Positions 1-64,000 are shown, counted from the stretch's first letter. The stretch is DNA of 64,000 bases from a virus (IMGVR_UViG_3300042402_002792); one strand, 5' to 3'. Notes: a model not told the origin generated them from the letters alone. Program-made: numbers and translations.

Positions 1-57
1 TTACACGGGTGAATGGTTCCTATAACGATGGGGGAACTACTTTAACAAATTCAATAT

Positions 58-131
58 GTATCTCTAATGTAATGGCAGCATGACAGTCTCCAAAACTGTT
101 CGTCGGGGTTCGAGTCCCTGGAGGTACGCCA
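58..131 (+). tRNA. tRNA-Trp (anticodon CCA)
   Basis: Manual cloverleaf. Acceptor 58-64 GTATCTC pairs with 121-127. D-arm 67-81. Anticodon stem 83-87/95-99 with loop CTCCAAA. T-arm CGGGG-TTCGAGT-CCCTG. CCA is encoded. Confidence 0.6.
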
Positions 132-196
132 AACAAGGGCCGTGAGATAATATCAAGACGATCGGCGCTGGAGCACCTACCCAGCACAAATTTTAT

Positions 197-271
197 AGCC
201 GTGTAGCTCAGAGGAAGAGCAATCGCTTGATAAGCGATAGGTCGACATTTCGAAACTGTCCATGGCTACCA
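197..271 (+). tRNA. tRNA-Ile (anticodon GAT)
   Basis: Acceptor AGCCGTG pairs with CATGGCT including one G·U. D-arm GCTC/GAGC. Anticodon stem ATCGC/GCGAT with loop TTGATAA. T-loop TTCGAAA, with one mismatch in the T-stem. CCA is encoded. Confidence 0.55.
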
Positions 272-341
272 GTTTAGGATGCTAACAGCAAAGTTAAAAA
301 CTTTTCTTATGGTGAAAACAAAATGCATCCTGTTTTATTAT

Positions 342-415
342 TCCCGGATAGTGTAGTGGTAACACAACAGACTTTGACTCTGCTATTGTAGGTTCGATTC
401 CTACTCCGGGTGCCA
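342..415 (+). tRNA. tRNA-Gln (anticodon TTG)
   Basis: D-arm GTGT-AGTGGTAA-CACA. Anticodon loop CTTTGAC. T-arm GTAGG-TTCGATT-CCTAC. Acceptor TCCCGGA/TCCGGGT with a U1·U72 mismatch. CCA is encoded. Confidence 0.55.
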
Positions 416-420
416 GTTTT

Positions 421-495
421 GGATGTTTAGCTCAGAGGTAGAGCACCACGTCGACACCGTGAAGGTCAGTGGTTCAATCCCACTAACATCCACCA
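421..495 (+). tRNA. tRNA-Val (anticodon GAC); loop position 33 is C
   Basis: Perfect acceptor GGATGTT/AACATCC. D-arm GCTC-AGAGGTA-GAGC. T-arm AGTGG-TTCAATC-CCACT. Anticodon loop TCGACAC. Confidence 0.5.
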
Positions 496-523
496 AGTTA
501 AGGATACTAACAGCAAAACCCTT

Positions 524-600
524 TTCGCCTTGTAAGCGAGTGGTAGTTGGTTCGAATCCAACATTAGGCTCCAAGCCTGATTAGCTCATTTGGTAGAGCA
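524..600 (+). tRNA. Circularly permuted or split tRNA-Thr(TGT)-like gene. The 3' half (anticodon arm through CCA, 524-573) lies directly upstream of its cognate 5' half (acceptor plus D-arm, 575-600)
   Basis: Region 524-573 reads TTCGC-CTTGTAA-GCGAG, then variable region, then T-arm GTTGG-TTCGAAT-CCAAC, then acceptor-3' ATTAGGC-T-CCA. Region 575-600 reads GCCTGAT-TA-GCTC-ATTTGGTA-GAGC-A. The acceptor strands are complementary at 7 of 7 positions with one G·U. The break falls at tRNA position 26/27. The unit is flanked by the inverted repeat AGGATAC (502-508) and GTATCCT (610-616). Confidence 0.4.
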
Positions 601-626
601 CTTTAAAATGTATCCTGTTTTTCTAT

Positions 627-702
627 GGTGTTAGTAGTGTAGTGGTCTGCACATTGCTCTGTGAAAGCGATAGTATGGGATCGTTCCCCATCTAACACCC
701 CA
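627..702 (+). tRNA. tRNA-His (anticodon GTG) with an encoded G-1
   Basis: Extra G at 627 sits opposite discriminator C699. Acceptor GTGTTAG/CTAACAC. Anticodon stem TTGCT/AGCGA with loop CTGTGAA. T-arm ATGGG-ATCGTTC-CCCAT. CCA is encoded. Confidence 0.65.
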
Positions 703-708
703 ATCATT

Positions 709-784
709 GCCGCTTTAGCTGATGTGGTCATAGCACCGGTTTGAAGCACCGAGGAACGTGGTTCGATCCCACGAGGCGGCACCA
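709..784 (+). tRNA. tRNA-Phe (anticodon GAA)
   Basis: Acceptor GCCGCTT/AGGCGGC. D-arm GCTG..TAGC. Anticodon loop TTGAAGC. T-arm CGTGG-TTCGATC-CCACG. CCA is encoded. Confidence 0.6.
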
Positions 785-789
785 AACAT

Positions 790-864
790 ACCACTGTCGT
801 ATAATGGAGTATACTCCGGTCTACGAAACCGGCAATGGAGGTTCGATTCCTTCCAGTGGTGCCA
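790..864 (+). tRNA. tRNA-Arg (anticodon ACG)
   Basis: Acceptor ACCACTG/CAGTGGT. D-arm GTAT..ATAC. Anticodon stem CCGGT/ACCGG with loop CTACGAA. T-loop TTCGATT. CCA is encoded. Confidence 0.65.
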
Positions 865-1019
865 GTTTATGGGATAGACGATAGTTTTGAGTCCCGCCTA
901 GTCTAGCCGAGTGCGCCGCTCGGTGACAAAACAGTATGACTAAGAGCGGTCTGTTAAACTTGACTATTCGAGACAATCTAGCGAGTCCTCCCAGGAGGAT
1001 AGTTAGGCGCCCAACTTTT
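865..1019 (+). ncRNA. Unassigned structured non-coding segment of 155 nt inside the tRNA cluster. It is not tRNA-shaped
   Basis: No open reading frame is present. It contains local hairpins (CCGAG..CTCGG, TCCTCC..GGAGGA) and a repeated GATAGTT. It is probably co-transcribed with the flanking tRNAs. Confidence 0.25.
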
Positions 1020-1096
1020 GCCCTTATACGCTAATTGGTAACGCGAATGGATTTAAAATCCGTTGTCTGTAGGTTCGAATCCAACTAAGGGTACCA
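1020..1096 (+). tRNA. Class-I (short variable loop) tRNA with anticodon TAA, formally Leu(UUA)
   Basis: Acceptor GCCCTTA/TAAGGGT. D-arm CGCT-AATTGGTAA-CGCG. Anticodon stem ATGGA/TCCGT with loop TTTAAAA. Variable region is 5 nt. T-loop TTCGAAT. CCA is encoded. Confidence 0.45.
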
Positions 1097-1097
1097 T

Positions 1098-1172
1098 ACC
1101 GCTTTCGTATAATGGATAATACAGCAGGCTTCTACCCTGCGAATATGGGTTCGATTCCTCTAGGCGGTGCCA
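1098..1172 (+). tRNA. tRNA-Arg (anticodon TCT)
   Basis: Acceptor ACCGCTT/AGGCGGT. D-arm GTAT..ATAC. Anticodon stem GCAGG/CCTGC with loop CTTCTAC. T-loop TTCGATT. CCA is encoded. Confidence 0.6.
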
Positions 1173-1265
1173 TATAAGCAAACACATTAGTGAGAGAACG
1201 GTCATAGACCTTAGGGCTTAGCCTGCGGCATCGTTATTTACGGTGGCTAGTGTGTTTACTTATAT
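1173..1265 (+). ncRNA. Roughly 93-nt structured element: a long hairpin closed by a 15/16-bp terminal helix, lying between two tRNAs
   Basis: TAAGCAAACACATTAG (1175-1190) is complementary to CTAGTGTGTTTACTTA (1246-1261). The interior forms sub-hairpins (GGTC-ATA-GACC, AACG..CGTT). No open reading frame is present. Confidence 0.3.
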
Positions 1266-1342
1266 GCCCCTTTACGCTAATTGGTAGTGCGGATTCTCTC
1301 AAAAGGAGTTGGCTGTCTGTTCGAATCAGACAAGGGGTACCA
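1266..1342 (+). tRNA. Class-I tRNA with anticodon CAA, formally Leu(UUG). Paralog of the tRNA at 1020-1096
   Basis: Acceptor GCCCCTT/AAGGGGT. D-arm CGCT-AATTGGTAG-TGCG. Anticodon stem ATTCT/GGAGT with loop CTCAAAA. Perfect T-arm GTCTG-TTCGAAT-CAGAC. CCA is encoded. Confidence 0.45.
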
Positions 1343-1344
1343 AA

Positions 1345-1418
1345 GCTCTTATAGGTAAGTGGTATACCAGCACTTTGGTAAAGTGCAATCACAAGTTCAA
1401 TTCTTGTTAAGAGCACCA
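1345..1418 (+). tRNA. tRNA-Thr (anticodon GGT)
   Basis: Perfect acceptor GCTCTTA/TAAGAGC. D-arm GGTA-AGTGGTA-TACC. Anticodon stem GCACT/AGTGC with loop TTGGTAA. T-arm ACAAG-TTCAATT-CTTGT. CCA is encoded. Confidence 0.65.
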
Positions 1419-1430
1419 GGTAAATATTGT

Positions 1431-2096
1431 ATGATTTTTTTACCAGCATTTTGTGTAGATGATTTTTACAGCAATCCAGACGCAGTAAGAGAGTTTGCTC
1501 TAAAACAAGAATTTAGGTCATCTGAAGGTCGTTGGCCTGGAAAGAGAACTAGAGACTTATCCGAAATTGATCCTGCGTTTCACGAACAATTCGCTAAAAA
1601 AGTTTTTTCTTTATTTCTTGAAGATGTAAACGATGTTACCAGATATAATTTGAAAACCAGTTTTCAAATGGTACCTACTCTAGATCAAGATCCAAACTCG
1701 CCTAAAAATCAAGGATGGATTCATTTTGATGATCAAACTGTTTTCGCAGGCATTGTATATCTTTCACCTGATGCAAGACCAGAAAACGGAACTTCTATCT
1801 TTAAGCTGATTAACGAATCTACGTTAGATCACGATTCTACATGTAAACAAGATTTTTATACAGGTAAAGTCTCAGAAAATTATGACGAAACAATATCACG
1901 CCATAATGGATCGTATCTAGAAACAATTAGTTTTAATAATTTATATAATCGAATGATCTGCTTTGATCGCAGTCAACCCCATGGTGTAAAATCTTTTTAC
2001 ACTACAGGTGAGACTAGATTAACACAAGTGTTCTTTCTTATGGATTTCGAAACAACAGTAACACCCCCTATTATTAGGCATAAAAAATATTTATGA
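1431..2096 (+). CDS. 2OG-Fe(II) oxygenase superfamily-like protein, first of a tandem paralog family
   Basis: ORF 1359-2096 trimmed to the first ATG downstream of tRNA-Thr. An HFD motif and a distal FDRSQPHGV (H plus RxS) match the 2-His-1-carboxylate plus 2OG-binding pattern. Confidence 0.5.
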   Translation: MIFLPAFCVDDFYSNPDAVREFALKQEFRSSEGRWPGKRTRDLSEIDPAFHEQFAKKVFSLFLEDVNDVTRYNLKTSFQMVPTLDQDPNSPKNQGWIHFDDQTVFAGIVYLSPDARPENGTSIFKLINESTLDHDSTCKQDFYTGKVSENYDETISRHNGSYLETISFNNLYNRMICFDRSQPHGVKSFYTTGETRLTQVFFLMDFETTVTPPIIRHKKYL

Positions 2097-2656
2097 ACAC
2101 ATCAATTTTTAAAGATTACACTGTAATCGACAACGCATTAGAAAATCCATATGACTTAGTTAATCAAGCTAACTCAATAAATTACTACACTAATGAAACA
2201 AATTCATTTGAAGACTTTAATTTAAGTGTACAAAATAAACCACCTGGAATTTGGAGAGGTTACAGATCAGAAGAGCTTGATAAACTAGTTCCGGAGTTAT
2301 TTGCAAATATTACTAATCAAATTATTAGTAAGGTTTTAAATATACAGCAGTTTCAATATGTAGTAAGCTCTTATTTGCATAGAGGCGATCAATCTATTGA
2401 TAGTCAAGATTTATGGCATGTAGATAAAAATGTAGCATTTGCATTTGTACTATACCTAAATCATAATCCTCCGGCAAAAACGGGTACTTTATTAAAAATA
2501 AATCAAGAAATTGTTCCAATTGAGAATAAATTTAATAGACTCGTAGTGTATAATAGCTCTATAGAACACAGAGTTGAAAACTTTTTTGGAGATACATTTG
2601 AGTCTAGTAGACTAACACTTACAGGATTTATTCATAAGCTAGCAATTAGCTGTTGA
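2093..2656 (+). CDS. 2OG-Fe(II) oxygenase-like paralog
   Basis: 187-aa ORF with start/stop overlap to its neighbours. Motifs WHVDKN (HxD) and distal EHRV. Confidence 0.5.
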   Translation: MNTSIFKDYTVIDNALENPYDLVNQANSINYYTNETNSFEDFNLSVQNKPPGIWRGYRSEELDKLVPELFANITNQIISKVLNIQQFQYVVSSYLHRGDQSIDSQDLWHVDKNVAFAFVLYLNHNPPAKTGTLLKINQEIVPIENKFNRLVVYNSSIEHRVENFFGDTFESSRLTLTGFIHKLAISC

Positions 2657-3273
2657 CAATGTTTATTTTAGATAACTTTATTGATAGATACCACGCTGAT
2701 AAAATTGAACAAGAATTTTCTAGTAACAAATTTCCGTGGTATTATCTAGAACAATCATTGCCATTGCCAGCAGTAACTAGTTTTGTAAATACGTCAGTTT
2801 TTAGACATTCGTTTATTGTTGAAAATAAATCAAATTCGGATTATGTAAGTCTGTTAACTCCGTTCTTAGAAAAAATAACTAATATGTTTTCCAGTAAGAT
2901 TGAAGTAGCTTCAATTACTGCAAACTTCTTGACCCCAAATCAAGATCTTATTGGAAAACATATTATACCTCATTATGATGTAAAATATGAAAATAAAGTT
3001 TACAACGAATTTCAAACATACACAGGATTATATTATGTAAATGATAGTGATGGCGAAACTATCTTGTTTAACGAAAAACAAGATGATGAACCTATACTAT
3101 CATTTACTGAATTAGGTAGAGTAATTCCAAAGAAAAATAGATTTGTATTTTGGAACTCTCGGCACTATCATAGTGCTCCAGCATCAGCAACAAGGAATAG
3201 ATTCGTAATTAATTTTAATTTTATAGTTGAAAAAGGAAGTGTGGCAGAGCCCGGTTTATTGCAGCAGTCTTGA
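2653..3273 (+). CDS. 2OG-Fe(II) oxygenase-like paralog (PhyH-like pattern)
   Basis: 206 aa. Motifs HYD...HYHS...RxR. The 3' end overlaps the tRNA-Ser gene by about 39 nt. Confidence 0.5.
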   Translation: MTMFILDNFIDRYHADKIEQEFSSNKFPWYYLEQSLPLPAVTSFVNTSVFRHSFIVENKSNSDYVSLLTPFLEKITNMFSSKIEVASITANFLTPNQDLIGKHIIPHYDVKYENKVYNEFQTYTGLYYVNDSDGETILFNEKQDDEPILSFTELGRVIPKKNRFVFWNSRHYHSAPASATRNRFVINFNFIVEKGSVAEPGLLQQS

Positions 3274-3326
3274 AAACTGCCGGCTCCGAAAGGGGTCCGT
3301 GAGTTCGAATCTCACCGCTTCCACCA
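3235..3326 (+). tRNA. tRNA-Ser (anticodon TGA), class II
   Basis: Acceptor GGAAGTG/CGCTTCC. Anticodon stem GCAGT/ACTGC with loop CTTGAAA. 18-nt variable arm. T-arm GTGAG-TTCGAAT-CTCAC. CCA is encoded. Confidence 0.65.
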
Positions 3327-3332
3327 AATTAT

Positions 3333-3407
3333 CGCGGGGTACGTCAGTGGCAGACTATCGGGCTCATAACCCGAAAGACGGAGGTTCGAGTCCTTCCCCC
3401 GCAACCA
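3333..3407 (+). tRNA. Initiator tRNA-fMet (anticodon CAT)
   Basis: C1·A72 mismatch. Anticodon stem TCGGG/CCCGA (three G·C pairs next to the loop) with loop CTCATAA. T-arm GGAGG-TTCGAGT-CCTTC. CCA is encoded. Confidence 0.65.
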
Positions 3408-3412
3408 AATAT

Positions 3413-3511
3413 GCCGCCATAGCTTAATGGTAAAGAAGCGAGCTTATACCTCGCCAAAGCACAGGCCAGATAAGCCTGAGTGTGCAGGTTCGAGTCCTGC
3501 TGGCGGCACCA
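3413..3511 (+). tRNA. Oversized (99-nt) tRNA-like gene. The candidate anticodon arm is GCGAG-CTTATAC-CTCGC (anticodon TAT) and is followed by an unusually long (~29-nt) extra arm
   Basis: Perfect acceptor GCCGCCA/TGGCGGC and T-arm GCAGG-TTCGAGT-CCTGC. CCA is encoded. The interior contains a second hairpin, CAGGC-CAGATAA-GCCTG. Identity could not be resolved by eye. Confidence 0.35.
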
Positions 3512-3519
3512 AAATTTAT

Positions 3520-3597
3520 GTAGGGGTGGCAGAGAGGCCCAATGCAGTGGATTGCAAATCCGCAAAACCGTCGGTTCGAATCCGACTCCCTACTCCA
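3520..3597 (+). tRNA. tRNA-Cys (anticodon GCA)
   Basis: Acceptor GTAGGGG/TCCCTAC with discriminator U. Anticodon stem GTGGA/TCCGC with loop TTGCAAA. T-arm GTCGG-TTCGAAT-CCGAC. CCA is encoded. Confidence 0.55.
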
Positions 3598-3620
3598 TAA
3601 TAAAATATAAGTAGTATATT

Positions 3621-3697
3621 GCCCCGATGACGGAATTGGTATACGTGTTGGTCTTAGAAGCCAAATTTTGCGAGTTCGAGTCTCGCTTGGGGCACCA
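3621..3697 (+). tRNA. Class-I tRNA with anticodon TAG, formally Leu(CUA)
   Basis: Acceptor GCCCCGA/TTGGGGC. Anticodon stem TTGGT/GCCAA with loop CTTAGAA. Variable region is 5 nt. T-arm GCGAG-TTCGAGT-CTCGC. CCA is encoded. Confidence 0.45.
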
Positions 3698-3703
3698 AAT
3701 AAT

Positions 3704-3777
3704 GCGGGATTAGTTTAATGGTCAAACGAAACCTTGCCAAGGTTTAGTCAGGAGTTCGATTCTCCTATCCCGCTCCA
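3704..3777 (+). tRNA. tRNA-Gly (anticodon GCC)
   Basis: Perfect acceptor GCGGGAT/ATCCCGC. D-arm GTTT..AAAC. Anticodon stem AAACC/GGTTT with loop TTGCCAA. T-arm AGGAG-TTCGATT-CTCCT. CCA is encoded. Confidence 0.65.
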
Positions 3778-3792
3778 AACATGTAGGTTGCT

Positions 3793-5241
3793 ATGTATAA
3801 AATTGTTGTTGTTGGTGGAGGAACAGCTGGATTAATGGCTGCATCGTTTTTAAAATCTACATATGGTCCTCACGTAGATGTAACTGTAATCTATGATCAT
3901 AAAAATCCAGGAATAGGTGTTGGAGAAAGTTTAACTCCTATAATTTATGAATACTTAACTGCTGTCGGAATTACTAGAGAAGAACTTATTTTAAATGTTA
4001 ATGCTACAGTTAAATTAGGTTTAAAATTTAAGAACTGGTTAAATGACGGCGGGTACTACTGGCATCCATTTGTGCAAAAAGACTCACCTAGAAATGATAT
4101 CGATGCCGCATTTGATCTAGCACATAACACTTATGACTCAGATAATGGCTATAGTAGTTATTTTTTAGAATCAAATCGTATACCTAAACAATCCGGTACA
4201 CAGGCATTACATATTGATTCTGTTCTTTTTGCTAGATATATAGAACACAAATTTAAAGATAGAATTAATATTGTCGATGGTATTGTAGATGAAGTAAATG
4301 TAAGCGAACACAATCATATTACTCACGTTAGATTAACAGACGGTCGAGTATTTGACGGTAACTTTTTTGTTGATGCTAGCGGGATGCAGTATGCATTATT
4401 TAAACACTTAAATGTAAAATGGGTTGACAAATCAGACTGGCTACCAATTGATCGATGTATCCCAAATCCAGTTCCGTGGACATTTACAACACAGCCTACT
4501 TATACTACATCCGAAGCTAGCAAAGACGGATGGATATTACAAGTTCCGTTGAGTAATCGTTGGGGTACTGGGTACCTTTACTCTAGTCAATTTCAACAAG
4601 ATAACCGTGCTCACGATACATTTGATCAGTTTTTAAAAAATAACTACGGCACAGAACTTACAAGCTCAAGAGTAATTAAATTTAAAAGTGGCTTTTGGGA
4701 AGATCAATGGGTTGGTAATTGTATTGCTGTAGGATTGTCAAGTGGGTTTACCGAACCGTTAGAAGCTACAAACATACACCATGTTGTTTATCAATTATGG
4801 ATGTTTACTGAAATGTTTAATTTAGAAATACTTAATTACGATAGAAAAAAATATAATAAAATGATGACCAGTTTTTATAACAATGTCTATTTGTATCTTA
4901 GATTTTGTTATACTACAGGAAGAACCGATAGTGAATTTTGGAAATACATGACAGCAAACGTTCCCGAATCAGTTCGAGACTTAGAAGAAAAAATCTCACG
5001 TAACTCAATGAATACCTACTCATTACCAGGTACTGTGTTTTCGTATCATAACTTTACAAAAGTAGCTCACGGGTTAGGAAAAATTAATAGAATGAGCTAC
5101 CTAAACGAGCTCAGATTACGAAATATGATTGAACAAGCAAGGATTAAAGCAACTAAACTCAAAATTGAAAAATTAGTTGACTATGAGACTAGCATTGATC
5201 ATTTAGAATATATAAAATCGGTCCTTAACTCAACTGGATAG
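3793..5241 (+). CDS. FAD-dependent (tryptophan-type) halogenase-like protein
   Basis: 482 aa. N-terminal GxGxxG FAD-binding fold (VVVGGGTAGLMAASF) and a W-x-W/L-x-IP-like motif (DGWILQVP), giving an overall flavin-halogenase architecture. The 3' end overlaps the next tRNA. Confidence 0.55.
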   Translation: MYKIVVVGGGTAGLMAASFLKSTYGPHVDVTVIYDHKNPGIGVGESLTPIIYEYLTAVGITREELILNVNATVKLGLKFKNWLNDGGYYWHPFVQKDSPRNDIDAAFDLAHNTYDSDNGYSSYFLESNRIPKQSGTQALHIDSVLFARYIEHKFKDRINIVDGIVDEVNVSEHNHITHVRLTDGRVFDGNFFVDASGMQYALFKHLNVKWVDKSDWLPIDRCIPNPVPWTFTTQPTYTTSEASKDGWILQVPLSNRWGTGYLYSSQFQQDNRAHDTFDQFLKNNYGTELTSSRVIKFKSGFWEDQWVGNCIAVGLSSGFTEPLEATNIHHVVYQLWMFTEMFNLEILNYDRKKYNKMMTSFYNNVYLYLRFCYTTGRTDSEFWKYMTANVPESVRDLEEKISRNSMNTYSLPGTVFSYHNFTKVAHGLGKINRMSYLNELRLRNMIEQARIKATKLKIEKLVDYETSIDHLEYIKSVLNSTG

Positions 5242-5295
5242 AGTGCAAGTCTTCGAAACTTGAAGTTAGGGGTTCGAGTCCTCTAGGGCCGGCCA
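5219..5295 (+). tRNA. tRNA-Arg (anticodon TCG)
   Basis: Acceptor CGGTCCT/AGGGCCG. D-arm ACTC..GAGT. Anticodon stem CAAGT/ACTTG with loop CTTCGAA. T-arm AGGGG-TTCGAGT-CCTCT. CCA is encoded. The 5' end overlaps the last 23 nt of the halogenase CDS. Confidence 0.55.
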
Positions 5296-5298
5296 GTT

Positions 5299-5373
5299 GC
5301 CGCTGTAGTTCAATGGATAGAACAAGTTCCTCCTAAGAATTAGATGTAGGTTCGATTCCTGCCAGAGGCGCCA
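5299..5373 (+). tRNA. tRNA-Arg (anticodon CCT)
   Basis: Acceptor GCCGCTG/CAGAGGC with one mismatch. D-arm GTTC..GAAC. Anticodon stem AGTTC/GAATT with loop CTCCTAA. T-arm GTAGG-TTCGATT-CCTGC. CCA is encoded. Confidence 0.55.
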
Positions 5374-5379
5374 AACATG

Positions 5380-5408
5380 TTGACAACGAATCTGCTATTA
5401 TGTATAAT
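5380..5408 (+). promoter_or_regulatory. Perfect sigma70 consensus promoter TTGACA-N17-TATAAT. The predicted start coincides with the 5' end of the tRNA-like gene at 5415
   Basis: TTGACA at 5380-5385, a 17-nt spacer, TATAAT at 5403-5408. Confidence 0.55.
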
Positions 5409-5414
5409 TACATT

Positions 5415-5523
5415 GTAGCCGTAACGCAAATAGGCAAAGCTCCAATAGCAACATTGTATGTTGTGAGGGACGGGGTCGAATATAGTTCGGTAACCCATGG
5501 AGGTTCGAAGCCTCCCGGCTACA
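5415..5523 (+). tRNA. Oversized (109-nt) tRNA-like gene of unresolved identity. A candidate anticodon arm GCAAC-ATTGTAT-GTTGT would give anticodon TGT
   Basis: Perfect acceptor GTAGCCG/CGGCTAC and perfect T-arm GGAGG-TTCGAAG-CCTCC. No CCA is encoded. A long internal hairpin GGGTCGAA-TATAG-TTCGGTAACCC sits in the variable region. The D-region is irregular. Confidence 0.3.
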
Positions 5524-5536
5524 TAGGACATTAAAA

Positions 5537-6133
5537 ATGATTATAAGAAATGTATTTGATACCCCAGTTGTAATACATCATTGTCATGACGCAGAAATAT
5601 TTGCTAACAAATCTATCAGAGATAGTATAGAGTTTGTGTTTGGTCTAGAAGAAATTAGAGAAACTATTGATCCATCTCAAGTAGGAAATGCTTTTACAAC
5701 TTGCAATCATTTTGATAAATTTCCGTTGATCTCTATGCCCGGAACTGAAAACTTATCAGAATGGGTAGCTAGGAAAATATTAGAAAGCAGTAAACACTTT
5801 GGATTTGAAAATTCTACCAAAATAGAATTTTTGAGAACATGGATAAATCTTTACTTCTATGGTTGTGAAGGAACCTGCCATCATCATCCAACAGACATTG
5901 ACGGTGTGGGAATTTTTTATATAAAGGTTCCTTCTAATAGTAGCCAATTAGTTTTTATCCGTGACGGCATCGATGGTACTAAGATTAATCAATATCCACC
6001 AGAACAACTTGCGTTTCAACCTGTTGTACAAGGAGACCTGATTATTCACAATCCTAAGGTGCCACATGCTATTTCTCAACATAAAGCTCACGATTCACGA
6101 ATATGTTTTATATACGAGTTTAAATATCATTAA
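5537..6133 (+). CDS. Hypothetical protein, possibly a divergent 2OG oxygenase-like paralog
   Basis: 198-aa ORF. His-rich motifs (CHHHPTD ... VPHAISQH). An AAGGA-type ribosome-binding site is absent but the gene packing is tight. Confidence 0.4.
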   Translation: MIIRNVFDTPVVIHHCHDAEIFANKSIRDSIEFVFGLEEIRETIDPSQVGNAFTTCNHFDKFPLISMPGTENLSEWVARKILESSKHFGFENSTKIEFLRTWINLYFYGCEGTCHHHPTDIDGVGIFYIKVPSNSSQLVFIRDGIDGTKINQYPPEQLAFQPVVQGDLIIHNPKVPHAISQHKAHDSRICFIYEFKYH

Positions 6134-6222
6134 GGAGAGTTGGCAGAGTGGTAATGCACCGGATTGCTAATCCGCCGTTCATGAAAGTGGGCGCACAGGT
6201 TCGAGTCCTGTACTCTCCGCCA
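6134..6222 (+). tRNA. tRNA-Ser (anticodon GCT), class II
   Basis: Perfect acceptor GGAGAGT/ACTCTCC. Anticodon loop TTGCTAA. Long variable arm. T-arm ACAGG-TTCGAGT-CCTGT. CCA is encoded. Confidence 0.6.
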
Positions 6223-6233
6223 TTATTTGTTAT

Positions 6234-6815
6234 ATGAAAATATTTGATAAAGTTTTAGGTCAAAATGCTTTACAATCTTTACAAAAAGAGATTGTGCATA
6301 GCACAGCATTTCCATGGTATAAAACACTAACAACTTACGATTTGAAAGAACCGAATAGCATCAATGACTATAGTTGGTTTCACTTAGTATCAAAAGAAGG
6401 CGAAGTAGTTTCACAAGTCTATTCGTTGCTGTATCCTATGTTGCTATGTGCATTTGATAATATTAACGAACCTGTTAAAGATTTTATAAGATTACGGTTA
6501 GCATTGCAAACACCGATAGGTCAAAAGTTTGTAAATGATGCTCACACAGACTACGGCTTTGAACACAAGACAGCATTATTATATTTGAACACTTGCGATG
6601 GTAACACAATCATCTACAATGAAGCTTATGATCACAAATCGCAAATAAGTCCACTAGATTATTTAAATAACAACTTAAAAAATAATTTAACTGTATTAAG
6701 TGAAGTTGAACCAGTAGAAAATAGACTAGTGCTGTTTGATGGTTTACGTTATCATTCAAGTCAGCGTCCTATTAACTTTCCTTACAGAATTATTTTAAAC
6801 ATAAATTATAATTAA
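6234..6815 (+). CDS. 2OG-Fe(II) oxygenase-like paralog
   Basis: 193 aa. Motifs AHTD (HxD) and distal LRYHSSQR. Confidence 0.5.
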   Translation: MKIFDKVLGQNALQSLQKEIVHSTAFPWYKTLTTYDLKEPNSINDYSWFHLVSKEGEVVSQVYSLLYPMLLCAFDNINEPVKDFIRLRLALQTPIGQKFVNDAHTDYGFEHKTALLYLNTCDGNTIIYNEAYDHKSQISPLDYLNNNLKNNLTVLSEVEPVENRLVLFDGLRYHSSQRPINFPYRIILNINYN

Positions 6816-6823
6816 TATTTTAT

Positions 6824-6899
6824 TCCCTGATAGCTCAGTCGGTAGAGCGACGGACTGTTAATCCGCAGGTCCCTGGTTCGAGCCCAGGTCGGGGAGCCA
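6824..6899 (+). tRNA. tRNA-Asn (anticodon GTT)
   Basis: Acceptor TCCCTGA/TCGGGGA. D-arm GCTC-AGTCGGTA-GAGC. Anticodon loop CTGTTAA. T-arm CCTGG-TTCGAGC-CCAGG. CCA is encoded. Confidence 0.65.
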
Positions 6900-6914
6900 A
6901 ACAAAGAGGAAATT

Positions 6915-7232
6915 ATGAGCAAAGGTAGTAGACCTCGTCCATATAGTGTTAGTCAAAATACGTTTGCTAGCAACTACGATGCAATTTTTCGCAAGCCCGA
7001 TCCTAGGGTTCGAGAAGAATCTATTCAAGAAGACGAAGCATTTAAAGAATTAGAAAAAAGGAATACAATGAGTCCATCAGTAGAACAAATGAAACAAGGT
7101 ACGTGCGGGTGCGGCCGTAGCCCTACAGGAAACTGTTGTGGGTGGCATGCGCTAACAGAAGAACAATATCAGCAACGTAAAGAACTTTACGAAACTGGTA
7201 AAGCTGATTTGCAAGGTCGCGAAGTTAAGTAA
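6915..7232 (+). CDS. Hypothetical Cys-rich protein
   Basis: 105-aa ORF. Ribosome-binding site AAGAGGA. Cys cluster CGCGRSPTGNCCGWH. Confidence 0.45.
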   Translation: MSKGSRPRPYSVSQNTFASNYDAIFRKPDPRVREESIQEDEAFKELEKRNTMSPSVEQMKQGTCGCGRSPTGNCCGWHALTEEQYQQRKELYETGKADLQGREVK

Positions 7233-7235
7233 TCT

Positions 7236-7865
7236 TTGATGTTAAGCACAGTCCTTGATAAGATTAACACTGACGCTGTTCATTATCAACAGCAGGCCGT
7301 AAGCACTGACATTTTTTCTTGGGAAGAATTAGAACGCTTGTTAAATCTTAGGCCATTTGTTAATCATAAAAGATTTCACATACTTAATGATAAAAACTAC
7401 ACTTGGCATAATCCAGGATGGGCTAGTGACAATGGGTATCCTCCGTCTTTGATACAAGAAGAAATCAAAAAGTATGTTTGCTATTTGAGTGACTGTTCTA
7501 AAGTAAACAAATCAATTAATGAGTTGTGTAAACTGATTGAAAATCAGACAGGCAGCGAAGTTGATGCTCATGTTTATTTTTCGTTTTTCTATCAAGATCA
7601 AGACATAGAAAAATATATACACAAAGATAAATCTAATAATTTAATAATTCAAATTGATGGAGAGACTAACTTTAAGGTATTCGGGACTGATCGAAACAGC
7701 GATATTATCTTAGATGTAATTATGCAACCTGGGGATATGCTTTACATACCTGCAGGATATTGGCACGGTGCGCTAAGTCTGAGTCGTAGATTAAGCTTGA
7801 GTATTCCTATTAGTCCTCATCGAGTTGAAATACAAGAAGATAGACACTGGATACAATTAAAATGA
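7236..7865 (+). CDS. Cupin/JmjC-like protein
   Basis: 209 aa. A motif GDMLYIPAGYWHG typical of cupin/JmjC beta-barrel hydroxylases. Confidence 0.45.
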   Translation: MMLSTVLDKINTDAVHYQQQAVSTDIFSWEELERLLNLRPFVNHKRFHILNDKNYTWHNPGWASDNGYPPSLIQEEIKKYVCYLSDCSKVNKSINELCKLIENQTGSEVDAHVYFSFFYQDQDIEKYIHKDKSNNLIIQIDGETNFKVFGTDRNSDIILDVIMQPGDMLYIPAGYWHGALSLSRRLSLSIPISPHRVEIQEDRHWIQLK

Positions 7866-8479
7866 AATACGCTTACTTTAACCCTACTATTGTAGCAATG
7901 GACGATGTACCTGATGATATTTTTCAATGGTGTGTAAATGCTGTTGAGCAAGCACATCTCAGAGAAGATCTCAATGATGCTGGTAATCCAGTATTAAGTA
8001 TTCGAGGCGGCCAACAAGTACAAATACTGCCTAACGAAATGGGTATAGATATAGAGCCGTTGGCTAGATACATTGAAGATATATGCACTCAATATATTGA
8101 TTCTGTACGTGCAAGTGCCGGCATTACCGATGAATTGCCTGTTAAACCTGTATTAGTTAGTGCATGGACTTTAAAACAAGGTCCAGGAGACTATCAGGCA
8201 CTACATAGTCATGAAGCACACTTGAGCGGTAATATCTACATACAAGTTCCAGAACTTGATCTAGATTCTACTAATACAGATTCGTGTATTGAATTTAGAT
8301 TGCCTACTGTACGTAACCCGGCAAGATTTGTATTCACAGACACTTGGCGGTTCAAACCTGAACGTGCTAAAATAATAATGTTTCCTAGTTATCTTCCACA
8401 CACAGTTTATCCGTGGACGGGTAAAGGGCATAGAATTAGTTTAGCATGGGATGCCAAATTAATTGACAAGAGTATCTAA
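7862..8479 (+). CDS. 2OG-Fe(II) oxygenase-like protein
   Basis: 205 aa. Motifs HSHEAH ... PHTVYP ... RISLAWD (distal His plus RxS). Confidence 0.45.
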   Translation: MKYAYFNPTIVAMDDVPDDIFQWCVNAVEQAHLREDLNDAGNPVLSIRGGQQVQILPNEMGIDIEPLARYIEDICTQYIDSVRASAGITDELPVKPVLVSAWTLKQGPGDYQALHSHEAHLSGNIYIQVPELDLDSTNTDSCIEFRLPTVRNPARFVFTDTWRFKPERAKIIMFPSYLPHTVYPWTGKGHRISLAWDAKLIDKSI

Positions 8480-8491
8480 AAGATATATAAT
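8463..8491 (+). promoter_or_regulatory. Perfect sigma70 consensus promoter TTGACA-N17-TATAAT, placed upstream of tRNA-Thr, the structured RNA and tRNA-Gly
   Basis: TTGACA at 8463-8468, 17-nt spacer, TATAAT at 8486-8491. It is followed by AGACACA, as in the promoter at 10240. Confidence 0.55.
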
Positions 8492-8524
8492 AGACACAAG
8501 TTAGAAATTGTTCTTTAAAAATTT

Positions 8525-8599
8525 GCCGGATTAGCTCAGTGGTAGAGCAACCGCCTTGTAAGCGGTAGGTCGTCAGTTCAATCCCGACATCCGGCACCA
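8525..8599 (+). tRNA. tRNA-Thr (anticodon TGT)
   Basis: Perfect acceptor GCCGGAT/ATCCGGC. D-arm GCTC-AGTGGTA-GAGC. Anticodon stem ACCGC/GCGGT with loop CTTGTAA. T-loop TTCAATC. CCA is encoded. Confidence 0.65.
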
Positions 8600-8902
8600 A
8601 GAAAAACCCCGGTTTACTCTTTTACGTTATATAAAGAGCGTCCCTGTAACGATAGACCAGGGGGTACACTAGGACCTGACCTTACAGTCCCCGTTGGGGG
8701 ATACTGAAAACTGCCTAGGGTGAGGAACGCTAACCTCTTCCAAAAGAAGAAATACGTGGACAGAGTAACCGCTCAGTCTAGGGCTCATGTGGTGTGAGTA
8801 GCTAGACACTTTAATCAAATACATTTGGCTTAACTATAAGTTAAGTTGCAAGGACGGCACACCATCCGCAATGAAAAAGTGACAAGTGTGTTTGATTAAA
8901 GT
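8600..8902 (+). ncRNA. Highly structured ~300-nt non-coding RNA candidate lying between tRNA-Thr and tRNA-Gly
   Basis: No open reading frame. A 21-bp long-range helix (8802-8822 with 8879-8903). A perfect hairpin CTTAACT-ATA-AGTTAAG. Nested hairpins GTCTAGGGCTCA..TGAGTAGCTAGAC. CCCTG..CAGGG and CTCTTT..AAAGAG stems. This resembles the stable RNAs embedded in the T4 tRNA cluster. Confidence 0.35.
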
Positions 8903-8976
8903 GCGGGGTTAGTTTAATGGCAAAACAGCAGATTTCCAATCTTCGGTCGAGAGTTCGATTCTCTCACTCCGCTCCA
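8903..8976 (+). tRNA. tRNA-Gly (anticodon TCC)
   Basis: Acceptor GCGGGGT/ACTCCGC. D-arm GTTT..AAAC. Anticodon loop TTTCCAA. T-arm GAGAG-TTCGATT-CTCTC. CCA is encoded. Confidence 0.6.
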
Positions 8977-8987
8977 AAATATAAATT

Positions 8988-9620
8988 ATGGAATTAATAA
9001 CACATACAGCACCAAAACAAGGTATATCGTTTTTGGTAATTAAAAATTTATACTCTCAAAATGAGTTATTTTTAATCCAAAAAGAGTTAGACTTTCTTTG
9101 GAGTAGTCTTGCTTTTTCAAGAGATGAGGACTATCTAAATGTTGCAAAATTAGATGACGGATCAATATTAGGTAAAAGAAGTGGTGTTTGGTTAGATTTT
9201 TTCTATAACAAACGAGAAAGTTCTAGTATATTACGACTTAATCGAAAACCATTTTCAGACGATACAATAAGAAATACATTTGCTAATTTGAATCCATATC
9301 ATTTTCATTATCTTAAATTAGATTATGATAATACTTTACTTCAGTATTATGAAAATTCGGATTATTATAAACCGCACACTGATCATTCTATGTTTAGTTT
9401 AGTGACATGGTTTCATAAAGATCCAAAAAAATTTACTGGAGGAAATTTTAAGTTTACAGATTTAGACTATACAATTGAAATTGAAAATAATATGTGTGTA
9501 ATCTTTCCAAGTTTCTTGTGGCACGAAGTAGAAGAAATTAAAATAACAGAAACTAGTAAATATGAGCCAAATGGAAGATTTTCAATGACTCAATTTGTAG
9601 TGTATAATCCAACAAAATAG
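8988..9620 (+). CDS. 2OG-Fe(II) oxygenase (prolyl-4-hydroxylase-like pattern)
   Basis: 210 aa. Motifs HTD ... WHEV ... RFS (HxD...H...RxS). Confidence 0.55.
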   Translation: MELITHTAPKQGISFLVIKNLYSQNELFLIQKELDFLWSSLAFSRDEDYLNVAKLDDGSILGKRSGVWLDFFYNKRESSSILRLNRKPFSDDTIRNTFANLNPYHFHYLKLDYDNTLLQYYENSDYYKPHTDHSMFSLVTWFHKDPKKFTGGNFKFTDLDYTIEIENNMCVIFPSFLWHEVEEIKITETSKYEPNGRFSMTQFVVYNPTK

Positions 9621-9694
9621 GACCTTAGCTCAGTTGGTAGAGCGTCTGCCTTACACGCAGAATGTCGTCGGTTCGAACCCGGCAGGTCCTACCA
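9619..9694 (+). tRNA. tRNA-Val (anticodon TAC)
   Basis: Perfect acceptor AGGACCT/AGGTCCT. D-arm GCTC-AGTTGGTA-GAGC. Anticodon stem TCTGC/GCAGA with loop CTTACAC. T-loop TTCGAAC. CCA is encoded. Confidence 0.65.
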
Positions 9695-9701
9695 AAAAAT
9701 T

Positions 9702-9778
9702 CGGAGTGTAGCGCAGTCTGGTAGCGCACCTGGTTTGGGACCAGGGGGTCCAAGGTTCGAATCCTTGTACTCCGACCA
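9702..9778 (+). tRNA. tRNA-Pro (anticodon TGG)
   Basis: Acceptor CGGAGTG/TACTCCG. D-arm GCGC..GCGC. Anticodon stem CCTGG/CCAGG with loop TTTGGGA. T-arm CAAGG-TTCGAAT-CCTTG. CCA is encoded. Confidence 0.65.
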
Positions 9779-9794
9779 TATTTAAGGACTATGT

Positions 9795-9947
9795 ATGCCA
9801 ATGTATGAGACAACTGTAAGAACACCACAAGGTGAAGAAAAGAAGCGAATCTATGCGGATACACCGCAAGAGGCTAAAAAACTTTTTGAAACGTTGTACG
9901 GTGGTCCTCGAGCAGTTCCGTATATTCCAAAAATAGTCGCAAGTTAA
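9795..9947 (+). CDS. Small hypothetical protein of 50 aa
   Basis: Open reading frame MPMYETTVRTPQGEEKKRIYADTPQEAKKLFETLYGGPRAVPYIPKIVAS with an AAGGA ribosome-binding site 6 nt upstream. It sits between two tRNAs and was too short for the ORF track. Confidence 0.35.
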   Translation: MPMYETTVRTPQGEEKKRIYADTPQEAKKLFETLYGGPRAVPYIPKIVAS

Positions 9948-9948
9948 C

Positions 9949-10024
9949 GGGGGATTAGCTCAGCTGGGAGAGCGGTAGCTTTGCAAGCTATAGGTCAACG
10001 GTTCGATCCCGTTATCCTCCACCA
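9949..10024 (+). tRNA. tRNA-Ala (anticodon TGC)
   Basis: Acceptor GGGGGAT/ATCCTCC including a G3·U70. D-arm GCTC-AGCTGGGA-GAGC. Anticodon stem GTAGC/GCTAT with loop TTTGCAA. T-arm AACGG-TTCGATC-CCGTT. CCA is encoded. Confidence 0.65.
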
Positions 10025-10041
10025 ACAAACAGGAGAACGTA

Positions 10042-10242
10042 ATGAAAACGCAAGTTAAAACAAGACCCGTTCGCCTACGTAATATTCGGAATAATCAAGA
10101 AGTTATCTGCGATGATTATACCAATGTTCGGACTATCGACGGGCAGGACTTCGTTGAAGTCCATTTTGAAAATCAAACTCGTAAATTTTGGCTTAACAAA
10201 GCACCCTTACAAAAGGTAAAAGAGAAGTCCAAAAAGAGTTGA
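10042..10242 (+). CDS. Small basic hypothetical protein of 66 aa
   Basis: AGGAG ribosome-binding site 7 nt upstream of the ATG. Lys/Arg-rich. Confidence 0.5.
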   Translation: MKTQVKTRPVRLRNIRNNQEVICDDYTNVRTIDGQDFVEVHFENQTRKFWLNKAPLQKVKEKSKKS

Positions 10243-10268
10243 CAAAGATTAAGATCTATACTATAATA
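10240..10268 (+). promoter_or_regulatory. Perfect sigma70 consensus promoter TTGACA-N17-TATAAT driving a ~500-nt non-coding leader or RNA upstream of the TROVE-like gene
   Basis: TTGACA at 10240-10245, 17-nt spacer, TATAAT at 10263-10268. Confidence 0.55.
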
Positions 10269-10274
10269 GACACA

Positions 10275-10781
10275 TAGCAAGCAGAAATGCTTGTAGAGAG
10301 TTTTAGGATCGGTACAGCAACATTCATATTACTATGGATCGTTGGACCCTATGGTAGTCAGCTGGAGTTGAAAGGTTCGCCTGGAGACTGTGAAGGTTGC
10401 TATTGAAATAGACCAACAAGCACAGAGTGATGGCCTGTGTAAAATAAAAGCAGTCAACAACGATCCTGTTAGTTTTGGATGACTACAGCAATTTAAATCA
10501 ATCGAACTAAAGCTATAGAAGGTGGCCGCGGGGCACAGTAGAAATACTGTTTTAGAAATAGACGCTCAAGGAATAGCTAGGCCGGCAAAGCCCGGATATG
10601 ATTTACATACAGAAAAATATGTAATAGGCAACATGAATGTTGCTAGGGTCTGAGTGCCGTAATTGGTCAGACCAGAAAATAAACAAATTGGCACGATCAT
10701 CCTGTTAAAGTTTTAGAATGTTAACAGCAACTTTAAATTTTCAAGCATATCGAAAAAAAATACATTCTGTGAGGTAATAAA
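10275..10781 (+). ncRNA. Candidate ~500-nt structured non-coding RNA, possibly Y-RNA-like given its Ro60/TROVE-like neighbour, or a long structured 5' UTR
   Basis: No open reading frame of 60 aa or more on the plus strand across ~500 nt downstream of a consensus promoter. Multiple hairpins (CAAGCA-GAAA-TGCTTG, GGTCTGA..TCAGACC, GCAACAT..ATGTTGC). A T-loop-like GGTTCGCC. Two copies of the ATCCTGTTA..TAACAGCAA hairpin motif. Confidence 0.3.
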
Positions 10782-12191
10782 ATGAACGCATTTGTAAACG
10801 CAATCGCAAATCAAGAAGCCCGTACCGCAAACGGTATGAAGGCACGTAAGTCAACAGCTAAGGCTACCGTTGACCTGTTCTACAACATCGGTGCAAGCCG
10901 TGGTAAGGACATCACAGGCGACTTCACAGCCGCTTATGTGGAAAACGCAGACGTAGCATTACGCATCGCACAATGGGCACGTGATGTCCGAGGTGGTGCA
11001 GGTGAACGTCAACTGTTCCGTGATATTCTAGTTCATCTAGAAAAGCGTGACCCAGACGCCGCTTTGGCTCTTCTAAAGAAGATTCCAGAAGTTGGACGTT
11101 GGGATGACATCTTTGTCTTCACCAACCCTGTTCTGAAGTCAGCCGCTTATACCATGTTGGGCGATGCCCTTCGTGCTAATAACGGTCTGGCTGCAAAGTG
11201 GACCCCCCGTAAGGGTCAAATTGCCGCTGAGATTCGTGCCTTCTTTGGCATGACTCCGAAGCAATATCGTAAGAGCCTTGTTGCTCTTACCAAGGTGGTT
11301 GAAACCCAGATGTGTGCTAACGACTGGGATAACATCAACTTTAGCCATGTTCCTTCTGTGGCTGCTCGCAACTACAAGAAGGCATTCAACCGTCACACTC
11401 CTCTGTTCGCAGAGTATGTGGCCAAGTTGGTGGCAGGGGATAAGACTGTTAAGGTTAACGCCAGCGCAATCTTCCCACATGATGTCCTAAAGGGCATCGC
11501 ACACAGCTACACTAAGCTGAACAAGACAGAAACCGACCATGTGATTGCACAATGGGACGCTCTGCCTAACTATGTAGGTGACGCAAGTATCCTACCTCTA
11601 GTTGACGTTTCTGGTTCGATGACAACATCTGTTCCAGGTTCAACTGTTCGCTGTTTAGATGTAGCAGTCGGTCTAGGCTTGTATCTTGCAGATAAGAACA
11701 AGGGTGTGTTCAAGGACACGTTCTTGACTTTCTCAAGCAAGCCACAACTGGCTACTCTAAAGGGTAACATTGTTGCAAAGGTTGACCAAATGTCAAGTAG
11801 CAACTGGGAAATGAGCACTAACTTGCATGCCGCTATGGACAAGATCCTAAGCGTTGCAGTTAAGGGTTCAGTACCGGCTAGTGACATGCCAAAGATGTTA
11901 CTCATCTTGAGTGACATGCAGTTTAACCAATGTGCTCGTTTCGACGACTCAGCAATGCAAATGATTGAACGAAAGTTCGCAGATGCAGGTTACACTGTTC
12001 CGCAAATTGTTTTCTGGAACCTAAACAGTTCTGGCAACGTGCCTGTAAAGGCAGACAAGAGTGGCGCGGCACTGGTAAGTGGTTTTAGTCCAAGCATCAT
12101 GACAGCTCTGTTGTCAGCGGATATGGACCAATTCACTCCAGAAGGTATCATGATGAAGACTGTAATGGTTCCTCGTTATGACCTTAACTAA
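10782..12191 (+). CDS. Ro60/TROVE-like or DUF2828-like protein with a C-terminal vWA (MIDAS) domain
   Basis: 469 aa. MIDAS motif DxSxS (LVDVSGSMTT) within a vWA-like C-terminal half, and a helical N-terminal half. Noticeably GC-richer than its neighbours. AGGTAAT ribosome-binding site. Confidence 0.5.
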   Translation: MNAFVNAIANQEARTANGMKARKSTAKATVDLFYNIGASRGKDITGDFTAAYVENADVALRIAQWARDVRGGAGERQLFRDILVHLEKRDPDAALALLKKIPEVGRWDDIFVFTNPVLKSAAYTMLGDALRANNGLAAKWTPRKGQIAAEIRAFFGMTPKQYRKSLVALTKVVETQMCANDWDNINFSHVPSVAARNYKKAFNRHTPLFAEYVAKLVAGDKTVKVNASAIFPHDVLKGIAHSYTKLNKTETDHVIAQWDALPNYVGDASILPLVDVSGSMTTSVPGSTVRCLDVAVGLGLYLADKNKGVFKDTFLTFSSKPQLATLKGNIVAKVDQMSSSNWEMSTNLHAAMDKILSVAVKGSVPASDMPKMLLILSDMQFNQCARFDDSAMQMIERKFADAGYTVPQIVFWNLNSSGNVPVKADKSGAALVSGFSPSIMTALLSADMDQFTPEGIMMKTVMVPRYDLN

Positions 12192-12210
12192 AAAGTATTA
12201 ACTTTTGAAA

Positions 12211-12236
12211 TAGCACCTTCGGGTGCTATTTTTTTA
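12211..12236 (+). terminator. Rho-independent terminator
   Basis: Hairpin TAGCACC-TTCG-GGTGCTA followed by T7. Confidence 0.6.
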
Positions 12237-12238
12237 GG

Positions 12239-12267
12239 TTGACGTAGCCAAAGTTTGGTGCTATAAT
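12239..12267 (+). promoter_or_regulatory. Perfect sigma70-type promoter TTGACG-N17-TATAAT. The ATG at 12274 lies 6 nt after the -10 element, implying a leaderless transcript
   Basis: TTGACG at 12239-12244, 17-nt spacer, TATAAT at 12262-12267. Confidence 0.5.
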
Positions 12268-12465
12268 ATGTGTATGTACAAAGTAATAAACAAAGAAATA
12301 GAAACAGAATTTCCTAGCTTAGATGCGGCAATGGCCTATGCTAAGACTTTAGATGCTTTTGTTAGTATCACAGGAAGCGAATTTGAAATCGTAGGTAAGT
12401 TTGGCGTTGATGAAGTAGCTGATCCAAACTACGACGGATGGATATCTAGAAAACAAGGAGTGTAA
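12268..12465 (+). CDS. Small hypothetical protein, probably initiating at ATG 12274 as a leaderless mRNA
   Basis: 65-aa ORF. A second in-frame ATG at 12274 coincides with the predicted transcription start. Confidence 0.45.
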   Translation: MCMYKVINKEIETEFPSLDAAMAYAKTLDAFVSITGSEFEIVGKFGVDEVADPNYDGWISRKQGV

Positions 12466-12466
12466 A

Positions 12467-12958
12467 ATGCCGTGGATTGAAAATGTAAGTTTGGGAGATA
12501 TCCCAAAAGGTCGGCATCACCTTGCTGGCGAGAATAGTATGCTAATTCAGATTGTTGATCCCGGCATGGAGTTTCCTCACCCTATGCACAAGTTCAAAGA
12601 GACACATCGATTTCAGTTTCTGGACCTTGAGGTAGGTGATGCATTTGGTGAAGAATTTAAAGTCACCGATGCTCAGGCGGACCTACTTGTCAGACTATTA
12701 CAACATGCATTGGACAAAAGAATGAATGTAGTTGTTCACTGTGTTGCAGGAGTGTGCCGGTCGGGTGCGGTCTGTGAGGTTGGTGTAATGATAGGCTTTA
12801 ATGATACTGAAGTTTTTCGTAGTCCTAACTTAATGGTCAAGCATAAGATGATGAAAGTTTTAGGTTGGACTTATGATGAAAACGAAGCGCACACTATTAA
12901 TGGTGTAATTTTAGATTCTGGGCTTATTGTGCCTAAGAACTACGAAGGTGATATTTAA
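12467..12958 (+). CDS. Dual-specificity (Cys-based, CX5R) phosphatase
   Basis: VVVHCVAGVCRSGAV matches the VHCxAGxxRSG DSP/PTP P-loop signature. 163 aa. Confidence 0.65.
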   Translation: MPWIENVSLGDIPKGRHHLAGENSMLIQIVDPGMEFPHPMHKFKETHRFQFLDLEVGDAFGEEFKVTDAQADLLVRLLQHALDKRMNVVVHCVAGVCRSGAVCEVGVMIGFNDTEVFRSPNLMVKHKMMKVLGWTYDENEAHTINGVILDSGLIVPKNYEGDI

Positions 12959-12973
12959 AGAAAGGAGGGCAAG

Positions 12974-13579
12974 ATGCCTAGTGTATTTTTAGTTAGCGAC
13001 ACGCATTTCGGACATACCGGCGTCTGTCGCTTCACACGTAACGATGGTGTTACAAAGTTACGCCCATGGGATAGTCCTGAAGAAATGGACGAAGCTATGA
13101 TCAAGGCGTGGAACGAGCGAGTTAAACCCACTGACAAGGTCTACCACTTGGGCGATGTTGTCATCAACCGTAAGGCCATGTCAACGTTAGCTCGTTTAAA
13201 CGGCGACAAGGTTTTAATCCGCGGCAACCACGACATCTTCCGTGACGACGAGTACAGACAGTACTTTAGAGAATTACGTGCATACCATGTTATGAACGGA
13301 ATGATCTTAAGTCACATTCCTGTACATAGTGATAGCTTAGGACGTTTTGGAGTTAACATTCACGGACACTTACACGCAAACCGCGTTAAGAAGGCCCGTG
13401 GTGTTGATGCACGTACAGGAGAGATCTTATACAGCGATGAGAACGATGTTCGTTACCATTGTGTCTGCGTAGAGCAAACACCTAACTTTGCTCCTATATT
13501 GTTTGAAGAAGTAATTGCACGGATTGAAGCAGAAGGTGGCACAGTTGGTTTTAAAAACGGCAACGGCCCTACAATGTAA
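12974..13579 (+). CDS. Calcineurin-like metallophosphoesterase
   Basis: Motifs DTHFGH, GDVV, GNHD and GHLH. AAGGAGG ribosome-binding site. Confidence 0.65.
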   Translation: MPSVFLVSDTHFGHTGVCRFTRNDGVTKLRPWDSPEEMDEAMIKAWNERVKPTDKVYHLGDVVINRKAMSTLARLNGDKVLIRGNHDIFRDDEYRQYFRELRAYHVMNGMILSHIPVHSDSLGRFGVNIHGHLHANRVKKARGVDARTGEILYSDENDVRYHCVCVEQTPNFAPILFEEVIARIEAEGGTVGFKNGNGPTM

Positions 13580-13683
13580 AGAAAAAGAATGTCTTATCGT
13601 AAATATTATTTTAAACAAATGATTAGGACCGTTAAGGCATTCTTACTGTATACCAAAGGGTTTGTTTTAAATAGGAAAATATA

Positions 13684-14145
13684 ATGTCAAAATGTTATCA
13701 GTTAATCGGAGTACCGGCAAGCGGAAAAAGTACCTGGGCCGAAGCTCAAGACTGGGCGCATCTTTGTGCCCACATTAGCACAGACAAATGGGTAGAAATC
13801 TTTGCTAAAGAGATTGGCAGTACTTATAGTCAAGTGTTTACAGACTTTATGCCTACTGCTGTAGAACTTATGGCTAAAGAAGTTGTTGTTGCTCGAGACA
13901 TGGGACGAGATATTATTTGGGACCAAACTAGCACTACTGTAAAAAGTCGTACTAAGAAATTTGCTATGTTGCCAGATTATTATCATATTGCTGTGGTATT
14001 TAAAATACCCGAGCATAAAGAACTTTACCGCAGACTACTTAGCCGGCCAGGCAAGGATATTCCAGATCATGTTATTGCCAGCATGATTGCTAATTTCGAA
14101 ATGCCTACAGAAGAAGAAGGATTTAAAGAAATATGGTACGTATAA
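13684..14145 (+). CDS. Polynucleotide 5'-kinase, matching the T4 Pnk/PseT N-terminal kinase domain only
   Basis: Walker A GVPASGKSTWAEA compared with T4 Pnk GCPGSGKSTWAREF. IIWDQTSTT compared with T4 IISDTNLN. 153 aa, about the kinase-domain length. No HAD phosphatase domain is present. Confidence 0.6.
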   Translation: MSKCYQLIGVPASGKSTWAEAQDWAHLCAHISTDKWVEIFAKEIGSTYSQVFTDFMPTAVELMAKEVVVARDMGRDIIWDQTSTTVKSRTKKFAMLPDYYHIAVVFKIPEHKELYRRLLSRPGKDIPDHVIASMIANFEMPTEEEGFKEIWYV

Positions 14146-14876
14146 TTTTACTTTTATTATTTGTAACACAGAGTGCTTTTGCTCAGCAATGGACGTCAAT
14201 AGAATATTTTGATAAACCGATTCCGATTAAATTTTTTAAATCTGAAAAATCTGGTAAAAACCCTACAGTGTTAATAGTGCATGGAACAGCTGGCGTTTCG
14301 AACAGAGAAGAAAATTGGGCAAGATTTTTTCATAAAAATTCTTATAATGTGTTAATAGTTGATTTTAAAACAGGAAGATTTACTAGTCCACAAGATCGTA
14401 ATAAGGTAAATTTTGAAGGACTTGTTACGTGGACACATCAATGGTTAAAAGATCATCCAGAAGTAGACCCAAATAATATTACTTATATGGGACTAAGTTT
14501 AGGAGGATTTTTAGGTTTTTGGTTAGATAATACAGCCGCATTTAACAACTATATTTTGTTTTACCCAGGATGCTTTCATCTATTAAATAGAAGAGAAGGC
14601 CTTGTTGTAAAGGAAAGAATCAATCCTACATTAATAATATGGGGAGAATCGGACAGTTATGAAGAAGGAACTTACTGTCCTAGAGTTTTAAATAAAATGA
14701 ACGGAAAGGTTTCTGGGCATTCTATTCCTAATGCCGGACATGGATTTGATGGCGATAGATTTGTATCTTCATTTTCTGATCCAGCTAGCCCTAGTGGTCG
14801 AGCAAGTTTAGAACCAAATAACAATGCTTTAAATAGTTCTAGACAAAAAATAATAGAATTTTTATCAATTAAATAA
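14133..14876 (+). CDS. Secreted alpha/beta hydrolase (dienelactone-hydrolase-like)
   Basis: Signal peptide MVRIILLLLFVTQSAFA. GxSxG nucleophile elbow (GLSLGG). 247 aa. Confidence 0.5.
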   Translation: MVRIILLLLFVTQSAFAQQWTSIEYFDKPIPIKFFKSEKSGKNPTVLIVHGTAGVSNREENWARFFHKNSYNVLIVDFKTGRFTSPQDRNKVNFEGLVTWTHQWLKDHPEVDPNNITYMGLSLGGFLGFWLDNTAAFNNYILFYPGCFHLLNRREGLVVKERINPTLIIWGESDSYEEGTYCPRVLNKMNGKVSGHSIPNAGHGFDGDRFVSSFSDPASPSGRASLEPNNNALNSSRQKIIEFLSIK

Positions 14877-14879
14877 CAT

Positions 14880-15467
14880 ATGGATACTTTTGCAGAAATT
14901 TATTACCCAGAGTTAGTAGCTGATGTTCAAAACATATACTGGGATACTATTGATAAAATAGGTAAACAAACTGTAGGACGTACTATTAAAAGTATCACTA
15001 TTGATAAAGAAAATCCTGAACATTATCCATTGTGCCTTTTATATAAAAAATATGAATCAATTTTATCTCCCCATTTTTTACTTATTCATGTAACACCCAA
15101 ATTTACAACTCCGATACATTTAGACGGTGCGTTACCAACAAAACAAAGACAGACAAGTTTTAATATTCCTATAGAAGGATGCAACGGAGAGTGTGTAACT
15201 GAATTTTTTGATATTCCTGAAAATGACTTTTGGATAGATTATCCAAATGCAACTAGATTTTTAAAAGACGGCATTACCGAATCAAAAATCGGTGAATATC
15301 GATTAACTAGTAATCCAGTTTTAGTATGTCCTCAAACACCACATAGAGTCAACAATCTTCAAGGAACTGTTGATAGAATTACAGTTAGTTGGTCGTTAAG
15401 ACGAGACTGGTCATTTCGAAAAGCCTTTAATTTTTTTAAAGAACAAGGTCGACTTGTTTTAAATTAA
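14880..15467 (+). CDS. 2OG-Fe(II) oxygenase-like protein
   Basis: Motifs HLD ... PHRV ... RITVS (HxD, distal His, RxS). Confidence 0.4.
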   Translation: MDTFAEIYYPELVADVQNIYWDTIDKIGKQTVGRTIKSITIDKENPEHYPLCLLYKKYESILSPHFLLIHVTPKFTTPIHLDGALPTKQRQTSFNIPIEGCNGECVTEFFDIPENDFWIDYPNATRFLKDGITESKIGEYRLTSNPVLVCPQTPHRVNNLQGTVDRITVSWSLRRDWSFRKAFNFFKEQGRLVLN

Positions 15468-16289
15468 ACTATTTTCAATACTTGTTGTTATACTTTCGCC
15501 CAACGGTACACGCATAATACCATTTGGTCGTTTATAAAAATTATAAGATAAATCTTCAGTAGTTGCCAGCAGAGCACTGTCACTAGGGATTAGTTCTGTA
15601 TGTAGTTTACAGAATTTTTCTTGATAATGCTTTAGTGTTTCTGCTAATGATGTTATTGACATGTCTCTGCAAATTTTTAATGCTGATCTAAACACCCCAG
15701 GCCCCACATACCCAAATGTTTTTTGAAAAATTTCTAAATGCTGAATCGGTTTTTTACTAAAAATAATTCCAGATCTTAACTCTGGAATACCTAGATTTTT
15801 ACTAAAGCCTAATAAAACTATTTCGGTATTTTCAGGAATTGGTGTTTTAGTCAAACTAGTGCCTATGTATGCTCCGTCTAGTATGTGCATTTTGCTAGGC
15901 CAAGTTGTATTAACTACATTACCATCAACAGCACTAGGACATGATGCGTAACTAATTTCACAAGGGACTTTTTCATTTACTTCTAATCCGGCCTTGATAG
16001 TCTTAAGCCAGAAATAATCTCCTTGTAACAGATGTATATTCTTATACATTAGTCCTAGCGTTTCTAGACCTTGAGTAATGCCATTATTCATTAGATAAGA
16101 ATATCTAAATTGATCTAACTGTATTAACGGATTATACCATTCTTTAACTTCAGAACAAATATCATTTATTTCGGAGTTACCTATTGGTTCAACAAATCTA
16201 TCAACAATCTGAAGCTGATTAATAATACTAGGTAACCGAATAGGGGTTACTTTAGGAAAAGGATACTTTCCTTTTTGATCTAAAAACAT
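15459..16289 (-). CDS. PLP-dependent aminotransferase-like protein (short)
   Basis: 276 aa. SKNLGIPELRSG resembles the SKxxGxxGxRxG PLP-lysine motif of class I/II aminotransferases. Confidence 0.4.
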   Translation of the reverse strand: MFLDQKGKYPFPKVTPIRLPSIINQLQIVDRFVEPIGNSEINDICSEVKEWYNPLIQLDQFRYSYLMNNGITQGLETLGLMYKNIHLLQGDYFWLKTIKAGLEVNEKVPCEISYASCPSAVDGNVVNTTWPSKMHILDGAYIGTSLTKTPIPENTEIVLLGFSKNLGIPELRSGIIFSKKPIQHLEIFQKTFGYVGPGVFRSALKICRDMSITSLAETLKHYQEKFCKLHTELIPSDSALLATTEDLSYNFYKRPNGIMRVPLGESITTSIENSLI

Positions 16290-16299
16290 AGTTAACTTA

Positions 16300-17103
16300 T
16301 TAAGACTTTTTCGGTTTGCTAATTAATTTTGCTATCTGTCCTTCTAGGTCAAATTCCCACCAGCGATGAGTGTTAATTAATTCGCGTTGATTATGATGAT
16401 GGTTATTATGCCAACCAAACCCTAATGTGAGATAACCCACAAGTATGTTATTTTGACTAGTATCAGTCGTATCAAAATTACGATAGTTTAGGAAAGGTAT
16501 GTTCATGTGTGTTATACTACTGACAATATTTTCTCTTGTGTGTTCTAAAATAGCAGGCAGTAGATACAAACTTAGGGCTAGGCTAAGATCAATATATGCC
16601 AGTGCAAGGAAGACAATCCAGTTAATCTTTATAAAGTGTTTACTAATCCACATCAAGAACGGGTCTTTGAACACACGCCTTGAACAATAATTTTGTAAAC
16701 TAATAACCTTGTTAGTGCTTTCTTTTAGTCTGTAGATTAAAAAACTTTGTAGAAATCCATACTGACTAGGACTGCTAGGATCTGCAGGAAGATCTGATAT
16801 CTTATGATGCTTCTGATGAATAGCTACCCAAAAATGTATTGGAGCAAAGCCCCCTAACGTACTAAGAACAGCTAGGGTATACTCTACAGGTTTCCATGTT
16901 TCAAATTGTCTGTGGGCAAAAAGTTTATGACTACCTACACCGTTTCCTATAGGACCAACAAGGAACCATGCGAGCACGACCAACCACCAGTTGATTGTTA
17001 AATGCCCTAGATAAACAGCTATTAACATCATCACAGCTATGATGTGCATGGGCAACCAGTATCTCCAAAAATATCTATTCATAGTATTAAAAAATATTGT
17101 CAT
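16300..17103 (-). CDS. Membrane fatty-acid desaturase
   Basis: Three His boxes (HKLFAHRQF, HQKHHK, HNNHHH) and multiple transmembrane segments. Confidence 0.65.
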   Translation of the reverse strand: MTIFFNTMNRYFWRYWLPMHIIAVMMLIAVYLGHLTINWWLVVLAWFLVGPIGNGVGSHKLFAHRQFETWKPVEYTLAVLSTLGGFAPIHFWVAIHQKHHKISDLPADPSSPSQYGFLQSFLIYRLKESTNKVISLQNYCSRRVFKDPFLMWISKHFIKINWIVFLALAYIDLSLALSLYLLPAILEHTRENIVSSITHMNIPFLNYRNFDTTDTSQNNILVGYLTLGFGWHNNHHHNQRELINTHRWWEFDLEGQIAKLISKPKKS

Positions 17104-17129
17104 ACAGTATTTAACCTATAAATATTTTC

Positions 17130-18614
17130 ATGAAGAAAAATATACATGCATTGCTTATTGGAAGTATTGATTTTGATTTAGTATCTCGGCCTATAGGATT
17201 ATTTAGACTTAGAACTGCTGCTGAAGATCAAGGATTTGATGTTGAGGTAATTGACTATAGTTGGTGTATTAGCGAAAATGAAATGTTAGCCATATGTGAT
17301 CACTGTATAGGAGACAATACATTAGTCTTTGGAATTAGCGGTGTCTGGTGGTCATTTTTAGGTCTAGACGCAGGTACAAAAAAACATTCATGGGCGTGTG
17401 AAAGTTTTTTTAATACATTTAAGAAAAAATATCCGCATGTAAAAATAGTACTAGGGTCGCCGCCAACTGGAATGAATATACCTCGAGTGTTAAAAGATAA
17501 TTCTGATTGGGTTTTTAGCGGATTTTCTGATCAAAGTTTTCCAGAACTGCTTAAAAAACTATCTGGACAAGATTCTACTTTAAAATATTTTAAAGAAAAT
17601 AATCATTATGTAGTTAATAGTAATAGAGATCATATAACGCACGACATGTCAACAATACAGACAAAATGGAAAAAATCTGATGGGTGGACTGAACATCAAC
17701 CTATCCCATTAGAGTTAAGTAGAGGTTGTATTTTTAAATGCGCTTTTTGTAACCATCCATTTCTTGGAAAAAAGTCTTTTGACTATATTAGATCGTCAGA
17801 AAGCATTGCAGACGAATTATCACAAAATTATGAGTTGTTCGGGACTACTAGATACCTATTACTTGATGACACTATGAATGATAGTTTAGAAAAGTTAGAC
17901 CGATTAGACAAGGCTATTGAATTATCTAAAATTCCAAATTTTGAATTCTGTGCCTATATTAAACCAGAAACAATCGTTGCTAACCCTAGCATGATTGAAA
18001 AATTAAAACATCTAGGGTTAAGAGGCGGCTTTGTCGGTATCGAAAGTTTTAATATGCCAGCTAGAAAGATCATAGGAAAAGGGATGGATATTGACAAAGT
18101 TAACGACGTGTGTGCTAAACTAGTATCTCAAAGTAACGCAAAACTTTTTTGTAGTTTAATTTTAGGTCTACCTGGTGATAAATTAGAAGATGCTGATAAA
18201 TGGTTAGACTTTCTAAAAGCAAATAAAAACGATCTTTATTCTTGCTGGAATATGCATCCTTTAGGAATTATGGGAGAGGTTGGAGAGAATGGCGCAAGTT
18301 TAATCGAAAAAAATCCAGAAAAATTTGGATACACATTACTAGGATTTAATCCATCTCAAAATATATGGAATTGGAAGAATGAGAATATGTCTAATATCTC
18401 AGCCAGTCTTAAAGCCAATCAGTTTAGACATAACAGTGCAGGGTATGTAACTGCCGGAGGGTGGGCTGTTGGTAGTCACTGGTATATAGGATCCAGTGAC
18501 GATGTCATTGATAATCAAGAGTTAAAATTAGATAGGCTTGCTAAAGCTACTTCTGCTATTAGTGTTGACCGTAAAAAACAGATTTTGCAATTTTTAAATT
18601 ATTTTGAAAAATAA
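17130..18614 (+). CDS. B12-binding-domain radical SAM enzyme
   Basis: 494 aa. CxxxCxxC (RGCIFKCAFCNH) following an N-terminal Rossmann-like, B12-binding-type region. Confidence 0.55.
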   Translation: MKKNIHALLIGSIDFDLVSRPIGLFRLRTAAEDQGFDVEVIDYSWCISENEMLAICDHCIGDNTLVFGISGVWWSFLGLDAGTKKHSWACESFFNTFKKKYPHVKIVLGSPPTGMNIPRVLKDNSDWVFSGFSDQSFPELLKKLSGQDSTLKYFKENNHYVVNSNRDHITHDMSTIQTKWKKSDGWTEHQPIPLELSRGCIFKCAFCNHPFLGKKSFDYIRSSESIADELSQNYELFGTTRYLLLDDTMNDSLEKLDRLDKAIELSKIPNFEFCAYIKPETIVANPSMIEKLKHLGLRGGFVGIESFNMPARKIIGKGMDIDKVNDVCAKLVSQSNAKLFCSLILGLPGDKLEDADKWLDFLKANKNDLYSCWNMHPLGIMGEVGENGASLIEKNPEKFGYTLLGFNPSQNIWNWKNENMSNISASLKANQFRHNSAGYVTAGGWAVGSHWYIGSSDDVIDNQELKLDRLAKATSAISVDRKKQILQFLNYFEK

Positions 18615-19369
18615 AATTTTATAAACCATGCAGGTATATCTAATTCCCACCATTTATGTCCTAATTTCCAATTATTAGGATCAGCATGATGATTATTGTG
18701 CCAACCTTCTCCCATGGTAAGATATCCAGCCCATAAACTATTTGTTGCTTGATCTTTTTCTAAATTATAATTTTTATAACCGTGTAAATGACAATACCAA
18801 TTTACAAACAAGTTGGCTTCGATTTTCCATAAAACAGCAGCTGGCACAAATACATACCAAAATGCCTTACTGCTAACAGCAAGTATCACAGTGAAAACTA
18901 TTATTAAAATTTTATAGTAATGCTGATCATACCAAAGTAAAAATTTATCACGTAGCAAATCTCTGTATATTTTCATTTGCAATACTTTTTGTCTTTGTTC
19001 TAAAGTAAGTTCCCAACCTATTACAGTATTCCAAAAACCAGTAGTAGGACCGTGGACATCTTTATCTTCTCCCTGGTCGCTGTGTTTATGATGGTGTCTA
19101 TGACTTATAGCAAATTTTAAAGGGCTATGATTGACTTGAAAGATACTTAAAAAAATTATTAAATTATTTTTAAACTTGCTGCCTGCTTCAAAACTACGAT
19201 GACTTACAAGTCGATGGTGTAAACTTAGACACATGTGATTAAATCTAATCATGAACCATAACGGAATTAACCAAAGCCAATCTGCACCCTTATACATTAG
19301 ATAAAAACCAGTTAAGGTTAATATCCAAAACACAATGACAGTAAACTGATATTTAGAAATACGACTCAT
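18599..19369 (-). CDS. Membrane fatty-acid desaturase
   Basis: His boxes HRLVSH, HRHHH and HNNHH. Transmembrane N-terminus. Confidence 0.65.
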   Translation of the reverse strand: MSRISKYQFTVIVFWILTLTGFYLMYKGADWLWLIPLWFMIRFNHMCLSLHHRLVSHRSFEAGSKFKNNLIIFLSIFQVNHSPLKFAISHRHHHKHSDQGEDKDVHGPTTGFWNTVIGWELTLEQRQKVLQMKIYRDLLRDKFLLWYDQHYYKILIIVFTVILAVSSKAFWYVFVPAAVLWKIEANLFVNWYCHLHGYKNYNLEKDQATNSLWAGYLTMGEGWHNNHHADPNNWKLGHKWWELDIPAWFIKFYFSK

Positions 19370-19379
19370 TCAATTTAGA

Positions 19380-20165
19380 TTAAACAGTAGATTCTTTTTT
19401 CATAAAGAAGTGTTTTATCATAAAAGCAGGCGGGTCTATTTCATACCATCTTTCACCTTGCCACCAGCGGCCGGGATTAGCATGATGATTGTTATGCCAT
19501 CCTTCACCTAAAGCTAAAATACTAGCTAGCCAGTTATTATGACTTAGATCTTTTACTTCATAGCGTCGATACCCTAACTGCCACTTGCCAGTAAGATGAG
19601 GAAGTACGCCAATTGCCGCTGCTCCGTGGAAACACCCTATTGCAGGTAAGCAATAGGCAAATGCGGCCAATTTCCAATCTATTAGTGCAAGTATCAAGAT
19701 CGTAAAAAAGTTTAAAGCAAAATAATTTCTATGAACGAATCGCATAGAAGCAGTTTTAAGAAAGGGTACAACATGTCGTTTAGGCATAGATAACGGAGCC
19801 CAAACTGTAAACCATGTTTTAATCCAACCATCTCTAGCAGGATTGTGTGGATCTCGATTAGTATCACTAGTTGTGTGATGTAATCGATGAACGCTACACC
19901 ACATTGCAGGACTTCCTAAACTTGTAAAAATACTCGAAATTAAAAGTATCTTTTCTTTAATAGGTGTTGTTTCAAAACTCTTGTGGCTATAATACCTGTG
20001 AAGTGCTACATTTACTCCAACGATCCCAGTCCATAAAAAACATAAAAATCCTATAAGAGGCCATGTCCACGTAGGGTTATAAAATAACCATACAACTCCT
20101 GCGGTTGCAATAACATGATTTGTTACATGTAATATGCGAAATTTAGTAATATTATTAAAACTCAT
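19380..20165 (-). CDS. Membrane fatty-acid desaturase
   Basis: His boxes HRYYSH, HRLHH and HNNHH. Confidence 0.65.
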   Translation of the reverse strand: MSFNNITKFRILHVTNHVIATAGVVWLFYNPTWTWPLIGFLCFLWTGIVGVNVALHRYYSHKSFETTPIKEKILLISSIFTSLGSPAMWCSVHRLHHTTSDTNRDPHNPARDGWIKTWFTVWAPLSMPKRHVVPFLKTASMRFVHRNYFALNFFTILILALIDWKLAAFAYCLPAIGCFHGAAAIGVLPHLTGKWQLGYRRYEVKDLSHNNWLASILALGEGWHNNHHANPGRWWQGERWYEIDPPAFMIKHFFMKKESTV

Positions 20166-20190
20166 ACCTGTGCCTCTTTTATACTGGTAT

Positions 20191-20814
20191 TTATTTTTTC
20201 CGCCATTCAGGTTTTAGAACTCCGGTTCTTACAATGTAATCTTTGTGTGTATGTGTAACCCTACCCATCATTGCATAAACCCAATCGATATTAGATATTG
20301 TATTAGCAGGTATTTCGCACAGCGTATAAAAATCATATCTATTGTTTATTTCTGGAACTACTTTTATCCCAAAAGCATCAAATGCCCGGTGACGTTTTTT
20401 TTCTGTAATTGTGTGCCATCTAAGTTTTCCTCGAGATTCTGAATAAGAAAACATTTCTAACCAAAGTAACCGTAATCCTCCGTTTGACATTACATTTATT
20501 TTAGGATCTGCTTTTAAATAAGAAACCACCCAACCGTCATTCCACTCTTGAGGAAGATCATATCTAATAGCTACATATGCTAATAGTTGTTCTTCCTGAA
20601 AAATTCCCATCAATATATGATCAGTATCTTCTTCTGACAAATAATATTTTTCAACAGCAGAAAACCATAAGTCTGTCATTTTATAAAAATGCTCATCTTT
20701 AGATATACCTTCTCCTGTTTTTTTAGTCTGCTTTTTAGATATAGAATCAAAATTTCTATAATATATGTCTTTAATTTGAAAAAAATGATCTCGAGTTAGT
20801 ATTTTTACCTGCAT
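20191..20814 (-). CDS. Hypothetical protein
   Basis: 207-aa ORF in the minus-strand operon. Confidence 0.4.
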   Translation of the reverse strand: MQVKILTRDHFFQIKDIYYRNFDSISKKQTKKTGEGISKDEHFYKMTDLWFSAVEKYYLSEEDTDHILMGIFQEEQLLAYVAIRYDLPQEWNDGWVVSYLKADPKINVMSNGGLRLLWLEMFSYSESRGKLRWHTITEKKRHRAFDAFGIKVVPEINNRYDFYTLCEIPANTISNIDWVYAMMGRVTHTHKDYIVRTGVLKPEWRKK

Positions 20815-21344
20815 GGTTTATTCCATTCTTTAAGAACATTTTTATCACCGTAGTATAGTACATGTTGATAACAATCCGATGCATCTCCTTCACAGACCCA
20901 GATGTTTTCTCCTACAAAAAAATCTAAATTAATTTTTTTTAAATCTGAGATCATTTTATAAAATAATCTTTTATTTTTATTACGTGTAATAATTGCTATT
21001 CTAAAATTTGGTTGTTGCTTGCACCAAGAAATTTGTTCAGAAATCATTTCATATAATCCATCATTGATTGACTTTTGAACTGCTGTAACCCTAGGATATT
21101 GCCATGTCCTATTTAAAATTCTATAAGATCCTACAGGCCACCAATCTCGTCTATAGACTGTACTAAAGATTGTAGGATCTTGAGTTTGATTTTTTTTAAA
21201 ATATGTTAATATTTCTTGCTCATCTAAATTGAAACGTTCATCGCTATAATTTAAAGCAAGTTTGCTAGGCAAAGTTGATTGTATTTTCTTATACTGTTCG
21301 AAAACATAACGTCGAGGATCTCGACTGTCAAATAATTCTACCAT
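20805..21344 (-). CDS. Hypothetical protein
   Basis: 179-aa ORF whose start/stop overlaps its neighbours. Confidence 0.4.
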   Translation of the reverse strand: MVELFDSRDPRRYVFEQYKKIQSTLPSKLALNYSDERFNLDEQEILTYFKKNQTQDPTIFSTVYRRDWWPVGSYRILNRTWQYPRVTAVQKSINDGLYEMISEQISWCKQQPNFRIAIITRNKNKRLFYKMISDLKKINLDFFVGENIWVCEGDASDCYQHVLYYGDKNVLKEWNKPCR

Positions 21345-21349
21345 AAATC

Positions 21350-22099
21350 TTAATAGGTATCAAGATGTGATATACCTATTTTTTCTCTAAAGTCATCAGT
21401 AAATTTGCCGTCAATTCTTAAACTATATGTATAGGTTGATATGGCATCACCGCCGTGCCAGTCTAAACTATTAAAAAAGGCAGCTGGGGTATCTATATAA
21501 GTTTTTTCTTTAGTATCAGGATCTAATAGCCAAAACTTTTTTTTACCAGTAGGGTTAATCCAAACAAATTCTTCCCTATGTGGGAAATATTTAGGAGCAT
21601 CTCGATGTACTTGTAAAGTACAATCGTGTTCATTTAAAAAGAATACTATTCTACCTACATCTTCAAAAATTTTAATTTGATAAATCCATTCTAGTAATTT
21701 TGGGAAGTGTTCAGCATTTTCAGTAACTTCTGTATGTTCTGATCTGCCTTTTAAAAAATAATTTTCTAATCTTTTTTCTGGAGGCATATCACGTAATGTT
21801 ACCACTCTACTAGCATTGTACATTTCTTCGTACAGTTTAAAAAACACAGCACGTTGATCCCAATTAAGAGAATTAAAAATTTCTTTATCAAACTCATCAT
21901 GAGAAATTTTGTATTGTTTTGCTAAATCCATAAAAGATTTGCGTTGTTGAAGGTCCCCTAATCCTACACCATATATAGTAGTGCTTGTTTTACTTTTAGC
22001 TAGACCATAACATATTTCTTTATGTAAGGATTGTAAGGTACTTAGATCAATAAAATTAGTTAAATCAATATAGGATTGATTGTTTATACCCTTTAACAT
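21350..22099 (-). CDS. 2OG-Fe(II) oxygenase-like protein
   Basis: Motifs HRD ... WHGG (HxD plus distal His). Confidence 0.4.
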   Translation of the reverse strand: MLKGINNQSYIDLTNFIDLSTLQSLHKEICYGLAKSKTSTTIYGVGLGDLQQRKSFMDLAKQYKISHDEFDKEIFNSLNWDQRAVFFKLYEEMYNASRVVTLRDMPPEKRLENYFLKGRSEHTEVTENAEHFPKLLEWIYQIKIFEDVGRIVFFLNEHDCTLQVHRDAPKYFPHREEFVWINPTGKKKFWLLDPDTKEKTYIDTPAAFFNSLDWHGGDAISTYTYSLRIDGKFTDDFREKIGISHLDTY

Positions 22100-22102
22100 A
22101 AA

Positions 22103-22552
22103 TTACATTTCTTCTATTTTATTCCATGCTGATTCTAGATCATCAAAAGTTGTAGCAAGAGTTAACGGTAAAAAATAATCACCAGTTTTTTGAAAACTCT
22201 GGATCCCACTTAATTTTAAATAAGCTGCTCGTTTATTAGCGTAGTCTGTAAACCACGGTGTATCAGCAATAGATAACAAATCATCAACAGAATTAAACAC
22301 TGTTATAGTATAAGAAGTATCAACAGAATTGTCTCTTGAAAAATACGTTACAATTCCATTTGGTTTCTCTCTAAACTCTAACATTGCTACTGCCAAATCT
22401 TGATAAACTTGTGCGTTATAATACTGAAGCGGAACAATTGGATTATTGTCGGCATCTAAATTATTTTTTTGAAAAATACCTGTTACGCCGTCTAGTCCTT
22501 TATAAACAAGTCCGGGAACAGATGAAACATACTTTGTAAAAGAAATAAACAT
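22103..22552 (-). CDS. Hypothetical protein, paralog of the gene at 23505-23966
   Basis: Shared motif ADNNPIVPLQYYNAQVY compared with ADNQPIIPNQYFNKQVF. CAGGAG ribosome-binding site. Confidence 0.45.
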   Translation of the reverse strand: MFISFTKYVSSVPGLVYKGLDGVTGIFQKNNLDADNNPIVPLQYYNAQVYQDLAVAMLEFREKPNGIVTYFSRDNSVDTSYTITVFNSVDDLLSIADTPWFTDYANKRAAYLKLSGIQSFQKTGDYFLPLTLATTFDDLESAWNKIEEM

Positions 22553-22635
22553 GATTTTCTCCTGATTTGTAACTATTTAGCGATTGATAATTCACTTTAT
22601 TTTTTTCTGAAAAATTTCAAAATAAATATTGTACT

Positions 22636-23508
22636 ATGCAAGATAAAATTTACTTAGATGAAATACCTCACAATCATGCTGTTGACCGATACATCATGGA
22701 TGTAACTGGATCTAAAGAAAAGTGGTTAGCTGTAAAACATAGCTTAGTTAAAAATAAAGCCAAACTGAAAATTTTAGATTATAATCACGAAGCCCTGTCA
22801 GCTGATACTTTAGAAGCTATTCAACGATTTGGGTTTCATGGATGGACCAATAAGAGTATTTTACAACCAAACATTTCTAAATATGGAGGATTAAGCTTTG
22901 TTTATAATCCTAAACATCTAGACGAAATGGACAAAAACTCTAGTACGTTGGGTACAAGTAGAAACACTATAGATCAGTTTTATGATTATAATACTACAAA
23001 TACACCAAATCTAAAAAATAGCTATTTAGACACATATAGTTTTACTGAAAATACAGATTTAAGAAATTTTGGTTATATTAAAGATTTTCTAGATAGTAGA
23101 TCAAAAAGAACGCTTATTAGAAGTCGACTAGGTGTTATCAAAGCAGGAAATCCTAATTTTAAATTTAACGAATATGCATGGCATAGAGACGAGCAAATAT
23201 GTGTAAACATACGTATAAACATACCTATTGTTACAGAATTAGATTATCTGTTTCAATTAAGAGATGAAGAACCCTATCACTTAGAGACAGGGTATGCTTA
23301 TACATGGGACACTACTCACCCGCATAGGGTATATCATTTTGCTGAAACTACTAAAGATAGGATACATTTTGTATTAGGATATAGTCCGTGGTTTGATTTT
23401 GATAAAGAAAATCAATGCTGGATAAAAAATGAGTTTTGGGGTAAACACCCTATACAAATGGTTATGGACGGTGATATATTTTCAGGATTAGAGCTAGTTG
23501 ACAATTAG
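22636..23508 (+). CDS. 2OG-Fe(II) oxygenase-like protein
   Basis: 290 aa. Motifs HRD ... HPHRVYHF ... RIHF. Confidence 0.4.
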   Translation: MQDKIYLDEIPHNHAVDRYIMDVTGSKEKWLAVKHSLVKNKAKLKILDYNHEALSADTLEAIQRFGFHGWTNKSILQPNISKYGGLSFVYNPKHLDEMDKNSSTLGTSRNTIDQFYDYNTTNTPNLKNSYLDTYSFTENTDLRNFGYIKDFLDSRSKRTLIRSRLGVIKAGNPNFKFNEYAWHRDEQICVNIRINIPIVTELDYLFQLRDEEPYHLETGYAYTWDTTHPHRVYHFAETTKDRIHFVLGYSPWFDFDKENQCWIKNEFWGKHPIQMVMDGDIFSGLELVDN

Positions 23509-23966
23509 TCTAAAGATGATGCTGAATCTTCAAACATTTGAGCTGCAACAGCATAATTTGGAGGAAGTTCAGTAAGTTGCTGAGAAGAAAATTTAGCTGT
23601 CATAGTAACATCAATAAGATTTAAAAAATTTTGTCTAGCAGTGTTAAACGATGCTCTTTCCTCTGTTTGTAACAGTTCTCGATACTTTACATCATTTTTG
23701 TAAACTTGTAAGGTTATTATTTCGCTGTTTGCAGGATTAACATACGTATCATAATTGATAAAATCGCCGTCTGAAAAGCAGTTTCTAAAATTTCTTGCAG
23801 CATTCATCCACTCCATGAATACCTGCTTGTTAAAGTATTGGTTAGGGATAATAGGCTGATTATCCGCCGAATTATTTTCAGTAGAAATAATTTCTGCTAC
23901 CATCTGTAAGGGTATATATTTTGCATCAGGGGAGTTAGGTGACCACTTACTAATTATCAAAAACAT
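23505..23966 (-). CDS. Hypothetical protein, paralog of the gene at 22103-22552
   Basis: 153 aa with a conserved N-terminal motif shared with its paralog. Confidence 0.45.
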   Translation of the reverse strand: MFLIISKWSPNSPDAKYIPLQMVAEIISTENNSADNQPIIPNQYFNKQVFMEWMNAARNFRNCFSDGDFINYDTYVNPANSEIITLQVYKNDVKYRELLQTEERASFNTARQNFLNLIDVTMTAKFSSQQLTELPPNYAVAAQMFEDSASSLD

Positions 23967-24055
23967 GATTTAAATTCCTTTTAACACACGTATATTTATT
24001 ATCAACCTAATAATTGAAGGTAAAGCTGACCTTTTAAACTGCGTACTTTTTACTA

Positions 24056-25210
24056 TTATTCTTCAAATAATCTAGTAACTATGACTTCGTCGTTCAATAG
24101 TTGTTCTTTATCTTTATTAAAGAAAATAACCATTGCAGTTGTGTCTAATGAATTTTTTCTAGCAATTGGGACCATTACTTGACTTTTTATGTGTTTGAAT
24201 ACTTGTTGGACTGATTTTGAATTTTCAATGTCTTTCCATTTTATGTTTTTAGATAATCTTTCTCTATCATTTAGCAAATAGATTCTAGAAATAAATCCAT
24301 TTATTTTGTATGTTGACAAATCGGAGTTGTAAGGAAATTTATTTGTATAACATTCTATAGTTAACGAATGCTGAGTGTATTCTAGTGCTTTTGATGCGGC
24401 AATATAAGACATATGTCCGTGTAAGCGAAAATTAATTTCTATACAAAAAAATTGATTATCTTTAACTTTAAGCTCAATATGTGTAGGTCCAAACTGATGA
24501 TTCAATACATTTAACCATCCTGTTACTGCTTTATATATAGCATCAATAAGAAGCACTTCTTCATGAGGATCAATTAATTGTATCTTGTGCTTCCATATTT
24601 TTTCATCATTATTCCTTATATATTTCCAAACTGCAACTAGTTTATGTTTCCCCTCGCTACTAACTAAATCTACACCATACTCCTCACCTTCAAAATACTG
24701 AGAAATAAAATATTTTCCATTTTCATCTTTTGGATTATATGTGTCTCTAAAATAAACATCTACACATCCGCCTGTTAATTTTATGTCATAAGGTTTAACA
24801 ATACAATTTTTATATTGTTCTATAAATTCTTTAAAATTGTTTTTAGAAGAATTTTGTCCTAATAATTGGTACAAATGAAACTTATCGTATCTTTCATTGG
24901 AAAAAGTTTTGTCGTTCGATTTATCTAAACTTAACAGTTCATCTATAAGGTCTTTACACTGTTGAGCAGATTCTGTGCAAGCAAATGAAAATAATATGTT
25001 GTGTTTAAATGATTGTATTTCATTTAAAAATTTTTCTGGAGTTTCAAAAATAAAACAAGTTTTATAAAGATAAGATTCTACTTTGTTAAAATGAGTATGA
25101 AAAGATTCTTTTGAACTAAAAATATGAATAGGAATGATTCCGTAGTTAGCACTTACCGCTGCTATGGAATTATGAGACATAAAACCATCTATAATAAGAG
25201 AGTATTTCAT
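24056..25210 (-). CDS. ATP-grasp family enzyme
   Basis: 384 aa. C-terminal ...CIEINFRLHG (catalytic E-x-N plus R of ATP-grasp). Glycine-rich ATP-binding region. Confidence 0.5.
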   Translation of the reverse strand: MKYSLIIDGFMSHNSIAAVSANYGIIPIHIFSSKESFHTHFNKVESYLYKTCFIFETPEKFLNEIQSFKHNILFSFACTESAQQCKDLIDELLSLDKSNDKTFSNERYDKFHLYQLLGQNSSKNNFKEFIEQYKNCIVKPYDIKLTGGCVDVYFRDTYNPKDENGKYFISQYFEGEEYGVDLVSSEGKHKLVAVWKYIRNNDEKIWKHKIQLIDPHEEVLLIDAIYKAVTGWLNVLNHQFGPTHIELKVKDNQFFCIEINFRLHGHMSYIAASKALEYTQHSLTIECYTNKFPYNSDLSTYKINGFISRIYLLNDRERLSKNIKWKDIENSKSVQQVFKHIKSQVMVPIARKNSLDTTAMVIFFNKDKEQLLNDEVIVTRLFEE

Positions 25211-25836
25211 TATATGTTATTTTTTTCTATTACAAATTTATTATATTTGTTATAAGACATTTCTATAAGATTTAAAAATTTATTATAATTGTTAATTTTT
25301 CCTCTAATAATTCCTAAAACTTTTTTTCCGTTTGGGACAGTTGCACCGTGTTTGCAACTATAATTATTAAAAGCAAACACGTTTGCATCGGGTGGTAAAT
25401 CTATATACTTAGAACGATTTTCATACTTAATAAAAAATGAAGGGTCTTCTTGTATTAGTACAAATCTAAATCTAAAATCCGTTTCTTGGTCGTACACTTT
25501 TTGATCCATATGTGCAGGAACAGCTATTTTATTACACCACAGACTTATAGTTTCAACTTCTATAGGAAGATATTCATTTAATATGTTAATTTCTTCAATT
25601 AACAACTCTTTAATATCTAAGAACTTTCCAGGATATAAGATTTTCGATTCATCAACATCTTCTTTTTTATAGCACAACATTCCTTCCCAGAATTCGGGAA
25701 TTTTGCTATCACTAGGCTTGCTTATTGATTCTTTGTGCGTTAAAAAAATATCTAAGATTTTATCTTTATATCTAAAAGGCAAGTAAGGAATAGCCAACGG
25801 CAAAAAAAATACATCATTAACATTTAAATTAGACAT
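25210..25836 (-). CDS. 2OG-Fe(II) oxygenase-like protein (Asp/Asn beta-hydroxylase-like pattern)
   Basis: Motifs AHMD ... KHGATVP. AGGAG ribosome-binding site upstream. Confidence 0.35.
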   Translation of the reverse strand: MSNLNVNDVFFLPLAIPYLPFRYKDKILDIFLTHKESISKPSDSKIPEFWEGMLCYKKEDVDESKILYPGKFLDIKELLIEEINILNEYLPIEVETISLWCNKIAVPAHMDQKVYDQETDFRFRFVLIQEDPSFFIKYENRSKYIDLPPDANVFAFNNYSCKHGATVPNGKKVLGIIRGKINNYNKFLNLIEMSYNKYNKFVIEKNNI

Positions 25837-25912
25837 TGCTCCTATTTATAAAAGTTTAATTTGGTTATTGTTAGCTACGATTTTTACTAGTAAAATTTGA
25901 AGATATAAGTAC

Positions 25913-25941
25913 TTGACTAAAGAAAAACAATTGTGTATAAT
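25913..25941 (+). promoter_or_regulatory. Perfect sigma70 consensus promoter TTGACT-N17-TATAAT, with an ATG 6 nt downstream (leaderless)
   Basis: TTGACT at 25913-25918, 17-nt spacer, TATAAT at 25936-25941, ATG at 25948. Confidence 0.5.
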
Positions 25942-25947
25942 AATAAA

Positions 25948-26499
25948 ATGACTAAGATTTCAAAAAGCCTCCAACGGAATACATTTCAAAAGAAAAATTA
26001 CCTTGAGCGACAAGCTGAGAAAGGTAAAACTCCGGAAAACGACGAAGACACTCGTGCTATGCAAGAGTACTATGAATCTTGGGATGCCAACGAAGAGCAA
26101 AAAGAAGCAGATCCAAAATGGTACGAATACAATCTCGAAGCAGACTTACGTACTACCGATTGGATTTTGGAGAAAGTTAGAGCAGACGAACTCTATGCTC
26201 AAAACTTGTATGCGGCAATGTGTAACAATGATTTCATCAAACGTGAAATGTGGCCTATTCTCAAAGACCAAAAATGGTCATGTTCATGGCGCTACGCTGG
26301 TGGAATTGTTGCTCACATGCGTCAAGAAGGCGACTACATCGACTGGTATTGTAGCGGTATTCGAAATGACTACGATGATGAGAAAGAAAACAAACTAGCA
26401 GGCGGTCGTAACTATGCGCCCGAAAGTGTAGTTACTGAAGAAATTGAAAATGACCTGTATAAATTAGGCTGGTTAGTAGTAAAGGATAACAATGAATAG
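25948..26499 (+). CDS. Acidic hypothetical protein
   Basis: The ORF track starts at GTG 25933 inside the -10 element. The first ATG at 25948 is preferred. 183 aa. Confidence 0.45.
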   Translation: MTKISKSLQRNTFQKKNYLERQAEKGKTPENDEDTRAMQEYYESWDANEEQKEADPKWYEYNLEADLRTTDWILEKVRADELYAQNLYAAMCNNDFIKREMWPILKDQKWSCSWRYAGGIVAHMRQEGDYIDWYCSGIRNDYDDEKENKLAGGRNYAPESVVTEEIENDLYKLGWLVVKDNNE

Positions 26500-26872
26500 A
26501 ATTGAAGGTAAAAAAGATCACGGTTGGGGATTTGAAATAGCATGGGCTAACAAAGACAAGTACTGCGGTAAGTTACTAATATTCAATAATCCCGGAGCAA
26601 AAACTAGTATGCATTTTCATAAAGAACGCGAGAAAAGCTGGTTTATTAATGCAGGTGTTTTTCAATTGAGATACATTGATATTAAAACTGCAGAACTTAA
26701 ACAGTTAACTCTTAAAGAAGGCGACACACATACTATGCCTCCTTTAACTCCGCATCAACTTATAGCTATGAGTCCTGAAGCTATGATCATTGAAGTAAGC
26801 ACACCCGAAGTAGAAAATGATAACTACAAAATAGGACCAGGAGATAGTGATGGAAAGAACATACCTAGCTGA
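26492..26872 (+). CDS. Cupin-domain protein
   Basis: 126 aa. SMHFHKEREKSWF...GD conserved cupin motifs. Confidence 0.45.
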   Translation: MNRIEGKKDHGWGFEIAWANKDKYCGKLLIFNNPGAKTSMHFHKEREKSWFINAGVFQLRYIDIKTAELKQLTLKEGDTHTMPPLTPHQLIAMSPEAMIIEVSTPEVENDNYKIGPGDSDGKNIPS

Positions 26873-27017
26873 AGAAATCTTTGAAGATATACCCGGAGAT
26901 CCGGATAATGTTATTATGAAGTTTCCTCCGGACCTTATTAAAGAATTAGGATGGAAAGAAGGTGATTCTATTGATGTTAAACTTGAAAATGGCGCAATCG
27001 TATTGCAAAGGATATAA
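26850..27017 (+). CDS. AbrB/MazE-fold (SpoVT/AbrB-like) small DNA-binding protein
   Basis: 55 aa. KFPPDLIKELGWKEGDSIDVKLENGAIVLQ resembles the MazE/AbrB looped-hinge-helix domain. It overlaps the upstream gene by 23 nt and its stop overlaps the infA ATG. Confidence 0.4.
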   Translation: MERTYLAEEIFEDIPGDPDNVIMKFPPDLIKELGWKEGDSIDVKLENGAIVLQRI

Positions 27018-27238
27018 TGGCTAAAAATTCAGAGTTAATTGAACTTACAGGCAAAGTAGACGAAGTACTTCCTAACTCTACATTTAGGGTTAGGGTTGAT
27101 AACACAGCAAGTATAGTACTGTGTTATATGGGCGGTAGACTTAAACAAAACAAAATTAAAGTGATTCTAGGCGATAAGGTTAAAATAGAAATTAGCCCAT
27201 ATGACCTCACAAAGGGCAGAATAACTTATAGGATGTAA
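27017..27238 (+). CDS. infA: Translation initiation factor IF-1
   Basis: 73 aa. GKVDEVLPNSTFRVRVDN...ILGDKVKIEISPYDLTKGRITYR aligns along its length with bacterial IF-1 (GTVLETLPNTMFRVELENG...[23 protein letters not shown]). Confidence 0.8.
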   Translation: MAKNSELIELTGKVDEVLPNSTFRVRVDNTASIVLCYMGGRLKQNKIKVILGDKVKIEISPYDLTKGRITYRM

Positions 27239-27239
27239 T

Positions 27240-27902
27240 ATGAACACCATACTCGAACGTGTAAATTTTGTCTGCAAGAACGTTCGAGAAATTAATCGAA
27301 CGGGTGTTACATTTAAAAAACTTATAACTTCTATGAGGTCTCTGTTTAAACAACAGAACTTTGACCTTACAATCAAAACTAAAAAAGACAAATATCTAGA
27401 GTCTTTTGAGTTCTATGTTAATGCGTATTACGATCCAGAAGACGACTTTAATAATGATACTCCTATCGAAGTTATCATACACCATAACTTTGACGATGTT
27501 AGCGTGTTTACCAGTAGCCAATTAACAGACTTTCTTATACAGATTTACGATGCTACAGTACATGAGTATCGTCATCAACAACAAAGTGCCTCTAGAAATT
27601 ATCAAACATACAGCAGTCATATACAATCACCTTACGAAGAATATCTAACAGATCCTGATGAAGTAGACGCTTATGCACTTAGTATCGCCATAGAACTGCT
27701 AAGATTTATGCACAAAGAAAGAGCCAAAAAATACCTAACTAGAATACGCACTTTGGCTAAAATGCGTGTGGATAATGGTTATGTTAGTCCAAATTTAAAA
27801 GCCTATGTTGAACACTTTGGCATTAATGATACAACCAAAAAGTTATCCAAAAAGGTATATAAGCATCTAGATGCTATTGACAAAGAACAAATTTTCATGT
27901 AA
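27240..27902 (+). CDS. Hypothetical protein
   Basis: 220-aa ORF. Confidence 0.4.
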   Translation: MNTILERVNFVCKNVREINRTGVTFKKLITSMRSLFKQQNFDLTIKTKKDKYLESFEFYVNAYYDPEDDFNNDTPIEVIIHHNFDDVSVFTSSQLTDFLIQIYDATVHEYRHQQQSASRNYQTYSSHIQSPYEEYLTDPDEVDAYALSIAIELLRFMHKERAKKYLTRIRTLAKMRVDNGYVSPNLKAYVEHFGINDTTKKLSKKVYKHLDAIDKEQIFM

Positions 27903-27935
27903 AATAACGCTATCATAACACAGTTAGAGAGCGAC

Positions 27936-28625
27936 ATGAGCCAAACTTTTCCCACCCGTCGTGTACTTGAACTTGCCTGTGCGGCACAACGAACTAACAA
28001 AGAATACCTTAAAGAAAATCAAAGTGTCTTTGACAACGAAGGCAAGTTCCTTTTTGTCAAACACACTAACAAAGGACTTGTCCGTTGGGCGTTAGGTATC
28101 GATCGTGCAGGAATAGCGCAAGAATTTGCACCTCAAGATATATTTGTTGAGGACTGCGATAAAGAACAGGCAGACGAAATTCAAAAGTATTTTCGTAGAC
28201 TGATGTTTTCGGCTATTAAGGGCGACAACGAATTTCAAACCGAAGTCAATGCCTTGCTTAACGAAGCAGAAGTACCTGCTAACAAGATTGGCTACATTGC
28301 CTGCTTGCCTAGCGTTTATCTTAAAGACTCATCTCGAAACAGTTTTGAAAAACGTATTCGTGGCCTAGATGAAGGGTATGTTGCAGATGTAGATAAATGG
28401 ATTACTGATCGAGACTGCGAAATTGTACAATGCATCCGTTCAAAAAACTTTGATGCTTTCAATGTTGATGCTATTATAGATAATAAACTAACCAGCTGGT
28501 TTAGCAAATTTGAAATTAAAATTGGACCAGCTGTCCTTGTTAAAGGCAAAGTCAAAGAACACAGTCATAACTGGTTAACCAAAAAGTCTACTACTAGACT
28601 TAATTACGTAAAGATTGCACAATGA
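27936..28625 (+). CDS. Hypothetical protein
   Basis: 229-aa ORF. Confidence 0.4.
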   Translation: MSQTFPTRRVLELACAAQRTNKEYLKENQSVFDNEGKFLFVKHTNKGLVRWALGIDRAGIAQEFAPQDIFVEDCDKEQADEIQKYFRRLMFSAIKGDNEFQTEVNALLNEAEVPANKIGYIACLPSVYLKDSSRNSFEKRIRGLDEGYVADVDKWITDRDCEIVQCIRSKNFDAFNVDAIIDNKLTSWFSKFEIKIGPAVLVKGKVKEHSHNWLTKKSTTRLNYVKIAQ

Positions 28626-28867
28626 ATCGTCTAAAAGAAATTTTAAGTTTCCTTAAATGGCAGGTCCGTCAATGGAAATGGCACGACTATCTTTGGTTTG
28701 CAGCCTGCTTCATGGTTAGCTTTGACTTTGAAAACAAAGGTACCGTATTTGTTATTGGTATTACCATTGCCGTAATTATGATACTCAGTACCTTGACTAA
28801 GTGGCAATGGAATAATTGGAAGCGTGAGCGTGAAGAACTACTTAAAACTATTAAGGATGGAAAGTAA
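28622..28867 (+). CDS. Small membrane protein
   Basis: 81 aa with two hydrophobic helices. Confidence 0.4.
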   Translation: MNRLKEILSFLKWQVRQWKWHDYLWFAACFMVSFDFENKGTVFVIGITIAVIMILSTLTKWQWNNWKREREELLKTIKDGK

Positions 28868-29307
28868 TGTACACCGAAGAAGAATATGATGCATTTGCTG
28901 AAAAAATGGAAGAAGCCTATCCTAAACTATTTCAAGAGCCCTATGGAGGATTTTGCGTAGGACCAGGTTGGTGGCCTATTATCGAAACACTTAGTAGACA
29001 GATTCATCATCATGTTGAATGGAAGCAAAATCAACTTGAAAAATACAAACAAGGTAACGGTTGCCCTGATGTAACAGTAAATCAAATTAAAGAAAAGTTT
29101 GGCGGTCTACGTTTCTACTACAGTGGTGGTGACGACGAAGTATCTGGTATGGTTCGTATGGCTGAAGCATGGGCTGAACATACTTGTGAAGAATGTGGTG
29201 CCCCCGGTAAGAGCCGAGATAGTGGGTGGATTAAGACTCTGTGTGATCATCACGAAGCAGAGCGTCAACAACGAAACAAAGAATATGAAAATCAAATTAG
29301 TCAGTGA
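28867..29307 (+). CDS. Hypothetical protein with a Cys-rich C-terminus
   Basis: 146 aa. CEECGAP...CDHH motif. Confidence 0.4.
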   Translation: MYTEEEYDAFAEKMEEAYPKLFQEPYGGFCVGPGWWPIIETLSRQIHHHVEWKQNQLEKYKQGNGCPDVTVNQIKEKFGGLRFYYSGGDDEVSGMVRMAEAWAEHTCEECGAPGKSRDSGWIKTLCDHHEAERQQRNKEYENQISQ

Positions 29308-30133
29308 TCTACATTTAGAGTTCTCTGACATCAATATTAAAAACGATGAAGGCTGCGATGTCCTAATCCTTTCTGGCGACATTATGATCGCTGAAGAACT
29401 CTACGATCATCCTGAAACCAGCTACAACATGTATTCAAATGTAAATCTAGCGGATCTCGGACGTAAGCAACAGCGTGTTCAAGTGTTCCGTGACTTCTTA
29501 AAGCGTGTGAGCTTTCAGTTCCCGCATGTGGTATACGTTGCAGGCAATCATGAGTTCTATCACGGCAAATGGGAACGCACACTAAAAGTTCTGCATGACG
29601 AGTGCGCTAAGTTTCCCAACGTCTACTTTTTAGAGCAAGAGTCTAAGACCATCGATGATGTTACCTTTATTGGTGGCACACTTTGGACTGACATGAACAA
29701 AGGTGATCCTTTGACTCTGCATGCCGTTCGAGACATGATGAGTGACTTCCGTGTAATTCTCAAAGAGAATGAAGGCTACACTAGACTCAAGCCCGCAGAC
29801 ACTTGCGTTCGTCATAAGAAGATGTTACAATACATCAGAACAGTGGTTGCAGAACAACATGATAGAAAGTTTGTAGTAGTTGGACATCACAGTCCCAGCA
29901 AGCTGTCAACTCATGAACAGTATGCTAATGAACACTTGATGAATGGTGCTTACAGCAGTGACTTGAGCGAGTTCATTATGGATCACCCACAGATTAAATT
30001 GTGGACACATGGACATACACATCATCCTTTTGACTATGTCCTTGGGGAGACACGTATTGTTTGTAACCCTCGTGGCTATGAAGGCTATGAGCCAGAGAGT
30101 GGCTGGAACCCTAACATTGTACTGGAGATATAA
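29285..30133 (+). CDS. Calcineurin-like metallophosphoesterase
   Basis: The ORF track's 29099 start was trimmed to ATG 29285 (MKIKLVSDLHLEF). Motifs GDxx, GNHE and GHTH. Confidence 0.55.
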   Translation: MKIKLVSDLHLEFSDINIKNDEGCDVLILSGDIMIAEELYDHPETSYNMYSNVNLADLGRKQQRVQVFRDFLKRVSFQFPHVVYVAGNHEFYHGKWERTLKVLHDECAKFPNVYFLEQESKTIDDVTFIGGTLWTDMNKGDPLTLHAVRDMMSDFRVILKENEGYTRLKPADTCVRHKKMLQYIRTVVAEQHDRKFVVVGHHSPSKLSTHEQYANEHLMNGAYSSDLSEFIMDHPQIKLWTHGHTHHPFDYVLGETRIVCNPRGYEGYEPESGWNPNIVLEI

Positions 30134-30268
30134 ATGGAACCGAATATTGCAGAAATGCTAAGAAGCACAGCTAAAAATATGAGTGAACTTTTTCTTATGT
30201 TAGCTAATAGAGTTGAACAGTTAGAACAAGAAAATCAAGAACTTAGAGAAAAACTGGAACAAAAATGA
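30134..30268 (+). CDS. Small coiled-coil protein of 44 aa
   Basis: MEPNIAEMLRSTAKNMSELFLMLANRVEQLEQENQELREKLEQK. ATGA overlap with the next gene. Confidence 0.35.
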   Translation: MEPNIAEMLRSTAKNMSELFLMLANRVEQLEQENQELREKLEQK

Positions 30269-30714
30269 AAATTGGTCTTAGTTACAGCCGTTGCGTTCGA
30301 GACATTGTAGAAGGCAAAGTTGATATTGCCGATGTGCTTGTTATTATTGCTCGCACAGATTTTGATCCTAATAACAACGAGCAATGGCAAGGCATTTGGG
30401 AAGGTTATGCTGGCGGCAGTAATCGTGGCAGTATGATTAGAATGTTTGCTGGCTCAAATCCTGAATGGAGTAATTATGGAGACGAGGATGAAGACCTTTT
30501 CCGTAGTGTCAGTATTGAACTTTACGACTCAGGTAAACTACACCAACCTCGCAAGTTTGGTGCTCATCCTCGGCGACTGCCTTACTACTGGCTTAATACT
30601 TTCTTGCCTGACGACGAATTAGATAGTAACCCTGCGGCAAAAAAAGCATTTGAAAAATTTCAAATGCTTGCAGGGTTAACTAATGGCAAACCATTTCAAA
30701 CGGAGCACGAGTGA
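30265..30714 (+). CDS. Hypothetical protein
   Basis: 149-aa ORF. Confidence 0.4.
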   Translation: MKIGLSYSRCVRDIVEGKVDIADVLVIIARTDFDPNNNEQWQGIWEGYAGGSNRGSMIRMFAGSNPEWSNYGDEDEDLFRSVSIELYDSGKLHQPRKFGAHPRRLPYYWLNTFLPDDELDSNPAAKKAFEKFQMLAGLTNGKPFQTEHE

Positions 30715-31427
30715 CTACCTCGATCATATCTCAGATAATGAATCGTCAACACATTGACACTATTGATAATCTTTTTAAAAATGAATATCGAGAAGATCCT
30801 ATTAAGCTCGATGTTAATCCTCTAGTATTGAGTGTGCGTCTTAAAAAGATTCGAGAAGAAAATCCTAATCAGTGGTTTCGATTAGAAAGTCCTGAAGTCA
30901 AAGCTAGACTAATGGGCGATGACTTTAACGAAGCTGAAGATATTAAGGACTATTACAGTAAAAAATTAATGTGGACTAGTCTTAAAGACACAAAACTCAG
31001 TGACTATAGAACTCATTTGATGAGTTATCTTGCACATCCAAAGACTGTTTTATCTCGCAAAGAAGCAGGCATGATTGTATCACTGCCCTATTTTTATGCA
31101 GAAGATCAAGTAATGGATTCGATTGCTAAAAACTATCTTGTCACAGACTGTCCAGATGTTCGCCCAAACTTGAATAAATTTACTAGACAAATGGTCTTTA
31201 TTCATAGTACTAAACGGTGGGTTAACAGAAAACAATTTATATTTTACTGGTTTGCAGATGACAATAGATTTGTGTATAATATACAGCTAGAGGAAGGTAA
31301 CCTCTTGCGTAAATTTTTTGAAGACGTAGTGTTAACACAATCAACCACTACATTCGAAACACATATCGCCAAAGTTGATTACCCGTTTGATTATTACAAA
31401 ATGTTTGATTTTAGGATGGTAAAATGA
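30711..31427 (+). CDS. Hypothetical protein
   Basis: 238-aa ORF. Confidence 0.4.
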   Translation: MTTSIISQIMNRQHIDTIDNLFKNEYREDPIKLDVNPLVLSVRLKKIREENPNQWFRLESPEVKARLMGDDFNEAEDIKDYYSKKLMWTSLKDTKLSDYRTHLMSYLAHPKTVLSRKEAGMIVSLPYFYAEDQVMDSIAKNYLVTDCPDVRPNLNKFTRQMVFIHSTKRWVNRKQFIFYWFADDNRFVYNIQLEEGNLLRKFFEDVVLTQSTTTFETHIAKVDYPFDYYKMFDFRMVK

Positions 31428-31600
31428 TTAGAGTAATAATTCTTTTTATTCTGTTGACACTAATGACTTTTGGTGCAATTTGGGGGGTGAAGAAATTATC
31501 CGGACAGCAGATTATAGACTTGACTCGTATCGGCATTTATGCTATAATTAGCTCATCTGTTGCAGTTGCACTGATGTTTATTTTGGTTGAAATTTTTTAA
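31424..31600 (+). CDS. Small two-helix membrane protein of 58 aa
   Basis: MIRVIILFILLTLMTFGAIWG...ALMFILVEIF. ATGA overlap with the upstream gene. It contains an internal promoter for the SPFH gene. Confidence 0.4.
   Translation: MIRVIILFILLTLMTFGAIWGVKKLSGQQIIDLTRIGIYAIISSSVAVALMFILVEIF
31520..31548 (+). promoter_or_regulatory. Perfect sigma70 consensus promoter TTGACT-N17-TATAAT, upstream of the SPFH-ClpP genes
   Basis: TTGACT at 31520-31525, 17-nt spacer, TATAAT at 31543-31548. Confidence 0.5.
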
Positions 31601-31609
31601 GGATTTATA

Positions 31610-32404
31610 ATGAAACATATTGCTACTCTTTCTCTTATTGCCGCTGCAATTCTGGCCACCGGTTGTACCCGTATTGAAACCGGTGAGGTCGGAGTTCGCG
31701 TTGGTTTTGATAAACAAGTTAAACCAGGTGAGCTCCAACCAGGCTCGTTTAATCAGGTGCTGATCGGTGATGTGTTGACCTTCCCCTACAAGGACGTCAA
31801 CGTTGTGATTGAAAACATGACTCCTGTGGCCAAAGACAACAGCACCATGAAAGATCTCGACGCTGTGGTTGTTTACAACATCAACAAGGATCAAGCGTCT
31901 GAACTGTATAGTTCTAAGAACCGCAGTTTCCACGCAGACTTCAAAGGCGACACTTACCTGATGTATAACTACATCGTGCAAAATGCTCGTAATGCAGTGT
32001 ACAAGGCTGCTCGAAAATACGAAGCATTGGACATGGCCGATAACCGTGACAATATGGAAACTTTCATCAAGGAAGAAATTACTCGCAACCTTGCTGAAGA
32101 AAAACTGGACGGTAGTATCACTATTACACAGGTCATGATTCGTAATGTTCTGCCTGCTGATTCAGTTGTGGCTAGTGCCAACGAATTGGTTCGTAGCAAG
32201 AACGAACTCAAGCAGAAAGAGATCGAAGTTAAGACTGCCGAAGCAGAAGCACGTCGAATGGCTGCTCTAGCTAACAATAGTTCTAGTTCCATTGCGTTCA
32301 TGAATGCTCAGGCTGCTCTTAATATCTCCGAGGGTATTAAGAATGGCAAGGTGCAGACTATTGTTGTGCCCAGCAACATGACCAGTTTGATGTTGCCGAA
32401 ATAA
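31610..32404 (+). CDS. SPFH/band-7 (stomatin/prohibitin-like) lipoprotein
   Basis: Lipobox LATGC in the signal peptide. SPFH-like body with a C-terminal coiled coil (EVKTAEAEARRMAALA). GC-richer than neighbours. Confidence 0.55.
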   Translation: MKHIATLSLIAAAILATGCTRIETGEVGVRVGFDKQVKPGELQPGSFNQVLIGDVLTFPYKDVNVVIENMTPVAKDNSTMKDLDAVVVYNINKDQASELYSSKNRSFHADFKGDTYLMYNYIVQNARNAVYKAARKYEALDMADNRDNMETFIKEEITRNLAEEKLDGSITITQVMIRNVLPADSVVASANELVRSKNELKQKEIEVKTAEAEARRMAALANNSSSSIAFMNAQAALNISEGIKNGKVQTIVVPSNMTSLMLPK

Positions 32405-32419
32405 CTAAGGAAAAATAAT

Positions 32420-33010
32420 ATGCCTAATCTTGTACCCATGGTTATCGAGCAAGAAGCTCGAGGAGAACGTAGTTATGACATCTACAGTCGACTGCTTAAA
32501 GATCGTATTGTAATGTTAGACACAGATGTAAATGAGCATAGTGCTAGTTTACTGATTGCACAGTTGTTATTTTTAGAAAGTCAAGGAAATGAAGACATCA
32601 ACTTCTTTATCAACAGCCCAGGCGGAGTCGTTACTGCGGGAATGGCAATATACGATACAATGCAGTTTATTAAACCCGATGTTAGCACCATTGTTATGGG
32701 CCAGGCTTGCAGTATGGGCAGTCTCCTTGCCACAGCAGGAGCCCCAGGCAAGCGAAAAATGCTGCCAAACGCCCGACACATGATTCATCAGCCCTCGGGA
32801 GGTGCTCGCGGACAAGCTACAGACATGCAGATTCAAGTTGAAGAAATCTTAAAAATGAAGAAATCTTTAACCGATATCTATGTCAAGCACAATTCTAAGG
32901 GTAAAACTTTTGCACAGTTTAGCCACGATATGGAACGTGATAAGTTTATGAGTGCTGAAGAAGCTTTAGACTACGGTTTGATTGACGAAATTGTAGATAA
33001 ACGCTCATAA
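32420..33010 (+). CDS. clpP: ATP-dependent Clp protease proteolytic subunit
   Basis: 196 aa. Catalytic Ser (GQACSMGS), His (MIHQP) and Asp context. Conserved N-terminus ...[16 protein letters not shown]. Confidence 0.8.
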
Positions 33011-33066
33011 AGTGCGTACATAATAGAAATAGGCACAGCACTTAAATATTTAAAATAGGAGAGGCT

Positions 33067-33792
33067 GTGTCTAGAAAACCGTTTAATTGGTCGTTGTTGG
33101 ACAGAGATAACTTGTACACAATGATGTACGAGTTAAAACCCTTTGTAGTGGGCAAACGTTTAGCCGTTCGAGCCCTACAAAAACTCCTCTCTGATCACTT
33201 AAAATATTATTTGCCCATTAGAGTTCGAATGGATCATGACTCTACACACGAAAAGGGGCTAGTATATATCGGTGGCGCATACTATTCTTATCATGATCAA
33301 GAAGAACATAGGCAGATAGAAATTGTCTTCAGCTATAAATCCAAAGATGCTACACTAGTATTATCAGATCATCGATGGGGGAGAATGTGCAAACTGTTTG
33401 CAGATACAATCTTGCACGAAGTTGTCCATATGCGACAATATCGAACTAGAAATTTCAAAGATATTCCGGGCTACCTAAGCACAGCATATTATGCTAGAGA
33501 TCGTCGAGAGCAAGAATACTACGGTCATAAAGACGAAATGGGTGCATTTGCCTTTAACATTGCCTGCGAGTTAAATGACAAATTTGGCAACGATTTTGAC
33601 GCAGCCAAGCACTATTTGGACAGCAATCTATCTAAACGTGCCAAAAAGTCCTGCTGGCACAAGTATATGAAAACATTTGATTGGAACCATAACCATCCAG
33701 TTATACGCTCTATGAAAAAGAAAATTATCCGAAACTTACCCTATGCCCAAATAGGCAAGCCATTTAAAACGCCAGACTACTTGACCTATTAA
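33067..33792 (+). CDS. Putative zinc metalloprotease (HExxH)
   Basis: 241 aa. GTG start with an AGGAG ribosome-binding site. LHEVVHMRQY zincin motif. Confidence 0.4.
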   Translation: MSRKPFNWSLLDRDNLYTMMYELKPFVVGKRLAVRALQKLLSDHLKYYLPIRVRMDHDSTHEKGLVYIGGAYYSYHDQEEHRQIEIVFSYKSKDATLVLSDHRWGRMCKLFADTILHEVVHMRQYRTRNFKDIPGYLSTAYYARDRREQEYYGHKDEMGAFAFNIACELNDKFGNDFDAAKHYLDSNLSKRAKKSCWHKYMKTFDWNHNHPVIRSMKKKIIRNLPYAQIGKPFKTPDYLTY

Positions 33793-33809
33793 TTTATTGA
33801 TGTTATAAT
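33781..33809 (+). promoter_or_regulatory. sigma70-type promoter TTGACC-N17-TATAAT, upstream of the ligase gene
   Basis: TTGACC at 33781-33786, 17-nt spacer, TATAAT at 33804-33809. TAGGAG ribosome-binding site at 33828. Confidence 0.5.
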
Positions 33810-33839
33810 TAGACATTGATAAACTAATAGGAGTTCACC

Positions 33840-35153
33840 GTGAGCGATCCCTGTCATAGTGTTGTTTGGGCACTAGAAACTCACCCTAGCCGCCTTAACA
33901 AAGAAGGCATTATAGAAGTTCAAATGAACGAAGGTAACGATGAGTTCTTTGCAGGATGTCGTCTTGCACTAGATCCTATGATTACTTTTGGACTTAAACA
34001 AATACCGGAGAAAACAAATGAAGACGGCCTTGGCTTATCTTGGGATGCTTTTAATAGTGTTGCTCAGCGTTTATGTAATCGTGAGCTCACAGGCAATGTT
34101 GCCAGGAGTGCCGTTGAAGCTCTAATGAATACAGCAACTAATTCCGAATGGAATGGTTGGTATAGACGCATTCTTATCAAAGATTTGCGTTGCGGTGTTA
34201 GCGAAAAAACTATTAATAAAGTTGTAAAGAAGGTTAAAAAATATGCTATTCCTACTTTCGAATGTCAGCTTGCTCACGATAGTGCTAATCATGAATCGAA
34301 AGTATCTGGAAAGAAACTTATCGAAGTTAAACTCGACGGCGTCCGTGTTATCACTATTGCTTATCCAGACGGGCGTGTTGATCAGTATAGCCGCAACGGT
34401 AAAGAACTTGTAAATTTTCCTCACATTAAAGAACAGCTCAGTGAAGTAGCCAAAGGCTTTGACATACCTTACGTGCTCGATGGTGAGGTAATGAGTAGCT
34501 CATTCCAGGATCTTATGAAACAGGTTCACCGTAAGAGCGATGTTCAGAGTAAGGATGCTATTCTTTATCTGTTTGACATAATGCCTTTGGTAGATTTTAA
34601 GAAAGGCTTTAGCAATTTGTTGCAGACAGAGCGCAGTGGATTACTGCAAAGTTGGCATGAACTTGAAGAAAAAAACTTGCCTAACATTCGTGTACTTGAA
34701 CACGAGCTGGTAGATCTTGATACTGAGGCAGGTCGTAATCTGTTTAAAGAGATTAATCGTGATGCTATCGATAATGGTTACGAAGGTATTATGATTAAGG
34801 ATCCCGATGCGCCATATGAATGTAAACGTAGTACAGCTTGGCTCAAACTCAAGCCGTTTATCGAAGTATCGCTAACTGTTACGGCTGTAGAAGAAGGCAC
34901 TGGTCGTAATGTAGGTAAATTGGGTGCCTTGGTATGTGAAGGTATTGATGATGGAAAAGGTATATCCGTTAATGTTGGTAGCGGCTTTACTGATGCTAAT
35001 CGGGATGATTATTGGACGAGTCGTGAAGAAGTGGTTGGCAAAGTCGTGGAAGTACGGGCTGACGCAATCACTCAGAATCAAGACGGTTCTTATTCGTTAC
35101 GTTTTCCGCGGTTTATACGCTTCAGGGGGTTTAAAGATGGCGAGAAAATTTAA
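33840..35153 (+). CDS. ATP-dependent DNA ligase
   Basis: 437 aa. Adenylation motif I KxDGxR (VKLDGVRVI) and a downstream OB-domain-like region. GTG start. Confidence 0.7.
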   Translation: MSDPCHSVVWALETHPSRLNKEGIIEVQMNEGNDEFFAGCRLALDPMITFGLKQIPEKTNEDGLGLSWDAFNSVAQRLCNRELTGNVARSAVEALMNTATNSEWNGWYRRILIKDLRCGVSEKTINKVVKKVKKYAIPTFECQLAHDSANHESKVSGKKLIEVKLDGVRVITIAYPDGRVDQYSRNGKELVNFPHIKEQLSEVAKGFDIPYVLDGEVMSSSFQDLMKQVHRKSDVQSKDAILYLFDIMPLVDFKKGFSNLLQTERSGLLQSWHELEEKNLPNIRVLEHELVDLDTEAGRNLFKEINRDAIDNGYEGIMIKDPDAPYECKRSTAWLKLKPFIEVSLTVTAVEEGTGRNVGKLGALVCEGIDDGKGISVNVGSGFTDANRDDYWTSREEVVGKVVEVRADAITQNQDGSYSLRFPRFIRFRGFKDGEKI

Positions 35154-35385
35154 TATTAGACGGAGTATGAACAAGGATATTGTCTATGGTGCTTTGTTAG
35201 AATTAAGTCAAAATCAACGTGTCTGGCACGAAAGTTCTGTTAGTCCCGAATACAGCAAGTTGACTGAAGAAGGCAGAGAAGCTATCATTCATGTCATTGA
35301 AGAAATGTTCCGTGGACTTCAAACTATTCATCAGTTAGAAATTAAGGAAGAAGCCAAACGACAAACTCTCGAGGCACTACGATGA
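35137..35385 (+). CDS. Small hypothetical protein
   Basis: ORF 34924-35385 trimmed to ATG 35137 (MARKFNIRRS...), which overlaps the ligase stop. Confidence 0.4.
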   Translation: MARKFNIRRSMNKDIVYGALLELSQNQRVWHESSVSPEYSKLTEEGREAIIHVIEEMFRGLQTIHQLEIKEEAKRQTLEALR

Positions 35386-35606
35386 AATTTATTCAACAAG
35401 TATCAAAAATACGAACAGTGAGACAAGGTGATAGTAAGTTTATGCTCAACGACGGTCTAGTGATATGCCCTAGAGCAGGATTTGAAATTAACGAACACTG
35501 CCCACGAGAATATCGACAGATTATTGCTGCCTGTATTGATCAAGGTTGGCTTAAACCCGTTGCTCATGTGTACGGCAAAGAACTAACAATGGATGCATTA
35601 CGATGA
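35382..35606 (+). CDS. Small hypothetical protein
   Basis: 74 aa with overlapping start/stop. Confidence 0.4.
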   Translation: MKFIQQVSKIRTVRQGDSKFMLNDGLVICPRAGFEINEHCPREYRQIIAACIDQGWLKPVAHVYGKELTMDALR

Positions 35607-35803
35607 GCTCAGTCAGCAATGTTACAGCACGTATTAACGAAATTTATCGTTATAACGAAATTAAAAAAGCAGATATTCGACTAGAACAACAGCGTGTTGA
35701 CGAGCGCAGAATTAAATATCAAAAAGAGGTCGAAGAACAAAAACGAATTGAAATGAATCGTAGAATGAATCGGCCTGGACAGAATGTAGATAGGATGGCT
35801 TGA
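35603..35803 (+). CDS. Small basic coiled-coil protein
   Basis: 66 aa. Confidence 0.4.
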   Translation: MSSVSNVTARINEIYRYNEIKKADIRLEQQRVDERRIKYQKEVEEQKRIEMNRRMNRPGQNVDRMA

Positions 35804-35807
35804 TTAA

Positions 35808-35993
35808 ATGATAAAGATAGAAAAGGATCAAATATGGACTTCTCAAAATAGAACAGAATTTCATATAGACGATATTAGAGAAACAGAAAAAGGTGTGTGG
35901 ATACACTATACTAATACCTTTACTCAGCAGACATATAGTTGTCTTGAGGAAGCATTTAGACAAAGATTTTACCCGGTAATGAACCGGGGTTAA
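35808..35993 (+). CDS. Small hypothetical protein
   Basis: 61 aa. Confidence 0.35.
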   Translation: MIKIEKDQIWTSQNRTEFHIDDIRETEKGVWIHYTNTFTQQTYSCLEEAFRQRFYPVMNRG

Positions 35994-36015
35994 ATATATT
36001 TTTAAAGGAGATAAT

Positions 36016-36702
36016 ATGTTTGGAACAGCTTATACAGGCGGAGTAGTTTATCGTTCTGCCAGTGAAATTAATTCAGCTATGGGTCGTGTCTACGGACATA
36101 TGAGTCTTGCTGTATTAACTAGCATGATTGTCAGCTACTTTGTGGGCACTAGTCCAGAGTTGCTACAATTTTTCTTTACAGGTGTAATGAAATGGATTGT
36201 GATTTTTGCACCGTTAGTGGCTATTTTTGCCTTTGCGTTTGCATCAGAAAAATTTAGCAAAACAGGATTGCAGGCATTCTTGCACGGCTTTGCAGCTCTA
36301 ATGGGACTTAGCTTTGCCACAATTTTTGCAGTATTCACTATGGGCAGTATTGTTAGTGCCTTTATGGGTGCGGCTATATTGTTTGCAGTAATGAGCGGCT
36401 ATGGTTATTTTACTAAGAAAGATCTTAGCGGTGTTGGACAATTCATGTTTATTGGATTGATTGCTATCATTATTGCCAGCATTGTGAATATTTTTATTGG
36501 CAGCACGGTTATGCAGATGGTAATTTCAGCATTGGCTATTATCATCTTCTTAGGGCTAACTGCCTACGATACTCAACGAATTCGTGAAATGGTTAGTATT
36601 GATAATACCGGCCGTGAGGAAGTAATCGGCGCATTGACTCTATATATGGATTTTATCAACTTGTTTATCAACTTGTTACAACTGTTTGGCGATAGAAAAT
36701 GA
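36016..36702 (+). CDS. Bax-inhibitor-1/YccA (TMBIM) family membrane protein
   Basis: 228 aa with 7 predicted transmembrane helices. AAAGGAG ribosome-binding site. Confidence 0.5.
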   Translation: MFGTAYTGGVVYRSASEINSAMGRVYGHMSLAVLTSMIVSYFVGTSPELLQFFFTGVMKWIVIFAPLVAIFAFAFASEKFSKTGLQAFLHGFAALMGLSFATIFAVFTMGSIVSAFMGAAILFAVMSGYGYFTKKDLSGVGQFMFIGLIAIIIASIVNIFIGSTVMQMVISALAIIIFLGLTAYDTQRIREMVSIDNTGREEVIGALTLYMDFINLFINLLQLFGDRK

Positions 36703-37136
36703 TACGTGAATTTATCAATATTGTAGAAGGCATTCGCATCACTGACGATTGGTTCAAAGACGGTGGGTTCAAAACCTACAAACGTCCAGCCAAAGAGCGT
36801 TATGAGATTGCCAGCGAACCCGGCACTATCGACACACTGGAAGGTCCGGTTAAGTATCCAAAAGGATTCTACATCATGACCGGGCCAAAAGGTGAACAGT
36901 ATCCTATCAGTCCAGAGAAGTTTAACGATCTTAAAGATGATCTAGGTGATGGTGTTTGCACACCAAAAAAGATCATCAAAGTGGCTAAACTAGCAGATCA
37001 CTCCGGAACAGTTGACACAAGTTGGGGAGAGAAGTTACACTATAATCCAGGCGAAGACGTTGTTGTTCGTCATGGTGAGAACGACTACGGTGTTGTTAAG
37101 AAAGACATATTCGCACAAACATACGAGAAAATGTAA
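36699..37136 (+). CDS. Hypothetical protein
   Basis: 145-aa ORF. Confidence 0.4.
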   Translation: MIREFINIVEGIRITDDWFKDGGFKTYKRPAKERYEIASEPGTIDTLEGPVKYPKGFYIMTGPKGEQYPISPEKFNDLKDDLGDGVCTPKKIIKVAKLADHSGTVDTSWGEKLHYNPGEDVVVRHGENDYGVVKKDIFAQTYEKM

Positions 37137-37972
37137 TGGCACAAAGAAGCAATTATTGGTCATGCAGTAAATTTGCAGACTGGGTTCGTGGAACACCTAA
37201 GGCAGGTGCTAAAACTTCGGACGGGTGGCACGAATGGGAAGTTGAAGCAAAACGATACAATCCCGTTCGCTACTGGATTGCAGAAGAAGCCTTAGACGCC
37301 ATACAGAACTTTATCTGGTGGCCAGTAGATAGGATTTATGATGTCAAGTACTATATTAATAACCGTTGGGTTAGTCGGACTCATAGTCTTACTGCTCACC
37401 CTCGCGACATCAAACCCGGCCAGTGGCAGGATGTTGGTAACAGGTTTCTTCCCTGCTTGTTCAACGAACTTGTAGACTTTGTTGAAATTGAATCTGCATG
37501 GAGCCACATTGCATGGGGTGATGCCAAAGATAAAGCCAAATACAATGCTCCCTTCTGGGCAAGTGGGTGGTTCCGTTGGCGTGTGTGGCGCTGTCCACAA
37601 GCCGGCATTGACCACCTTGATTGGGCAATGACACTGACCAACACTGACTGGTGTGAACCTGACGATCCAGAATATGGCAAACCTACATTACAAGCAGAAC
37701 GTGCAAAAGAAATCAAAGAACTCTACACTTGGTGGACTGTGACCTATCGTGCTCGCCCTGATCCATATGATGCAAGTGGGTGGACTGAATACTGCGAACA
37801 GGCACGGTTGCTCAACGATGGCAGACTATTTGGCAGCAAGAAGACTCCTGAACTTGAAGAACTCAGCACACGCTCACATGAACTGCTACAGAAGATTGAA
37901 GCAGAATACGCTGCCGAAGATGAAGCTATGATGATCCGACTAATCAAGGCACGTGACAGTCTTTGGACATAA
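37136..37972 (+). CDS. Hypothetical Trp-rich protein
   Basis: 278-aa ORF. Confidence 0.4.
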   Translation: MAQRSNYWSCSKFADWVRGTPKAGAKTSDGWHEWEVEAKRYNPVRYWIAEEALDAIQNFIWWPVDRIYDVKYYINNRWVSRTHSLTAHPRDIKPGQWQDVGNRFLPCLFNELVDFVEIESAWSHIAWGDAKDKAKYNAPFWASGWFRWRVWRCPQAGIDHLDWAMTLTNTDWCEPDDPEYGKPTLQAERAKEIKELYTWWTVTYRARPDPYDASGWTEYCEQARLLNDGRLFGSKKTPELEELSTRSHELLQKIEAEYAAEDEAMMIRLIKARDSLWT

Positions 37973-38047
37973 AAGTCTAATTTTGTAATCATTTTGTAAT
38001 CTCTTTGTGTTTAAATAATTATATCACTAACACAAGGAGACTTACAG

Positions 38048-39048
38048 TGAAAAAACTATTTGCTATTCTATTAGCCTCGGTGGCTATGTCAGTTCAAGCT
38101 GATATCACAGGCGCAGGCGCAACGTTCCCGTTTCCAATCTATGCCAAATGGGCTGAAGGATATAAGAAAGCCACAGGTAACAGTTTAAACTATCAAAGTA
38201 TTGGTAGTTCTGGTGGTATTAGACAAATCAACGCAAAGACCGTCGACTTTGGTGCAACGGACGCTCCAGTAAGTGGAGAGAACTTAGACAAGATGGGACA
38301 AGTACAGTTTCCAGCAATCATCGGCGGAACAGTGCCAGTTGTCAACTTAGATGGTATCAAGCCCGGCGAACTAAAGATCACTGGACCTGTTATGGCTGAA
38401 GTATTCATGGGCAACATCACTAAGTGGAATGATCCTAAGTTAGTAGCATTGAATCCAGGCAAAACATTACCTAACACAGAAATCACTGTTGTCCATCGTG
38501 CTGATGGATCAGGAACAACATTTAACTGGACAGACTATCTTGCTACAGTAAGTCCTGAGTGGCTAGCTAAAGTAGGTCGTGGTGCCGCAGTTAAATGGCC
38601 CTCACCAAATAGTGTAGGTGGCAAAGGCAATGAAGGTGTTGCTGCCAACGTGAATCGTATCAAAGGCTCAATTGGTTATGTAGAGTATGCTTATGTTAAG
38701 AAGAACAACATGGTGTTTCTACAACTACAAAACAAGTCAGGTAAGTTTGTTAGTCCAGATGACCTAACATTTGCTGCCGCAGCCGATGGTGCTGATTGGT
38801 TTAGTGTCCCCGGTATGGGATTAAGCATTGTGGATCAGAAGAATCCTAATGCATGGCCAGTAAGTTCAGCAAGTTTTATCATTATGTACAAAGAGCCAAA
38901 AAACAAAGCCACTAGCGATGAAGTATTAAAGTTCTTTGATTGGGCATTTAAGAATGGTAAAAAGGATGCCATAGATTTAGACTATGTTCCATTACCGGAT
39001 GCACTAACAAAGCAAATACGTGAACGTGTTTGGACACAAATTAAATAA
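38048..39048 (+). CDS. pstS: Periplasmic phosphate-binding protein PstS
   Basis: The ORF track's 38005 start was trimmed to GTG 38048 (AAGGAG ribosome-binding site 7 nt upstream). Signal peptide MKKLFAILLASVAMSVQA. Conserved PstS motifs (GATFPFPIYAKWA, SGGI, GATDAP, GSIGYVEYAY). GC-richer than neighbours. Confidence 0.8.
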
Positions 39049-39131
39049 TATTGTGTAAACGATTAAAGGGGCTACCGCGTTATATATATGTAGGATATAA
39101 ATTTCTACATTAACCAAAAAGGAAACTTATC

Positions 39132-39374
39132 ATGAAATTGATCGCAACTTTAATCGCTACTATGTTTGCCGCTACTGCTTTTGCTCAAGCACCAGCTAAG
39201 AAAGAAGAAAAGAAAGTGGAAGCTAAGCCTGCTGTTACTGCACCGGCTCCAGCTGCTAGTACTCCTGCACCCAGCGCACCTGCTGCCAAAGCAGACACTA
39301 AAAGCGAAGCCAAAGCCGCTCCCGCTAAAAAGGACGACAAAAAGCCTGCTGACGCAGCTCCAGCTAAGAAGTGA
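39132..39374 (+). CDS. Secreted Ala/Pro/Lys-rich low-complexity protein
   Basis: 80 aa. Signal peptide MKLIATLIATMFAATAFAQA followed by PAPA/AKK repeats. Confidence 0.45.
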   Translation: MKLIATLIATMFAATAFAQAPAKKEEKKVEAKPAVTAPAPAASTPAPSAPAAKADTKSEAKAAPAKKDDKKPADAAPAKK

Positions 39375-39544
39375 TCTTGAAGACGGCGAAGATTGTTTCT
39401 GTGAAGAATTAGCCCTTCACGTTTCATATCGCCGTCCAGAATTAGTTCAGGATAGTAAAATCGTTGATGACGATGAAAAACTGCCCGAACATATTCGTTG
39501 GAAACTATTTTTAGCTAGGCAATTAGCATTAGTAAAATACAGAG

Positions 39545-39575
39545 AAGCCCATGGTTAAGCCCTGGGCTTTTTTGT
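39545..39575 (+). terminator. Rho-independent terminator
   Basis: Hairpin AGCCCA..TGGGCT followed by T6. Confidence 0.5.
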
Positions 39576-39603
39576 GTAAATAAAATATCAAAAGGAGACT
39601 GCT

Positions 39604-39870
39604 ATGAAATTATTAGCCGCGTTAGTATTAGGATTATCATTAGGTCTAGCACAAGCTAGCGAACCTGCTAAAAAGCCAGAAGGCGAAACTAAAGATGTTA
39701 AAGTTGGTAACAAGACTCAAGAAGTCCGTGTGCCAAAGTCTGCTAAAATTGACTGTAAAGTAGAAGCAAACAAGGACAAGACTGAGTGCAAGAAGCAACC
39801 AAAAGAAATGCCAAAGATTGATAAACCAGTAGTCAAAGAAGAACCAAAAAAAGAATCAGCTAAGAAGTAA
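39604..39870 (+). CDS. Secreted Lys-rich small protein
   Basis: 88 aa. Signal peptide MKLLAALVLGLSLGLAQA. AAAGGAG ribosome-binding site. Confidence 0.5.
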   Translation: MKLLAALVLGLSLGLAQASEPAKKPEGETKDVKVGNKTQEVRVPKSAKIDCKVEANKDKTECKKQPKEMPKIDKPVVKEEPKKESAKK

Positions 39871-39878
39871 GCTGTTGT

Positions 39879-39911
39879 AACCTGTAGATTTAACTCTACA
39901 GGTTTTCTTTT
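39879..39911 (+). terminator. Rho-independent terminator
   Basis: 10-bp perfect hairpin AACCTGTAGA-TTTAAC-TCTACAGGTT followed by TTCTTTT. Confidence 0.65.
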
Positions 39912-39940
39912 GACTAATTATCTGCGTATATAAATAATCG

Positions 39941-40642
39941 ATGAGAATTTGTATACTTGCATCTCCAAGAACCGGTAGCCAGCATTTAGCTGAGATTATA
40001 AGAAGATCATATCCTAATATGACAGACTGCCTAGAGCCGTTTACTGATAGTGATTTCCTAAGAGATATAGAATTAAAAAATAATCAAATTATTCTATCAA
40101 CAAATAAAAAATATAAATCTGTTAGACAGCGTGTTGAAACTGTTTGTAATTTCATTGATAAGTCCGATTCAAATCAAAATTTAGTATTAAGATTATTTTT
40201 ATTAGATTATATAGAATCTTTTTTACCCCAAATTGTTTACTTTCTTAAAAAAAATAATTTTAAATTTTTAGTTCTAAAAAGAGACTTGTCGGAACAATTA
40301 TTAAGTTGGGCTATTGCAAGAACCACAGACAAATATAATACCGTTACTAAAGGTTATGATATTGGGCAGAAATTTAAAGTTACAGACTTTCACAGTGTTC
40401 AATGGTTGTTTAATCAACAAAAAGAATTTGATAGAAGATTAAGTGCCTTAGATATCGAATACAAAACTATCCATTATACTACATTATATCAAGACTTAGA
40501 ACAGTTATTGAATATTCAAGTTAATCAAACTAGTCTCACTCTTAAAAAACAAGTTGTAGGTAACCATTACGATTATATAGAAAATGCAGAGCAAGTAAAA
40601 GAAATTATAGAGAATATTACAAATGGAACAAAAATATATTAA
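39941..40642 (+). CDS. Sulfotransferase-family (Stf0-like) protein
   Basis: 233 aa. N-terminal PAPS-binding-like P-loop (ILASPRTGSQHL). A TATAAATA late-promoter-like motif sits at about 39921. Confidence 0.4.
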   Translation: MRICILASPRTGSQHLAEIIRRSYPNMTDCLEPFTDSDFLRDIELKNNQIILSTNKKYKSVRQRVETVCNFIDKSDSNQNLVLRLFLLDYIESFLPQIVYFLKKNNFKFLVLKRDLSEQLLSWAIARTTDKYNTVTKGYDIGQKFKVTDFHSVQWLFNQQKEFDRRLSALDIEYKTIHYTTLYQDLEQLLNIQVNQTSLTLKKQVVGNHYDYIENAEQVKEIIENITNGTKIY

Positions 40643-41573
40643 ATTAGTACATTCAAATCCCGACCACGAAAACTGGTTTGTAGTCAACTGGTGTTTGGGT
40701 AATACTTGCAATTTTGAGTGTAGTTATTGCCCAGCTGCACTACACGACGGATCAAAACGTTGGCCAGATCCTCAAGTAATTAAAAATTTTATTGCTCGTG
40801 TTAAAGATCATTTTTTTCATAAAAATATCTATTTTGAATTTACAGGTGGCGAAGTTACCATGTACAAGCACTTTACTGAAATTTGTCAATTTTGTGCAGA
40901 CATGGGAATCAAAGTAGGATTGATCAGCAACGGTTCTCGAACTATTCGATACTGGGAAGAAAACAAACAGTTCTTTGATCACGTATGTCTAAGCTTCCAC
41001 CCGGAGTTTGCTGATGAAAAACATTTTGTTGAGGTAGTTAAGACCTTGCACAAAGATGTAAGAACTCATGTTAACATTATGATGAGTCCAGAAAAGTTTG
41101 ACTATTGCTATGCTGTAGCTAACAAAGTTAAAAACTTAGGAAATATAAGCATGGCCTTACAGCCGTTAATTCACGACTTTGGTGACACACTTTATAATTA
41201 CAGCGAATTCCAAAAAAAGATCTTTGATAAACAGCACGAACTAATTACCAAACATATTAAGTTTGATCAGTCGTTTGATTATTATAGAGGTGCTATGAAG
41301 ATGGTCAATGAAGAAGGACAATCGATGATTTCTAGCGCACATAGATTTATCAGTGATAAAACTAATGACTGGTCCAACTGGAATTGCTACGCTGGTGTAG
41401 AACAGCTGATAGTTGATATGGACGGATCAATCTATCGAGGATGGTGCAAGATGGGAGGAGCAATAGGCAATATTGCCGATCATGTGTTTGATTTACCAAC
41501 TGAACCTATTCAATGTCAAAAAACAATGTGCCATTGTAATTTTGATATTATGTGTACTAAAGAAAAAATTTAA
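40623..41573 (+). CDS. Radical SAM enzyme (family A) with a C-terminal Cys-rich, SPASM-like tail
   Basis: CxxxCxxC (CNFECSYC). C-terminal block AGVEQLIVDMDGSIYRGWCKMGGAIGN...CQKTMCHCNFDIMC, shared with the gene at 46080-47135. Confidence 0.6.
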   Translation: MEQKYIKLVHSNPDHENWFVVNWCLGNTCNFECSYCPAALHDGSKRWPDPQVIKNFIARVKDHFFHKNIYFEFTGGEVTMYKHFTEICQFCADMGIKVGLISNGSRTIRYWEENKQFFDHVCLSFHPEFADEKHFVEVVKTLHKDVRTHVNIMMSPEKFDYCYAVANKVKNLGNISMALQPLIHDFGDTLYNYSEFQKKIFDKQHELITKHIKFDQSFDYYRGAMKMVNEEGQSMISSAHRFISDKTNDWSNWNCYAGVEQLIVDMDGSIYRGWCKMGGAIGNIADHVFDLPTEPIQCQKTMCHCNFDIMCTKEKI

Positions 41574-42391
41574 AAAAAGGCAACATTCATTGCATCAACA
41601 TCTTTTTGAGTCTTATAAAGATGTGTTGCAAATTTTGTAACATCCCAGGATGCAATAGATTGAGTTGTTATTATATTAGCTAACTGATCGCTTAGTATGT
41701 TTCGATTAATTTTACTAATATGATTTACTCTATAGTCTAACCCTGGAGTCTTTGCATTTGAAGATAGCATATATTGGTGTAAAGACGAACTGCTAAATTC
41801 ATTACTGCTAATATCTGCTAGTGTATCAGTTTCATTTAGTATAGGAAAAAAGTTATCAGTAGCAGTTACTAACTTGTTTAATTGACTAATCTTTTTTCCT
41901 TCTTCTGGAGAACGAAAACATTTTAAAACAATCACTTTGTTTGTTATATTATGCTGACTCCACACTTTTAAAAACGATGCTAATTTTAAAATATTGTAAT
42001 TAAGAGAAGGATGTAATACTTCTTCCATAGCCCATAATGCATGATCTTTATTTTCTTTAATCCATTGTTGTTCTCGGCGGCTTCTTAAATCTACTACATC
42101 TAATAAATTATAGAAAATACCTAGACTAGGATCCGGCATATTCCATGCATATAATCTTTGCTCGTTAGTTAATGCAAAAACAAATATGTCTTCTTTGTCG
42201 TATTCTTCGTTTATCAAATATTGATGAAATCTCATCATGGTAAAATTTAAACCACTGCCAGATACAGCATGATTAATTGAAGGTACATTTAACTTTTGTC
42301 CTAAATATGTAGACCAGTGTAATGGACTAACTTCTTTTAGTACCCAGTCATAACCGGCAAAACTGTCTCCAAATACAACTACTTTCTTCAT
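41570..42391 (-). CDS. SGNH/GDSL-like hydrolase family protein (paralog 1)
   Basis: N-terminal MKKVVVFGDSFAGY (GDSx block I). Paralogous to the gene at 42388-43197. Confidence 0.4.
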   Translation of the reverse strand: MKKVVVFGDSFAGYDWVLKEVSPLHWSTYLGQKLNVPSINHAVSGSGLNFTMMRFHQYLINEEYDKEDIFVFALTNEQRLYAWNMPDPSLGIFYNLLDVVDLRSRREQQWIKENKDHALWAMEEVLHPSLNYNILKLASFLKVWSQHNITNKVIVLKCFRSPEEGKKISQLNKLVTATDNFFPILNETDTLADISSNEFSSSSLHQYMLSSNAKTPGLDYRVNHISKINRNILSDQLANIITTQSIASWDVTKFATHLYKTQKDVDAMNVAFF

Positions 42392-43197
42392 AAAGGGCCT
42401 CGTGTATTACTCAATCTTACAACTTCATCTTTAGTATTATAAATGTTTTTAATAAAATGATTAGAATCGAATCCGTTAGTGCTGTTATTTTTAAATATTT
42501 CATAAACTAGTCTAACTAAAATTTCTCTGTTTACTTTTGAAAAATGATTCATTCTAGGATCATTGCCGCCGATACATTGAGCAAACATTTCGTAACTAGC
42601 AAATTCATCTATGGATAATTTATACAATGAATTTTCTTTTTCTAATATAGGAAAAAAATTACTATTAGGTTTTATTATCTCATTGAGAGATTCGATGTGT
42701 TGATCAAAATATATACCAAATACACGCATAACCAGTAACTTGTTAGTTAAATGAGAGTCGGCCCAAACTTTTAAAGTAGCAAACGTCTGTACTAACTCAA
42801 AATTTAACCCTTGATTAGCACAACTCATTTGATACCACTCAAAACTCTTTATATTATTTTTAAGCCATCTCTTTTCATGTCTAGTATAAAAAGGATTATG
42901 CAGAGCACCAGGTGCTACACCTAGACTAGGATGTGGCATGGTTTTTGTGTAAGATCTCGAAACTGGGTCACTTGTTAAAAATATAATGTAATCTTCAGAA
43001 TCGTATTCTTCAGACAAATAGTATTCAAAAAACATATGTAACGAATAAGATAAACTACTACCCGCTATACCATACATAAGTAAAGGTAAATTGAGCTTGT
43101 TGGCTAATTCAGTAGTCCAGGAGCAGGTAATATCACCTGCTTCTACACCCTTAGAATAATTAGCAAAGCTATCACCAAATACTACTAGCTTCTTCAT
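42388..43197 (-). CDS. SGNH/GDSL-like hydrolase family protein (paralog 2)
   Basis: N-terminal MKKLVVFGDSFANY. Start/stop overlap with neighbours. Confidence 0.4.
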   Translation of the reverse strand: MKKLVVFGDSFANYSKGVEAGDITCSWTTELANKLNLPLLMYGIAGSSLSYSLHMFFEYYLSEEYDSEDYIIFLTSDPVSRSYTKTMPHPSLGVAPGALHNPFYTRHEKRWLKNNIKSFEWYQMSCANQGLNFELVQTFATLKVWADSHLTNKLLVMRVFGIYFDQHIESLNEIIKPNSNFFPILEKENSLYKLSIDEFASYEMFAQCIGGNDPRMNHFSKVNREILVRLVYEIFKNNSTNGFDSNHFIKNIYNTKDEVVRLSNTRGPL

Positions 43198-44711
43198 CTT
43201 AGACCGTGTTCTTTATAATATTCTTCACAGAGGTAATAAAATTCAAACATTTCAGGAAATATTTCTAAAAAGTCTTTACCACGACGCTCTTTAATTTTAT
43301 TTACAAAGTCGTAGAAATATGCTCTGCTATCTAAATCAAAAGGTGTACGTTCAGGAATAGCCATTGACTTTGCTTCATGCGAAAGGAAATAAGAAGAATA
43401 TTCTGTCCATGATCCAGAATGTTTAGCTCTTATACCTCTAGCTCGCATAGCCCTAATATCAGTGTCATTTTTAAATGAATGATCTAAAATAAACTGGTTG
43501 GTAATTTCAAAATACTTTGCATACTCTGCTGGCAATATGTGAGGATTGTGATGTCTAGGGAACGACACAAGATTAGGATATAAACCTAAATTAAACCCGT
43601 GTGTATCAATTTTCTTCTGTACCCAGTAGGCAAAATCAGGCATAGTAGTGATACTGAAAGTATTAATAGCTGCTTGGAATCCCATGCTAAAATTATCAGG
43701 ATTAAGACCAAACTTGTCTCTGTTTCCTAGAATATAATCAATGTTTCTTTCAAATCGTTCCCATGACAAGTTCTGTCTAATATACTCTGCTCTAACGCCT
43801 ACTGATTCCATACTAGGCTGTAATCTTACATATAGATGCTTAGTTAGTCTAGGTAGGAATCCTAAAAATCGATCTAACAAATCTGCTCTAGTATTCATAT
43901 TAGATAATATACCTAGTTCAACGTGTCGATCACGTTTGCCTAAATCTTCATAAGCATTGATTAATTTTTCCATCACTTCGTAAAATTTTGGCATGTATGT
44001 AGGTTCGCCACCTAGTATGTTAATATTACGGGTTGAGTGTCTTCCTACATCGTAGAACCACTCCCAGAATACTTTCTCAAGTTTTTCTGGTGCAGCAGGG
44101 AATTGTTTTTCAACATCTTCTTTATTAAGCTCACCGTATTTTAACAGTTCGGAAACCCATTGACTACTGTAGTGTACAGAACAATAGGTACATTTTAAAT
44201 CACAAGTATTACCTAAAATTATTTCTAACATGTCAACTTTGTCAGACATTAATAAAGGATGTCCATAATGAAGTTCATCTGCTGTCTGAGGAACGTTATC
44301 TAAATGAAATTGATATACATCATTAACTATGTTCGGATGCAGTTTTTTATCTTCAATTAAAACCTCGTTAACAAATCGTTTTAAACCAGTTCTCGGAGGA
44401 TTAGTTTTATTAGCTTCTAATCTAAGACAAGATTCACAATCAACATGAGTTATACCTAGCAATTTTTCTTTTCTACGATCTTGCTCATACGGCAAATTTT
44501 GTATGGCATTGATACCATGCAACTCTATGTCTTGTTCAGTGATTACCTGTTTAGGTGTTCTACAGCAGTTGCGAATATGGCCACTTTGTAGATTAACAAT
44601 AGGATAATTCCATTTAAAGGCACAAGCAACGTTATCTATTTCTAATTTCTGACCAAAGTGGATTACCTGTTCGACAACAGCCTTTGGAGGCGTACTCTGA
44701 TTATCATACAT
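43194..44711 (-). CDS. Radical SAM enzyme (family B) with an N-terminal Cys-rich domain
   Basis: 505 aa. CDLKCTYCSVHYSSQW core. N-terminal NCCRT...CESC motif shared with the genes at 44704-46083 and 47164-48426. Confidence 0.6.
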   Translation of the reverse strand: MYDNQSTPPKAVVEQVIHFGQKLEIDNVACAFKWNYPIVNLQSGHIRNCCRTPKQVITEQDIELHGINAIQNLPYEQDRRKEKLLGITHVDCESCLRLEANKTNPPRTGLKRFVNEVLIEDKKLHPNIVNDVYQFHLDNVPQTADELHYGHPLLMSDKVDMLEIILGNTCDLKCTYCSVHYSSQWVSELLKYGELNKEDVEKQFPAAPEKLEKVFWEWFYDVGRHSTRNINILGGEPTYMPKFYEVMEKLINAYEDLGKRDRHVELGILSNMNTRADLLDRFLGFLPRLTKHLYVRLQPSMESVGVRAEYIRQNLSWERFERNIDYILGNRDKFGLNPDNFSMGFQAAINTFSITTMPDFAYWVQKKIDTHGFNLGLYPNLVSFPRHHNPHILPAEYAKYFEITNQFILDHSFKNDTDIRAMRARGIRAKHSGSWTEYSSYFLSHEAKSMAIPERTPFDLDSRAYFYDFVNKIKERRGKDFLEIFPEMFEFYYLCEEYYKEHGLR

Positions 44712-46083
44712 ATGTTAGTTCTTTTAATTTTGCAAATTCAGGGAATGTCTTATACCATGTGGTTCCTCGACGTTGGTCAAGTTTGTCAAAGAACGCAACA
44801 AAATTTTTCCCCCAGGTTGGATTATTAACCATATTTAAATTTTGTTCTATACTAAGGTCTTTAACCTTTTGTAGGCTACGTATAAAATATTGTATGCTTT
44901 TTATTTGCCACTCGTCTATACTCACTACTTGAAATAATCTAAGTGATGTTAAGCAATCATCAATATGAGGGATAACTTCTAAAGGAATAAAATCTAGATT
45001 AAATTCTTTTGGCCAATCTACAGATGCCCAGTTTAGTTTGATCGGTTTCTTATATTTTAAGAAAATCTCTCTAACAAAGTCAATATAATTCTTCATCGAA
45101 GGGATAGTTACTAACTGAACTGCTGGCAAAAACTGAACTTCAATATGACTGCAAGTCATGTATTTTTCTACATTTTCTTTCCACTGAGCCCACTCAGTAC
45201 CAAATCTTACATATTCTAATTGTTCTTCGGTATTTTCTCCGCTTATCTGCACATGTATGTTAAAATATTTTGATAATTTTTTTGAATATTCTAAAAACCT
45301 ATCTAGCAAATGTGATGGTGTATTACCGTTAGTAACGATTGATAAGCCTTTTTTATCTATTGTTGTTTGATCTAATATTAAAGACATGCGATCGCCTATC
45401 TCTAGCATCTTGTCTAAGTATCTAAAAAAGTCTTTAATTATTAGTGGCTCACCACCAATAAAGTTTACATGGGGCAATGTAGGCCAGGCTTCTTCAAAAT
45501 ATTCCCAAAACGTTTTTACAAGTGGAGAATCAAAATCGTTTTCCCAGGTTAGGTAAACATCTTCTCCGTATTTTCTTTTTTCAGCAGCCCATAAACTACT
45601 AAAGTAATCTGAACAATATATACACTTTGAATCACAGGTATTGCCTAATACAATTTCTAGTACTCGAGTATTTTTACTAGTATAAAATGTGTCCCAGGGA
45701 GCATTATCAGCATTTATATCAGATCCGTCTGGTGGAACATTAGGGTGACTTTTTCTTAGTTCATAAAGCATAGCATGTGATGTCCTTTTACTTTGAAGGC
45801 CTTTGTCTTCTAGTTTCCAACACACACCACAGTCTCCAGGTCGTTTACCAGCAAGCATATCTTTTCTACGCTGTACAACATGACGAGGATTCCAAAACAA
45901 ATTTGTACCTTGATCTGCTACTTCTTCGTCAGTAACTTCTAAAGGAGCTGTTCTACAACAATAATTTACAGCATTACGTTGAGGAAAAAATTGTACATAA
46001 TTCCATGCCTGGTCACACATTGTGTCAGTTCTTGCATAGATTTGATTGTCTTGCTCTTGTTTAATATTAATTGTTTTTGTCAT
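44704..46083 (-). CDS. Radical SAM enzyme (family B)
   Basis: 459 aa. CDSKCIYCSDYFSSLW core. N-terminal YCCRT...CGVCW motif. Confidence 0.6.
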   Translation of the reverse strand: MTKTINIKQEQDNQIYARTDTMCDQAWNYVQFFPQRNAVNYCCRTAPLEVTDEEVADQGTNLFWNPRHVVQRRKDMLAGKRPGDCGVCWKLEDKGLQSKRTSHAMLYELRKSHPNVPPDGSDINADNAPWDTFYTSKNTRVLEIVLGNTCDSKCIYCSDYFSSLWAAEKRKYGEDVYLTWENDFDSPLVKTFWEYFEEAWPTLPHVNFIGGEPLIIKDFFRYLDKMLEIGDRMSLILDQTTIDKKGLSIVTNGNTPSHLLDRFLEYSKKLSKYFNIHVQISGENTEEQLEYVRFGTEWAQWKENVEKYMTCSHIEVQFLPAVQLVTIPSMKNYIDFVREIFLKYKKPIKLNWASVDWPKEFNLDFIPLEVIPHIDDCLTSLRLFQVVSIDEWQIKSIQYFIRSLQKVKDLSIEQNLNMVNNPTWGKNFVAFFDKLDQRRGTTWYKTFPEFAKLKELTYV

Positions 46084-47135
46084 TTCCTATCACCAAAGAG
46101 AATATAATCTTCTTTAGTATATCCTTCCATAATTTCACTACCAGAATTAGCTGTAGGTTTACTATTTTTATTGTCAAGGCCGCCTCTAATAGGAACTATA
46201 GCCCATGTACAGTAGTCTACAAAATACGGCAATTCTTTTAACTCTTGTTCTAAACTTAATGTCTCTTCTCGATTATGAGGGGCCATCATAAATTTTATTT
46301 CTAAATGACCTAGACCACCATGCTCTGCTTTTTCTTTAGCAATAGCTTCAATGACCTTAACAAGTTTAGGTCTATCATAAAATTCAAAGTGTACACTAAT
46401 ATTCAAATCACCGTAGTGTATAATTTCTTTATAATAGTCTGGCTTGCGACTACCGTTGCTATGCAAACTTACGTGATGTCCCATGGCGTTTAAATAACGC
46501 AACCAGTCTAAAAAATCTTTGTTAGCAGTAGGTTCACCGCCACTAATGATAAAATTTACACTTTCCCCTTTGGTAAATCTTTCTTCTATAAGCGAAGTAG
46601 CTTGCATAAGTTCTTCTAAAGATTTATGCGGATCAGTATTATTATGAATCCAGGGCCAGCAGTAACTACAATCGTAATTGCAACGTCGGCCTATCTCCCA
46701 GTACACTTGTTTTTGTGTACTAGCATGAGTACGTTCCATTGCTACAAATTGTACTAGATCGTTATTTCTATGTTCATTTAGGGGTTCTAAATTGTGACTT
46801 TTGCGTAACAATGGTTTAAATTCTATATTACTAACTTTGGGTATAAACAAATCTGCACCACAACTACATATATTTCTTTTGCAATCTATCCAATCGTTTG
46901 GTACTGTAAAGTCATCCCATACACTACCTAATTTTCCGCCCACCCGGCAACTAGCAGTCCACACGCCGCCGTCCATATCAATAAACAAACTGTCAACACC
47001 TGCACCACATTTCCAGTTTGCAAGATAATTTAATTTTGCGCCAACAAGTTCGTCTGTACTCCAATCTCGCCATGTGCCATCTTTATCATATGTTCTAATT
47101 GGTTTACCTGGAGTGAAATCTGCATTATGTGTCAT
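46080..47135 (-). CDS. Radical SAM enzyme (family A)
   Basis: 351 aa. CNYDCSYCW core. C-terminal GAGVDSLFIDMDGGVWTASCRVGGKLGS...CKRNICSCGADLF block paralogous to the gene at 40623-41573. Confidence 0.6.
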   Translation of the reverse strand: MTHNADFTPGKPIRTYDKDGTWRDWSTDELVGAKLNYLANWKCGAGVDSLFIDMDGGVWTASCRVGGKLGSVWDDFTVPNDWIDCKRNICSCGADLFIPKVSNIEFKPLLRKSHNLEPLNEHRNNDLVQFVAMERTHASTQKQVYWEIGRRCNYDCSYCWPWIHNNTDPHKSLEELMQATSLIEERFTKGESVNFIISGGEPTANKDFLDWLRYLNAMGHHVSLHSNGSRKPDYYKEIIHYGDLNISVHFEFYDRPKLVKVIEAIAKEKAEHGGLGHLEIKFMMAPHNREETLSLEQELKELPYFVDYCTWAIVPIRGGLDNKNSKPTANSGSEIMEGYTKEDYILFGDRK

Positions 47136-47163
47136 AGTAGATTATTTATTGCTATATATTAAC

Positions 47164-48426
47164 ATGACAAATAAAATATGTCCTTTGCCGTGGAATCAAT
47201 TAATGATTCAGCAGAACGGAGACTTTAGATTGTGCTGTCAATGTGTACATCCTCCTTTTGGTAAGACAGATATGCGTATTCAGGAACAGTCTATAAATGA
47301 TGCACGTAACAGTGAACTTCACCAACGGGTGCGGACTCAGATGCTTGCAGGAGAAGAGCCCACAGAATGTAAGTTATGCTGGGATGAAGAAAGCCATGGG
47401 CTGAGTAGTAAACGACTTCACATGCTCAAACATTACCCTATAGACAAAATTAAACAAACTACATCGGGCTACATAGACGTAAATGAATTTCCGTTATTGT
47501 ATCTCGATCTGCGATTTGGGAACTTATGTAACATGAAGTGTCGAAGTTGTGGCCCGGCAGATAGCAGTCTTTGGTACGAAGATGTAGAAGCTGTTAATCC
47601 GCCCGAGTATATCGCGTTTGATTTTTACCTGTCTAAACAGTATCAGCTAAAGAAGATTAACAATACGTGGACCTTAAAGGACGATGACTTTGCATGGTAT
47701 GAAAGTGAATCGTTTTGGGATATGATGCAACACATAGTTCCGCAAATAGATAGGCTATACCTAACAGGTGGGGAGCCGTTAATTAATAAAGCACAATGGC
47801 GATTGCTAGACCTGTGTATTGAATTGGGGGTTAGCAATAAGATTGTATTAGAATACAACAGTAATATGACACGAGTTCCCGATACAGCTTTTGATATATG
47901 GAAACAGTTTAAAGAAGTACACATCGGTTGCAGTATTGATGCGGTGGAAGATTTAGCCTACTATATTCGTTATCCAGGCAAGTGGGACGATATACAAGCT
48001 AACATTATTAAATTAGGTAACGCAGATTGCCGCAACTTAGTTGCAAAATTTTCACCCACTATTAGTGTGTTTAATATTTTAGGATTCCTTGAGCTTGTTG
48101 ATTGGCTACACTCTAATCCTCTACCAAGAATTAGGGTAGTACCGTCGTTTCATATTTTGGAAGGACCGGGATTCCAAAATATACAATCTCTACCAAAAGA
48201 AACCAAAGATTGGATAGTAGTACAGTACAACGAATGGTATGCTGGCGCTCCGTGGCGTATGCGCCACAAAACTCAATTCGATACTATTTTAAGTTATATG
48301 CAGGCGCAGGATCGTAGTCATTTACTAGCAGACTTAAAAGAACATACTGCAAAATTGGACAACCATCGTAACCAACAGCTAGCAGACTACGTTCCTTGGC
48401 TAGCCAAAATATTAGAAAACACTTGA
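47164..48426 (+). CDS. Radical SAM enzyme (family B)
   Basis: The ORF track's 47074 start was trimmed to ATG 47164 (MTNKICPLPW). N-terminal LCCQC...CKLCW motif. Core CNMKCRSCGPADSSLW. Confidence 0.55.
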   Translation: MTNKICPLPWNQLMIQQNGDFRLCCQCVHPPFGKTDMRIQEQSINDARNSELHQRVRTQMLAGEEPTECKLCWDEESHGLSSKRLHMLKHYPIDKIKQTTSGYIDVNEFPLLYLDLRFGNLCNMKCRSCGPADSSLWYEDVEAVNPPEYIAFDFYLSKQYQLKKINNTWTLKDDDFAWYESESFWDMMQHIVPQIDRLYLTGGEPLINKAQWRLLDLCIELGVSNKIVLEYNSNMTRVPDTAFDIWKQFKEVHIGCSIDAVEDLAYYIRYPGKWDDIQANIIKLGNADCRNLVAKFSPTISVFNILGFLELVDWLHSNPLPRIRVVPSFHILEGPGFQNIQSLPKETKDWIVVQYNEWYAGAPWRMRHKTQFDTILSYMQAQDRSHLLADLKEHTAKLDNHRNQQLADYVPWLAKILENT

Positions 48427-48451
48427 CGTAACCCACTGTTGACTGTATAAT
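48423..48451 (+). promoter_or_regulatory. sigma70-type promoter TTGACG-N17-TATAAT
   Basis: TTGACG at 48423-48428, 17-nt spacer, TATAAT at 48446-48451. AAGGAG ribosome-binding site at 48471 before ATG 48484. Confidence 0.5.
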
Positions 48452-48483
48452 ATACATATTGTTTAACGCAAAGGAGCATCCAA

Positions 48484-49665
48484 ATGGCAACTAAACTCAA
48501 AAAAGAATCTATTGCACTTCGTGAAAAAGCCAAACGTGACTACAGTCCAAGTTGGGTTGGTTGCGAGTCTTGGGATGAGAATAAGTTCCTGCGTTTCTTT
48601 CACAGTTCTATGCAATACTATCGTATGGAATCTACGGGCAAAGAACTCAAAAGCAAAGTTATTGACTGGATGGGCAAGAATGGTTACGACAAAAAGACTA
48701 TTGCTAGTTTTAAGAAAACTAAAGACAATCGTTGCTCTCTGACTGTAGGTTCTATTGCTGCCTGTTTGCTTAAAGGCATGCCTAGTACACGCCCTGACTT
48801 TAATAACGGTCGTGACACTGCCACTTGGTTAGGTGCAGAGATTGCTAAGATTATTGATGAAGGTAAGAACGACATTGATGAAGAAGCAGTTAAGGCAGCT
48901 GAAGATGCAAAGCCTGCCGTCTACGTTCCTAGTATCCAAGAACGTGTTCGAGAAGCAGCCTATCTAATGACTGAAGAAATTGAAGATGCTTATCAAAGTT
49001 TCAGTCAAGATCCCGAAAACTTTGATCCCAAGGCATTTAAGATTCTTAACTTGCTCAAAGGTAAGGGAGCTAAGGCAGCTCACGCACGTATTATTCGTGA
49101 TTACTATGCTCGCGATCTTGCAGAGCTTAATGAACTTGCTAGCGGCAATGCTGACGAACAGTTGAAAGAAGGTTACAAGCATCGTAGCCGTAAGCAGATC
49201 AAGGCGTTTATTGCATTCTTGCAGGAAATTGAAAGTGCCTGCAACATGCTGATGCAAGAAGCTAAAGTTAACAAAAAGCCTCGCAAAACTAAAGCAGTTA
49301 GCAAGGACAAGCTGGTAGCAAAGCTCAAGTACAAGAAGACTGACGAGCCGCTGAAGCTGGTTAGTGTTAACCCTGCAGACATTGTTGGTGCTCAAGAGCT
49401 GTGGATTTACAATAGTAAAACTCGTAAATTGGGCAAGTATGTAGCAGAAGAATTTAAAGAGTTGGGTATTAAAGGCACTACAATTACCGGTTTTAGTGAA
49501 ATGAAATCTGTACAAAAGACATTACGTAAGCCTGCAGATCAACTTAAAGAGTTCAAAGCCGCAGGCAAAGTAGCACTACGCAAGTTTTTAGAAGACATTA
49601 ATGCTGTAGATACTAAAATGAATGGTCGCATTAATGAAGAAACTATTCTACTTAAAGTAGCATAA
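48484..49665 (+). CDS. Hypothetical protein
   Basis: 393 aa. Good ribosome-binding site. GC-richer than neighbours. Confidence 0.5.
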   Translation: MATKLKKESIALREKAKRDYSPSWVGCESWDENKFLRFFHSSMQYYRMESTGKELKSKVIDWMGKNGYDKKTIASFKKTKDNRCSLTVGSIAACLLKGMPSTRPDFNNGRDTATWLGAEIAKIIDEGKNDIDEEAVKAAEDAKPAVYVPSIQERVREAAYLMTEEIEDAYQSFSQDPENFDPKAFKILNLLKGKGAKAAHARIIRDYYARDLAELNELASGNADEQLKEGYKHRSRKQIKAFIAFLQEIESACNMLMQEAKVNKKPRKTKAVSKDKLVAKLKYKKTDEPLKLVSVNPADIVGAQELWIYNSKTRKLGKYVAEEFKELGIKGTTITGFSEMKSVQKTLRKPADQLKEFKAAGKVALRKFLEDINAVDTKMNGRINEETILLKVA

Positions 49666-49709
49666 AATAGTTCAGGCCATGGATAAATACTCAAAAGAGA
49701 GTATTTTCT

Positions 49710-51050
49710 ATGGCCATTAATGTTTTTGAACCACTAAAATTTAGTACGCAAGGTATTATCGATCTTGCTACAAAACAGTCTTTGGTTGTCACAGACGGTA
49801 AAATTACCGTAGACACCGTTGAACCAAAAAAGGATATTGCCTTTGTTGGATCTAGCTTTGCTGATGTAGAAGGCAAAGGAATCAAATGGTCCGACGGTAA
49901 AAAGAATAAAGGACTAAGTTACAAAAAATCAAAACTAAGTTCTGATCTTAGTTTAAATCTTGTAGAAGAACAAGATTATCAAATTGGCGACACTTCTGTT
50001 CTTAGCTTCTCAGAACTAGGTCCTACTGTTACAAAAAGTAATCTTAAACAATTAGGAACTCTCAAATCATTAAAAGTATCCGGCGATGTTATCTTAGGAG
50101 AATTTGCTGGTTTTTACAGTGAACTAAATCGTTTAGGTATTAACACAGAAACACCTGCGGGTGCGTTAGGTGTATTTGAAAACGGTGTTGATATGTTCTT
50201 CGGCAGTAATAAAATTGATACTGCTACACTAGGTACTATCGGCAACGATCATTTAGAACTAGTTACAGATAGCACAGTAAGAATCACTGTAGCTAATAAC
50301 GGTGATGTTAGAGTACACGGAAAACTCTACGCTGAAGAAGTTATCACAGCAAGATCTAGCCCATTAGTATTTCAAGAAACAGACACTAGTACAAATTACG
50401 GTAAAGGTATAGTTTGGTCTAAGATTCGTGGTAGTATAAAACAATTTGTTTTACAAGCTAGCCCAGATAGAATTTGGTCTACAGAACACATTGACCTACA
50501 GGGTGGTAAGCATTTTAGTATTGACAATATGCCAGTGCTGGCCTATACCGAACTAGGATCAACAGTTACCGAAAGTTCTTTACAAAAGTTAGGTGTTCTT
50601 AGAGAATTACAAGTAGCTGGAGATGCCGCAGTTACTAGAACCTTATCAACTACTAGATTAAGTATAGGTAACACTAGCCTTGTTGATAATGAACTACATG
50701 CTTATGGAGATCTAAAAATAGGTCGCCATGAAAGCACAGAGATTAGTTTAGGTCAAAATATAGTAATTGGTAACTCAGAAAACTATGCAAGAACAGTGTC
50801 AGTATATGGTAACCTTACTGTAGGAGTTGCACAACCAGATCCAGGTTTTGCGTTGACAGTAGCAGGTCCAGTTAGCATAGATAATAAAAAATTCTTAAAA
50901 GGAATTACAAAACCAACACAAGGTCAATATAACAAAGGCGACATTGTGTGGAATACCGATCCTAAGGCTACAGATTATATCGGTTGGGTTTGTGTAACTT
51001 CAGGTGAACCAGGACACTGGTTGCCGTTTGGTATGATTGCTAGCCAGTGA
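49710..51050 (+). CDS. Putative virion structural or fibre-like protein with an internal duplicated motif
   Basis: 446 aa. The repeat FSELGPTVTKSNLKQLGTLKSLKVSGD matches YTELGSTVTESSLQKLGVLRELQVAGD. Gly/Thr/Val-rich beta-type composition. Confidence 0.4.
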   Translation: MAINVFEPLKFSTQGIIDLATKQSLVVTDGKITVDTVEPKKDIAFVGSSFADVEGKGIKWSDGKKNKGLSYKKSKLSSDLSLNLVEEQDYQIGDTSVLSFSELGPTVTKSNLKQLGTLKSLKVSGDVILGEFAGFYSELNRLGINTETPAGALGVFENGVDMFFGSNKIDTATLGTIGNDHLELVTDSTVRITVANNGDVRVHGKLYAEEVITARSSPLVFQETDTSTNYGKGIVWSKIRGSIKQFVLQASPDRIWSTEHIDLQGGKHFSIDNMPVLAYTELGSTVTESSLQKLGVLRELQVAGDAAVTRTLSTTRLSIGNTSLVDNELHAYGDLKIGRHESTEISLGQNIVIGNSENYARTVSVYGNLTVGVAQPDPGFALTVAGPVSIDNKKFLKGITKPTQGQYNKGDIVWNTDPKATDYIGWVCVTSGEPGHWLPFGMIASQ

Positions 51051-51625
51051 TAGCATGGGCAATAGGCAACGGACAAAGTCGTTTAAGTTTTGATTTAACA
51101 TCAATAACAGACTATACTGTTGGTTGTAACGCACTTTATCGAGATTTTTATTCTAGTGAACTAGTAGCGGTTGATCGTAGAATGGTCGCAGAAATACTAA
51201 CTAGTTCTTATGCTAACCCTGTATACACAAGACCCGATTGGTGTAATGAGTTTAGGGATTCGCGGGTGCGATCTTTGCCAGACATACCGTTCACTGGTCC
51301 TCAAAAAGCTGACATACCATTTCACTGGAACAGCGGACCGTACGCTATCCTGTTAGCCTGTTTACAATATCCTAAAGAAATTAATTTAGTAGGTTTTGAT
51401 CTTTGGGGTGATCAACAACTAGTTAACAACGTCTACAAAGGTACTAGTAATTACGACCCTGTTTCTCATCGGGCTATTGATCCTAGTCATTGGATTTATC
51501 AATTTAAAAAAATCACTACTCATTTTAATTCTATACATTTCATACAACACCAAACGATCAATTGGGCGATTCCGGACGAGTGGACCAGCATCAAGAACTT
51601 GACAATTAAATACTTTCCTGTATAA
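51047..51625 (+). CDS. Hypothetical protein
   Basis: 192-aa ORF with ATGA overlap to the upstream gene. Confidence 0.4.
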   Translation: MIAWAIGNGQSRLSFDLTSITDYTVGCNALYRDFYSSELVAVDRRMVAEILTSSYANPVYTRPDWCNEFRDSRVRSLPDIPFTGPQKADIPFHWNSGPYAILLACLQYPKEINLVGFDLWGDQQLVNNVYKGTSNYDPVSHRAIDPSHWIYQFKKITTHFNSIHFIQHQTINWAIPDEWTSIKNLTIKYFPV

Positions 51626-51711
51626 TTACTACAGCGGCCTTATACGTCATTCAACCCGCTATATAAATTCTGCATGTCGTCAAACTTGCTCATACATTAA
51701 GGAGACTAGAG

Positions 51712-52239
51712 ATGGCAAAATATCTTTCAACAAAAACTTACGGCAACGACAGAGGTCTGTCATGCTGCTTTAGACAATGGCGATCTACCCATTCACATTG
51801 TTCTTTACTTCACGGTTATTCAATTGGTATTCGATTGGTATTCGAATCTGACACGTTAGATGATCGTAATTGGGTTATGGACTTTGGCGGACTTAAAGCA
51901 TTTAAAGAATGGTCAGAGTGGCAATTCGATCATACATTAGTCATCGGTAAAGACGATCCAGAACGTGGAACATTTGTAGAACTAAACAAAATTCAAGGCG
52001 GTTTCAAAAACATGGGCATCATTGATCTACGTATTGTAGACGGTGTTGGTTGTGAACTGTTTGCTGAACTTGCTTATCGTACAATGAATGAAATTTTACA
52101 AGCTTACAAAGAAGGTCGAGGATGGACTCATCCAGATGGTCGTGTATTTGAAGCAAGGTATCCTACTGGTCAAAGTGTTCGACTTCGTTCAGCAGAAGTA
52201 TTTGAACACGAAGGTAATTCAGCTACTTACGAAGGCTGA
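51712..52239 (+). CDS. 6-pyruvoyl-tetrahydropterin synthase (PTPS/QueD)-like protein
   Basis: 175 aa. Cys...His-Gly motif (HSHCSLLHGYS) and PTPS-like size and fold. AGGAG ribosome-binding site. Confidence 0.45.
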   Translation: MAKYLSTKTYGNDRGLSCCFRQWRSTHSHCSLLHGYSIGIRLVFESDTLDDRNWVMDFGGLKAFKEWSEWQFDHTLVIGKDDPERGTFVELNKIQGGFKNMGIIDLRIVDGVGCELFAELAYRTMNEILQAYKEGRGWTHPDGRVFEARYPTGQSVRLRSAEVFEHEGNSATYEG

Positions 52240-52934
52240 TGTTAAACGTTATTTGTTTAAAACACGGGATCAAATATGGTCCCGAGTATGTTAACAATCT
52301 TTACAATATGATTCAGAGGCACTTAACTGTGCCTCATCGTTTTGTTTGTTTTACTGAAGACGTCTCAGGATTAGATCCTAAAATTGAAATTAAACCGTTA
52401 GACGGTCCCAAACTAAAAGGTTGGTGGTGGAAACCTTATCTTTTTAAACAAGGTCATTTTCCAAACGGGGATACTAATCTATTTTTTGATTTAGACATGG
52501 TCATAATCAAAAACATTGATAATATAGCACAATATATGCCTGACAGCTTTGTAGGACTTAGAGATGTTGGCCGTGTATTTCAAAGAGGTAATGATCGATT
52601 AGGCAGTGCTGTATTAAAATGGGCAGCAAATCAGTATTCAGAAATATGGACTCAATTAGAATCTAACCCCCAGTATGCTGGTCAGTTTCACGGAGATCAA
52701 GATTATATCTGGTGCTTCCATAGAGACAAAATAAAATTTTTTCCAGATAAATGGATTATGAGCTACAAGTGGGAAGTTAGAGATCGGACAGAACTTGTTC
52801 GTATAAATGGACGTTTTAACTTCGATACGGTTAAAGATGTAACACCTGATCCAGATACTAGTGTACTAGCGTTTCACGGCAGTCCAGATCCTCACGAAGT
52901 TAAAGATCCGATTATAGTTGACAACTGGCGATAA
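52239..52934 (+). CDS. Hypothetical protein
   Basis: 231-aa ORF. Confidence 0.4.
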   Translation: MLNVICLKHGIKYGPEYVNNLYNMIQRHLTVPHRFVCFTEDVSGLDPKIEIKPLDGPKLKGWWWKPYLFKQGHFPNGDTNLFFDLDMVIIKNIDNIAQYMPDSFVGLRDVGRVFQRGNDRLGSAVLKWAANQYSEIWTQLESNPQYAGQFHGDQDYIWCFHRDKIKFFPDKWIMSYKWEVRDRTELVRINGRFNFDTVKDVTPDPDTSVLAFHGSPDPHEVKDPIIVDNWR

Positions 52935-52946
52935 ATCGTCTATAAT
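52918..52946 (+). promoter_or_regulatory. Perfect sigma70 consensus promoter TTGACA-N17-TATAAT, with an ATG 6 nt downstream (leaderless)
   Basis: TTGACA at 52918-52923, 17-nt spacer, TATAAT at 52941-52946, ATG at 52953. Confidence 0.5.
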
Positions 52947-52952
52947 TGTAGT

Positions 52953-54002
52953 ATGTTACACACAGAGACTACTATGACAAAACGTATCGGATTTGCTTGT
53001 AAATGGATTGATAATCCTACTCAAGTAGATGGCATTAAACCCAAAGATGATTGTAAAAAATACAATACCGGATCAACTACTGTTGCTTGGTTAAATAGAC
53101 AAAGCAAAGATGTAGCTGTTGAAAAACTATGGAACCTTATGAAAGGTAACATTGAATCTACTCGTTTGCTAGTTGAAAGGGTAGGTAATTTAAATGAAAA
53201 TCTTAGAATGGTACGACTCAGTAGCGATATCCTTCCTGTGTACACTGAGCCAACTTGGTCTTGGTTTTATAGGCAGTCCGATGTTAGAAGTTACGCCGAA
53301 CGATTTTTCGGAGAAGTCGGATCTCTGGCTAGGAAGAATTCTGTTAGGCTTAGCTTCCATCCTGGTCAGTTTTGCGTGTTGGCATCTGCTGACCCTGATA
53401 TTGTAAACAGATCCATTGAGGAATTTGAATATCATGCAGATATGGCGAGATGGATGGGGTTTGGTCAAAGATATCAGGACTTTAAGATCAACGTCCACAT
53501 CTCCGGTAGAGCCGGTCCAGAAGGTATTCGGTCTGCCCTCAAACGCCTTACCCCCGAAGCAAGAAACTGCATTACCATCGAAAACGAAGAAATGTCCTGG
53601 GGACTCGATTCAACCCTCGAGCTCGCAGGGGATCTCGCTTTGGTGTTAGACATACACCATCACTGGATTCGAGAAGGCGAGTATATCCATCCGAATGATG
53701 ATCGAGTTAAGAGAGTTATTGATAGTTGGCGTGGTGTTCGCCCAGTTTGCCATTACAGTGTGAGTCGAGAAGATGTCTTAGTTGCTCACTGTAATATAAC
53801 ACTCCCCGATCATAAGAGCCTCTTAGAATCAGGACATAAAAAACAAAAACTGCGAGCCCATAGTAATTTCTATTGGAACACCGCAGTTAATGAATGGGCA
53901 TTAGGCTTTACCGAAACTCACGATATCATGTGTGAATCTAAAGCAAAGAACCTAGCTAGTTTTGCACTGCATCAGCAGGCTACAACTTTAGGTCTTTTGT
54001 GA
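52953..54002 (+). CDS. TIM-barrel endonuclease-like protein (UV-damage endonuclease UvdE-like)
   Basis: 349 aa. N-terminal RIGFACKWID resembles the UvdE start. Overall length and predicted fold are consistent. This is an uncertain call. Confidence 0.3.
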   Translation: MLHTETTMTKRIGFACKWIDNPTQVDGIKPKDDCKKYNTGSTTVAWLNRQSKDVAVEKLWNLMKGNIESTRLLVERVGNLNENLRMVRLSSDILPVYTEPTWSWFYRQSDVRSYAERFFGEVGSLARKNSVRLSFHPGQFCVLASADPDIVNRSIEEFEYHADMARWMGFGQRYQDFKINVHISGRAGPEGIRSALKRLTPEARNCITIENEEMSWGLDSTLELAGDLALVLDIHHHWIREGEYIHPNDDRVKRVIDSWRGVRPVCHYSVSREDVLVAHCNITLPDHKSLLESGHKKQKLRAHSNFYWNTAVNEWALGFTETHDIMCESKAKNLASFALHQQATTLGLL

Positions 54003-54305
54003 TTTAGGCTTACGTGGAGCACGTGGCTGTTTTGGAGCAGGTGCTGCCTTAGGTGCTTTTGGCTTTGCTGGTGCTTTTGGCTTTGCTGGTGCTTTTGGCT
54101 TTGCTGGTTTAGCAGGTGCTGCCTCAACTACTGCCGCAGGTACAACCGCTTCTGGAACAACTACGACCGCATCAACTACTGCTGGTGCTGCCTCAATAAC
54201 CGGGGCTGCTTCTACTTTATACGGTGCCTCTGGGACTGCTTCTGGCTTTTTGCCTGTGAAGAATTCTGCAATTTTCTTGAACATTCTATGTTCCTCCTTA
54301 GGCAA
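53988..54305 (-). CDS. Histone H1-like Lys/Ala/Pro-rich DNA-binding protein
   Basis: 105 aa. C-terminal (AKPKAP)x3 plus KPK repeats, encoded by a perfect 18-bp x3 tandem repeat. Confidence 0.45.
   Translation of the reverse strand: MPKEEHRMFKKIAEFFTGKKPEAVPEAPYKVEAAPVIEAAPAVVDAVVVVPEAVVPAAVVEAAPAKPAKPKAPAKPKAPAKPKAPKAAPAPKQPRAPRKPKSQKT
54053..54106. repeat. Perfect tandem repeat (18 bp x 3) within a coding sequence
   Basis: GTGCTTTTGGCTTTGCTG repeated three times, encoding AKPKAP on the minus strand. Confidence 0.8.
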
Positions 54306-54328
54306 TTATTTATAAGCTAAATATAAAC

Positions 54329-54898
54329 ATGCCATTTAATTTTATAAAAAACGTTGTTTTAAATGAAAATACTCCTAGTAAAGAGCTAGAGTTATTACCG
54401 TTACCTTATTCAAAAGGTGATTTAGAACCTTCTATATCGGAAGATACTATCAACTATCACTATGGCAAACTAGCAAAGACCTATGTGGATCGTTACAATG
54501 CTAGAGAGGGCGACTTAGACTTTAATGAAGCTGGTGCATTCCTGCATAATATCCTATTTCCACAGTACAAGAAACCCAACGGTAAGAATGATCCAGATGG
54601 TAGCGCCAGTGAGTTTATCACTAAACATTTTAAGACATTTGCTAACTTTAAAGAAGAATTTAGCAAAGTAGCAATGGGCATACAAGGATCGGGCTGGGCA
54701 TATCTTGCTAAAGATGGTAAGATCAAAACAATTAAGAATCATCAGATCAAAAACGACATTGTTCTTTTAATAGATTGGTGGGAACATGCTTGGGCTCTTG
54801 ATTATCAAAGTGACAAAAAGAAGTACTTAGAAAATCAGTGGAAAATTATCAACTGGAATGTTATTAGTGCTAGATTAGGATTAGTTACAAACGACTAA
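54329..54898 (+). CDS. Fe/Mn superoxide dismutase family protein
   Basis: 189 aa. Metal-ligand positions are conserved: H in NYHYGK, H in FLHNILF, and D-x-x-x-H in IDWWEHAW (compare the DVWEHAYY signature). Confidence 0.5.
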   Translation: MPFNFIKNVVLNENTPSKELELLPLPYSKGDLEPSISEDTINYHYGKLAKTYVDRYNAREGDLDFNEAGAFLHNILFPQYKKPNGKNDPDGSASEFITKHFKTFANFKEEFSKVAMGIQGSGWAYLAKDGKIKTIKNHQIKNDIVLLIDWWEHAWALDYQSDKKKYLENQWKIINWNVISARLGLVTND

Positions 54899-55172
54899 TA
54901 TCTCTAGTACTAGATACTGGCATATCCCATATTAGGCGTCGCTCGACGCCTTTCTTTTGAGCAAACCGTTTGGCATCACAATGCTCACAACAATGAAAGT
55001 AGTTGTTGTTTAGTCGCTTGGGGCTAATCTTTTCTTTTGGTCTACGAAAAGTTTCGCCACAATTGTCGCAGCGGAACAATACTAGTGTTTGTGTTCTACT
55101 ATACTCGTGTATAACACCTGTTTTACTAGGTCTATGATATATGTTAACTTCTTTTTCTGTGCCTAAGAACAT
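54885..55172 (-). CDS. Small zinc-finger protein
   Basis: 95 aa. CDNCGETF...CCEHCD four-Cys motifs. Confidence 0.4.
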   Translation of the reverse strand: MFLGTEKEVNIYHRPSKTGVIHEYSRTQTLVLFRCDNCGETFRRPKEKISPKRLNNNYFHCCEHCDAKRFAQKKGVERRLIWDMPVSSTRDISRL

Positions 55173-55230
55173 AAAAGTATTTACATTAGGGTTATAAAAA
55201 TTTTAGGTAAATATCAAAAGAGGACAAAAA

Positions 55231-55554
55231 ATGATCACAGTTACTGAGACTGCTGCTGACAAAATTAAAGATATCTTAGCAGAAGAAAACAACCCAGGCG
55301 CCAAATTACGTATGTTTGTACAAGGAGGCGGGTGTTCAGGATTTAGTTATGGCTTTACTATCGACGATAAACTAGCCGAAGACGACTGGGATATTGAAGC
55401 TAACGGTGTACATGTCCTTGTAGATTCTATGAGTGCTCAATATTTAGAAGGTGCAATTGTAGACTACAAAGAAGAATTAATGGGTTCAAATTTTACAATC
55501 AAGAACCCAAATGCAACAACAACATGCGGTTGCGGATCTAGTTTCGGGGTATAA
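55231..55554 (+). CDS. IscA/HesB-family Fe-S cluster insertion protein
   Basis: 107 aa. C-terminal CGCGSSF signature and conserved [15 protein letters not shown] ribosome-binding site. Confidence 0.75.
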
Positions 55555-55555
55555 T

Positions 55556-58500
55556 ATGGCAAGACAAGAAATTGATATCGGTGTACAAGGTAATGACGGC
55601 ACAGGCGACAGTATTCGTGAAGCCTTTAGAAAAGTTAACGAAAATTTAAGCGATCTATATGCAGTCATAGGAGAAGGTGATTTAATTAAATCTACTAGTT
55701 TAGATGACTTTCCTAGCTCATATGCTCCTAATCAAATATTTGTTGTTAACGATCCCGGTGATGCAGTACTTGCTAAAACCATTGTAGGCACTAATGGTAT
55801 TAGCATTGACAATACTAACGAAGACGAATTAATTATCAGTGCTGGTGGTGCAAAGTTAAATGGTGACTTAACGCCTAGTCTCGGTGCTCCGCTAAATGCT
55901 AACAGTCTACCTATTGGTCGTGTTGGTGAGCCAAATGCTACAAATGTAAACCTTTTTAACAGTGTTCACGGTACTAATATAACCGTTGACGATCTTGCTG
56001 TTACCAAAGGATACGCTGACCGCAGATATTTACAATCATCAGGCGGGTCAGGTGCTGGCCAGATTCGTATTAGAACTGAACCAGTTGATCAATCAGAATA
56101 TACACAAACTATCGAAGCCTATCAAAATGGTAATATTAAAATTACAGGTCACGGATACGATAGTGGTAGTGATGGTATTGCTTTTAAATATTATTCAACT
56201 GGTTCATCTGCAACCGGCCTAGTTGAGGGGACAACTTATTATTTAAAATATGTAAACACTGTTGAATTAAGTGTACATCCTACATTTGACGATGCTAGAG
56301 CAAATCCTGGAACTAATAGAATAGCTATTCCCACAGGATCAGGATCAGGTGTACAAACTCTTACAGATGCGTTTTTAGACACGTCTATACCAGGTAATTT
56401 CTTAACCAACGAAGCATTACCTAGAATAAGCACAGTTCGACGTCAAGGCGATGTAATGGCCGGTCCGTTATATTTGTCAGATCATCCTGAGCCGTTAAAC
56501 GAAAATCCTATACCGGCAGTAACAGGTGCTAATCCAGATTTTCAAGCTGCTACAAAATATTACGTTGACAATAACAGTTTTGCTAGCAATATTAATTTAT
56601 TTGTAAGCACATCAGGTGACGATGATCAAACAAATACTCCTCCTGGTAAGGAAGGTAGAGCGTTAGCTTATGCCTATGAAACACTAGGAGCAGCTTGCCG
56701 TAAAGCTGAAGAATTGATTGAACTAGCAGCAAACGAACCTGGACCTTATAGACAGCGTCTAGCATTTACAGTAGGCGGAGAAACTACTAACAGTCAAGTT
56801 CAGTCAGTAGCTATAACTGGTGGCACTGGTTATAGTGCTGTTGAAATATTACTATCTAAAAATAGAGAATATATTCGAGCTGAAGTTATCGGATATATCA
56901 ATTCTACTTTCCCTAATTTTAATTACGACGAAGAACTGTGTTCTCGAGATGTAGGATTAATTATCGACGCTGTAATTTTAGATGTATTATTTGATAGTAA
57001 TCATCAATCAATTAATGCAGGTCGATCATATTTTAGTAATTTAAGTGCTAGAATTGCTAGCGGAAATCAAAAAACTGAAACACTTGCTGGTATTAATTAT
57101 GCTAAATCATTGGCAGATTATGTACTACAAAAAATTAATCCGCCGGTAAGTTACCAGTCAGTATATACAAGACAAAGTGATCTTATTAACAGTAACAGCA
57201 CACAACGAACTCTTGTTGGGACAAAATTTAATGTAATTACTGGAATTATAAACAACGGTTTATCGTCAACTCCAAACATTGATTATGGTACTGGATTAGT
57301 ATCATTTGTGGTAAACAACGGTGGACAAGGATATGTTGATCAAGGTAATCCAACAAACATTGATATTATTCCCGGTAAAATTGTTCGAGGTATAAATTCT
57401 GAAGCTGTTGCTAGAGTTGTTAGTTATACCGCAGGTGTAACAACTGATACTATAGAATGTACACTTCTAACACCATTTAATTTTAGTGTAGCTGAAGAAA
57501 TTGAATTTGCCGAGGCTAACAAAGTTTATCAAATTACAATTAGACCCGAAAGTGGAATTTATTACGAAGACTATCCTATTAGAGTTCCTGCTAACGTAAC
57601 TATTAGAGGCGATGATTTCCGCAGAACAATTATACGTCCTAAAGATCGTGCAAGTCAAAGCCCATGGATTGAGACTTATTTTTACAGAGATACAAATTTT
57701 GACGGCTTAGATCTTGCTCCTACATACTATCCTGAAGCAGTTAGATTGCTTGAAGATAACAAAGACTTCTTAAAGAGAGAGGTTATTGCATGGATTGCTG
57801 CTCAAGTGTCAGGTAACATATCACCGTTTACGTCTGGCTTTACTTACAATCAAGGTAAGTGCTCTCGTGATGTAGGATTAATTGTCGACGCATTAATTCA
57901 AGACATTAAGTATGGTGGCAATGCTTCAACTTATGACGCTTCATCATTATATTATAACGGTGTTACAAGTAAGATTACTGGGCAAGAAGCACAGACCGCA
58001 GCAGCACTTACACAATTAAAAACTATTGTTGTAAACTTTGTTTTAACTAACACTGCATACACTGCACTTCAGGCAGCAGTTAGTCAAACTATTACAGCTC
58101 CTGCAAGTGAGGCTGGTGCTGTTACTAAATCAAATACATTGTTAACCAGTGTAGCTAGTGTAGTATCAACTGGATTATCTGCCTTGCCAGCTACTTATGA
58201 TAGTCCTAGATATGGATATCATTACTTAACAGATACTACAAGGGTTATGGATTTAGGTCCGTCATACACAAATGAAGGCGGTTACGTAAACTCTGCTAAG
58301 TTGTTAGAAATAAACAAAGAATATATTAAGGCAGAAGTTACAGCATTTGTGTCTGCACAACCTGGTGTTATATCTTTTGATACTGCAAAAAGTTCTAGAG
58401 ACACAGGATTAATATTAGATGCAATTATTGCAGATTTACGAGCAGGTGGACGAATTAATGCTGTAAGCACAGCAGCAACATTCTTAAATTCAGCGCCTAC

Positions 58501-61500
58501 TGTTACACAGGCAGCATGTATTGCTGGCATGAATCATATTAATACAATTGCACAAAAAATTATTTTAAACCAAGCACCAACTGTAACTTATCAAAGTTCC
58601 GTAGCGCAAATTTTAAACAATACACTCACTGCTGAAACTGGCAGTGGTGCTGATATTACTAATTTAGTAAGTACAGTAGTATTTGCATTTAATCCTAGTT
58701 TTAATCCTCCAAAGAATAATTCTAATGTTGACGTATTCTTGTTTAATGATGCAGTGAGGGTTAGTAATATAACAGCACAAGGACATGGCGGTTTTATGTG
58801 TGTCCTTGATCCGTCTGGATCAATTGGATCTAAGAGTCCGTATGTACAAGAAAGTGGATGTTTTTCTAAAAGTATTAATAGACAAACGTTTGCAGGTGGT
58901 ATGTTTATCGACGGCTTCTGTGGAAGATTGAAAACTAAGATCACTAATGTCAGTGGATTAAACTTAACACTGTCAGGATTAACTTATCGTAGACCTGTGG
59001 CGCCAGCAGCGTTTTATTATAACGGATTCCGTTATCAAGTTGATAACATTAAATCTTATAATGCAGGTACTGGAGTAGCTGTTATTGAATTAAATCCAAC
59101 TACACCATGGACAAATGGCAACCTTAATATTATTTTAGAAACCCCCGGCAATCGATCAATGCTAGCTAATGACTTTACACAAGTTAACGACTTAGGCTAC
59201 GGTATTGTTGCACACAACACTGGATTAACAGAGCAAGTTTCAACATTTACATATTACTGTCATACTGCTTATCTTGCCAGTTACGGTGGACAGATTCGTT
59301 CTGTTGCTGGGTCAAATGCACAAGGTAATTACGGTCTTAAGGCCATTGGTGCTGATCCAACCGAAATTCCAGACCAGGTATCATTATCTCAAAATATGAC
59401 GCAGGTAGCTAAGGTCTATCGTTTTGACGACTTTAGTGCTGACAATCAAAAGAATGACATTGAACTATATGTTAAACGATATGCATATATTCCTAGTTCA
59501 ATTAGTGAAATTGAAATTGATCATAACAACGGTAGTATTTCAAGATATGAACTTAGAACTATTACTAGAACTGGTTTAAATGAAAGTCAATACACTTATC
59601 GAATCACAGGTGTAACACAAGCATCAACTGCTGTAGTTACAGTCATGGGTACATTACCTTTAACTATTACAGGTATTACTAGAGCTAGTCCAGCTGAAGT
59701 AACTGTCAGCGGTAGTCATGGAATGACAAATGGTGACTTTGTAACAATTACTGGTGTTGTAGGTATGACTCAGATCAACAACGGTAGTTACTACATTAAG
59801 TCTACCGGTGCTAGTACTTTTGAATTATATACTGACGACACACTAATTCCAGAATTAGATAGCGTTAACTTTACTTCTTATGCTAGTGGTGGTACTGTTG
59901 AAAGTCCTATTAAATTTTACAAAGGTGACAGAATTGCTATCAGCGGTGTAGGAGGTATGACGCAACTTAACGGAAACAAATACTATGCTAAACCGTTAAC
60001 ATATAAAACATTCGAACTATATGCTGACTACAATCCTGCTACTGATACACTAAGTAGTCCTATTAACTCCACAGCATTTACTGCTTATACAAGTGGTGGT
60101 ACTGTAAATGAAAAATTCACTTATAATATTTCAGCTATAACTAAAGCTAATCCTGCACAGGTTACATTTAGTGAAAACCATCACTTCATTGACGGCGACC
60201 TTGTAAAAATTGAAAGTGTAGCTGGCATGATACAGATTACCGGATTGTACTATGTCAAACGTAATGGCGCAAATACTATTCAACTTTATCAAGATCCTAC
60301 ACTAGCTACAACAGTTGACAGCACTTCTTTTAGTACCTACACTAGCGGTGGTACTTGCTTCGGTGGTAAAGAAATATTGTTACTGAGCATTAGCACAAAT
60401 TCAAACGATAACAGAGAAGCTAACGGTTTTACTACTCAATTACATGATCACATGAACATCGGAATTCGAGAATTACAAAACTTTAGATTCAATGAAGTTG
60501 AGAACGTAAACCCAACTAGACCTAGTACTGCTTTAGAATTTGATGCAACGTTACCGGATGTTTATAGGATTATTGCCTATGGTACTAGTCTTGCAGACGG
60601 ATCAAAGTTACCTGCTAATAGTGCCGTTCTAAGTGCAGATACTTCTTTTGTTTATATTAAGCCAACTAGCGATCCAACTAAAATTACCACAGTAGATCCT
60701 GATAATGGTGCAAAAACTATGGGGTCATTAGTTGGAGATGATAAAGTTGCTATCTTTGAAATCTCTGGTGCAGAAAATGCATCTAAACGTGATTTGTTAA
60801 ACACTGGTACACTGCTTTTTGCATGGAACGGTAAAATGCATCGAATTACCGGCTATACTCCGGCTGTAGGAATGGTGCCACCATATATCAGTTTTACTGA
60901 TGTAACTGACAACAATAATTACGGAACAAGTACTGGTCTTAATCGAGTCCTTAGTGGCTCAAGTTCTACTGTATTGCGAGCAGGTTTACCAGCAGGCTCA
61001 ACCGCTAGTATCACAGTTAAAATTTCAACATGTCGAGCAACTGGTCATGATTTCTTAGATATAGGAACTGGTGGTTACAATACTACAAACTATCCTAGTG
61101 CAATCTTTGGTAATCCTAGTCAAGGTCCTACACAAGAAAACGAAGTCACTGAATTATTAAAAGGTCGTGTATTCTATGTAACAACAGATCAAGACGGTGT
61201 GTTCCGTGTAGGTCGATTCTTTACAGTTGACCAGGGTACTGGTACTGTTACGTTCTCAGCTAGTATTGCTCTAAGCAACTTAGACGGTATTGGATTTAAG
61301 CGTGGTGTTACTGTTGCTGAATTCTCAACAGATGCAACAATGACTAATAATGCTACCGATACTGTTCCAGTACAGTCAGCAATTAGAGGATATATTGACA
61401 AACGACTAGGTTTAGATCATAGTGGTAATACTGTTCCAGTACCAAACTTAATCGGTTCTGGTTACTTACCGCTTAACGGTGCGCTACCTATGAAAGCTAA

Positions 61501-63010
61501 CTTTAATGCAGGCGGCTTTAATATTCAAAACCTAGCAGCACCTATGGATCCGTCGGAAGCAGCTACCAAACTGTATGTTGATAATTTAGTTGGATTGAAC
61601 GACGAATTATCTGAGCTAACAGATATGGCTATTCTAAATGCCGCATCTGGTGATGTGTTAATGTTTACAGGTGGCAATTTAAATGCTGTCAGTGCAACTA
61701 TAAGTGGAGATATTGTACCTACTTACACTAGTTTATATGCTTCACCGTTAGTAGGTGGTATTACCAGTGCTCCAACAATTGACTCAGGCATTGCTGGAAC
61801 TAGTAATATATTTGTATCTGGTGGTATTGTTGTCGACGATATTACTGGTTTCCCAACAGTTGGTTATATTCAAATCAACGGAGAAATTTTCCAATACACA
61901 GGAATTACAGCGCCGAGTAATAGATTTGATGGTATCACAAGAGCAAAATACAGTACCAGTGCAGCAATTCATGCAGGCGGATCTATTGTTAAAAGTGTGG
62001 AACATGCAAGATTAGATTTACAATATGCACCTTTAAGTATTGTTAATGCTGATGTAAGTCTCACAGCAGCTATTGCACAAAGTAAATTGGCAATGACTGC
62101 GGCTACTACCCGTGCTAATGCTACAGGCATTACACAAGCAGATAGAGGCTTAGCAAGTTTTGACAGTGCTAATTTTGAAATTACTAACGGATGGGTTGGT
62201 ATTAAAGCTGGTGGTGTTACATTAAGTGAAATAGCAAATATTACTGATGCTAGAATATTAGGTAACTTTACAGGATCAGCGGCAGCACCGCAAGAACTAA
62301 CAGCATCAACTGTTGGTACAAAATCACTTGAAGCTTTGTTTACTTCTAACGGTGCATTGACTAGAACTGGTTCTGAAACATTCGCTGTAGTTGGAATTAC
62401 AACTAACGGAGCTAACGACAGCATTGTAAAAACATCCGGTAGTGGTACTATAGATGTTAAAGGGTTGTTAATTAACGGTAGTAATGCACTAACGCACAGT
62501 AGTACAACTATTAAACTAACTACACCAGGCGGTATTGATATAATAAGTGCTAGCGGTACAGCTAATAATGCTACTCCAGTAACTATATTAGGACAGTGGG
62601 CTTTAGGTACTAATGCTACATTACAAGCAACATTTGCTGACTTAGCAGAATTTTACAGCAGTGATCAAATATATGAGCCAGGAACAGTTTTAGTATTTGG
62701 TGGCGATGCTGAAGTAACTACTACTAATATATTCGGCGATACTAGAGTAGCTGGTGTTGTGTCAACAGAACCAGGCTTTATGATGAATGGTGAGCTTGCA
62801 GGTACTAGAGCATGTATTGCACTACAAGGGCGTGTACCATGTAAAGTCGTAGGTAAAGTTAAAAAAGGTGACTTACTAACAACGGCTGGAGTACTAGGTC
62901 ATGCTGCTAAAGCTATAAATCCTCAAGTAGGTACACTAATAGGTAAAGCATTACAAGATAAAGATTACTCCGAAGCTGGTGTAATCGAAGTTGCAGTGGG
63001 GCGTGTATAA
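55556..63010 (+). CDS. Giant virion structural (fibre/adhesin-like) protein of 2484 aa with internal ~75-aa tandem repeats
   Basis: The ORF track's 55511 start was trimmed to the ATG after the IscA stop. N-terminal GDSIREAFRKVNENLSDLY motif shared with the next gene. Gly/Thr/Ser/Asn/Val-rich. Three tandem repeats span about 59660-60360. Confidence 0.55.
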   Translation: MARQEIDIGVQGNDGTGDSIREAFRKVNENLSDLYAVIGEGDLIKSTSLDDFPSSYAPNQIFVVNDPGDAVLAKTIVGTNGISIDNTNEDELIISAGGAKLNGDLTPSLGAPLNANSLPIGRVGEPNATNVNLFNSVHGTNITVDDLAVTKGYADRRYLQSSGGSGAGQIRIRTEPVDQSEYTQTIEAYQNGNIKITGHGYDSGSDGIAFKYYSTGSSATGLVEGTTYYLKYVNTVELSVHPTFDDARANPGTNRIAIPTGSGSGVQTLTDAFLDTSIPGNFLTNEALPRISTVRRQGDVMAGPLYLSDHPEPLNENPIPAVTGANPDFQAATKYYVDNNSFASNINLFVSTSGDDDQTNTPPGKEGRALAYAYETLGAACRKAEELIELAANEPGPYRQRLAFTVGGETTNSQVQSVAITGGTGYSAVEILLSKNREYIRAEVIGYINSTFPNFNYDEELCSRDVGLIIDAVILDVLFDSNHQSINAGRSYFSNLSARIASGNQKTETLAGINYAKSLADYVLQKINPPVSYQSVYTRQSDLINSNSTQRTLVGTKFNVITGIINNGLSSTPNIDYGTGLVSFVVNNGGQGYVDQGNPTNIDIIPGKIVRGINSEAVARVVSYTAGVTTDTIECTLLTPFNFSVAEEIEFAEANKVYQITIRPESGIYYEDYPIRVPANVTIRGDDFRRTIIRPKDRASQSPWIETYFYRDTNFDGLDLAPTYYPEAVRLLEDNKDFLKREVIAWIAAQVSGNISPFTSGFTYNQGKCSRDVGLIVDALIQDIKYGGNASTYDASSLYYNGVTSKITGQEAQTAAALTQLKTIVVNFVLTNTAYTALQAAVSQTITAPASEAGAVTKSNTLLTSVASVVSTGLSALPATYDSPRYGYHYLTDTTRVMDLGPSYTNEGGYVNSAKLLEINKEYIKAEVTAFVSAQPGVISFDTAKSSRDTGLILDAIIADLRAGGRINAVSTAATFLNSAPTVTQAACIAGMNHINTIAQKIILNQAPTVTYQSSVAQILNNTLTAETGSGADITNLVSTVVFAFNPSFNPPKNNSNVDVFLFNDAVRVSNITAQGHGGFMCVLDPSGSIGSKSPYVQESGCFSKSINRQTFAGGMFIDGFCGRLKTKITNVSGLNLTLSGLTYRRPVAPAAFYYNGFRYQVDNIKSYNAGTGVAVIELNPTTPWTNGNLNIILETPGNRSMLANDFTQVNDLGYGIVAHNTGLTEQVSTFTYYCHTAYLASYGGQIRSVAGSNAQGNYGLKAIGADPTEIPDQVSLSQNMTQVAKVYRFDDFSADNQKNDIELYVKRYAYIPSSISEIEIDHNNGSISRYELRTITRTGLNESQYTYRITGVTQASTAVVTVMGTLPLTITGITRASPAEVTVSGSHGMTNGDFVTITGVVGMTQINNGSYYIKSTGASTFELYTDDTLIPELDSVNFTSYASGGTVESPIKFYKGDRIAISGVGGMTQLNGNKYYAKPLTYKTFELYADYNPATDTLSSPINSTAFTAYTSGGTVNEKFTYNISAITKANPAQVTFSENHHFIDGDLVKIESVAGMIQITGLYYVKRNGANTIQLYQDPTLATTVDSTSFSTYTSGGTCFGGKEILLLSISTNSNDNREANGFTTQLHDHMNIGIRELQNFRFNEVENVNPTRPSTALEFDATLPDVYRIIAYGTSLADGSKLPANSAVLSADTSFVYIKPTSDPTKITTVDPDNGAKTMGSLVGDDKVAIFEISGAENASKRDLLNTGTLLFAWNGKMHRITGYTPAVGMVPPYISFTDVTDNNNYGTSTGLNRVLSGSSSTVLRAGLPAGSTASITVKISTCRATGHDFLDIGTGGYNTTNYPSAIFGNPSQGPTQENEVTELLKGRVFYVTTDQDGVFRVGRFFTVDQGTGTVTFSASIALSNLDGIGFKRGVTVAEFSTDATMTNNATDTVPVQSAIRGYIDKRLGLDHSGNTVPVPNLIGSGYLPLNGALPMKANFNAGGFNIQNLAAPMDPSEAATKLYVDNLVGLNDELSELTDMAILNAASGDVLMFTGGNLNAVSATISGDIVPTYTSLYASPLVGGITSAPTIDSGIAGTSNIFVSGGIVVDDITGFPTVGYIQINGEIFQYTGITAPSNRFDGITRAKYSTSAAIHAGGSIVKSVEHARLDLQYAPLSIVNADVSLTAAIAQSKLAMTAATTRANATGITQADRGLASFDSANFEITNGWVGIKAGGVTLSEIANITDARILGNFTGSAAAPQELTASTVGTKSLEALFTSNGALTRTGSETFAVVGITTNGANDSIVKTSGSGTIDVKGLLINGSNALTHSSTTIKLTTPGGIDIISASGTANNATPVTILGQWALGTNATLQATFADLAEFYSSDQIYEPGTVLVFGGDAEVTTTNIFGDTRVAGVVSTEPGFMMNGELAGTRACIALQGRVPCKVVGKVKKGDLLTTAGVLGHAAKAINPQVGTLIGKALQDKDYSEAGVIEVAVGRV
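59660..60360 (+). repeat. Three tandem in-frame coding repeats of about 230 nt inside the giant structural gene
   Basis: Protein repeats I(T/S)xIT(R/K)A(S/N)PA(E/Q)VT.S..H...GD.V.I..V.GM.Q(I/L)NG..YY.K....FELY.D...(V/I)(D/N)S..FT.YTSGGT occur three times. Confidence 0.55.
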
Positions 63011-64000
63011 TGACAAAACAAATAGTTAACTTAGGTGTAGCTAATAAAGGCAACGGAGATCCTATCCGTACAGCATTTGATAAAGTTAATCAAAACTTTA
63101 CAGAACTTTATAATGCTATAGGATTAGGAGATGGTAATCTCAACATAGGAGCATTTGAGTTTTCAGGTAGCACTATGACTACAACTGACAGCAGTGACAT
63201 TGTCATTGCTCAACGAACTCAAATTACCAGCAACTTAACTGTACAGGGAGACATACTTCCTTCAGTAGCCAACGGTGGAGATCTAGGAAGTTTGACTAGG
63301 CCATGGCGAAGTTTGTATGTTAGCAATTCAACAATTTATCTTGGAAGCACACCATTAAGTGTTGATGCAGGCGGAAATATTTTAATTGATGGTAATGTCT
63401 ACGGCGGCGGTGGCGATAGCCTAACCAGCAGCAACGACATCGATATCACCATCAACAATGATGATAGTAGTAGTTACACATGGAATTACGGTAACACTGG
63501 TACATTAACGCTACCAAACAGTCAAACTATAGACGCTTCATCATCGACTATCTTAACGGTAGGTTCAACTGATGCTCGTTTACATTTAGATTCATTCAAT
63601 CAAGTAGCAAAGATAACAGCCAAGAAATCTTTTAACAGGAATTTTTATAGTGGCGGTAGTGAAACGTTTACCTATGCTGAAGGAACGGTGACTGTTCAGT
63701 TTTTAGATAATACCAATTTATATTTTAGAGAACTATTGTCAAGACTCGAAAGTCACTTTAATGGAAACGATAATTTTGCTTTTGACTACAGCAATGTTGT
63801 CTTAACAATAAACACCGAGGGAGAAAATCTAGCATCGACTGTGACTAATGTCACTAGTGATTTTGCTGACCCGCCAACATTTACCATAACACTGGAAACA
63901 CTCCACCCAGAACCTATAACAATAACTGATATCACAATTGATTACGATTACAATAATACCATTGGTTTAGATGTAGACGGTGATTATTTTGGAATAGCCA
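63010..64000 (+). CDS. Second structural protein (partial, continues beyond the window), paralogous at its N-terminus to the giant protein
   Basis: Begins MTKQIVNLGVANKGNGDPIRTAFDKVNQNFTELYNAIG, compared with MARQEIDIGVQGNDGTGDSIREAFRKVNENLSDLYAVIG. TAATG overlap with the upstream gene. Confidence 0.5.
   Translation, partial: MTKQIVNLGVANKGNGDPIRTAFDKVNQNFTELYNAIGLGDGNLNIGAFEFSGSTMTTTDSSDIVIAQRTQITSNLTVQGDILPSVANGGDLGSLTRPWRSLYVSNSTIYLGSTPLSVDAGGNILIDGNVYGGGGDSLTSSNDIDITINNDDSSSYTWNYGNTGTLTLPNSQTIDASSSTILTVGSTDARLHLDSFNQVAKITAKKSFNRNFYSGGSETFTYAEGTVTVQFLDNTNLYFRELLSRLESHFNGNDNFAFDYSNVVLTINTEGENLASTVTNVTSDFADPPTFTITLETLHPEPITITDITIDYDYNNTIGLDVDGDYFGIA

Follow-up and report, generated by a model that had tools for sequence, protein, structure and literature searches.

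The three short leucine tRNA genes found close to the start of the window, that is, the whole 64,000-nucleotide stretch of viral DNA analyzed here (IMGVR_UViG_3300042402_002792), are very probably functional phage type I tRNA-Leu genes, which would have arisen from class II tRNA-Leu when the hairpin of the variable arm was lost. This reading rests on the structure of the genes, on conservation and covariation, on the identity nucleotides, and on both homology and interchange with class II genes. In the textbook view, every leucine tRNA bears a long extra arm. The genes of the window are real but not unique, short leucine tRNAs being common in phages.

All three genes lie on the plus strand, with the anticodons UAA (positions 1020 to 1096), CAA (1266 to 1342), and UAG (3621 to 3697), each being 77 nt long with an encoded CCA and reported by ARAGORN as tRNA-Leu (taa, caa, and tag, respectively). 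The Rfam tRNA model (RF00005) returned the same intervals with 52.9 bits (E-value 7e-10), 49.9 bits (4.7e-09), and 60.8 bits (4.8e-12), respectively, all above the gathering score of 29 bits and full-length over model positions 1 to 71. The UAA tRNA is laid out as GCCCUUA UA CGCU AAUUGGUAA CGCG A AUGGA UUUAAAA UCCGU UGUCU GUAGG UUCGAAU CCAAC UAAGGGU A CCA, with a G1-U72 pair and A73; the CAA tRNA as GCCCCUU UA CGCU AAUUGGUAG UGCG G AUUCU CUCAAAA GGAGU UGGCU GUCUG UUCGAAU CAGAC AAGGGGU A CCA; and the UAG tRNA as GCCCCGA UG ACGG AAUUGGUAU ACGU G UUGGU CUUAGAA GCCAA AUUUU GCGAG UUCGAGU CUCGC UUGGGGC A CCA. Thus, the anticodon loops are of 7 nt (UUUAAAA, CUCAAAA, and CUUAGAA) and the variable loops of 5 nt (UGUCU, UGGCU, and AUUUU), and on both ARAGORN and Rfam agree with the earlier note, which had read three genes with these anticodons and short loops. 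A shifted anticodon loop or a hidden variable arm, named there as findings that would speak against that reading, were both looked for and rejected, as the two programs place the loops alike and a length of 77 nt leaves no space for an arm. Class II is delimited by a variable arm of more than 10 nt, outside of which all three fall; a leucine anticodon, a Leu-type body, and a variable loop within the range of 4 to 6 nt place them in type I tRNA-Leu.

Regarding the relationship among the three genes, the UAA and CAA tRNAs are identical at 57 of 77 positions and have the 5' strand of the D-arm and the D-loop (CGCU-AAUUGGUA) in common, which supports the paralogy proposed for them earlier; however, the acceptor stems, also described as shared, differ at three of the seven pairs. 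The UAG tRNA belongs to a lineage other than this pair, with the D-arm ACGG-AAUUGGUAU-ACGU.

The identity elements that the earlier note had singled out, A73 and the tertiary elements of the D-loop, are present in the three tRNAs. All of them carry A73, U8-A14, A15-U48, C2-G71, and G18G19 together with A20a in the D-loop AAUUGGUA, this set being of the E. coli type. The leucine identity elements listed for E. coli come with the report that the variable arm is dispensable for the E. coli LeuRS, whereas SerRS requires it (PMC9976931), and C2-G71 is an antideterminant against SerRS. Position 73 was left free in the search pattern used to gather relatives, and A73 is nonetheless found in the three tRNAs of the window, in 104 of 104 viral relatives, and in 118 of 118 genomic ones. 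Moreover, alignment with the E. coli class II genes leuZ, leuX, and leuW, taken by coordinate from the E. coli genome, shows a deletion of 8 to 10 nt that affects the arm only (a 10-nt gap between leuZ and the UAA tRNA), with G1, C2, U8, A14, A15, G18, G19, U48, and A73 invariant. The D-loop is identical to that of leuW, and the D stem is of 3 bp in the three tRNAs, as is typical for class II. The UAG tRNA has A37 and A38 where leuW has G37 and U38. With two of the tRNAs as queries, blastn found nothing in 5,426 E. coli genomes, the query being short and the database large.

For the isotype comparison, the anticodon was masked and the variable region trimmed, as whole-length profiles had penalized the arm deletion. 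The short-Leu profile, whose family was gathered partly through the same D-loop motif, scored 42.0 for the UAA tRNA (next isotype, 31.4), 40.1 for the CAA tRNA (next, 24.3), and 56.9 for the UAG tRNA, for which class II Leu followed with 44.5 and the next isotype with 25.5. As a control, the 21 non-Leu tRNAs of the window that were scored (of 22) each match their own isotype, and the three Leu genes match the short-Leu profile. The class II Leu profile is weak for the other two, being outside the top five for the UAA tRNA and reaching 9.3 for the CAA tRNA, so that in both cases the leucine assignment rests on the identity nucleotides and the short-Leu family. The T loop of one tRNA-His in this comparison is atypical.

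The phage is low in GC and of the jumbo type, and the genes belong to an array of at least 26 tRNA genes with a common orientation. In the first 10.5 kb, neither the 25 tRNAs of ARAGORN nor the 26 Rfam tRNA matches that pass the gathering score include a class II tRNA-Leu, in accordance with its absence from the window as noted before; however, the window starts within the array and, therefore, a class II tRNA-Leu may still lie upstream. Several related phages do possess one. Among the leucine codons of the window ORFs, UUA accounts for 42%, UUG for 13%, and CUA for 17%, and the anticodons UAA, CAA, and UAG together can decode these dominant leucine codons of the phage. When the first 6 kb of the window were compared with the phage collection by megablast, two tRNA-Ser matches were the sole result, with no close relative, and a distant protein search pointed to jumbo phages, both PA5oct-like ones and those of Sinorhizobium. 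The DUF2828 protein gave no match in a sequence search of the PDB. Near-identical copies of the CAA tRNA are present in two related viral contigs (L040 and L053), the UAG tRNA is matched by 66 isolated phage records, with the listed alignments running without a gap across the variable region, and the short Leu tRNA genes are kept in syntenic relatives.

A pattern scan of viral contigs, fixing only the D-loop, the frame of the anticodon loop, and the T-loop, revealed at least 104 distinct well-formed type I Leu tRNAs. Although the pattern permitted Phe anticodons, none of the 104 carries one. U8 and U48, neither of which was fixed, are each present in 104 of 104; 101 have a D stem of 3 bp and a 13:22 mismatch, and 90 have an encoded CCA. 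Also, the stems covary, with 94.7% of positions paired against 41 to 47% with shifted partners and at least four pair types at most stem positions. The statement that phage tRNA-Leu is normally class II holds only in part, since a variable loop of 5 to 6 nt is found in about 48 of the 126 tRNA-Leu-like matches, about a third, that one slice of the viral collection gave for the D-loop/T-loop motif. In the same loci, tRNA-Ser is long in 117 of 119 cases and tRNA-Tyr in 46 of 49, whereas 188 tRNA-Leu are short and 60 long. Arm loss is specific to leucine in these loci, in keeping with a requirement for the arm in SerRS but not in the E. coli LeuRS (PMC9976931).

Related phages have either a 77-nt or an 83- to 87-nt gene for one Leu anticodon. 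The UAG tRNA and a class II tRNA-Leu(UAG) of 85 nt from the contig of a related phage (L081) do not differ in acceptor stem, T arm, or anticodon loop; the variable region is AUUUU in the former and CGCCGAAAGGCAU in the latter. A comparison with leuZ, leuX, leuW, and the 85-nt tRNA-Leu(UAG) of phage T5 likewise reveals the same anticodons, A73, D-loop, G18G19 register, A15-U48, 3-bp D stem, and T loop, the G1-U72 pair of the UAA species being also common to both classes; in contrast, the variable arm is of 13 to 15 nt in class II and of 5 nt in the window.

One of the closest known systems is found in Streptomyces coelicolor, whose type I tRNA-Leu(CAA) was leucylated in experiments by the LeuRS of that species (NAR 2019, PMC6614811); it has a counterpart in Bifidobacteriaceae, where a type I tRNA-Leu(CAA) is chromosomal. 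These genes resemble those of the window in the 5-nt variable loop, the D-loop AAUUGGUAG, the 3-bp D stem, the 13:22 mismatch, and A73. Nonetheless, the actinobacterial gene is single, chromosomal, without an encoded CCA, and restricted to the CAA anticodon, with the D-arm TCCC-AATTGGTAG-AGGA and the variable loop RCAGT, whereas the window genes are phage-borne, encode CCA, have three different anticodons, and fall into two further lineages, marked by the D-arms CGCU..UGCG and ACGG..ACGU. The nearest sequence to the UAG gene is a class II tRNA-Leu from a phage, and this suggests an arm loss independent of that in the actinobacterial lineage. Animal mitochondrial tRNA-Leu is also type I, with identity depending mainly on A73 and A14 (PMC9976931), but it is organellar, relaxed in structure, and served by a dedicated mitochondrial LeuRS, and no sequence kinship is expected.

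Short tRNA-Leu genes are already annotated in isolated phages, namely Escherichia phage 4MG, Shigella phage Sf14, Bacillus phage P59, Streptomyces phage Coruscant, and Xanthomonas phage X1, and were also matched in Salmonella PVP-SE1-like, Cronobacter, Proteus, and Vibrio phages. Those of the isolated phages are of 75 to 79 nt with the same architecture and lie in large arrays beside class II tRNA-Ser or tRNA-Tyr. Phage 4MG, which infects E. coli K-12, has Leu UAA (78 nt) and UAG (77 nt), and Sf14 has the same trio as the window (TAG, 77 nt; CAA, 78 nt; TAA, 79 nt), for which tRNAscan-SE isotype models rank Leu top in all three cases (PMC12482277). The missing arm goes unremarked in the phage records and in the Sf14 tRNA paper, where the word "variable" is absent (PMC12482277). 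Our literature search, of incomplete coverage, found no description of phage type I tRNA-Leu, although an earlier one is possible, and the only described bacterial exception that it found is the one Streptomyces tRNA.

If the three genes are functional as proposed, they would be transcribed together with their array neighbors, and the transcripts presumably processed to the CCA end that is already encoded; leucine would then be attached by the host LeuRS, and the charged tRNAs used in translation. The E. coli LeuRS, however, is reported to be unable to leucylate the S. coelicolor type I tRNA-Leu(CAA), its leucine-specific domain reportedly favoring a large variable region (PMC6614811), and hence charging by a proteobacterial LeuRS is not assured. 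In S. coelicolor itself, A73 does not serve as an identity element, and a specialized LeuRS domain is needed for charging (PMC6614811).

Given that the tRNAs accept leucine, the loss of the arm could moreover have been selected as a counter-defense, allowing escape from effectors that recognize the class II arm, with altered anticodon-loop flanks. This adds to the descent from class II rather than excluding it, and would keep a leucine-decoding pool when the host tRNA-Leu is inactivated, but we consider it rather unlikely. In its favor are the high frequency of short Leu tRNAs in phages (about a third of the motif-matched genes) and the known ability of phage tRNAs to stand in for host tRNAs that have been cleaved, and class switching for one anticodon among close phages suggests a recurrent turnover. 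Among possible effectors, the nucleotidyltransferase toxin MenT3 needs a long variable loop, whose deletion abolishes the long poly-C extension and whose grafting confers it, although this toxin prefers tRNA-Ser over tRNA-Leu (PMC11541572), and for the abortive-infection toxin AbiEii a likely preference for class II tRNAs is reported (bioRxiv 10.64898/2026.01.19.700257). Nonetheless, no defense system is known that targets tRNA-Leu via the arm, the sole characterized bacterial Schlafen cleaves type I tRNAs (PMC13056530), the tRNA-Ser and tRNA-Tyr of the same arrays keep their arms, and the chromosomal tRNA-Leu(CAA) of Bifidobacteriaceae represents an arm loss without phage-defense pressure. 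Bacterial Schlafen and OLD tRNases were also considered as class II-specific threats and discarded, the papers on them showing no such preference.

The remaining alternatives deny either leucine identity or function. Charging with another amino acid in spite of the Leu anticodons, or a role as decoding modifiers, both raised in the earlier note beside unusual Leu isoacceptors, would have a parallel in the nematode class II nev-tRNAs, which are leucylated while carrying Gly or Ile anticodons (PMC3333845, PMC4300185); also, the architecture is atypical for Leu, and the UAA and CAA bodies are weak on the class II Leu profile. However, all the leucine identity nucleotides are present and invariant in the 104 relatives, the antideterminant C2-G71 would keep SerRS away, masking of the anticodon leaves the best non-Leu profile 10 to 30 bits behind, and, for one and the same anticodon, related phages have either a class I or a class II gene. 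The anticodon loops, of 7 nt and with U33 and A37, are normal, all three anticodons read sense codons, and the masked bodies score as Leu; neither a clash between identity and anticodon, nor a stop anticodon, nor an 8-nt loop is found in any of the three. Such recoding is highly improbable, and it is the reading as unusual Leu isoacceptors that gains from the leucine identity set, the class II homology, and the class interchange. Decaying, nonfunctional relics, or an anticodon artifact from a shifted loop, are hardly credible and already contradicted. Phage arrays do include tRNA-like RNAs and pseudogenes, several being annotated in T5, and single-sequence minimum-energy folding gives a near-cloverleaf for the UAA tRNA only, with an alternative pairing of the D arm in the CAA tRNA and a quite different fold, not a cloverleaf, for the UAG tRNA (the folding z-scores, from -1.1 to -2.2, are weak evidence and are not relied on). 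Against this stand the full-length Infernal matches of 50 to 61 bits, loops placed identically by two programs, the encoded CCA, conservation of the genes in syntenic relatives, and strong covariation with invariant tertiary and identity positions in more than 100 relatives.

Taken alone, the window is a modest result, adding three further members to the short-Leu class. This class is, however, common in phages of Proteobacteria, Firmicutes, and Actinobacteria and chromosomal across Bifidobacteriaceae, and some members occur in coliphages, whose host LeuRS reportedly did not charge a type I tRNA-Leu. The class is relevant to the rules by which LeuRS recognizes its tRNAs, to annotation pipelines, to the design of orthogonal tRNAs, and to the question of whether phages evade tRNA-targeting defenses through loss of the arm. 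More speculatively, and with little confidence, phage arrays may re-engineer tRNA architecture, Leu shedding its arm and so hiding from MenT/AbiEii-type or undescribed enzymes. Were this true, short Leu tRNAs would be smaller substrates, independent of the host, and the conflict with the report on the E. coli LeuRS would point to an unrecognized plasticity in LeuRS recognition. The same idea would also cover the tRNA-Ile(UAU) of this array, as a tRNA that gained a long arm with a loop copying the GAU anticodon loop.

Finally, this long-armed tRNA-Ile(UAU) occupies positions 3413 to 3511, and the loop of its extra arm mimics a GAU anticodon loop. Rfam reads positions 3413 to 3508 as a tRNA with a 25-nt insert in the D-loop, an interpretation ruled out by relatives that have a perfect D stem before the UAU arm.

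The first 10 kb of the window holds 25 tRNA genes found by ARAGORN, every one on the + strand, and three of them carry leucine anticodons: tRNA-Leu(UAA) (1020-1096, +), tRNA-Leu(CAA) (1266-1342, +) and tRNA-Leu(UAG) (3621-3697, +), with anticodon loops UUUAAAA, CUCAAAA and CUUAGAA, respectively. The Rfam tRNA covariance model (gathering score: 29) gives full-length matches of 52.9, 49.9 and 60.8 bits and places the loops as ARAGORN does, with 7-nt anticodon loops and 5-nt variable loops in all three. Thus, the short variable loops and Leu anticodons described in an earlier note are borne out by both methods, and the shifted anticodon loop considered there as a refutation is not seen. Also, a hidden variable arm is excluded, since each gene is 77 nt long with the encoded CCA counted in, leaving no space for it. 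The proposed paralogy of the UAA and CAA genes is supported, as they are identical at 57 of 77 positions and have in common the D-arm CGCU-AAUUGGUA; the UAG gene has a different D stem and is identical to them at 42-44 of 77. ARAGORN also calls two tRNA-Ser genes in the window, at 92 and 89 nt, both of them normal class II.

The E. coli leucine identity set consists of A73, U8-A14, A15-U48 and, within the D loop, G18G19 and A20a; neither anticodon nor long arm is required, and C2-G71 wards off SerRS (PMC9976931). Inspection of the Leu identity elements, proposed in the earlier note, shows the whole set in the three window tRNA-Leu bodies. A comparison with the E. coli class II genes leuZ (UAA), leuX (CAA) and leuW (UAG) shows a single clean gap of 8-10 nt in the window genes, at the variable arm, with G1, C2, U8, A14, A15, G18, G19, U48 and A73 invariant. 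Moreover, the D loop of the window genes is exactly that of leuW, and the UAA tRNA has the G1-U72 pair in common with leuZ. Isotype profiles were derived from ~1,800 phage tRNAs after masking of the anticodon and removal of the variable region, and on these the own isotype was matched by 21 of the 21 scorable non-Leu window tRNAs (of 22). For the UAG tRNA, the profile scores are 56.9 (short Leu), 44.5 (class II Leu) and 25.5 (next isotype); for the UAA and CAA tRNAs, short Leu gives 42.0 and 40.1 and the next isotype 31.4 and 24.3. The fit of these two to the class II Leu profile is poor, and their Leu assignment therefore rests more on the identity nucleotides and family membership. The T loop of the tRNA-His (628-702, +; Rfam, 54 bits) is AUCGUUC, which is atypical in lacking the usual UUCRA, and for this reason the T-loop anchor of the profile method did not fit it.

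A pattern with fixed D loop, anticodon-loop frame (anticodon NAR) and T loop at type I spacing recovers at least 104 distinct relatives with good cloverleaves in viral contigs. Among the 104 matches listed, the anticodons are UAG (53), CAA (24), UAA (20), AAG (5) and CAG (2), and none is a Phe anticodon, although GAA and AAA were permitted. A73, U8 and U48, left free by the pattern, are each present in 104/104 of these matches, a D stem of three pairs with a 13:22 mismatch, like that of class II tRNAs, in 101/104, and an encoded CCA in 90/104. Their four stems are 94.7% paired, versus 41-47% with shifted partners, with much compensatory variation. In the loci of the listed matches, ARAGORN finds 188 short and 60 long tRNA-Leu, tRNA-Ser being long in 117/119 and tRNA-Tyr in 46/49. 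Arm loss is thus specific to the single class II isotype whose synthetase can do without the arm.

The IMG/VR contigs L009, L109, L006, L053 and L106 have genes and tRNAs in common with the window, which places it in an uncultured phage group; no close relative was found among 50,697 phage records. Within this group, either class serves a given Leu anticodon. For example, all three genes are short in L109, as in the window, whereas UAA is class II (85 nt) and UAG and CAA are short in L009, and only CAA is short in L106, with UAG and UAA class II. Also, the window UAG tRNA is identical in acceptor stem, T arm and anticodon loop to the 85-nt class II tRNA-Leu(UAG) of the related locus L081, the main change being AUUUU where L081 has CGCCGAAAGGCAU. 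This likeness is direct evidence that the short form derives from a class II tRNA-Leu and takes its place. The CGCU..UGCG lineage of the UAA and CAA genes occurs, among the matches listed, only in contigs with DNA similarity to the window, where it has diversified into all three anticodons.

Bacterial type I tRNA-Leu was described in 2019 (PMC6614811) and many phage records already annotate short tRNA-Leu genes; however, a 2023 identity review has tRNA-Leu long-armed everywhere but in animal mitochondria (PMC9976931), and no paper noting the prevalence of the short form in phages was found in the literature searched on this question. The three window genes are thus additions to a known but under-recognised type. 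In one slice of the viral database, a repeat scan for the same D-loop/T-loop motif with a variable gap gave 41 matches at type I spacing, 7 with one extra base and ~76 at class II spacing, so that about one-third of phage tRNA-Leu genes with this motif are short. Isolates include Escherichia phage 4MG (host E. coli K-12; UAA, 78 nt; UAG, 77 nt), Shigella phage Sf14 (TAG, 77 nt; CAA, 78 nt; TAA, 79 nt; Ser and Tyr alongside are long), Bacillus phage P59 (two genes, 77 nt), Streptomyces phage Coruscant (one, 75 nt) and Xanthomonas phage X1 (CAG, 77 nt, besides a class II UAG). Phage T5 carries a class II tRNA-Leu. The window UAG tRNA is matched by 66 phage records, including Vibrio, Proteus, Cronobacter, Klebsiella, Salmonella and Aeromonas phages, with no gaps across the variable region in the alignments listed. 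Short Leu genes are ordinary within phage tRNA arrays, yet they make the question of LeuRS recognition directly testable.

In bacterial genomes, 70 of the 118 matches listed for the same pattern are single-copy tRNA-Leu(CAA) without encoded CCA, mostly from Bifidobacteriaceae and some from Streptomyces; other matches lie in tRNA arrays of phage-derived appearance. This chromosomal type I tRNA-Leu(CAA) has the D-arm TCCC-AATTGGTAG-AGGA and the variable loop RCAGT. It is conserved across Bifidobacteriaceae, in many Bifidobacterium, Gardnerella and Scardovia genomes (loci L125-L237), and occurs in Streptomyces (L157, L239), which widens the single described Streptomyces case to an entire family.

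The most likely role of the three tRNAs, judged from sequence, is an ordinary one in translation. The genes would be transcribed together with the rest of the array, the transcripts processed to the encoded CCA and leucylated by the host LeuRS via A73 and the D/T corner, and the products would serve translation of the AT-rich phage genome (window G+C, ~37%). In 58 window ORFs, Leu codons are UUA (42%), UUG (13%), CUU (18%), CUA (17%), CUG (6%) and CUC (4%), and thus the three anticodons fit the preferred codons; U34 wobble may extend their reading to all of the box. The main caveat is experimental: the S. coelicolor type I tRNA-Leu(CAA) is not charged by E. coli LeuRS, and the S. coelicolor enzyme requires a particular leucine-specific domain to charge it (PMC6614811). 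Weighing against this, short Leu genes are kept in coliphages and a Shigella phage. Moreover, arm-less minimal E. coli tRNA-Leu variants are still active (PMC9976931, review), and tRNAscan-SE isotype models rank Leu first for the whole Sf14 trio (PMC12482277).

Charging with another amino acid, or the non-standard identity raised in the earlier note, is contradicted by the identity nucleotides, the masked profiles and, for charging, the class exchange in related phages. Likewise, pairing, covariation and conserved positions in the relatives contradict a pseudogene reading, and the same loops in ARAGORN and the Rfam model a mis-set anticodon. Arm loss might conceivably serve counter-defence, given that MenT3 needs a long variable loop (PMC11541572) and that AbiEii, an abortive-infection toxin, reportedly has a likely preference for class II tRNAs (bioRxiv 10.64898/2026.01.19.700257). 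Nonetheless, no known effector picks tRNA-Leu by its arm, tRNA-Ser and tRNA-Tyr retain theirs, and the one characterised bacterial Schlafen cleaves type I tRNAs (PMC13056530).

Regarding the setting of the array, eight small paralogous ORFs of the 2OG-Fe(II) oxygenase/DUF6445/JmjC kind (1431-9620, +) and a tryptophan-halogenase-like flavoprotein (3793-5241, +) are interspersed with the tRNA genes. Three perfect (12/12) sigma-70 consensus promoters (TTGACA-17-TATAAT; 5380-5408, 8463-8491 and 10239-10267, +) lie inside it on the tRNA strand, which suggests that host RNA polymerase would transcribe it in several units. The 132-nt spacer between tRNA-Val and tRNA-His (496-627, +) has a stable fold (z = -2.7; 0/200 shuffles as good) and matches the tRNA-like module of YrlA, a bacterial Y RNA, at a sub-threshold 33.4 bits (gathering score, 69). 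Downstream, ORF 10782-12191 (+) encodes a phrog_850 'RNA-binding protein' with DUF2828 and DUF7788 (E = 3e-140), and in Sf14 a DUF2828 protein directly adjoins the tRNA array; spacer and ORF may be a phage Y-RNA/Ro-like pair. Auxiliary genes unusual for a phage (16300-20165, -; 17130-18614, +; 40623-48426) include six for radical-SAM proteins, of which one has a SPASM domain, three for paralogous fatty-acid desaturases and one for an ATP-grasp enzyme. The set, which also holds a homolog of a phosphate-transporter subunit (38005-39048), hints at a host living in water and at a cluster for peptide modification. For the protein at 48484-49665, the relatives found are all distant (27-34% identity) and belong to jumbo phages infecting Pseudomonas (PA5oct group) or Sinorhizobium.

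A 26th tRNA, missed by ARAGORN, is reported by Rfam at 3413-3508 (59.5 bits). The complete gene (3413-3511, +; 99 nt) folds with acceptor, D, anticodon, variable and T arms and has A73 and CCA. Its anticodon arm, GCGAG-CUUAUAC-CUCGC, carries UAU, which reads the Ile codon AUA (24.5% of window Ile codons), and its 29-nt variable region forms a 5-7 bp hairpin whose loop, CAGAUAA, resembles the tRNA-Ile(GAU) anticodon loop. A strict pattern recovers it from 58 viral contigs, where both hairpins show compensatory changes; its relatives include those in loci L103 1419-1518, L043, L333-L387, L389-L472 and L388 144-234. With the variable region left free, at least 102 distinct long-armed tRNA(UAU) are recovered, whose variable regions measure 21-31 nt except for a single one (full range, 10-31 nt); GAU occupies arm-loop positions 3-5 in 97 of the 99 listed with an arm hairpin and 7-nt loop, on 35 different stems. 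In the loci selected for Leu genes, and therefore unbiased for Ile, tRNA-Ile(UAU) is long in 31/42, with AGAU in the arm wherever the variable region is readable, and tRNA-Ile(GAU) is short in 65/65. An isolate example is the gene annotated tRNA-Ile in Acinetobacter phage vB_AbaS_qsb1 (ARAGORN: tRNA-Ile(tat), 91 nt). No description of such a GAU-loop-armed tRNA-Ile(UAU) was found in the literature searched.

E. coli IleRS charges UAU-anticodon tRNA-Ile ~360-fold worse than the lysidine form (PMC3575796), which leads to the plausible idea that the arm loop may be a decoy GAU anticodon loop that would recruit host IleRS and permit AUA decoding without TilS. Alternatively, the gene could encode a class II tRNA that is mischarged like the nematode nev-tRNA-Ile(UAU); however, the core scores highest on the Ile profile, not Leu. 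Long-armed forms of other normally type I tRNAs (Asn, Lys, Thr, Glu, Pro, Trp and Val) are occasional in phage arrays, at a few percent per isotype, as in loci L247 (3213-3301; tRNA-Asn, 89 nt) and L248 (2238-2323 and 2960-3048) and many IMG/VR loci, and their arm loops, unlike that of tRNA-Ile(UAU), are mostly short and GNRA-like.

What the first reader, a model, noticed from the sequence alone, without database searches (positions are those of the whole stretch)
5380..52946. Nine perfect or near-perfect sigma70 consensus promoters (TTGACN-17-TATAAT). Three are positioned for leaderless translation (TATAAT-N6-ATG)
The promoters are at 5380, 8463, 10240, 12239, 25913, 31520, 33781, 48423 and 52918. 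All have an exact TATAAT and a TTGAC(A/G/T/C) -35 element with a 17-nt spacer, which is far better than typical host promoters. In three cases (ATG at 12274, 25948, 52953) the start codon lies 6 nt after the -10 element, so the mRNA would begin at or next to the AUG. This is a systematic use of leaderless early transcripts. Promoter-led genes tend to be the GC-richer, host-like ones (TROVE-like, SPFH-ClpP, ligase, UvdE-like). This suggests a host with a canonical sigma70 -35/-10 architecture and an early-gene regulon.
Basis: seen in the sequence. Interest (0 to 1): 0.6.

Follow-up and report, generated by a model that had tools for sequence, protein, structure and literature searches.

The report
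Phage sigma70-type promoters, some leaderless
The nine sites are real, conserved housekeeping-type promoters of an uncultured giant freshwater phage, and some start transcription exactly at a start codon; this is a well-supported but largely familiar kind of phage gene control.

Summary
TTGAC-N18-TATAAT occurs 9 times, all on the + strand, against 0.11 expected by chance. The only correction is 10239 instead of 10240. A tenth site with a 16-nt spacer lies at 51599.

The window comes from a ~364-kb uncultured freshwater jumbo phage. In about 2 Mb of related contigs the motif is almost strand-exclusive and shows sigma70 spacing:
- 17-nt spacer: 254 on the + strand, 2 on the - strand.
- 16-nt spacer: 44 against 1.
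- 18-nt spacer: 6 against 1.

The hexamers are conserved upstream of orthologous genes while spacers and flanks diverge.

TATAAT-N6-ATG recurs across the family. ATG sits at N6 in 102 of 441 promoter contexts, and at most 16 at any other offset. Sixteen protein families are involved. Homologue N-termini confirm the starts at 12274 and 25948. For UvdE the conserved Met is the second ATG (52974), so that case is ambiguous.

Not all nine sites drive mRNAs. Site 5380 starts a tRNA-like RNA at +1, site 8463 drives tRNA-Thr, and site 10239 drives a conserved 0.5-kb non-coding stretch.

A second, T4-late-like class (TATAAATA) fronts the AT-rich clusters. This fits an "early" role for the sigma70-type set but does not prove it. 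The layout matches T4-type and Rak2-like phages (CBB, PA5oct). This is a new member of a known kind.

The parts
5380..5408 (+). Promoter 1: TTGACA-17-TATAAT, with predicted +1 at G5415
   Evidence: The same promoter followed by N6/N7 and GTAGCCG is found in the related loci L326-L334.
5415..5523 (+). tRNA-like RNA whose 5' end coincides with the predicted start site. It has a 7-bp acceptor-like stem, a GGAGG-UUCGAAG-CCUCC T-arm, a non-tRNA 'anticodon' arm and a long variable arm.
   Evidence: The fold has z = -2.8. The same architecture appears in 4 diverged versions. ARAGORN detects it only at a lowered threshold. There is no Rfam hit.
8463..8491 (+). Promoter 2: TTGACA-17-TATAAT, with predicted +1 at A8498, 27 nt before tRNA-Thr(tgt) at 8525-8599
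10239..10267 (+). Promoter 3: TTGACA-17-TATAAT, with predicted +1 at A10274
   Evidence: A promoter is present about 490-550 nt upstream of the DUF2828 gene in many relatives.
10274..10781 (+). Conserved non-coding transcribed region with three copies of a 25-nt motif (10302, 10473, 10712). It precedes the Ro60-related DUF2828/DUF7788 gene at 10782-12191.
   Evidence: Identity is 50-90% in 52 relatives, against 26% upstream of the -35 element. There is no Rfam hit.
12207..12232 (+). Intrinsic terminator (11-bp stem plus T-run) closing the DUF2828 unit, directly upstream of promoter 4
12239..12267 (+). Promoter 4: TTGACG-17-TATAAT with an extended -10 TGc. Predicted +1 is the A of ATG 12274.
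   Evidence: A promoter 40-80 nt after the DUF2828 gene is present in nearly all relatives.
12274..12465 (+). Leaderless-type ORF of 63 aa (MYKVINKEIE...)
   Evidence: Homologues in relatives start at the same Met, always TATAAT-N6-ATG, with varying N6 sequence.
25913..25941 (+). Promoter 5: TTGACT-17-TATAAT in a divergent intergenic region. Predicted +1 is the A of ATG 25948.
25948..26499 (+). Leaderless-type ORF of 183 aa (MTKISKSLQR...)
   Evidence: Among 53 unique orthologous contexts, 13 carry a promoter. In all 13 the ATG is at N6 (11 contexts) or N5 (2 contexts). The other contexts abut an upstream gene.
31520..31548 (+). Promoter 6: TTGACT-17-TATAAT (TGc) inside a 58-codon ORF. Predicted +1 is A31555, giving a 55-nt leader before SPFH 31610-32404 and ClpP 32420-33010.
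   Evidence: It is present in 3 of the 4 orthologous contexts recovered.
33781..33809 (+). Promoter 7: TTGACC-17-TATAAT (TGt). The leader is about 24 nt with an AGGAG Shine-Dalgarno sequence, and the ATP-dependent DNA ligase (33840-35153) starts at GTG.
   Evidence: It is conserved in 58 of 59 unique orthologous contexts.
48423..48451 (+). Promoter 8: TTGACG-17-TATAAT. Predicted +1 is A48458, giving a 26-nt conserved leader (ATTGTTTAAC...AGGAG) before the conserved 393-aa gene at 48484-49665.
   Evidence: The phylogenetic footprint across 80 relatives is. The protein family is of unknown function.
51599..51626 (+).
   Evidence: It is conserved upstream of the PTPS leader in relatives.
51633..51711 (+). 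Conserved pseudoknotted 5' leader of the PTPS/QueD-like gene (51712-52239). P1 pairs 51633-51637 with 51656-51660. P2 pairs 51645-51651 with 51675-51681.
   Evidence: Covariation in both helices across 46 versions. There is no Rfam hit.
52918..52946 (+). Promoter 9: TTGACA-17-TATAAT. The -35 element overlaps the last codons (VDNW) of the upstream glycosyltransferase-like gene. Predicted +1 is the A of ATG 52953.
52953..54002 (+). UvdE-like gene. The first ATG (52953) is at N6. The second in-frame ATG (52974, MTKRIG...) matches the N-terminus of homologues.
   Evidence: Pfam UvdE. The homologue comparison, including three relatives with TA(T/C)A(C/A)T-N6-ATG at the conserved Met, is.
27877..27905 (+). 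Probable weaker promoter: TTGACA-17-TAAAAT, before the gene at 27936
   Evidence: Conservation was not checked.
17117..17124 (+). TATAAATA (T4-late-like), then N5 and ATG 17130 (radical SAM gene)
25843..25850 (-). TATAAATA, then N6 and ATG 25836 on the - strand. It heads the AT-rich minus-strand cluster.
39929..39936 (+). TATAAATA, then N4 and ATG 39941. It overlaps the ambiguous TTGACT site at 39910, which follows a terminator-like hairpin.
54307..54314 (-). TATAAATA, then 22 nt including AAGGAGG, then ATG at about 54284 on the - strand (Ala/Pro/Lys-repeat protein)

Best explanation
The nine sites, plus one at 51599, are genuine housekeeping-sigma (sigma70/RpoD-type) promoters. They belong to an uncultured ~364-kb freshwater jumbo phage whose transcription scheme resembles that of T4-type and Rak2-like phages.

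Inferred mechanism:
- The host RNA polymerase holoenzyme binds -35 TTGACA and -10 TATAAT(A) across a 17-nt spacer. The host is probably a Comamonadaceae betaproteobacterium.
- Transcription starts at the purine 7 nt after the -10 element. This position is a conserved Y-A-T in the family logo.

What follows the start site differs from site to site:
- Sites 31520, 33781, 48423 and 51599 have short leaders with an AGGAG ribosome-binding site.
- Site 8463 drives a tRNA precursor.
- Site 5380 produces a tRNA-like RNA that begins at +1.
- Site 10239 produces a 0.5-kb conserved non-coding stretch ahead of a Ro60-related gene.
- At sites 12239, 25913 and 52918 the +1 A is the A of an AUG. The mRNA therefore has no leader and would be translated without a Shine-Dalgarno sequence, by direct ribosome binding to the 5'-terminal AUG.

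A separate TATAAATA class, of the T4 late type, serves other genes. The sigma70-type set is therefore most likely the early or host-polymerase class.

Shown here: motif statistics, geometry, conservation and start-codon identity. Inferred: which polymerase reads the sites, the exact start sites, the timing, and that leaderless translation occurs.
For: Motif statistics:
- 9 exact sites against 0.11 expected, all on the + strand.
- In related contigs, 154 sites on the + strand against 2 on the - strand in 1.35 Mb.
- Spacer distribution: 17 nt, 254 against 2; 16 nt, 44 against 1; 18 nt, 6 against 1; other lengths about 0-3.

Conservation:
- Upstream of the 393-aa gene, only the -35, the -10 and the leader are conserved across relatives of 65-90% amino-acid identity.
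- The ligase promoter is kept in 58 of 59 contexts.
- The promoter after the DUF2828 gene is kept in nearly all relatives.
- The family logo adds TATAATA and a Y-A-T at N5-N7, with A at 63% and T at 80%.

Leaderless arrangement:
- ATG lies at N6 in 102 of 441 contexts, against at most 16 at any other offset. Of these, 64 open ORFs of at least 40 aa, in 17 families, one of which is a false ORF.
- In loci fetched around genes that are not themselves leaderless, 47 of 234 contexts have ATG at N6, and 12 open an ORF.
- Orthologues of the 63-aa and 183-aa genes start at the same Met. Whenever a promoter is present they keep N6, or N5 in three contexts of the 183-aa family.

Second promoter class:
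- 127 of 159 TATAAATA contexts precede an ATG-ORF within 45 nt, peaking at N18-22. Control octamers give 0-24%.

Host clue:
- PstS is 71-81% identical to that of Limnohabitans, Acidovorax and Hydrogenophaga.

Precedents:
- PA5oct has 32 TTGAC/TATAATA promoters and depends on host RNAP (PMC7318152).
- CBB has RpoD-like promoters plus ATAAATA late promoters (PMC5259590).
- T4-type phages carry sigma70-consensus early promoters in hyperplastic regions and before tRNA genes (PMC2839356, PMC1524935).
Against: - There are no transcript data, so start sites, timing and the polymerase are all inferred.
- The host is unknown. The PstS similarity shows gene flow, not infection.
- In several cases (ligase, UvdE) the -35 element overlaps conserved C-terminal codons of the upstream gene. 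Part of its conservation could therefore be protein-coding constraint.
- For UvdE the homologue N-terminus is the second ATG, and the closest relative with a promoter has a 30-nt leader with GAGG and a GTG start.
- One promoter precedes a highly conserved 393-aa gene that sits next to a tail-fibre-like gene. That is not an obviously early position.
- The family-wide leaderless counts are inflated, because two of the locus sets were fetched around leaderless genes.
- Only 64 kb of the genome was seen, so a phage-encoded sigma factor cannot be excluded.
Confidence: 0.8

Rival explanations
1. [quoted passage not shown] It would then not report on host promoter architecture.
For: Related jumbo phages encode sigma-like proteins; CBB has a sigma70 region 3/4 protein and a gp55-like factor (PMC5259590). 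Only 64 kb of about 364 kb was inspected, and no transcription factor genes were seen in it.
Against: The motif is the textbook bacterial consensus, with the 17±1 spacer rule, TG-rich extended -10 positions and a Y-R start. PA5oct, the related jumbo phage shown to depend on host RNAP, uses the same TTGAC/TATAATA motif. A distinct TATAAATA class already accounts for a phage-directed mode.
Confidence: 0.08
2. The N6-ATG geometry is real, but the genes are mostly translated from longer read-through transcripts or from downstream starts. "Leaderless translation" would then be incidental or minor, and the conserved +1 A-T(-G) would simply be the preferred initial transcribed sequence.
For: - T at +2 is conserved in 80% of all promoters, and ATG occurs at N6 in many contexts without a long ORF: 38 of 102 and 35 of 47.
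- The PTPS leader begins with AUG in many relatives but is a structured RNA, not an ORF.
- UvdE homologues start at the second ATG.
- Most orthologues of the 183-aa gene have no promoter and abut an upstream gene.
Against: - For the 63-aa and 183-aa families the N6 ATG is the homologue-supported N-terminus.
- No promoter-bearing orthologue has a leader or a Shine-Dalgarno sequence.
- Promoter 4 is preceded by a strong terminator, which limits read-through.
- Sixteen distinct protein families show the arrangement, and the offset peak is very sharp.
Confidence: 0.15
3. The repeated consensus promoters are mainly recombination cassettes, like the promoter-early stem-loop (PeSL) elements of T4-type phages. 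Their conservation would then reflect modular gene shuffling as much as transcription. This is not exclusive with promoter function.
For: - The window is an accessory-gene and tRNA-rich region.
- The terminator-plus-promoter unit after the DUF2828 gene is conserved while the gene behind it differs between relatives. Families of 63-81 aa, 71 aa, 136 aa and 185-197 aa are seen.
- PeSLs are described as sigma70-consensus promoters plus stem-loops that mediate such swaps (PMC2839356, PMC4122927).
Against: Only one of the nine sites (12239) has an adjacent upstream stem-loop, as does the extra site at 39910. Most sites overlap the 3' end of a coding gene. Spacer and flank sequences are not conserved between sites, so little homology is available for recombination.
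Confidence: 0.15
4. The matches are a chance or compositional by-product of an AT-rich genome.
For: The lenient promoter scan finds 77 sites against 67.5 expected in the first 20 kb, so weak matches are uninformative.
Against: The exact motif occurs 9 times against 0.11 expected. It is strand-exclusive, restricted in spacer length and phylogenetically conserved.
Confidence: 0.01

Closest known systems
RpoD-like (early) promoters of Rak2-like/Arenbergviridae jumbo phages (CBB, GAP32, PA5oct)
   Same: - Genome size class is similar (287-356 kb against about 364 kb).
- The motifs match: TTGAC and TATAATA.
- These phages rely on host RNAP (PA5oct: PMC7318152).
- They also have a separate ATAAATA late-type motif (CBB: PMC5259590).
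- The 393-aa gene of the window has its best cultured-phage homologue in PA5oct.
   Different: - There is no nucleotide similarity to any cultured phage, and protein identity is only about 33%.
- The likely host is a freshwater betaproteobacterium.
- A leaderless subset is not reported for those phages.
- Here the promoters also define the 5' ends of structured RNAs.
T4-type early promoters and PeSL cassettes in hyperplastic regions
   Same: - Sigma70-consensus promoters are concentrated in accessory-gene regions, in front of ORFans and tRNA genes.
- Some are paired with a terminator stem-loop.
- The gene content behind them is variable (PMC2839356, PMC4122927, PMC1524935).
   Different: - Only 1-2 sites here have the stem-loop component.
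- The AT-rich UP-like signal is weak: A or T is 79-81% at the three positions 5-7 nt upstream of the -35.
- Recombination at these sites was not demonstrated.
Leaderless mRNAs with the -10 element next to the ORF (Actinobacteria, Deinococcus-Thermus; lambda cI from PRM)
   Same: The start codon lies about 6-7 nt after a TANNNT/TATAAT box, there is no Shine-Dalgarno sequence, and an AUG start is required. The same in-silico signature is used in PMC3160421 and PMC12340547. The lambda cI example is from my own knowledge.
   Different: - Here a full -35/-10 consensus is present.
- The setting is a virulent-type jumbo phage whose other genes use strong AGGAG sites.
- The likely host phylum is not known for frequent leaderless genes.
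- phiKZ showed no leaderless transcripts, and AR9 UTRs are 26-491 nt.
T4 late promoters (TATAAATA, gp55-dependent)
   Same: The octamer is identical, lies just upstream of gene starts on either strand, and gives a short fixed distance to the ATG. The T4 motif spans -13 to -6 (PMC1524935).
   Different: - No gp55, gp33 or gp45 homologue was looked for or seen in the window.
- In the window the motif fronts auxiliary genes (radical SAM, ATP-grasp cluster) as well as a tail-fibre-like gene.

Membership tests
Sigma70 (housekeeping) type bacterial promoter | -35 hexamer TTGACA and -10 hexamer TATAAT | tested here: met
   Eleven or twelve of 12 positions match at all nine sites. In the family logo the sixth -35 position is A in 67% of cases.
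Sigma70 (housekeeping) type bacterial promoter | Spacer of 17±1 bp between the hexamers | tested here: met
   Unique contexts in the phage family: 254 with 17 bp, 44 with 16 bp, 6 with 18 bp, and at most 3 with 13-15 or 19-21 bp.
Sigma70 (housekeeping) type bacterial promoter | Located upstream of, and oriented toward, a gene or RNA | tested here: met
   All nine sites lie at gene or RNA 5' boundaries on the coding strand. The family-wide strand ratio is 254 to 2.
Sigma70 (housekeeping) type bacterial promoter | Purifying selection on the hexamers relative to spacers and flanks | tested here: met
   Footprints upstream of the 393-aa gene, the ligase and the gene after DUF2828.
Sigma70 (housekeeping) type bacterial promoter | Transcription initiates about 7 nt downstream of the -10 element and depends on the host sigma70 holoenzyme | not testable with these tools
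   Only indirect evidence: a conserved Y-A-T at N5-N7. This needs 5'-end mapping or in vitro transcription.
Leaderless mRNA | The transcript 5' end coincides with the start codon (5' UTR of 0 to about 5 nt) | not testable with these tools
   Predicted from the fixed TATAAT-N6-ATG geometry. No RNA data are available.
Leaderless mRNA | The start codon is AUG and is the true N-terminus of the protein | tested here: met
   Met for 12274 and 25948, where homologue N-termini coincide. For 52953 it is inconclusive, because homologues start at the second ATG, 52974.
Leaderless mRNA | The arrangement is maintained in orthologues while the intervening sequence changes | tested here: met
   The N6 sequence varies while the spacing is fixed in the 63-aa family, the 183-aa family (N6 or N5) and the ~100-aa family.
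PeSL (promoter-early stem-loop) cassette of T4-type phages | A sigma70-consensus promoter joined to an adjacent upstream terminator stem-loop | tested here: not met
   A stem-loop is present only at 12207-12232, and at the extra site 39910. The other eight sites overlap coding 3' ends or a tRNA.
PeSL (promoter-early stem-loop) cassette of T4-type phages | Marks points of gene replacement between related genomes | tested here: inconclusive
   Different genes follow the conserved terminator-promoter after DUF2828 in different relatives. Breakpoints were not mapped.
T4-type late promoter | TATAAATA octamer closely upstream of gene starts, in the right orientation | tested here: met
   All 4 sites in the window meet this. 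In the family, 127 of 159 contexts do, against 0-24% for control octamers.
T4-type late promoter | Dependence on a gp55-like sigma factor with gp33 and the sliding clamp | not tested
   No such genes were found in the 64-kb window by Pfam. The rest of the genome was not available.

The most novel reading that the evidence does not exclude
This phage family may use promoter placement as a general way to set functional 5' ends with single-nucleotide precision. The same TATAAT-N6 geometry would start three kinds of product:
- leaderless mRNAs for a set of small proteins, presumably made early;
- a tRNA-like RNA whose acceptor stem begins at +1, so that it carries a 5'-triphosphate and needs no RNase P cleavage;
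- a pseudoknotted, riboswitch-like leader.

Leaderless starts also occur at a subset of the T4-late-like TATAAATA promoters. If the phage alters Shine-Dalgarno-dependent initiation during takeover, leaderless messages would form a protected translation class.
Probability: 0.2. Interest if true: 0.65.

Novelty: new member of a known kind. Interest (0 to 1): 0.4.

Why it matters
The result gives a confident promoter map for an abundant but uncultured group of freshwater jumbo phages. It has two classes: host-type TTGACA-17-TATAAT(A) and T4-late-type TATAAATA.

Uses of the map:
- annotating transcription units;
- correcting start codons, for example 12274 rather than 12268;
- supporting a proteobacterial (Comamonadaceae) host;
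- flagging RNAs that gene callers miss.

The recurrent leaderless design is uncommon for phages of Proteobacteria and can be tested with simple reporters. The promoters themselves are what one expects from T4-like and Rak2-like phages. The finding therefore confirms existing knowledge more than it changes it.

Tried and rejected
- Megablast of 20 kb against cultured phages found no match, so no annotated relative could be used.
- Rfam at gathering threshold returned only tRNAs. Permissive Rfam scans of the three long "leaders" returned nothing credible. They are therefore not known riboswitches, Y RNAs or tmRNA.
- The search for related loci with the 2OG-Fe oxygenase gene at 5537 found no relatives. 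An exact DNA pattern was used instead.
- fold_alignment of the tRNA-like RNA was spoiled by my wrong coordinates for one locus and by included flanks. It was replaced by single-sequence folds.
- MAFFT plus alifold on the 0.5-kb region upstream of the DUF2828 gene was inconclusive because of indels.
- MAFFT misaligned the 5' strand of the PTPS leader between two subtypes. Pairs were counted by anchored parsing instead.
- TATAAATA is not over-represented in count (4 against 8.8 expected). Its significance comes only from position.
- Cyanophage origin was considered, because of PstS, 2OG-Fe oxygenases, Trp halogenase and a best DUF2828 hit in a Synechococcus phage. It was set aside because PstS groups with Burkholderiales and strong AGGAG sites are used.
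- PeSL membership was rejected for most sites because they lack a stem-loop.
- Literature searches found no description of this phage group or of leaderless transcripts in jumbo phages.

Full report
**Observation**

An exact search for TTGAC-N18-TATAAT finds nine matches, all on the + strand: 5380, 8463, 10239, 12239, 25913, 31520, 33781, 48423 and 52918. Dinucleotide-preserving shuffles give a mean of 0.11 and never more than 2.

The three ATGs at 12274, 25948 and 52953 lie exactly six bases after the -10 box and open ORFs of 63, 183 and 349 codons. A scan allowing other spacers or one mismatch adds:
- a tenth exact site with a 16-nt spacer at 51599;
- a likely site at 27877 (TAAAAT);
- an ambiguous one at 39910.

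Weak consensus matches in general are no more frequent than chance: 77 against 67.5 in the first 20 kb. Only the near-perfect class carries information.

**Source of the window**

The window carries 25 tRNA genes by ARAGORN and 26 by Rfam, all in the first 10 kb. It has no nucleotide match among cultured phages. A protein from it is found on a 363,992-bp metagenomic contig and on several shorter freshwater contigs. IMG/VR holds hundreds of relatives, including contigs of 345-356 kb.

The gene content is that of an accessory region of a large myovirus:
- many 2OG-Fe(II) oxygenases, a tryptophan halogenase, fatty-acid desaturases, several radical SAM enzymes and an ATP-grasp enzyme;
- SPFH plus ClpP, Bax1-I, PstS, IscA and PTPS/QueD;
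- an ATP-dependent ligase, UvdE, and a Ro60-related DUF2828/DUF7788 protein;
- a 2499-aa protein with a T4 gp9/10-like N-terminus.

The phage PstS is 71-81% identical to PstS of Limnohabitans, Acidovorax, Hydrogenophaga, Polaromonas and other Burkholderiales. This is the best available clue to the host. It is an inference from gene flow, not proof of infection.

**Are they promoters?**

Four independent lines say yes.

1. Strand and spacing. In 1.35 Mb of related loci oriented on a conserved gene, the exact motif occurs 154 times on that strand and twice on the other. Counting unique contexts in about 2 Mb gives 254 against 2 for a 17-nt spacer, 44 against 1 for 16 nt, 6 against 1 for 18 nt, and essentially none for other lengths.
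2. Position. All nine -10 boxes sit at the 5' boundary of a gene or RNA.
3. Conservation. Upstream of the 393-aa gene, relatives at 65-90% protein identity keep TTGACA, TATAAT (or TATACT) and the 26-nt leader. The spacer and everything upstream of the -35 are unrelated. The ligase promoter is kept in 58 of 59 unique contexts. The promoter just after the DUF2828 gene is kept in nearly all relatives.
4. Extra logo features expected of a sigma70 site. These are G or C before the -35, A after the -10 (TATAATA), TG-rich positions at -18 to -14, and a Y-A-T at N5-N7 where initiation is expected.

One caveat applies. For the ligase and UvdE promoters the -35 element lies in conserved C-terminal codons of the upstream gene. 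There, only the -10 element and the spacing are clean evidence.

**The leaderless claim**

Across 441 unique promoter contexts, an ATG lies at N6 in 102. No other offset from 0 to 15 exceeds 16. Of the 102, 64 open ORFs of at least 40 codons, falling into 17 protein families. One of these families is spurious: it is the structured PTPS leader read as an ORF.

These totals are inflated, because two locus sets were fetched around leaderless genes. In the two sets fetched around other genes the figures are 47 of 234 with ATG at N6 and 12 with a long ORF.

Gene by gene:
- **63-aa gene (12274).** Relatives begin at the same Met (MYKV...), always at N6, with different N6 sequences. This also shows that 12274, not 12268, is the start.
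- **183-aa gene (25948).** Thirteen of 53 unique orthologous contexts have a promoter. In all thirteen the ATG is at N6 (11 contexts) or N5 (2 contexts). The remaining contexts abut an upstream gene. None has a promoter followed by a leader (the N values printed there are one too high).
- **UvdE (52953).** Homologues start at M(T/I/K)KRI, which is the window's second ATG at 52974. Three relatives (L035, L078, L079) put TA(T/C)A(C/A)T-N6 directly before that Met. The closest promoter-bearing relative (L009) has a 30-nt leader with GAGG and a GTG start. In the window, a transcript starting at 52953 would carry a 5'-terminal AUG in frame, seven codons upstream. Either start would give a functional protein, so this case is ambiguous.

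**What the other promoters drive**

- Promoter 2 (8463) lies 27 nt before tRNA-Thr.
- Promoter 1 (5380) does not simply have a 122-nt leader. The stretch 5415-5523 folds into a tRNA-like cloverleaf. It has a 7-bp acceptor-like stem that begins at the predicted +1, a canonical T-arm, a long variable arm and a non-tRNA "anticodon" arm. Four diverged versions in relatives keep the promoter, the N6/N7 spacing and the architecture, while the inner hairpins differ in sequence. It lies between tRNA-Arg(tcg) and tRNA-Ser(gct) in the tRNA array. Neither ARAGORN at default settings nor Rfam recognises it.
- Promoter 3 (10239) is followed by 508 nt without an ORF. This stretch is 50-90% conserved in 52 relatives, whereas conservation drops to 26% upstream of the -35. 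Its best-conserved blocks are three copies of a 25-nt motif. It precedes the Ro60-related gene.
- The extra promoter at 51599 starts, at +1, a leader with a covarying H-type pseudoknot in front of the PTPS/QueD-like gene.
- Promoters 6, 7 and 8 have leaders of 24-55 nt. Promoters 7 and 8 carry AGGAG sites and promoter 6 an AAGGA site.

**A second promoter class**

TATAAATA is not frequent in the window: four copies against 8.8 expected. All four are intergenic and point at a gene start 4-22 nt away.

In the family, 127 of 159 unique TATAAATA contexts are followed within 45 nt by an ATG opening at least 60 codons. There is a main peak at N18-22 and a minor one at N4-7. Control octamers differing in the last base give 0-24%. 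This is the T4 late-promoter consensus, which spans -13 to -6 in T4 (PMC1524935).

In the window, TATAAATA or its ATAAATA core fronts the AT-rich minus-strand clusters and the tail-fibre-like gene at 49710. These are the genes that lack sigma70-type promoters. It makes an early, host-polymerase role for the sigma70-type class likely by analogy, but timing was not measured.

**Comparison with known systems**

- The jumbo phage PA5oct depends on host RNAP and has 32 promoters with TTGAC and TATAATA boxes (PMC7318152).
- The 356-kb phage CBB has RpoD-like promoters concentrated in a presumed early region, plus an ATAAATA late-type motif and a gp55-like factor (PMC5259590).
- T4-type phages carry sigma70-consensus early promoters in hyperplastic regions, before ORFans and tRNA genes. 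These are often joined to terminator stem-loops as PeSL cassettes that mediate gene shuffling (PMC2839356, PMC4122927, PMC1524935).

The present set matches this scheme. The PeSL definition itself is met only at 12207-12267 and perhaps at 39910.

Leaderless transcripts were not found in phiKZ, and AR9 leaders are 26-491 nt. The -10-next-to-ORF signature is established for Actinobacteria and Deinococcus-Thermus (PMC3160421, PMC12340547). A conserved leaderless subset in a jumbo phage of a probable betaproteobacterial host is therefore a modest novelty within a known framework.

**Verdict**

The sites are real sigma70-type promoters of a T4/Rak2-like transcription programme (confidence about 0.8). 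Leaderless expression is well supported by comparative evidence for 12274 and 25948 and is ambiguous for UvdE. The "early regulon" label is plausible but untested.

The finding is a new member of a known kind. The more unusual items are by-products of the check: a promoter-defined tRNA-like RNA, a pseudoknotted QueD leader absent from Rfam, and a long conserved RNA upstream of a Ro60-related gene.

Noticed in passing
window 5415-5523 (+); relatives L326-L334: A tRNA-like RNA starts at the predicted +1 of promoter 1. It has an acceptor-like stem GUAGCCG/CGGCUAC, a canonical T-arm, a D-like loop AAAUAGGCAAA, a long variable arm and a hairpin that is not an anticodon arm. Standard tRNA and Rfam searches do not call it. 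It is conserved together with its promoter in relatives, where it sits in the tRNA array just before tRNA-Ser(gct).
   Followed up: partly
window 51599-51711 (+); alignment A1: A tenth promoter (16-nt spacer) starts a conserved H-type pseudoknot leader in front of the PTPS/QueD-like gene.
- P1 variants: UGCGG/CCGCA, AGCGG/CCGCU, AGAGG/CCUCU.
- An A-rich linker and an invariant CUGC follow.
- P2 variants: GGCAU/AUGCC, GACGC/GUGUC, GGCG/CGCC, ACGUCAU/AUGUCGU.
Both helices show compensatory changes across 46 versions. There is no Rfam hit. It is a possible riboswitch; a 7-deazaguanine or preQ1-type ligand is only a guess from the gene context.
   Followed up: partly
window 10274-10781 (+): About 510 nt of conserved non-coding sequence lie between promoter 3 and the Ro60-related DUF2828/DUF7788 gene. 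Three copies of the motif AGTTTT(A/G)GA-N5-6-ACAGCAA(C/T), at 10302, 10473 and 10712, are its best-conserved blocks. No Rfam family matches. It may be partner RNA(s) of the RNA-binding protein or an autoregulatory leader.
   Followed up: partly
window 17117-17124 (+), 25843-25850 (-), 39929-39936 (+), 54307-54314 (-); also the ATAAATA core at 20194 (-), 22622 (+), 23999 (-), 47149 (-), 49683 (+): A second promoter-like class is identical to the T4 late consensus TATAAATA. In the family, 80% of copies lie within 45 nt of a gene start, mostly at N18-22, and a minority at N4-7 would again give leaderless or near-leaderless messages. In the window, TATAAATA or its ATAAATA core fronts the AT-rich minus-strand clusters.
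   Followed up: yes
window 38005-39048 (+); loci L165-L244: The phage PstS is 71-81% identical to PstS of Limnohabitans, Acidovorax, Hydrogenophaga, Polaromonas and other Burkholderiales. This points to a Comamonadaceae host, even though the phage GC is about 37% and it carries a large tRNA set.
   Followed up: partly
relatives L005, L007, L010, L012, L048, L051, L055 (upstream of UvdE): In these relatives the UvdE promoter carries an inverted repeat, GGACATAG-N12-CTATGTCC, bracketing the -10 box. It looks like an operator for a repressor. It is absent from the window's copy.
   Followed up: no
relatives L085-L164, downstream of the DUF2828 gene (window 12207-12465): The terminator-plus-promoter unit is conserved, but the leaderless gene behind it differs between relatives: a 63-81-aa MYKV/MIEVKSK family, a 71-aa MVTKKE protein, a 136-aa protein and a 185-197-aa MKSKHL family. 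This suggests cassette-like gene replacement at the promoter.
   Followed up: partly
window 3413-3508 (+): Rfam calls a 96-nt tRNA here that ARAGORN misses at default settings. With introns allowed, ARAGORN reads a 99-nt tRNA-Ala(cgc)-like gene with an insertion in the anticodon region.
   Followed up: no
window about 53988-54285 (-): A small minus-strand gene encodes an Ala/Pro/Lys-repeat protein (AKPKAP repeats, 50% GC). It resembles a histone H1-like DNA-binding protein. It has a strong AAGGAGG site and a TATAAATA 22 nt upstream of its ATG.
   Followed up: no
window 55511-63010 (+): A 2499-aa protein combines a T4 gp9/10-like N-terminal domain with three copies of a ubiquitin-E1 FCCH-like domain. 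It is presumably a baseplate or fibre protein.
   Followed up: no
family-wide (loci L005-L084, L335-L414): Many promoters place an ATG at +1 without a long ORF behind it: 35 of 47 N6-ATG contexts in the less biased set. T at +2 is conserved in 80% of promoters. 5'-terminal AUGs on leadered transcripts may have a role of their own, or may simply reflect a preferred initial transcribed sequence.
   Followed up: no
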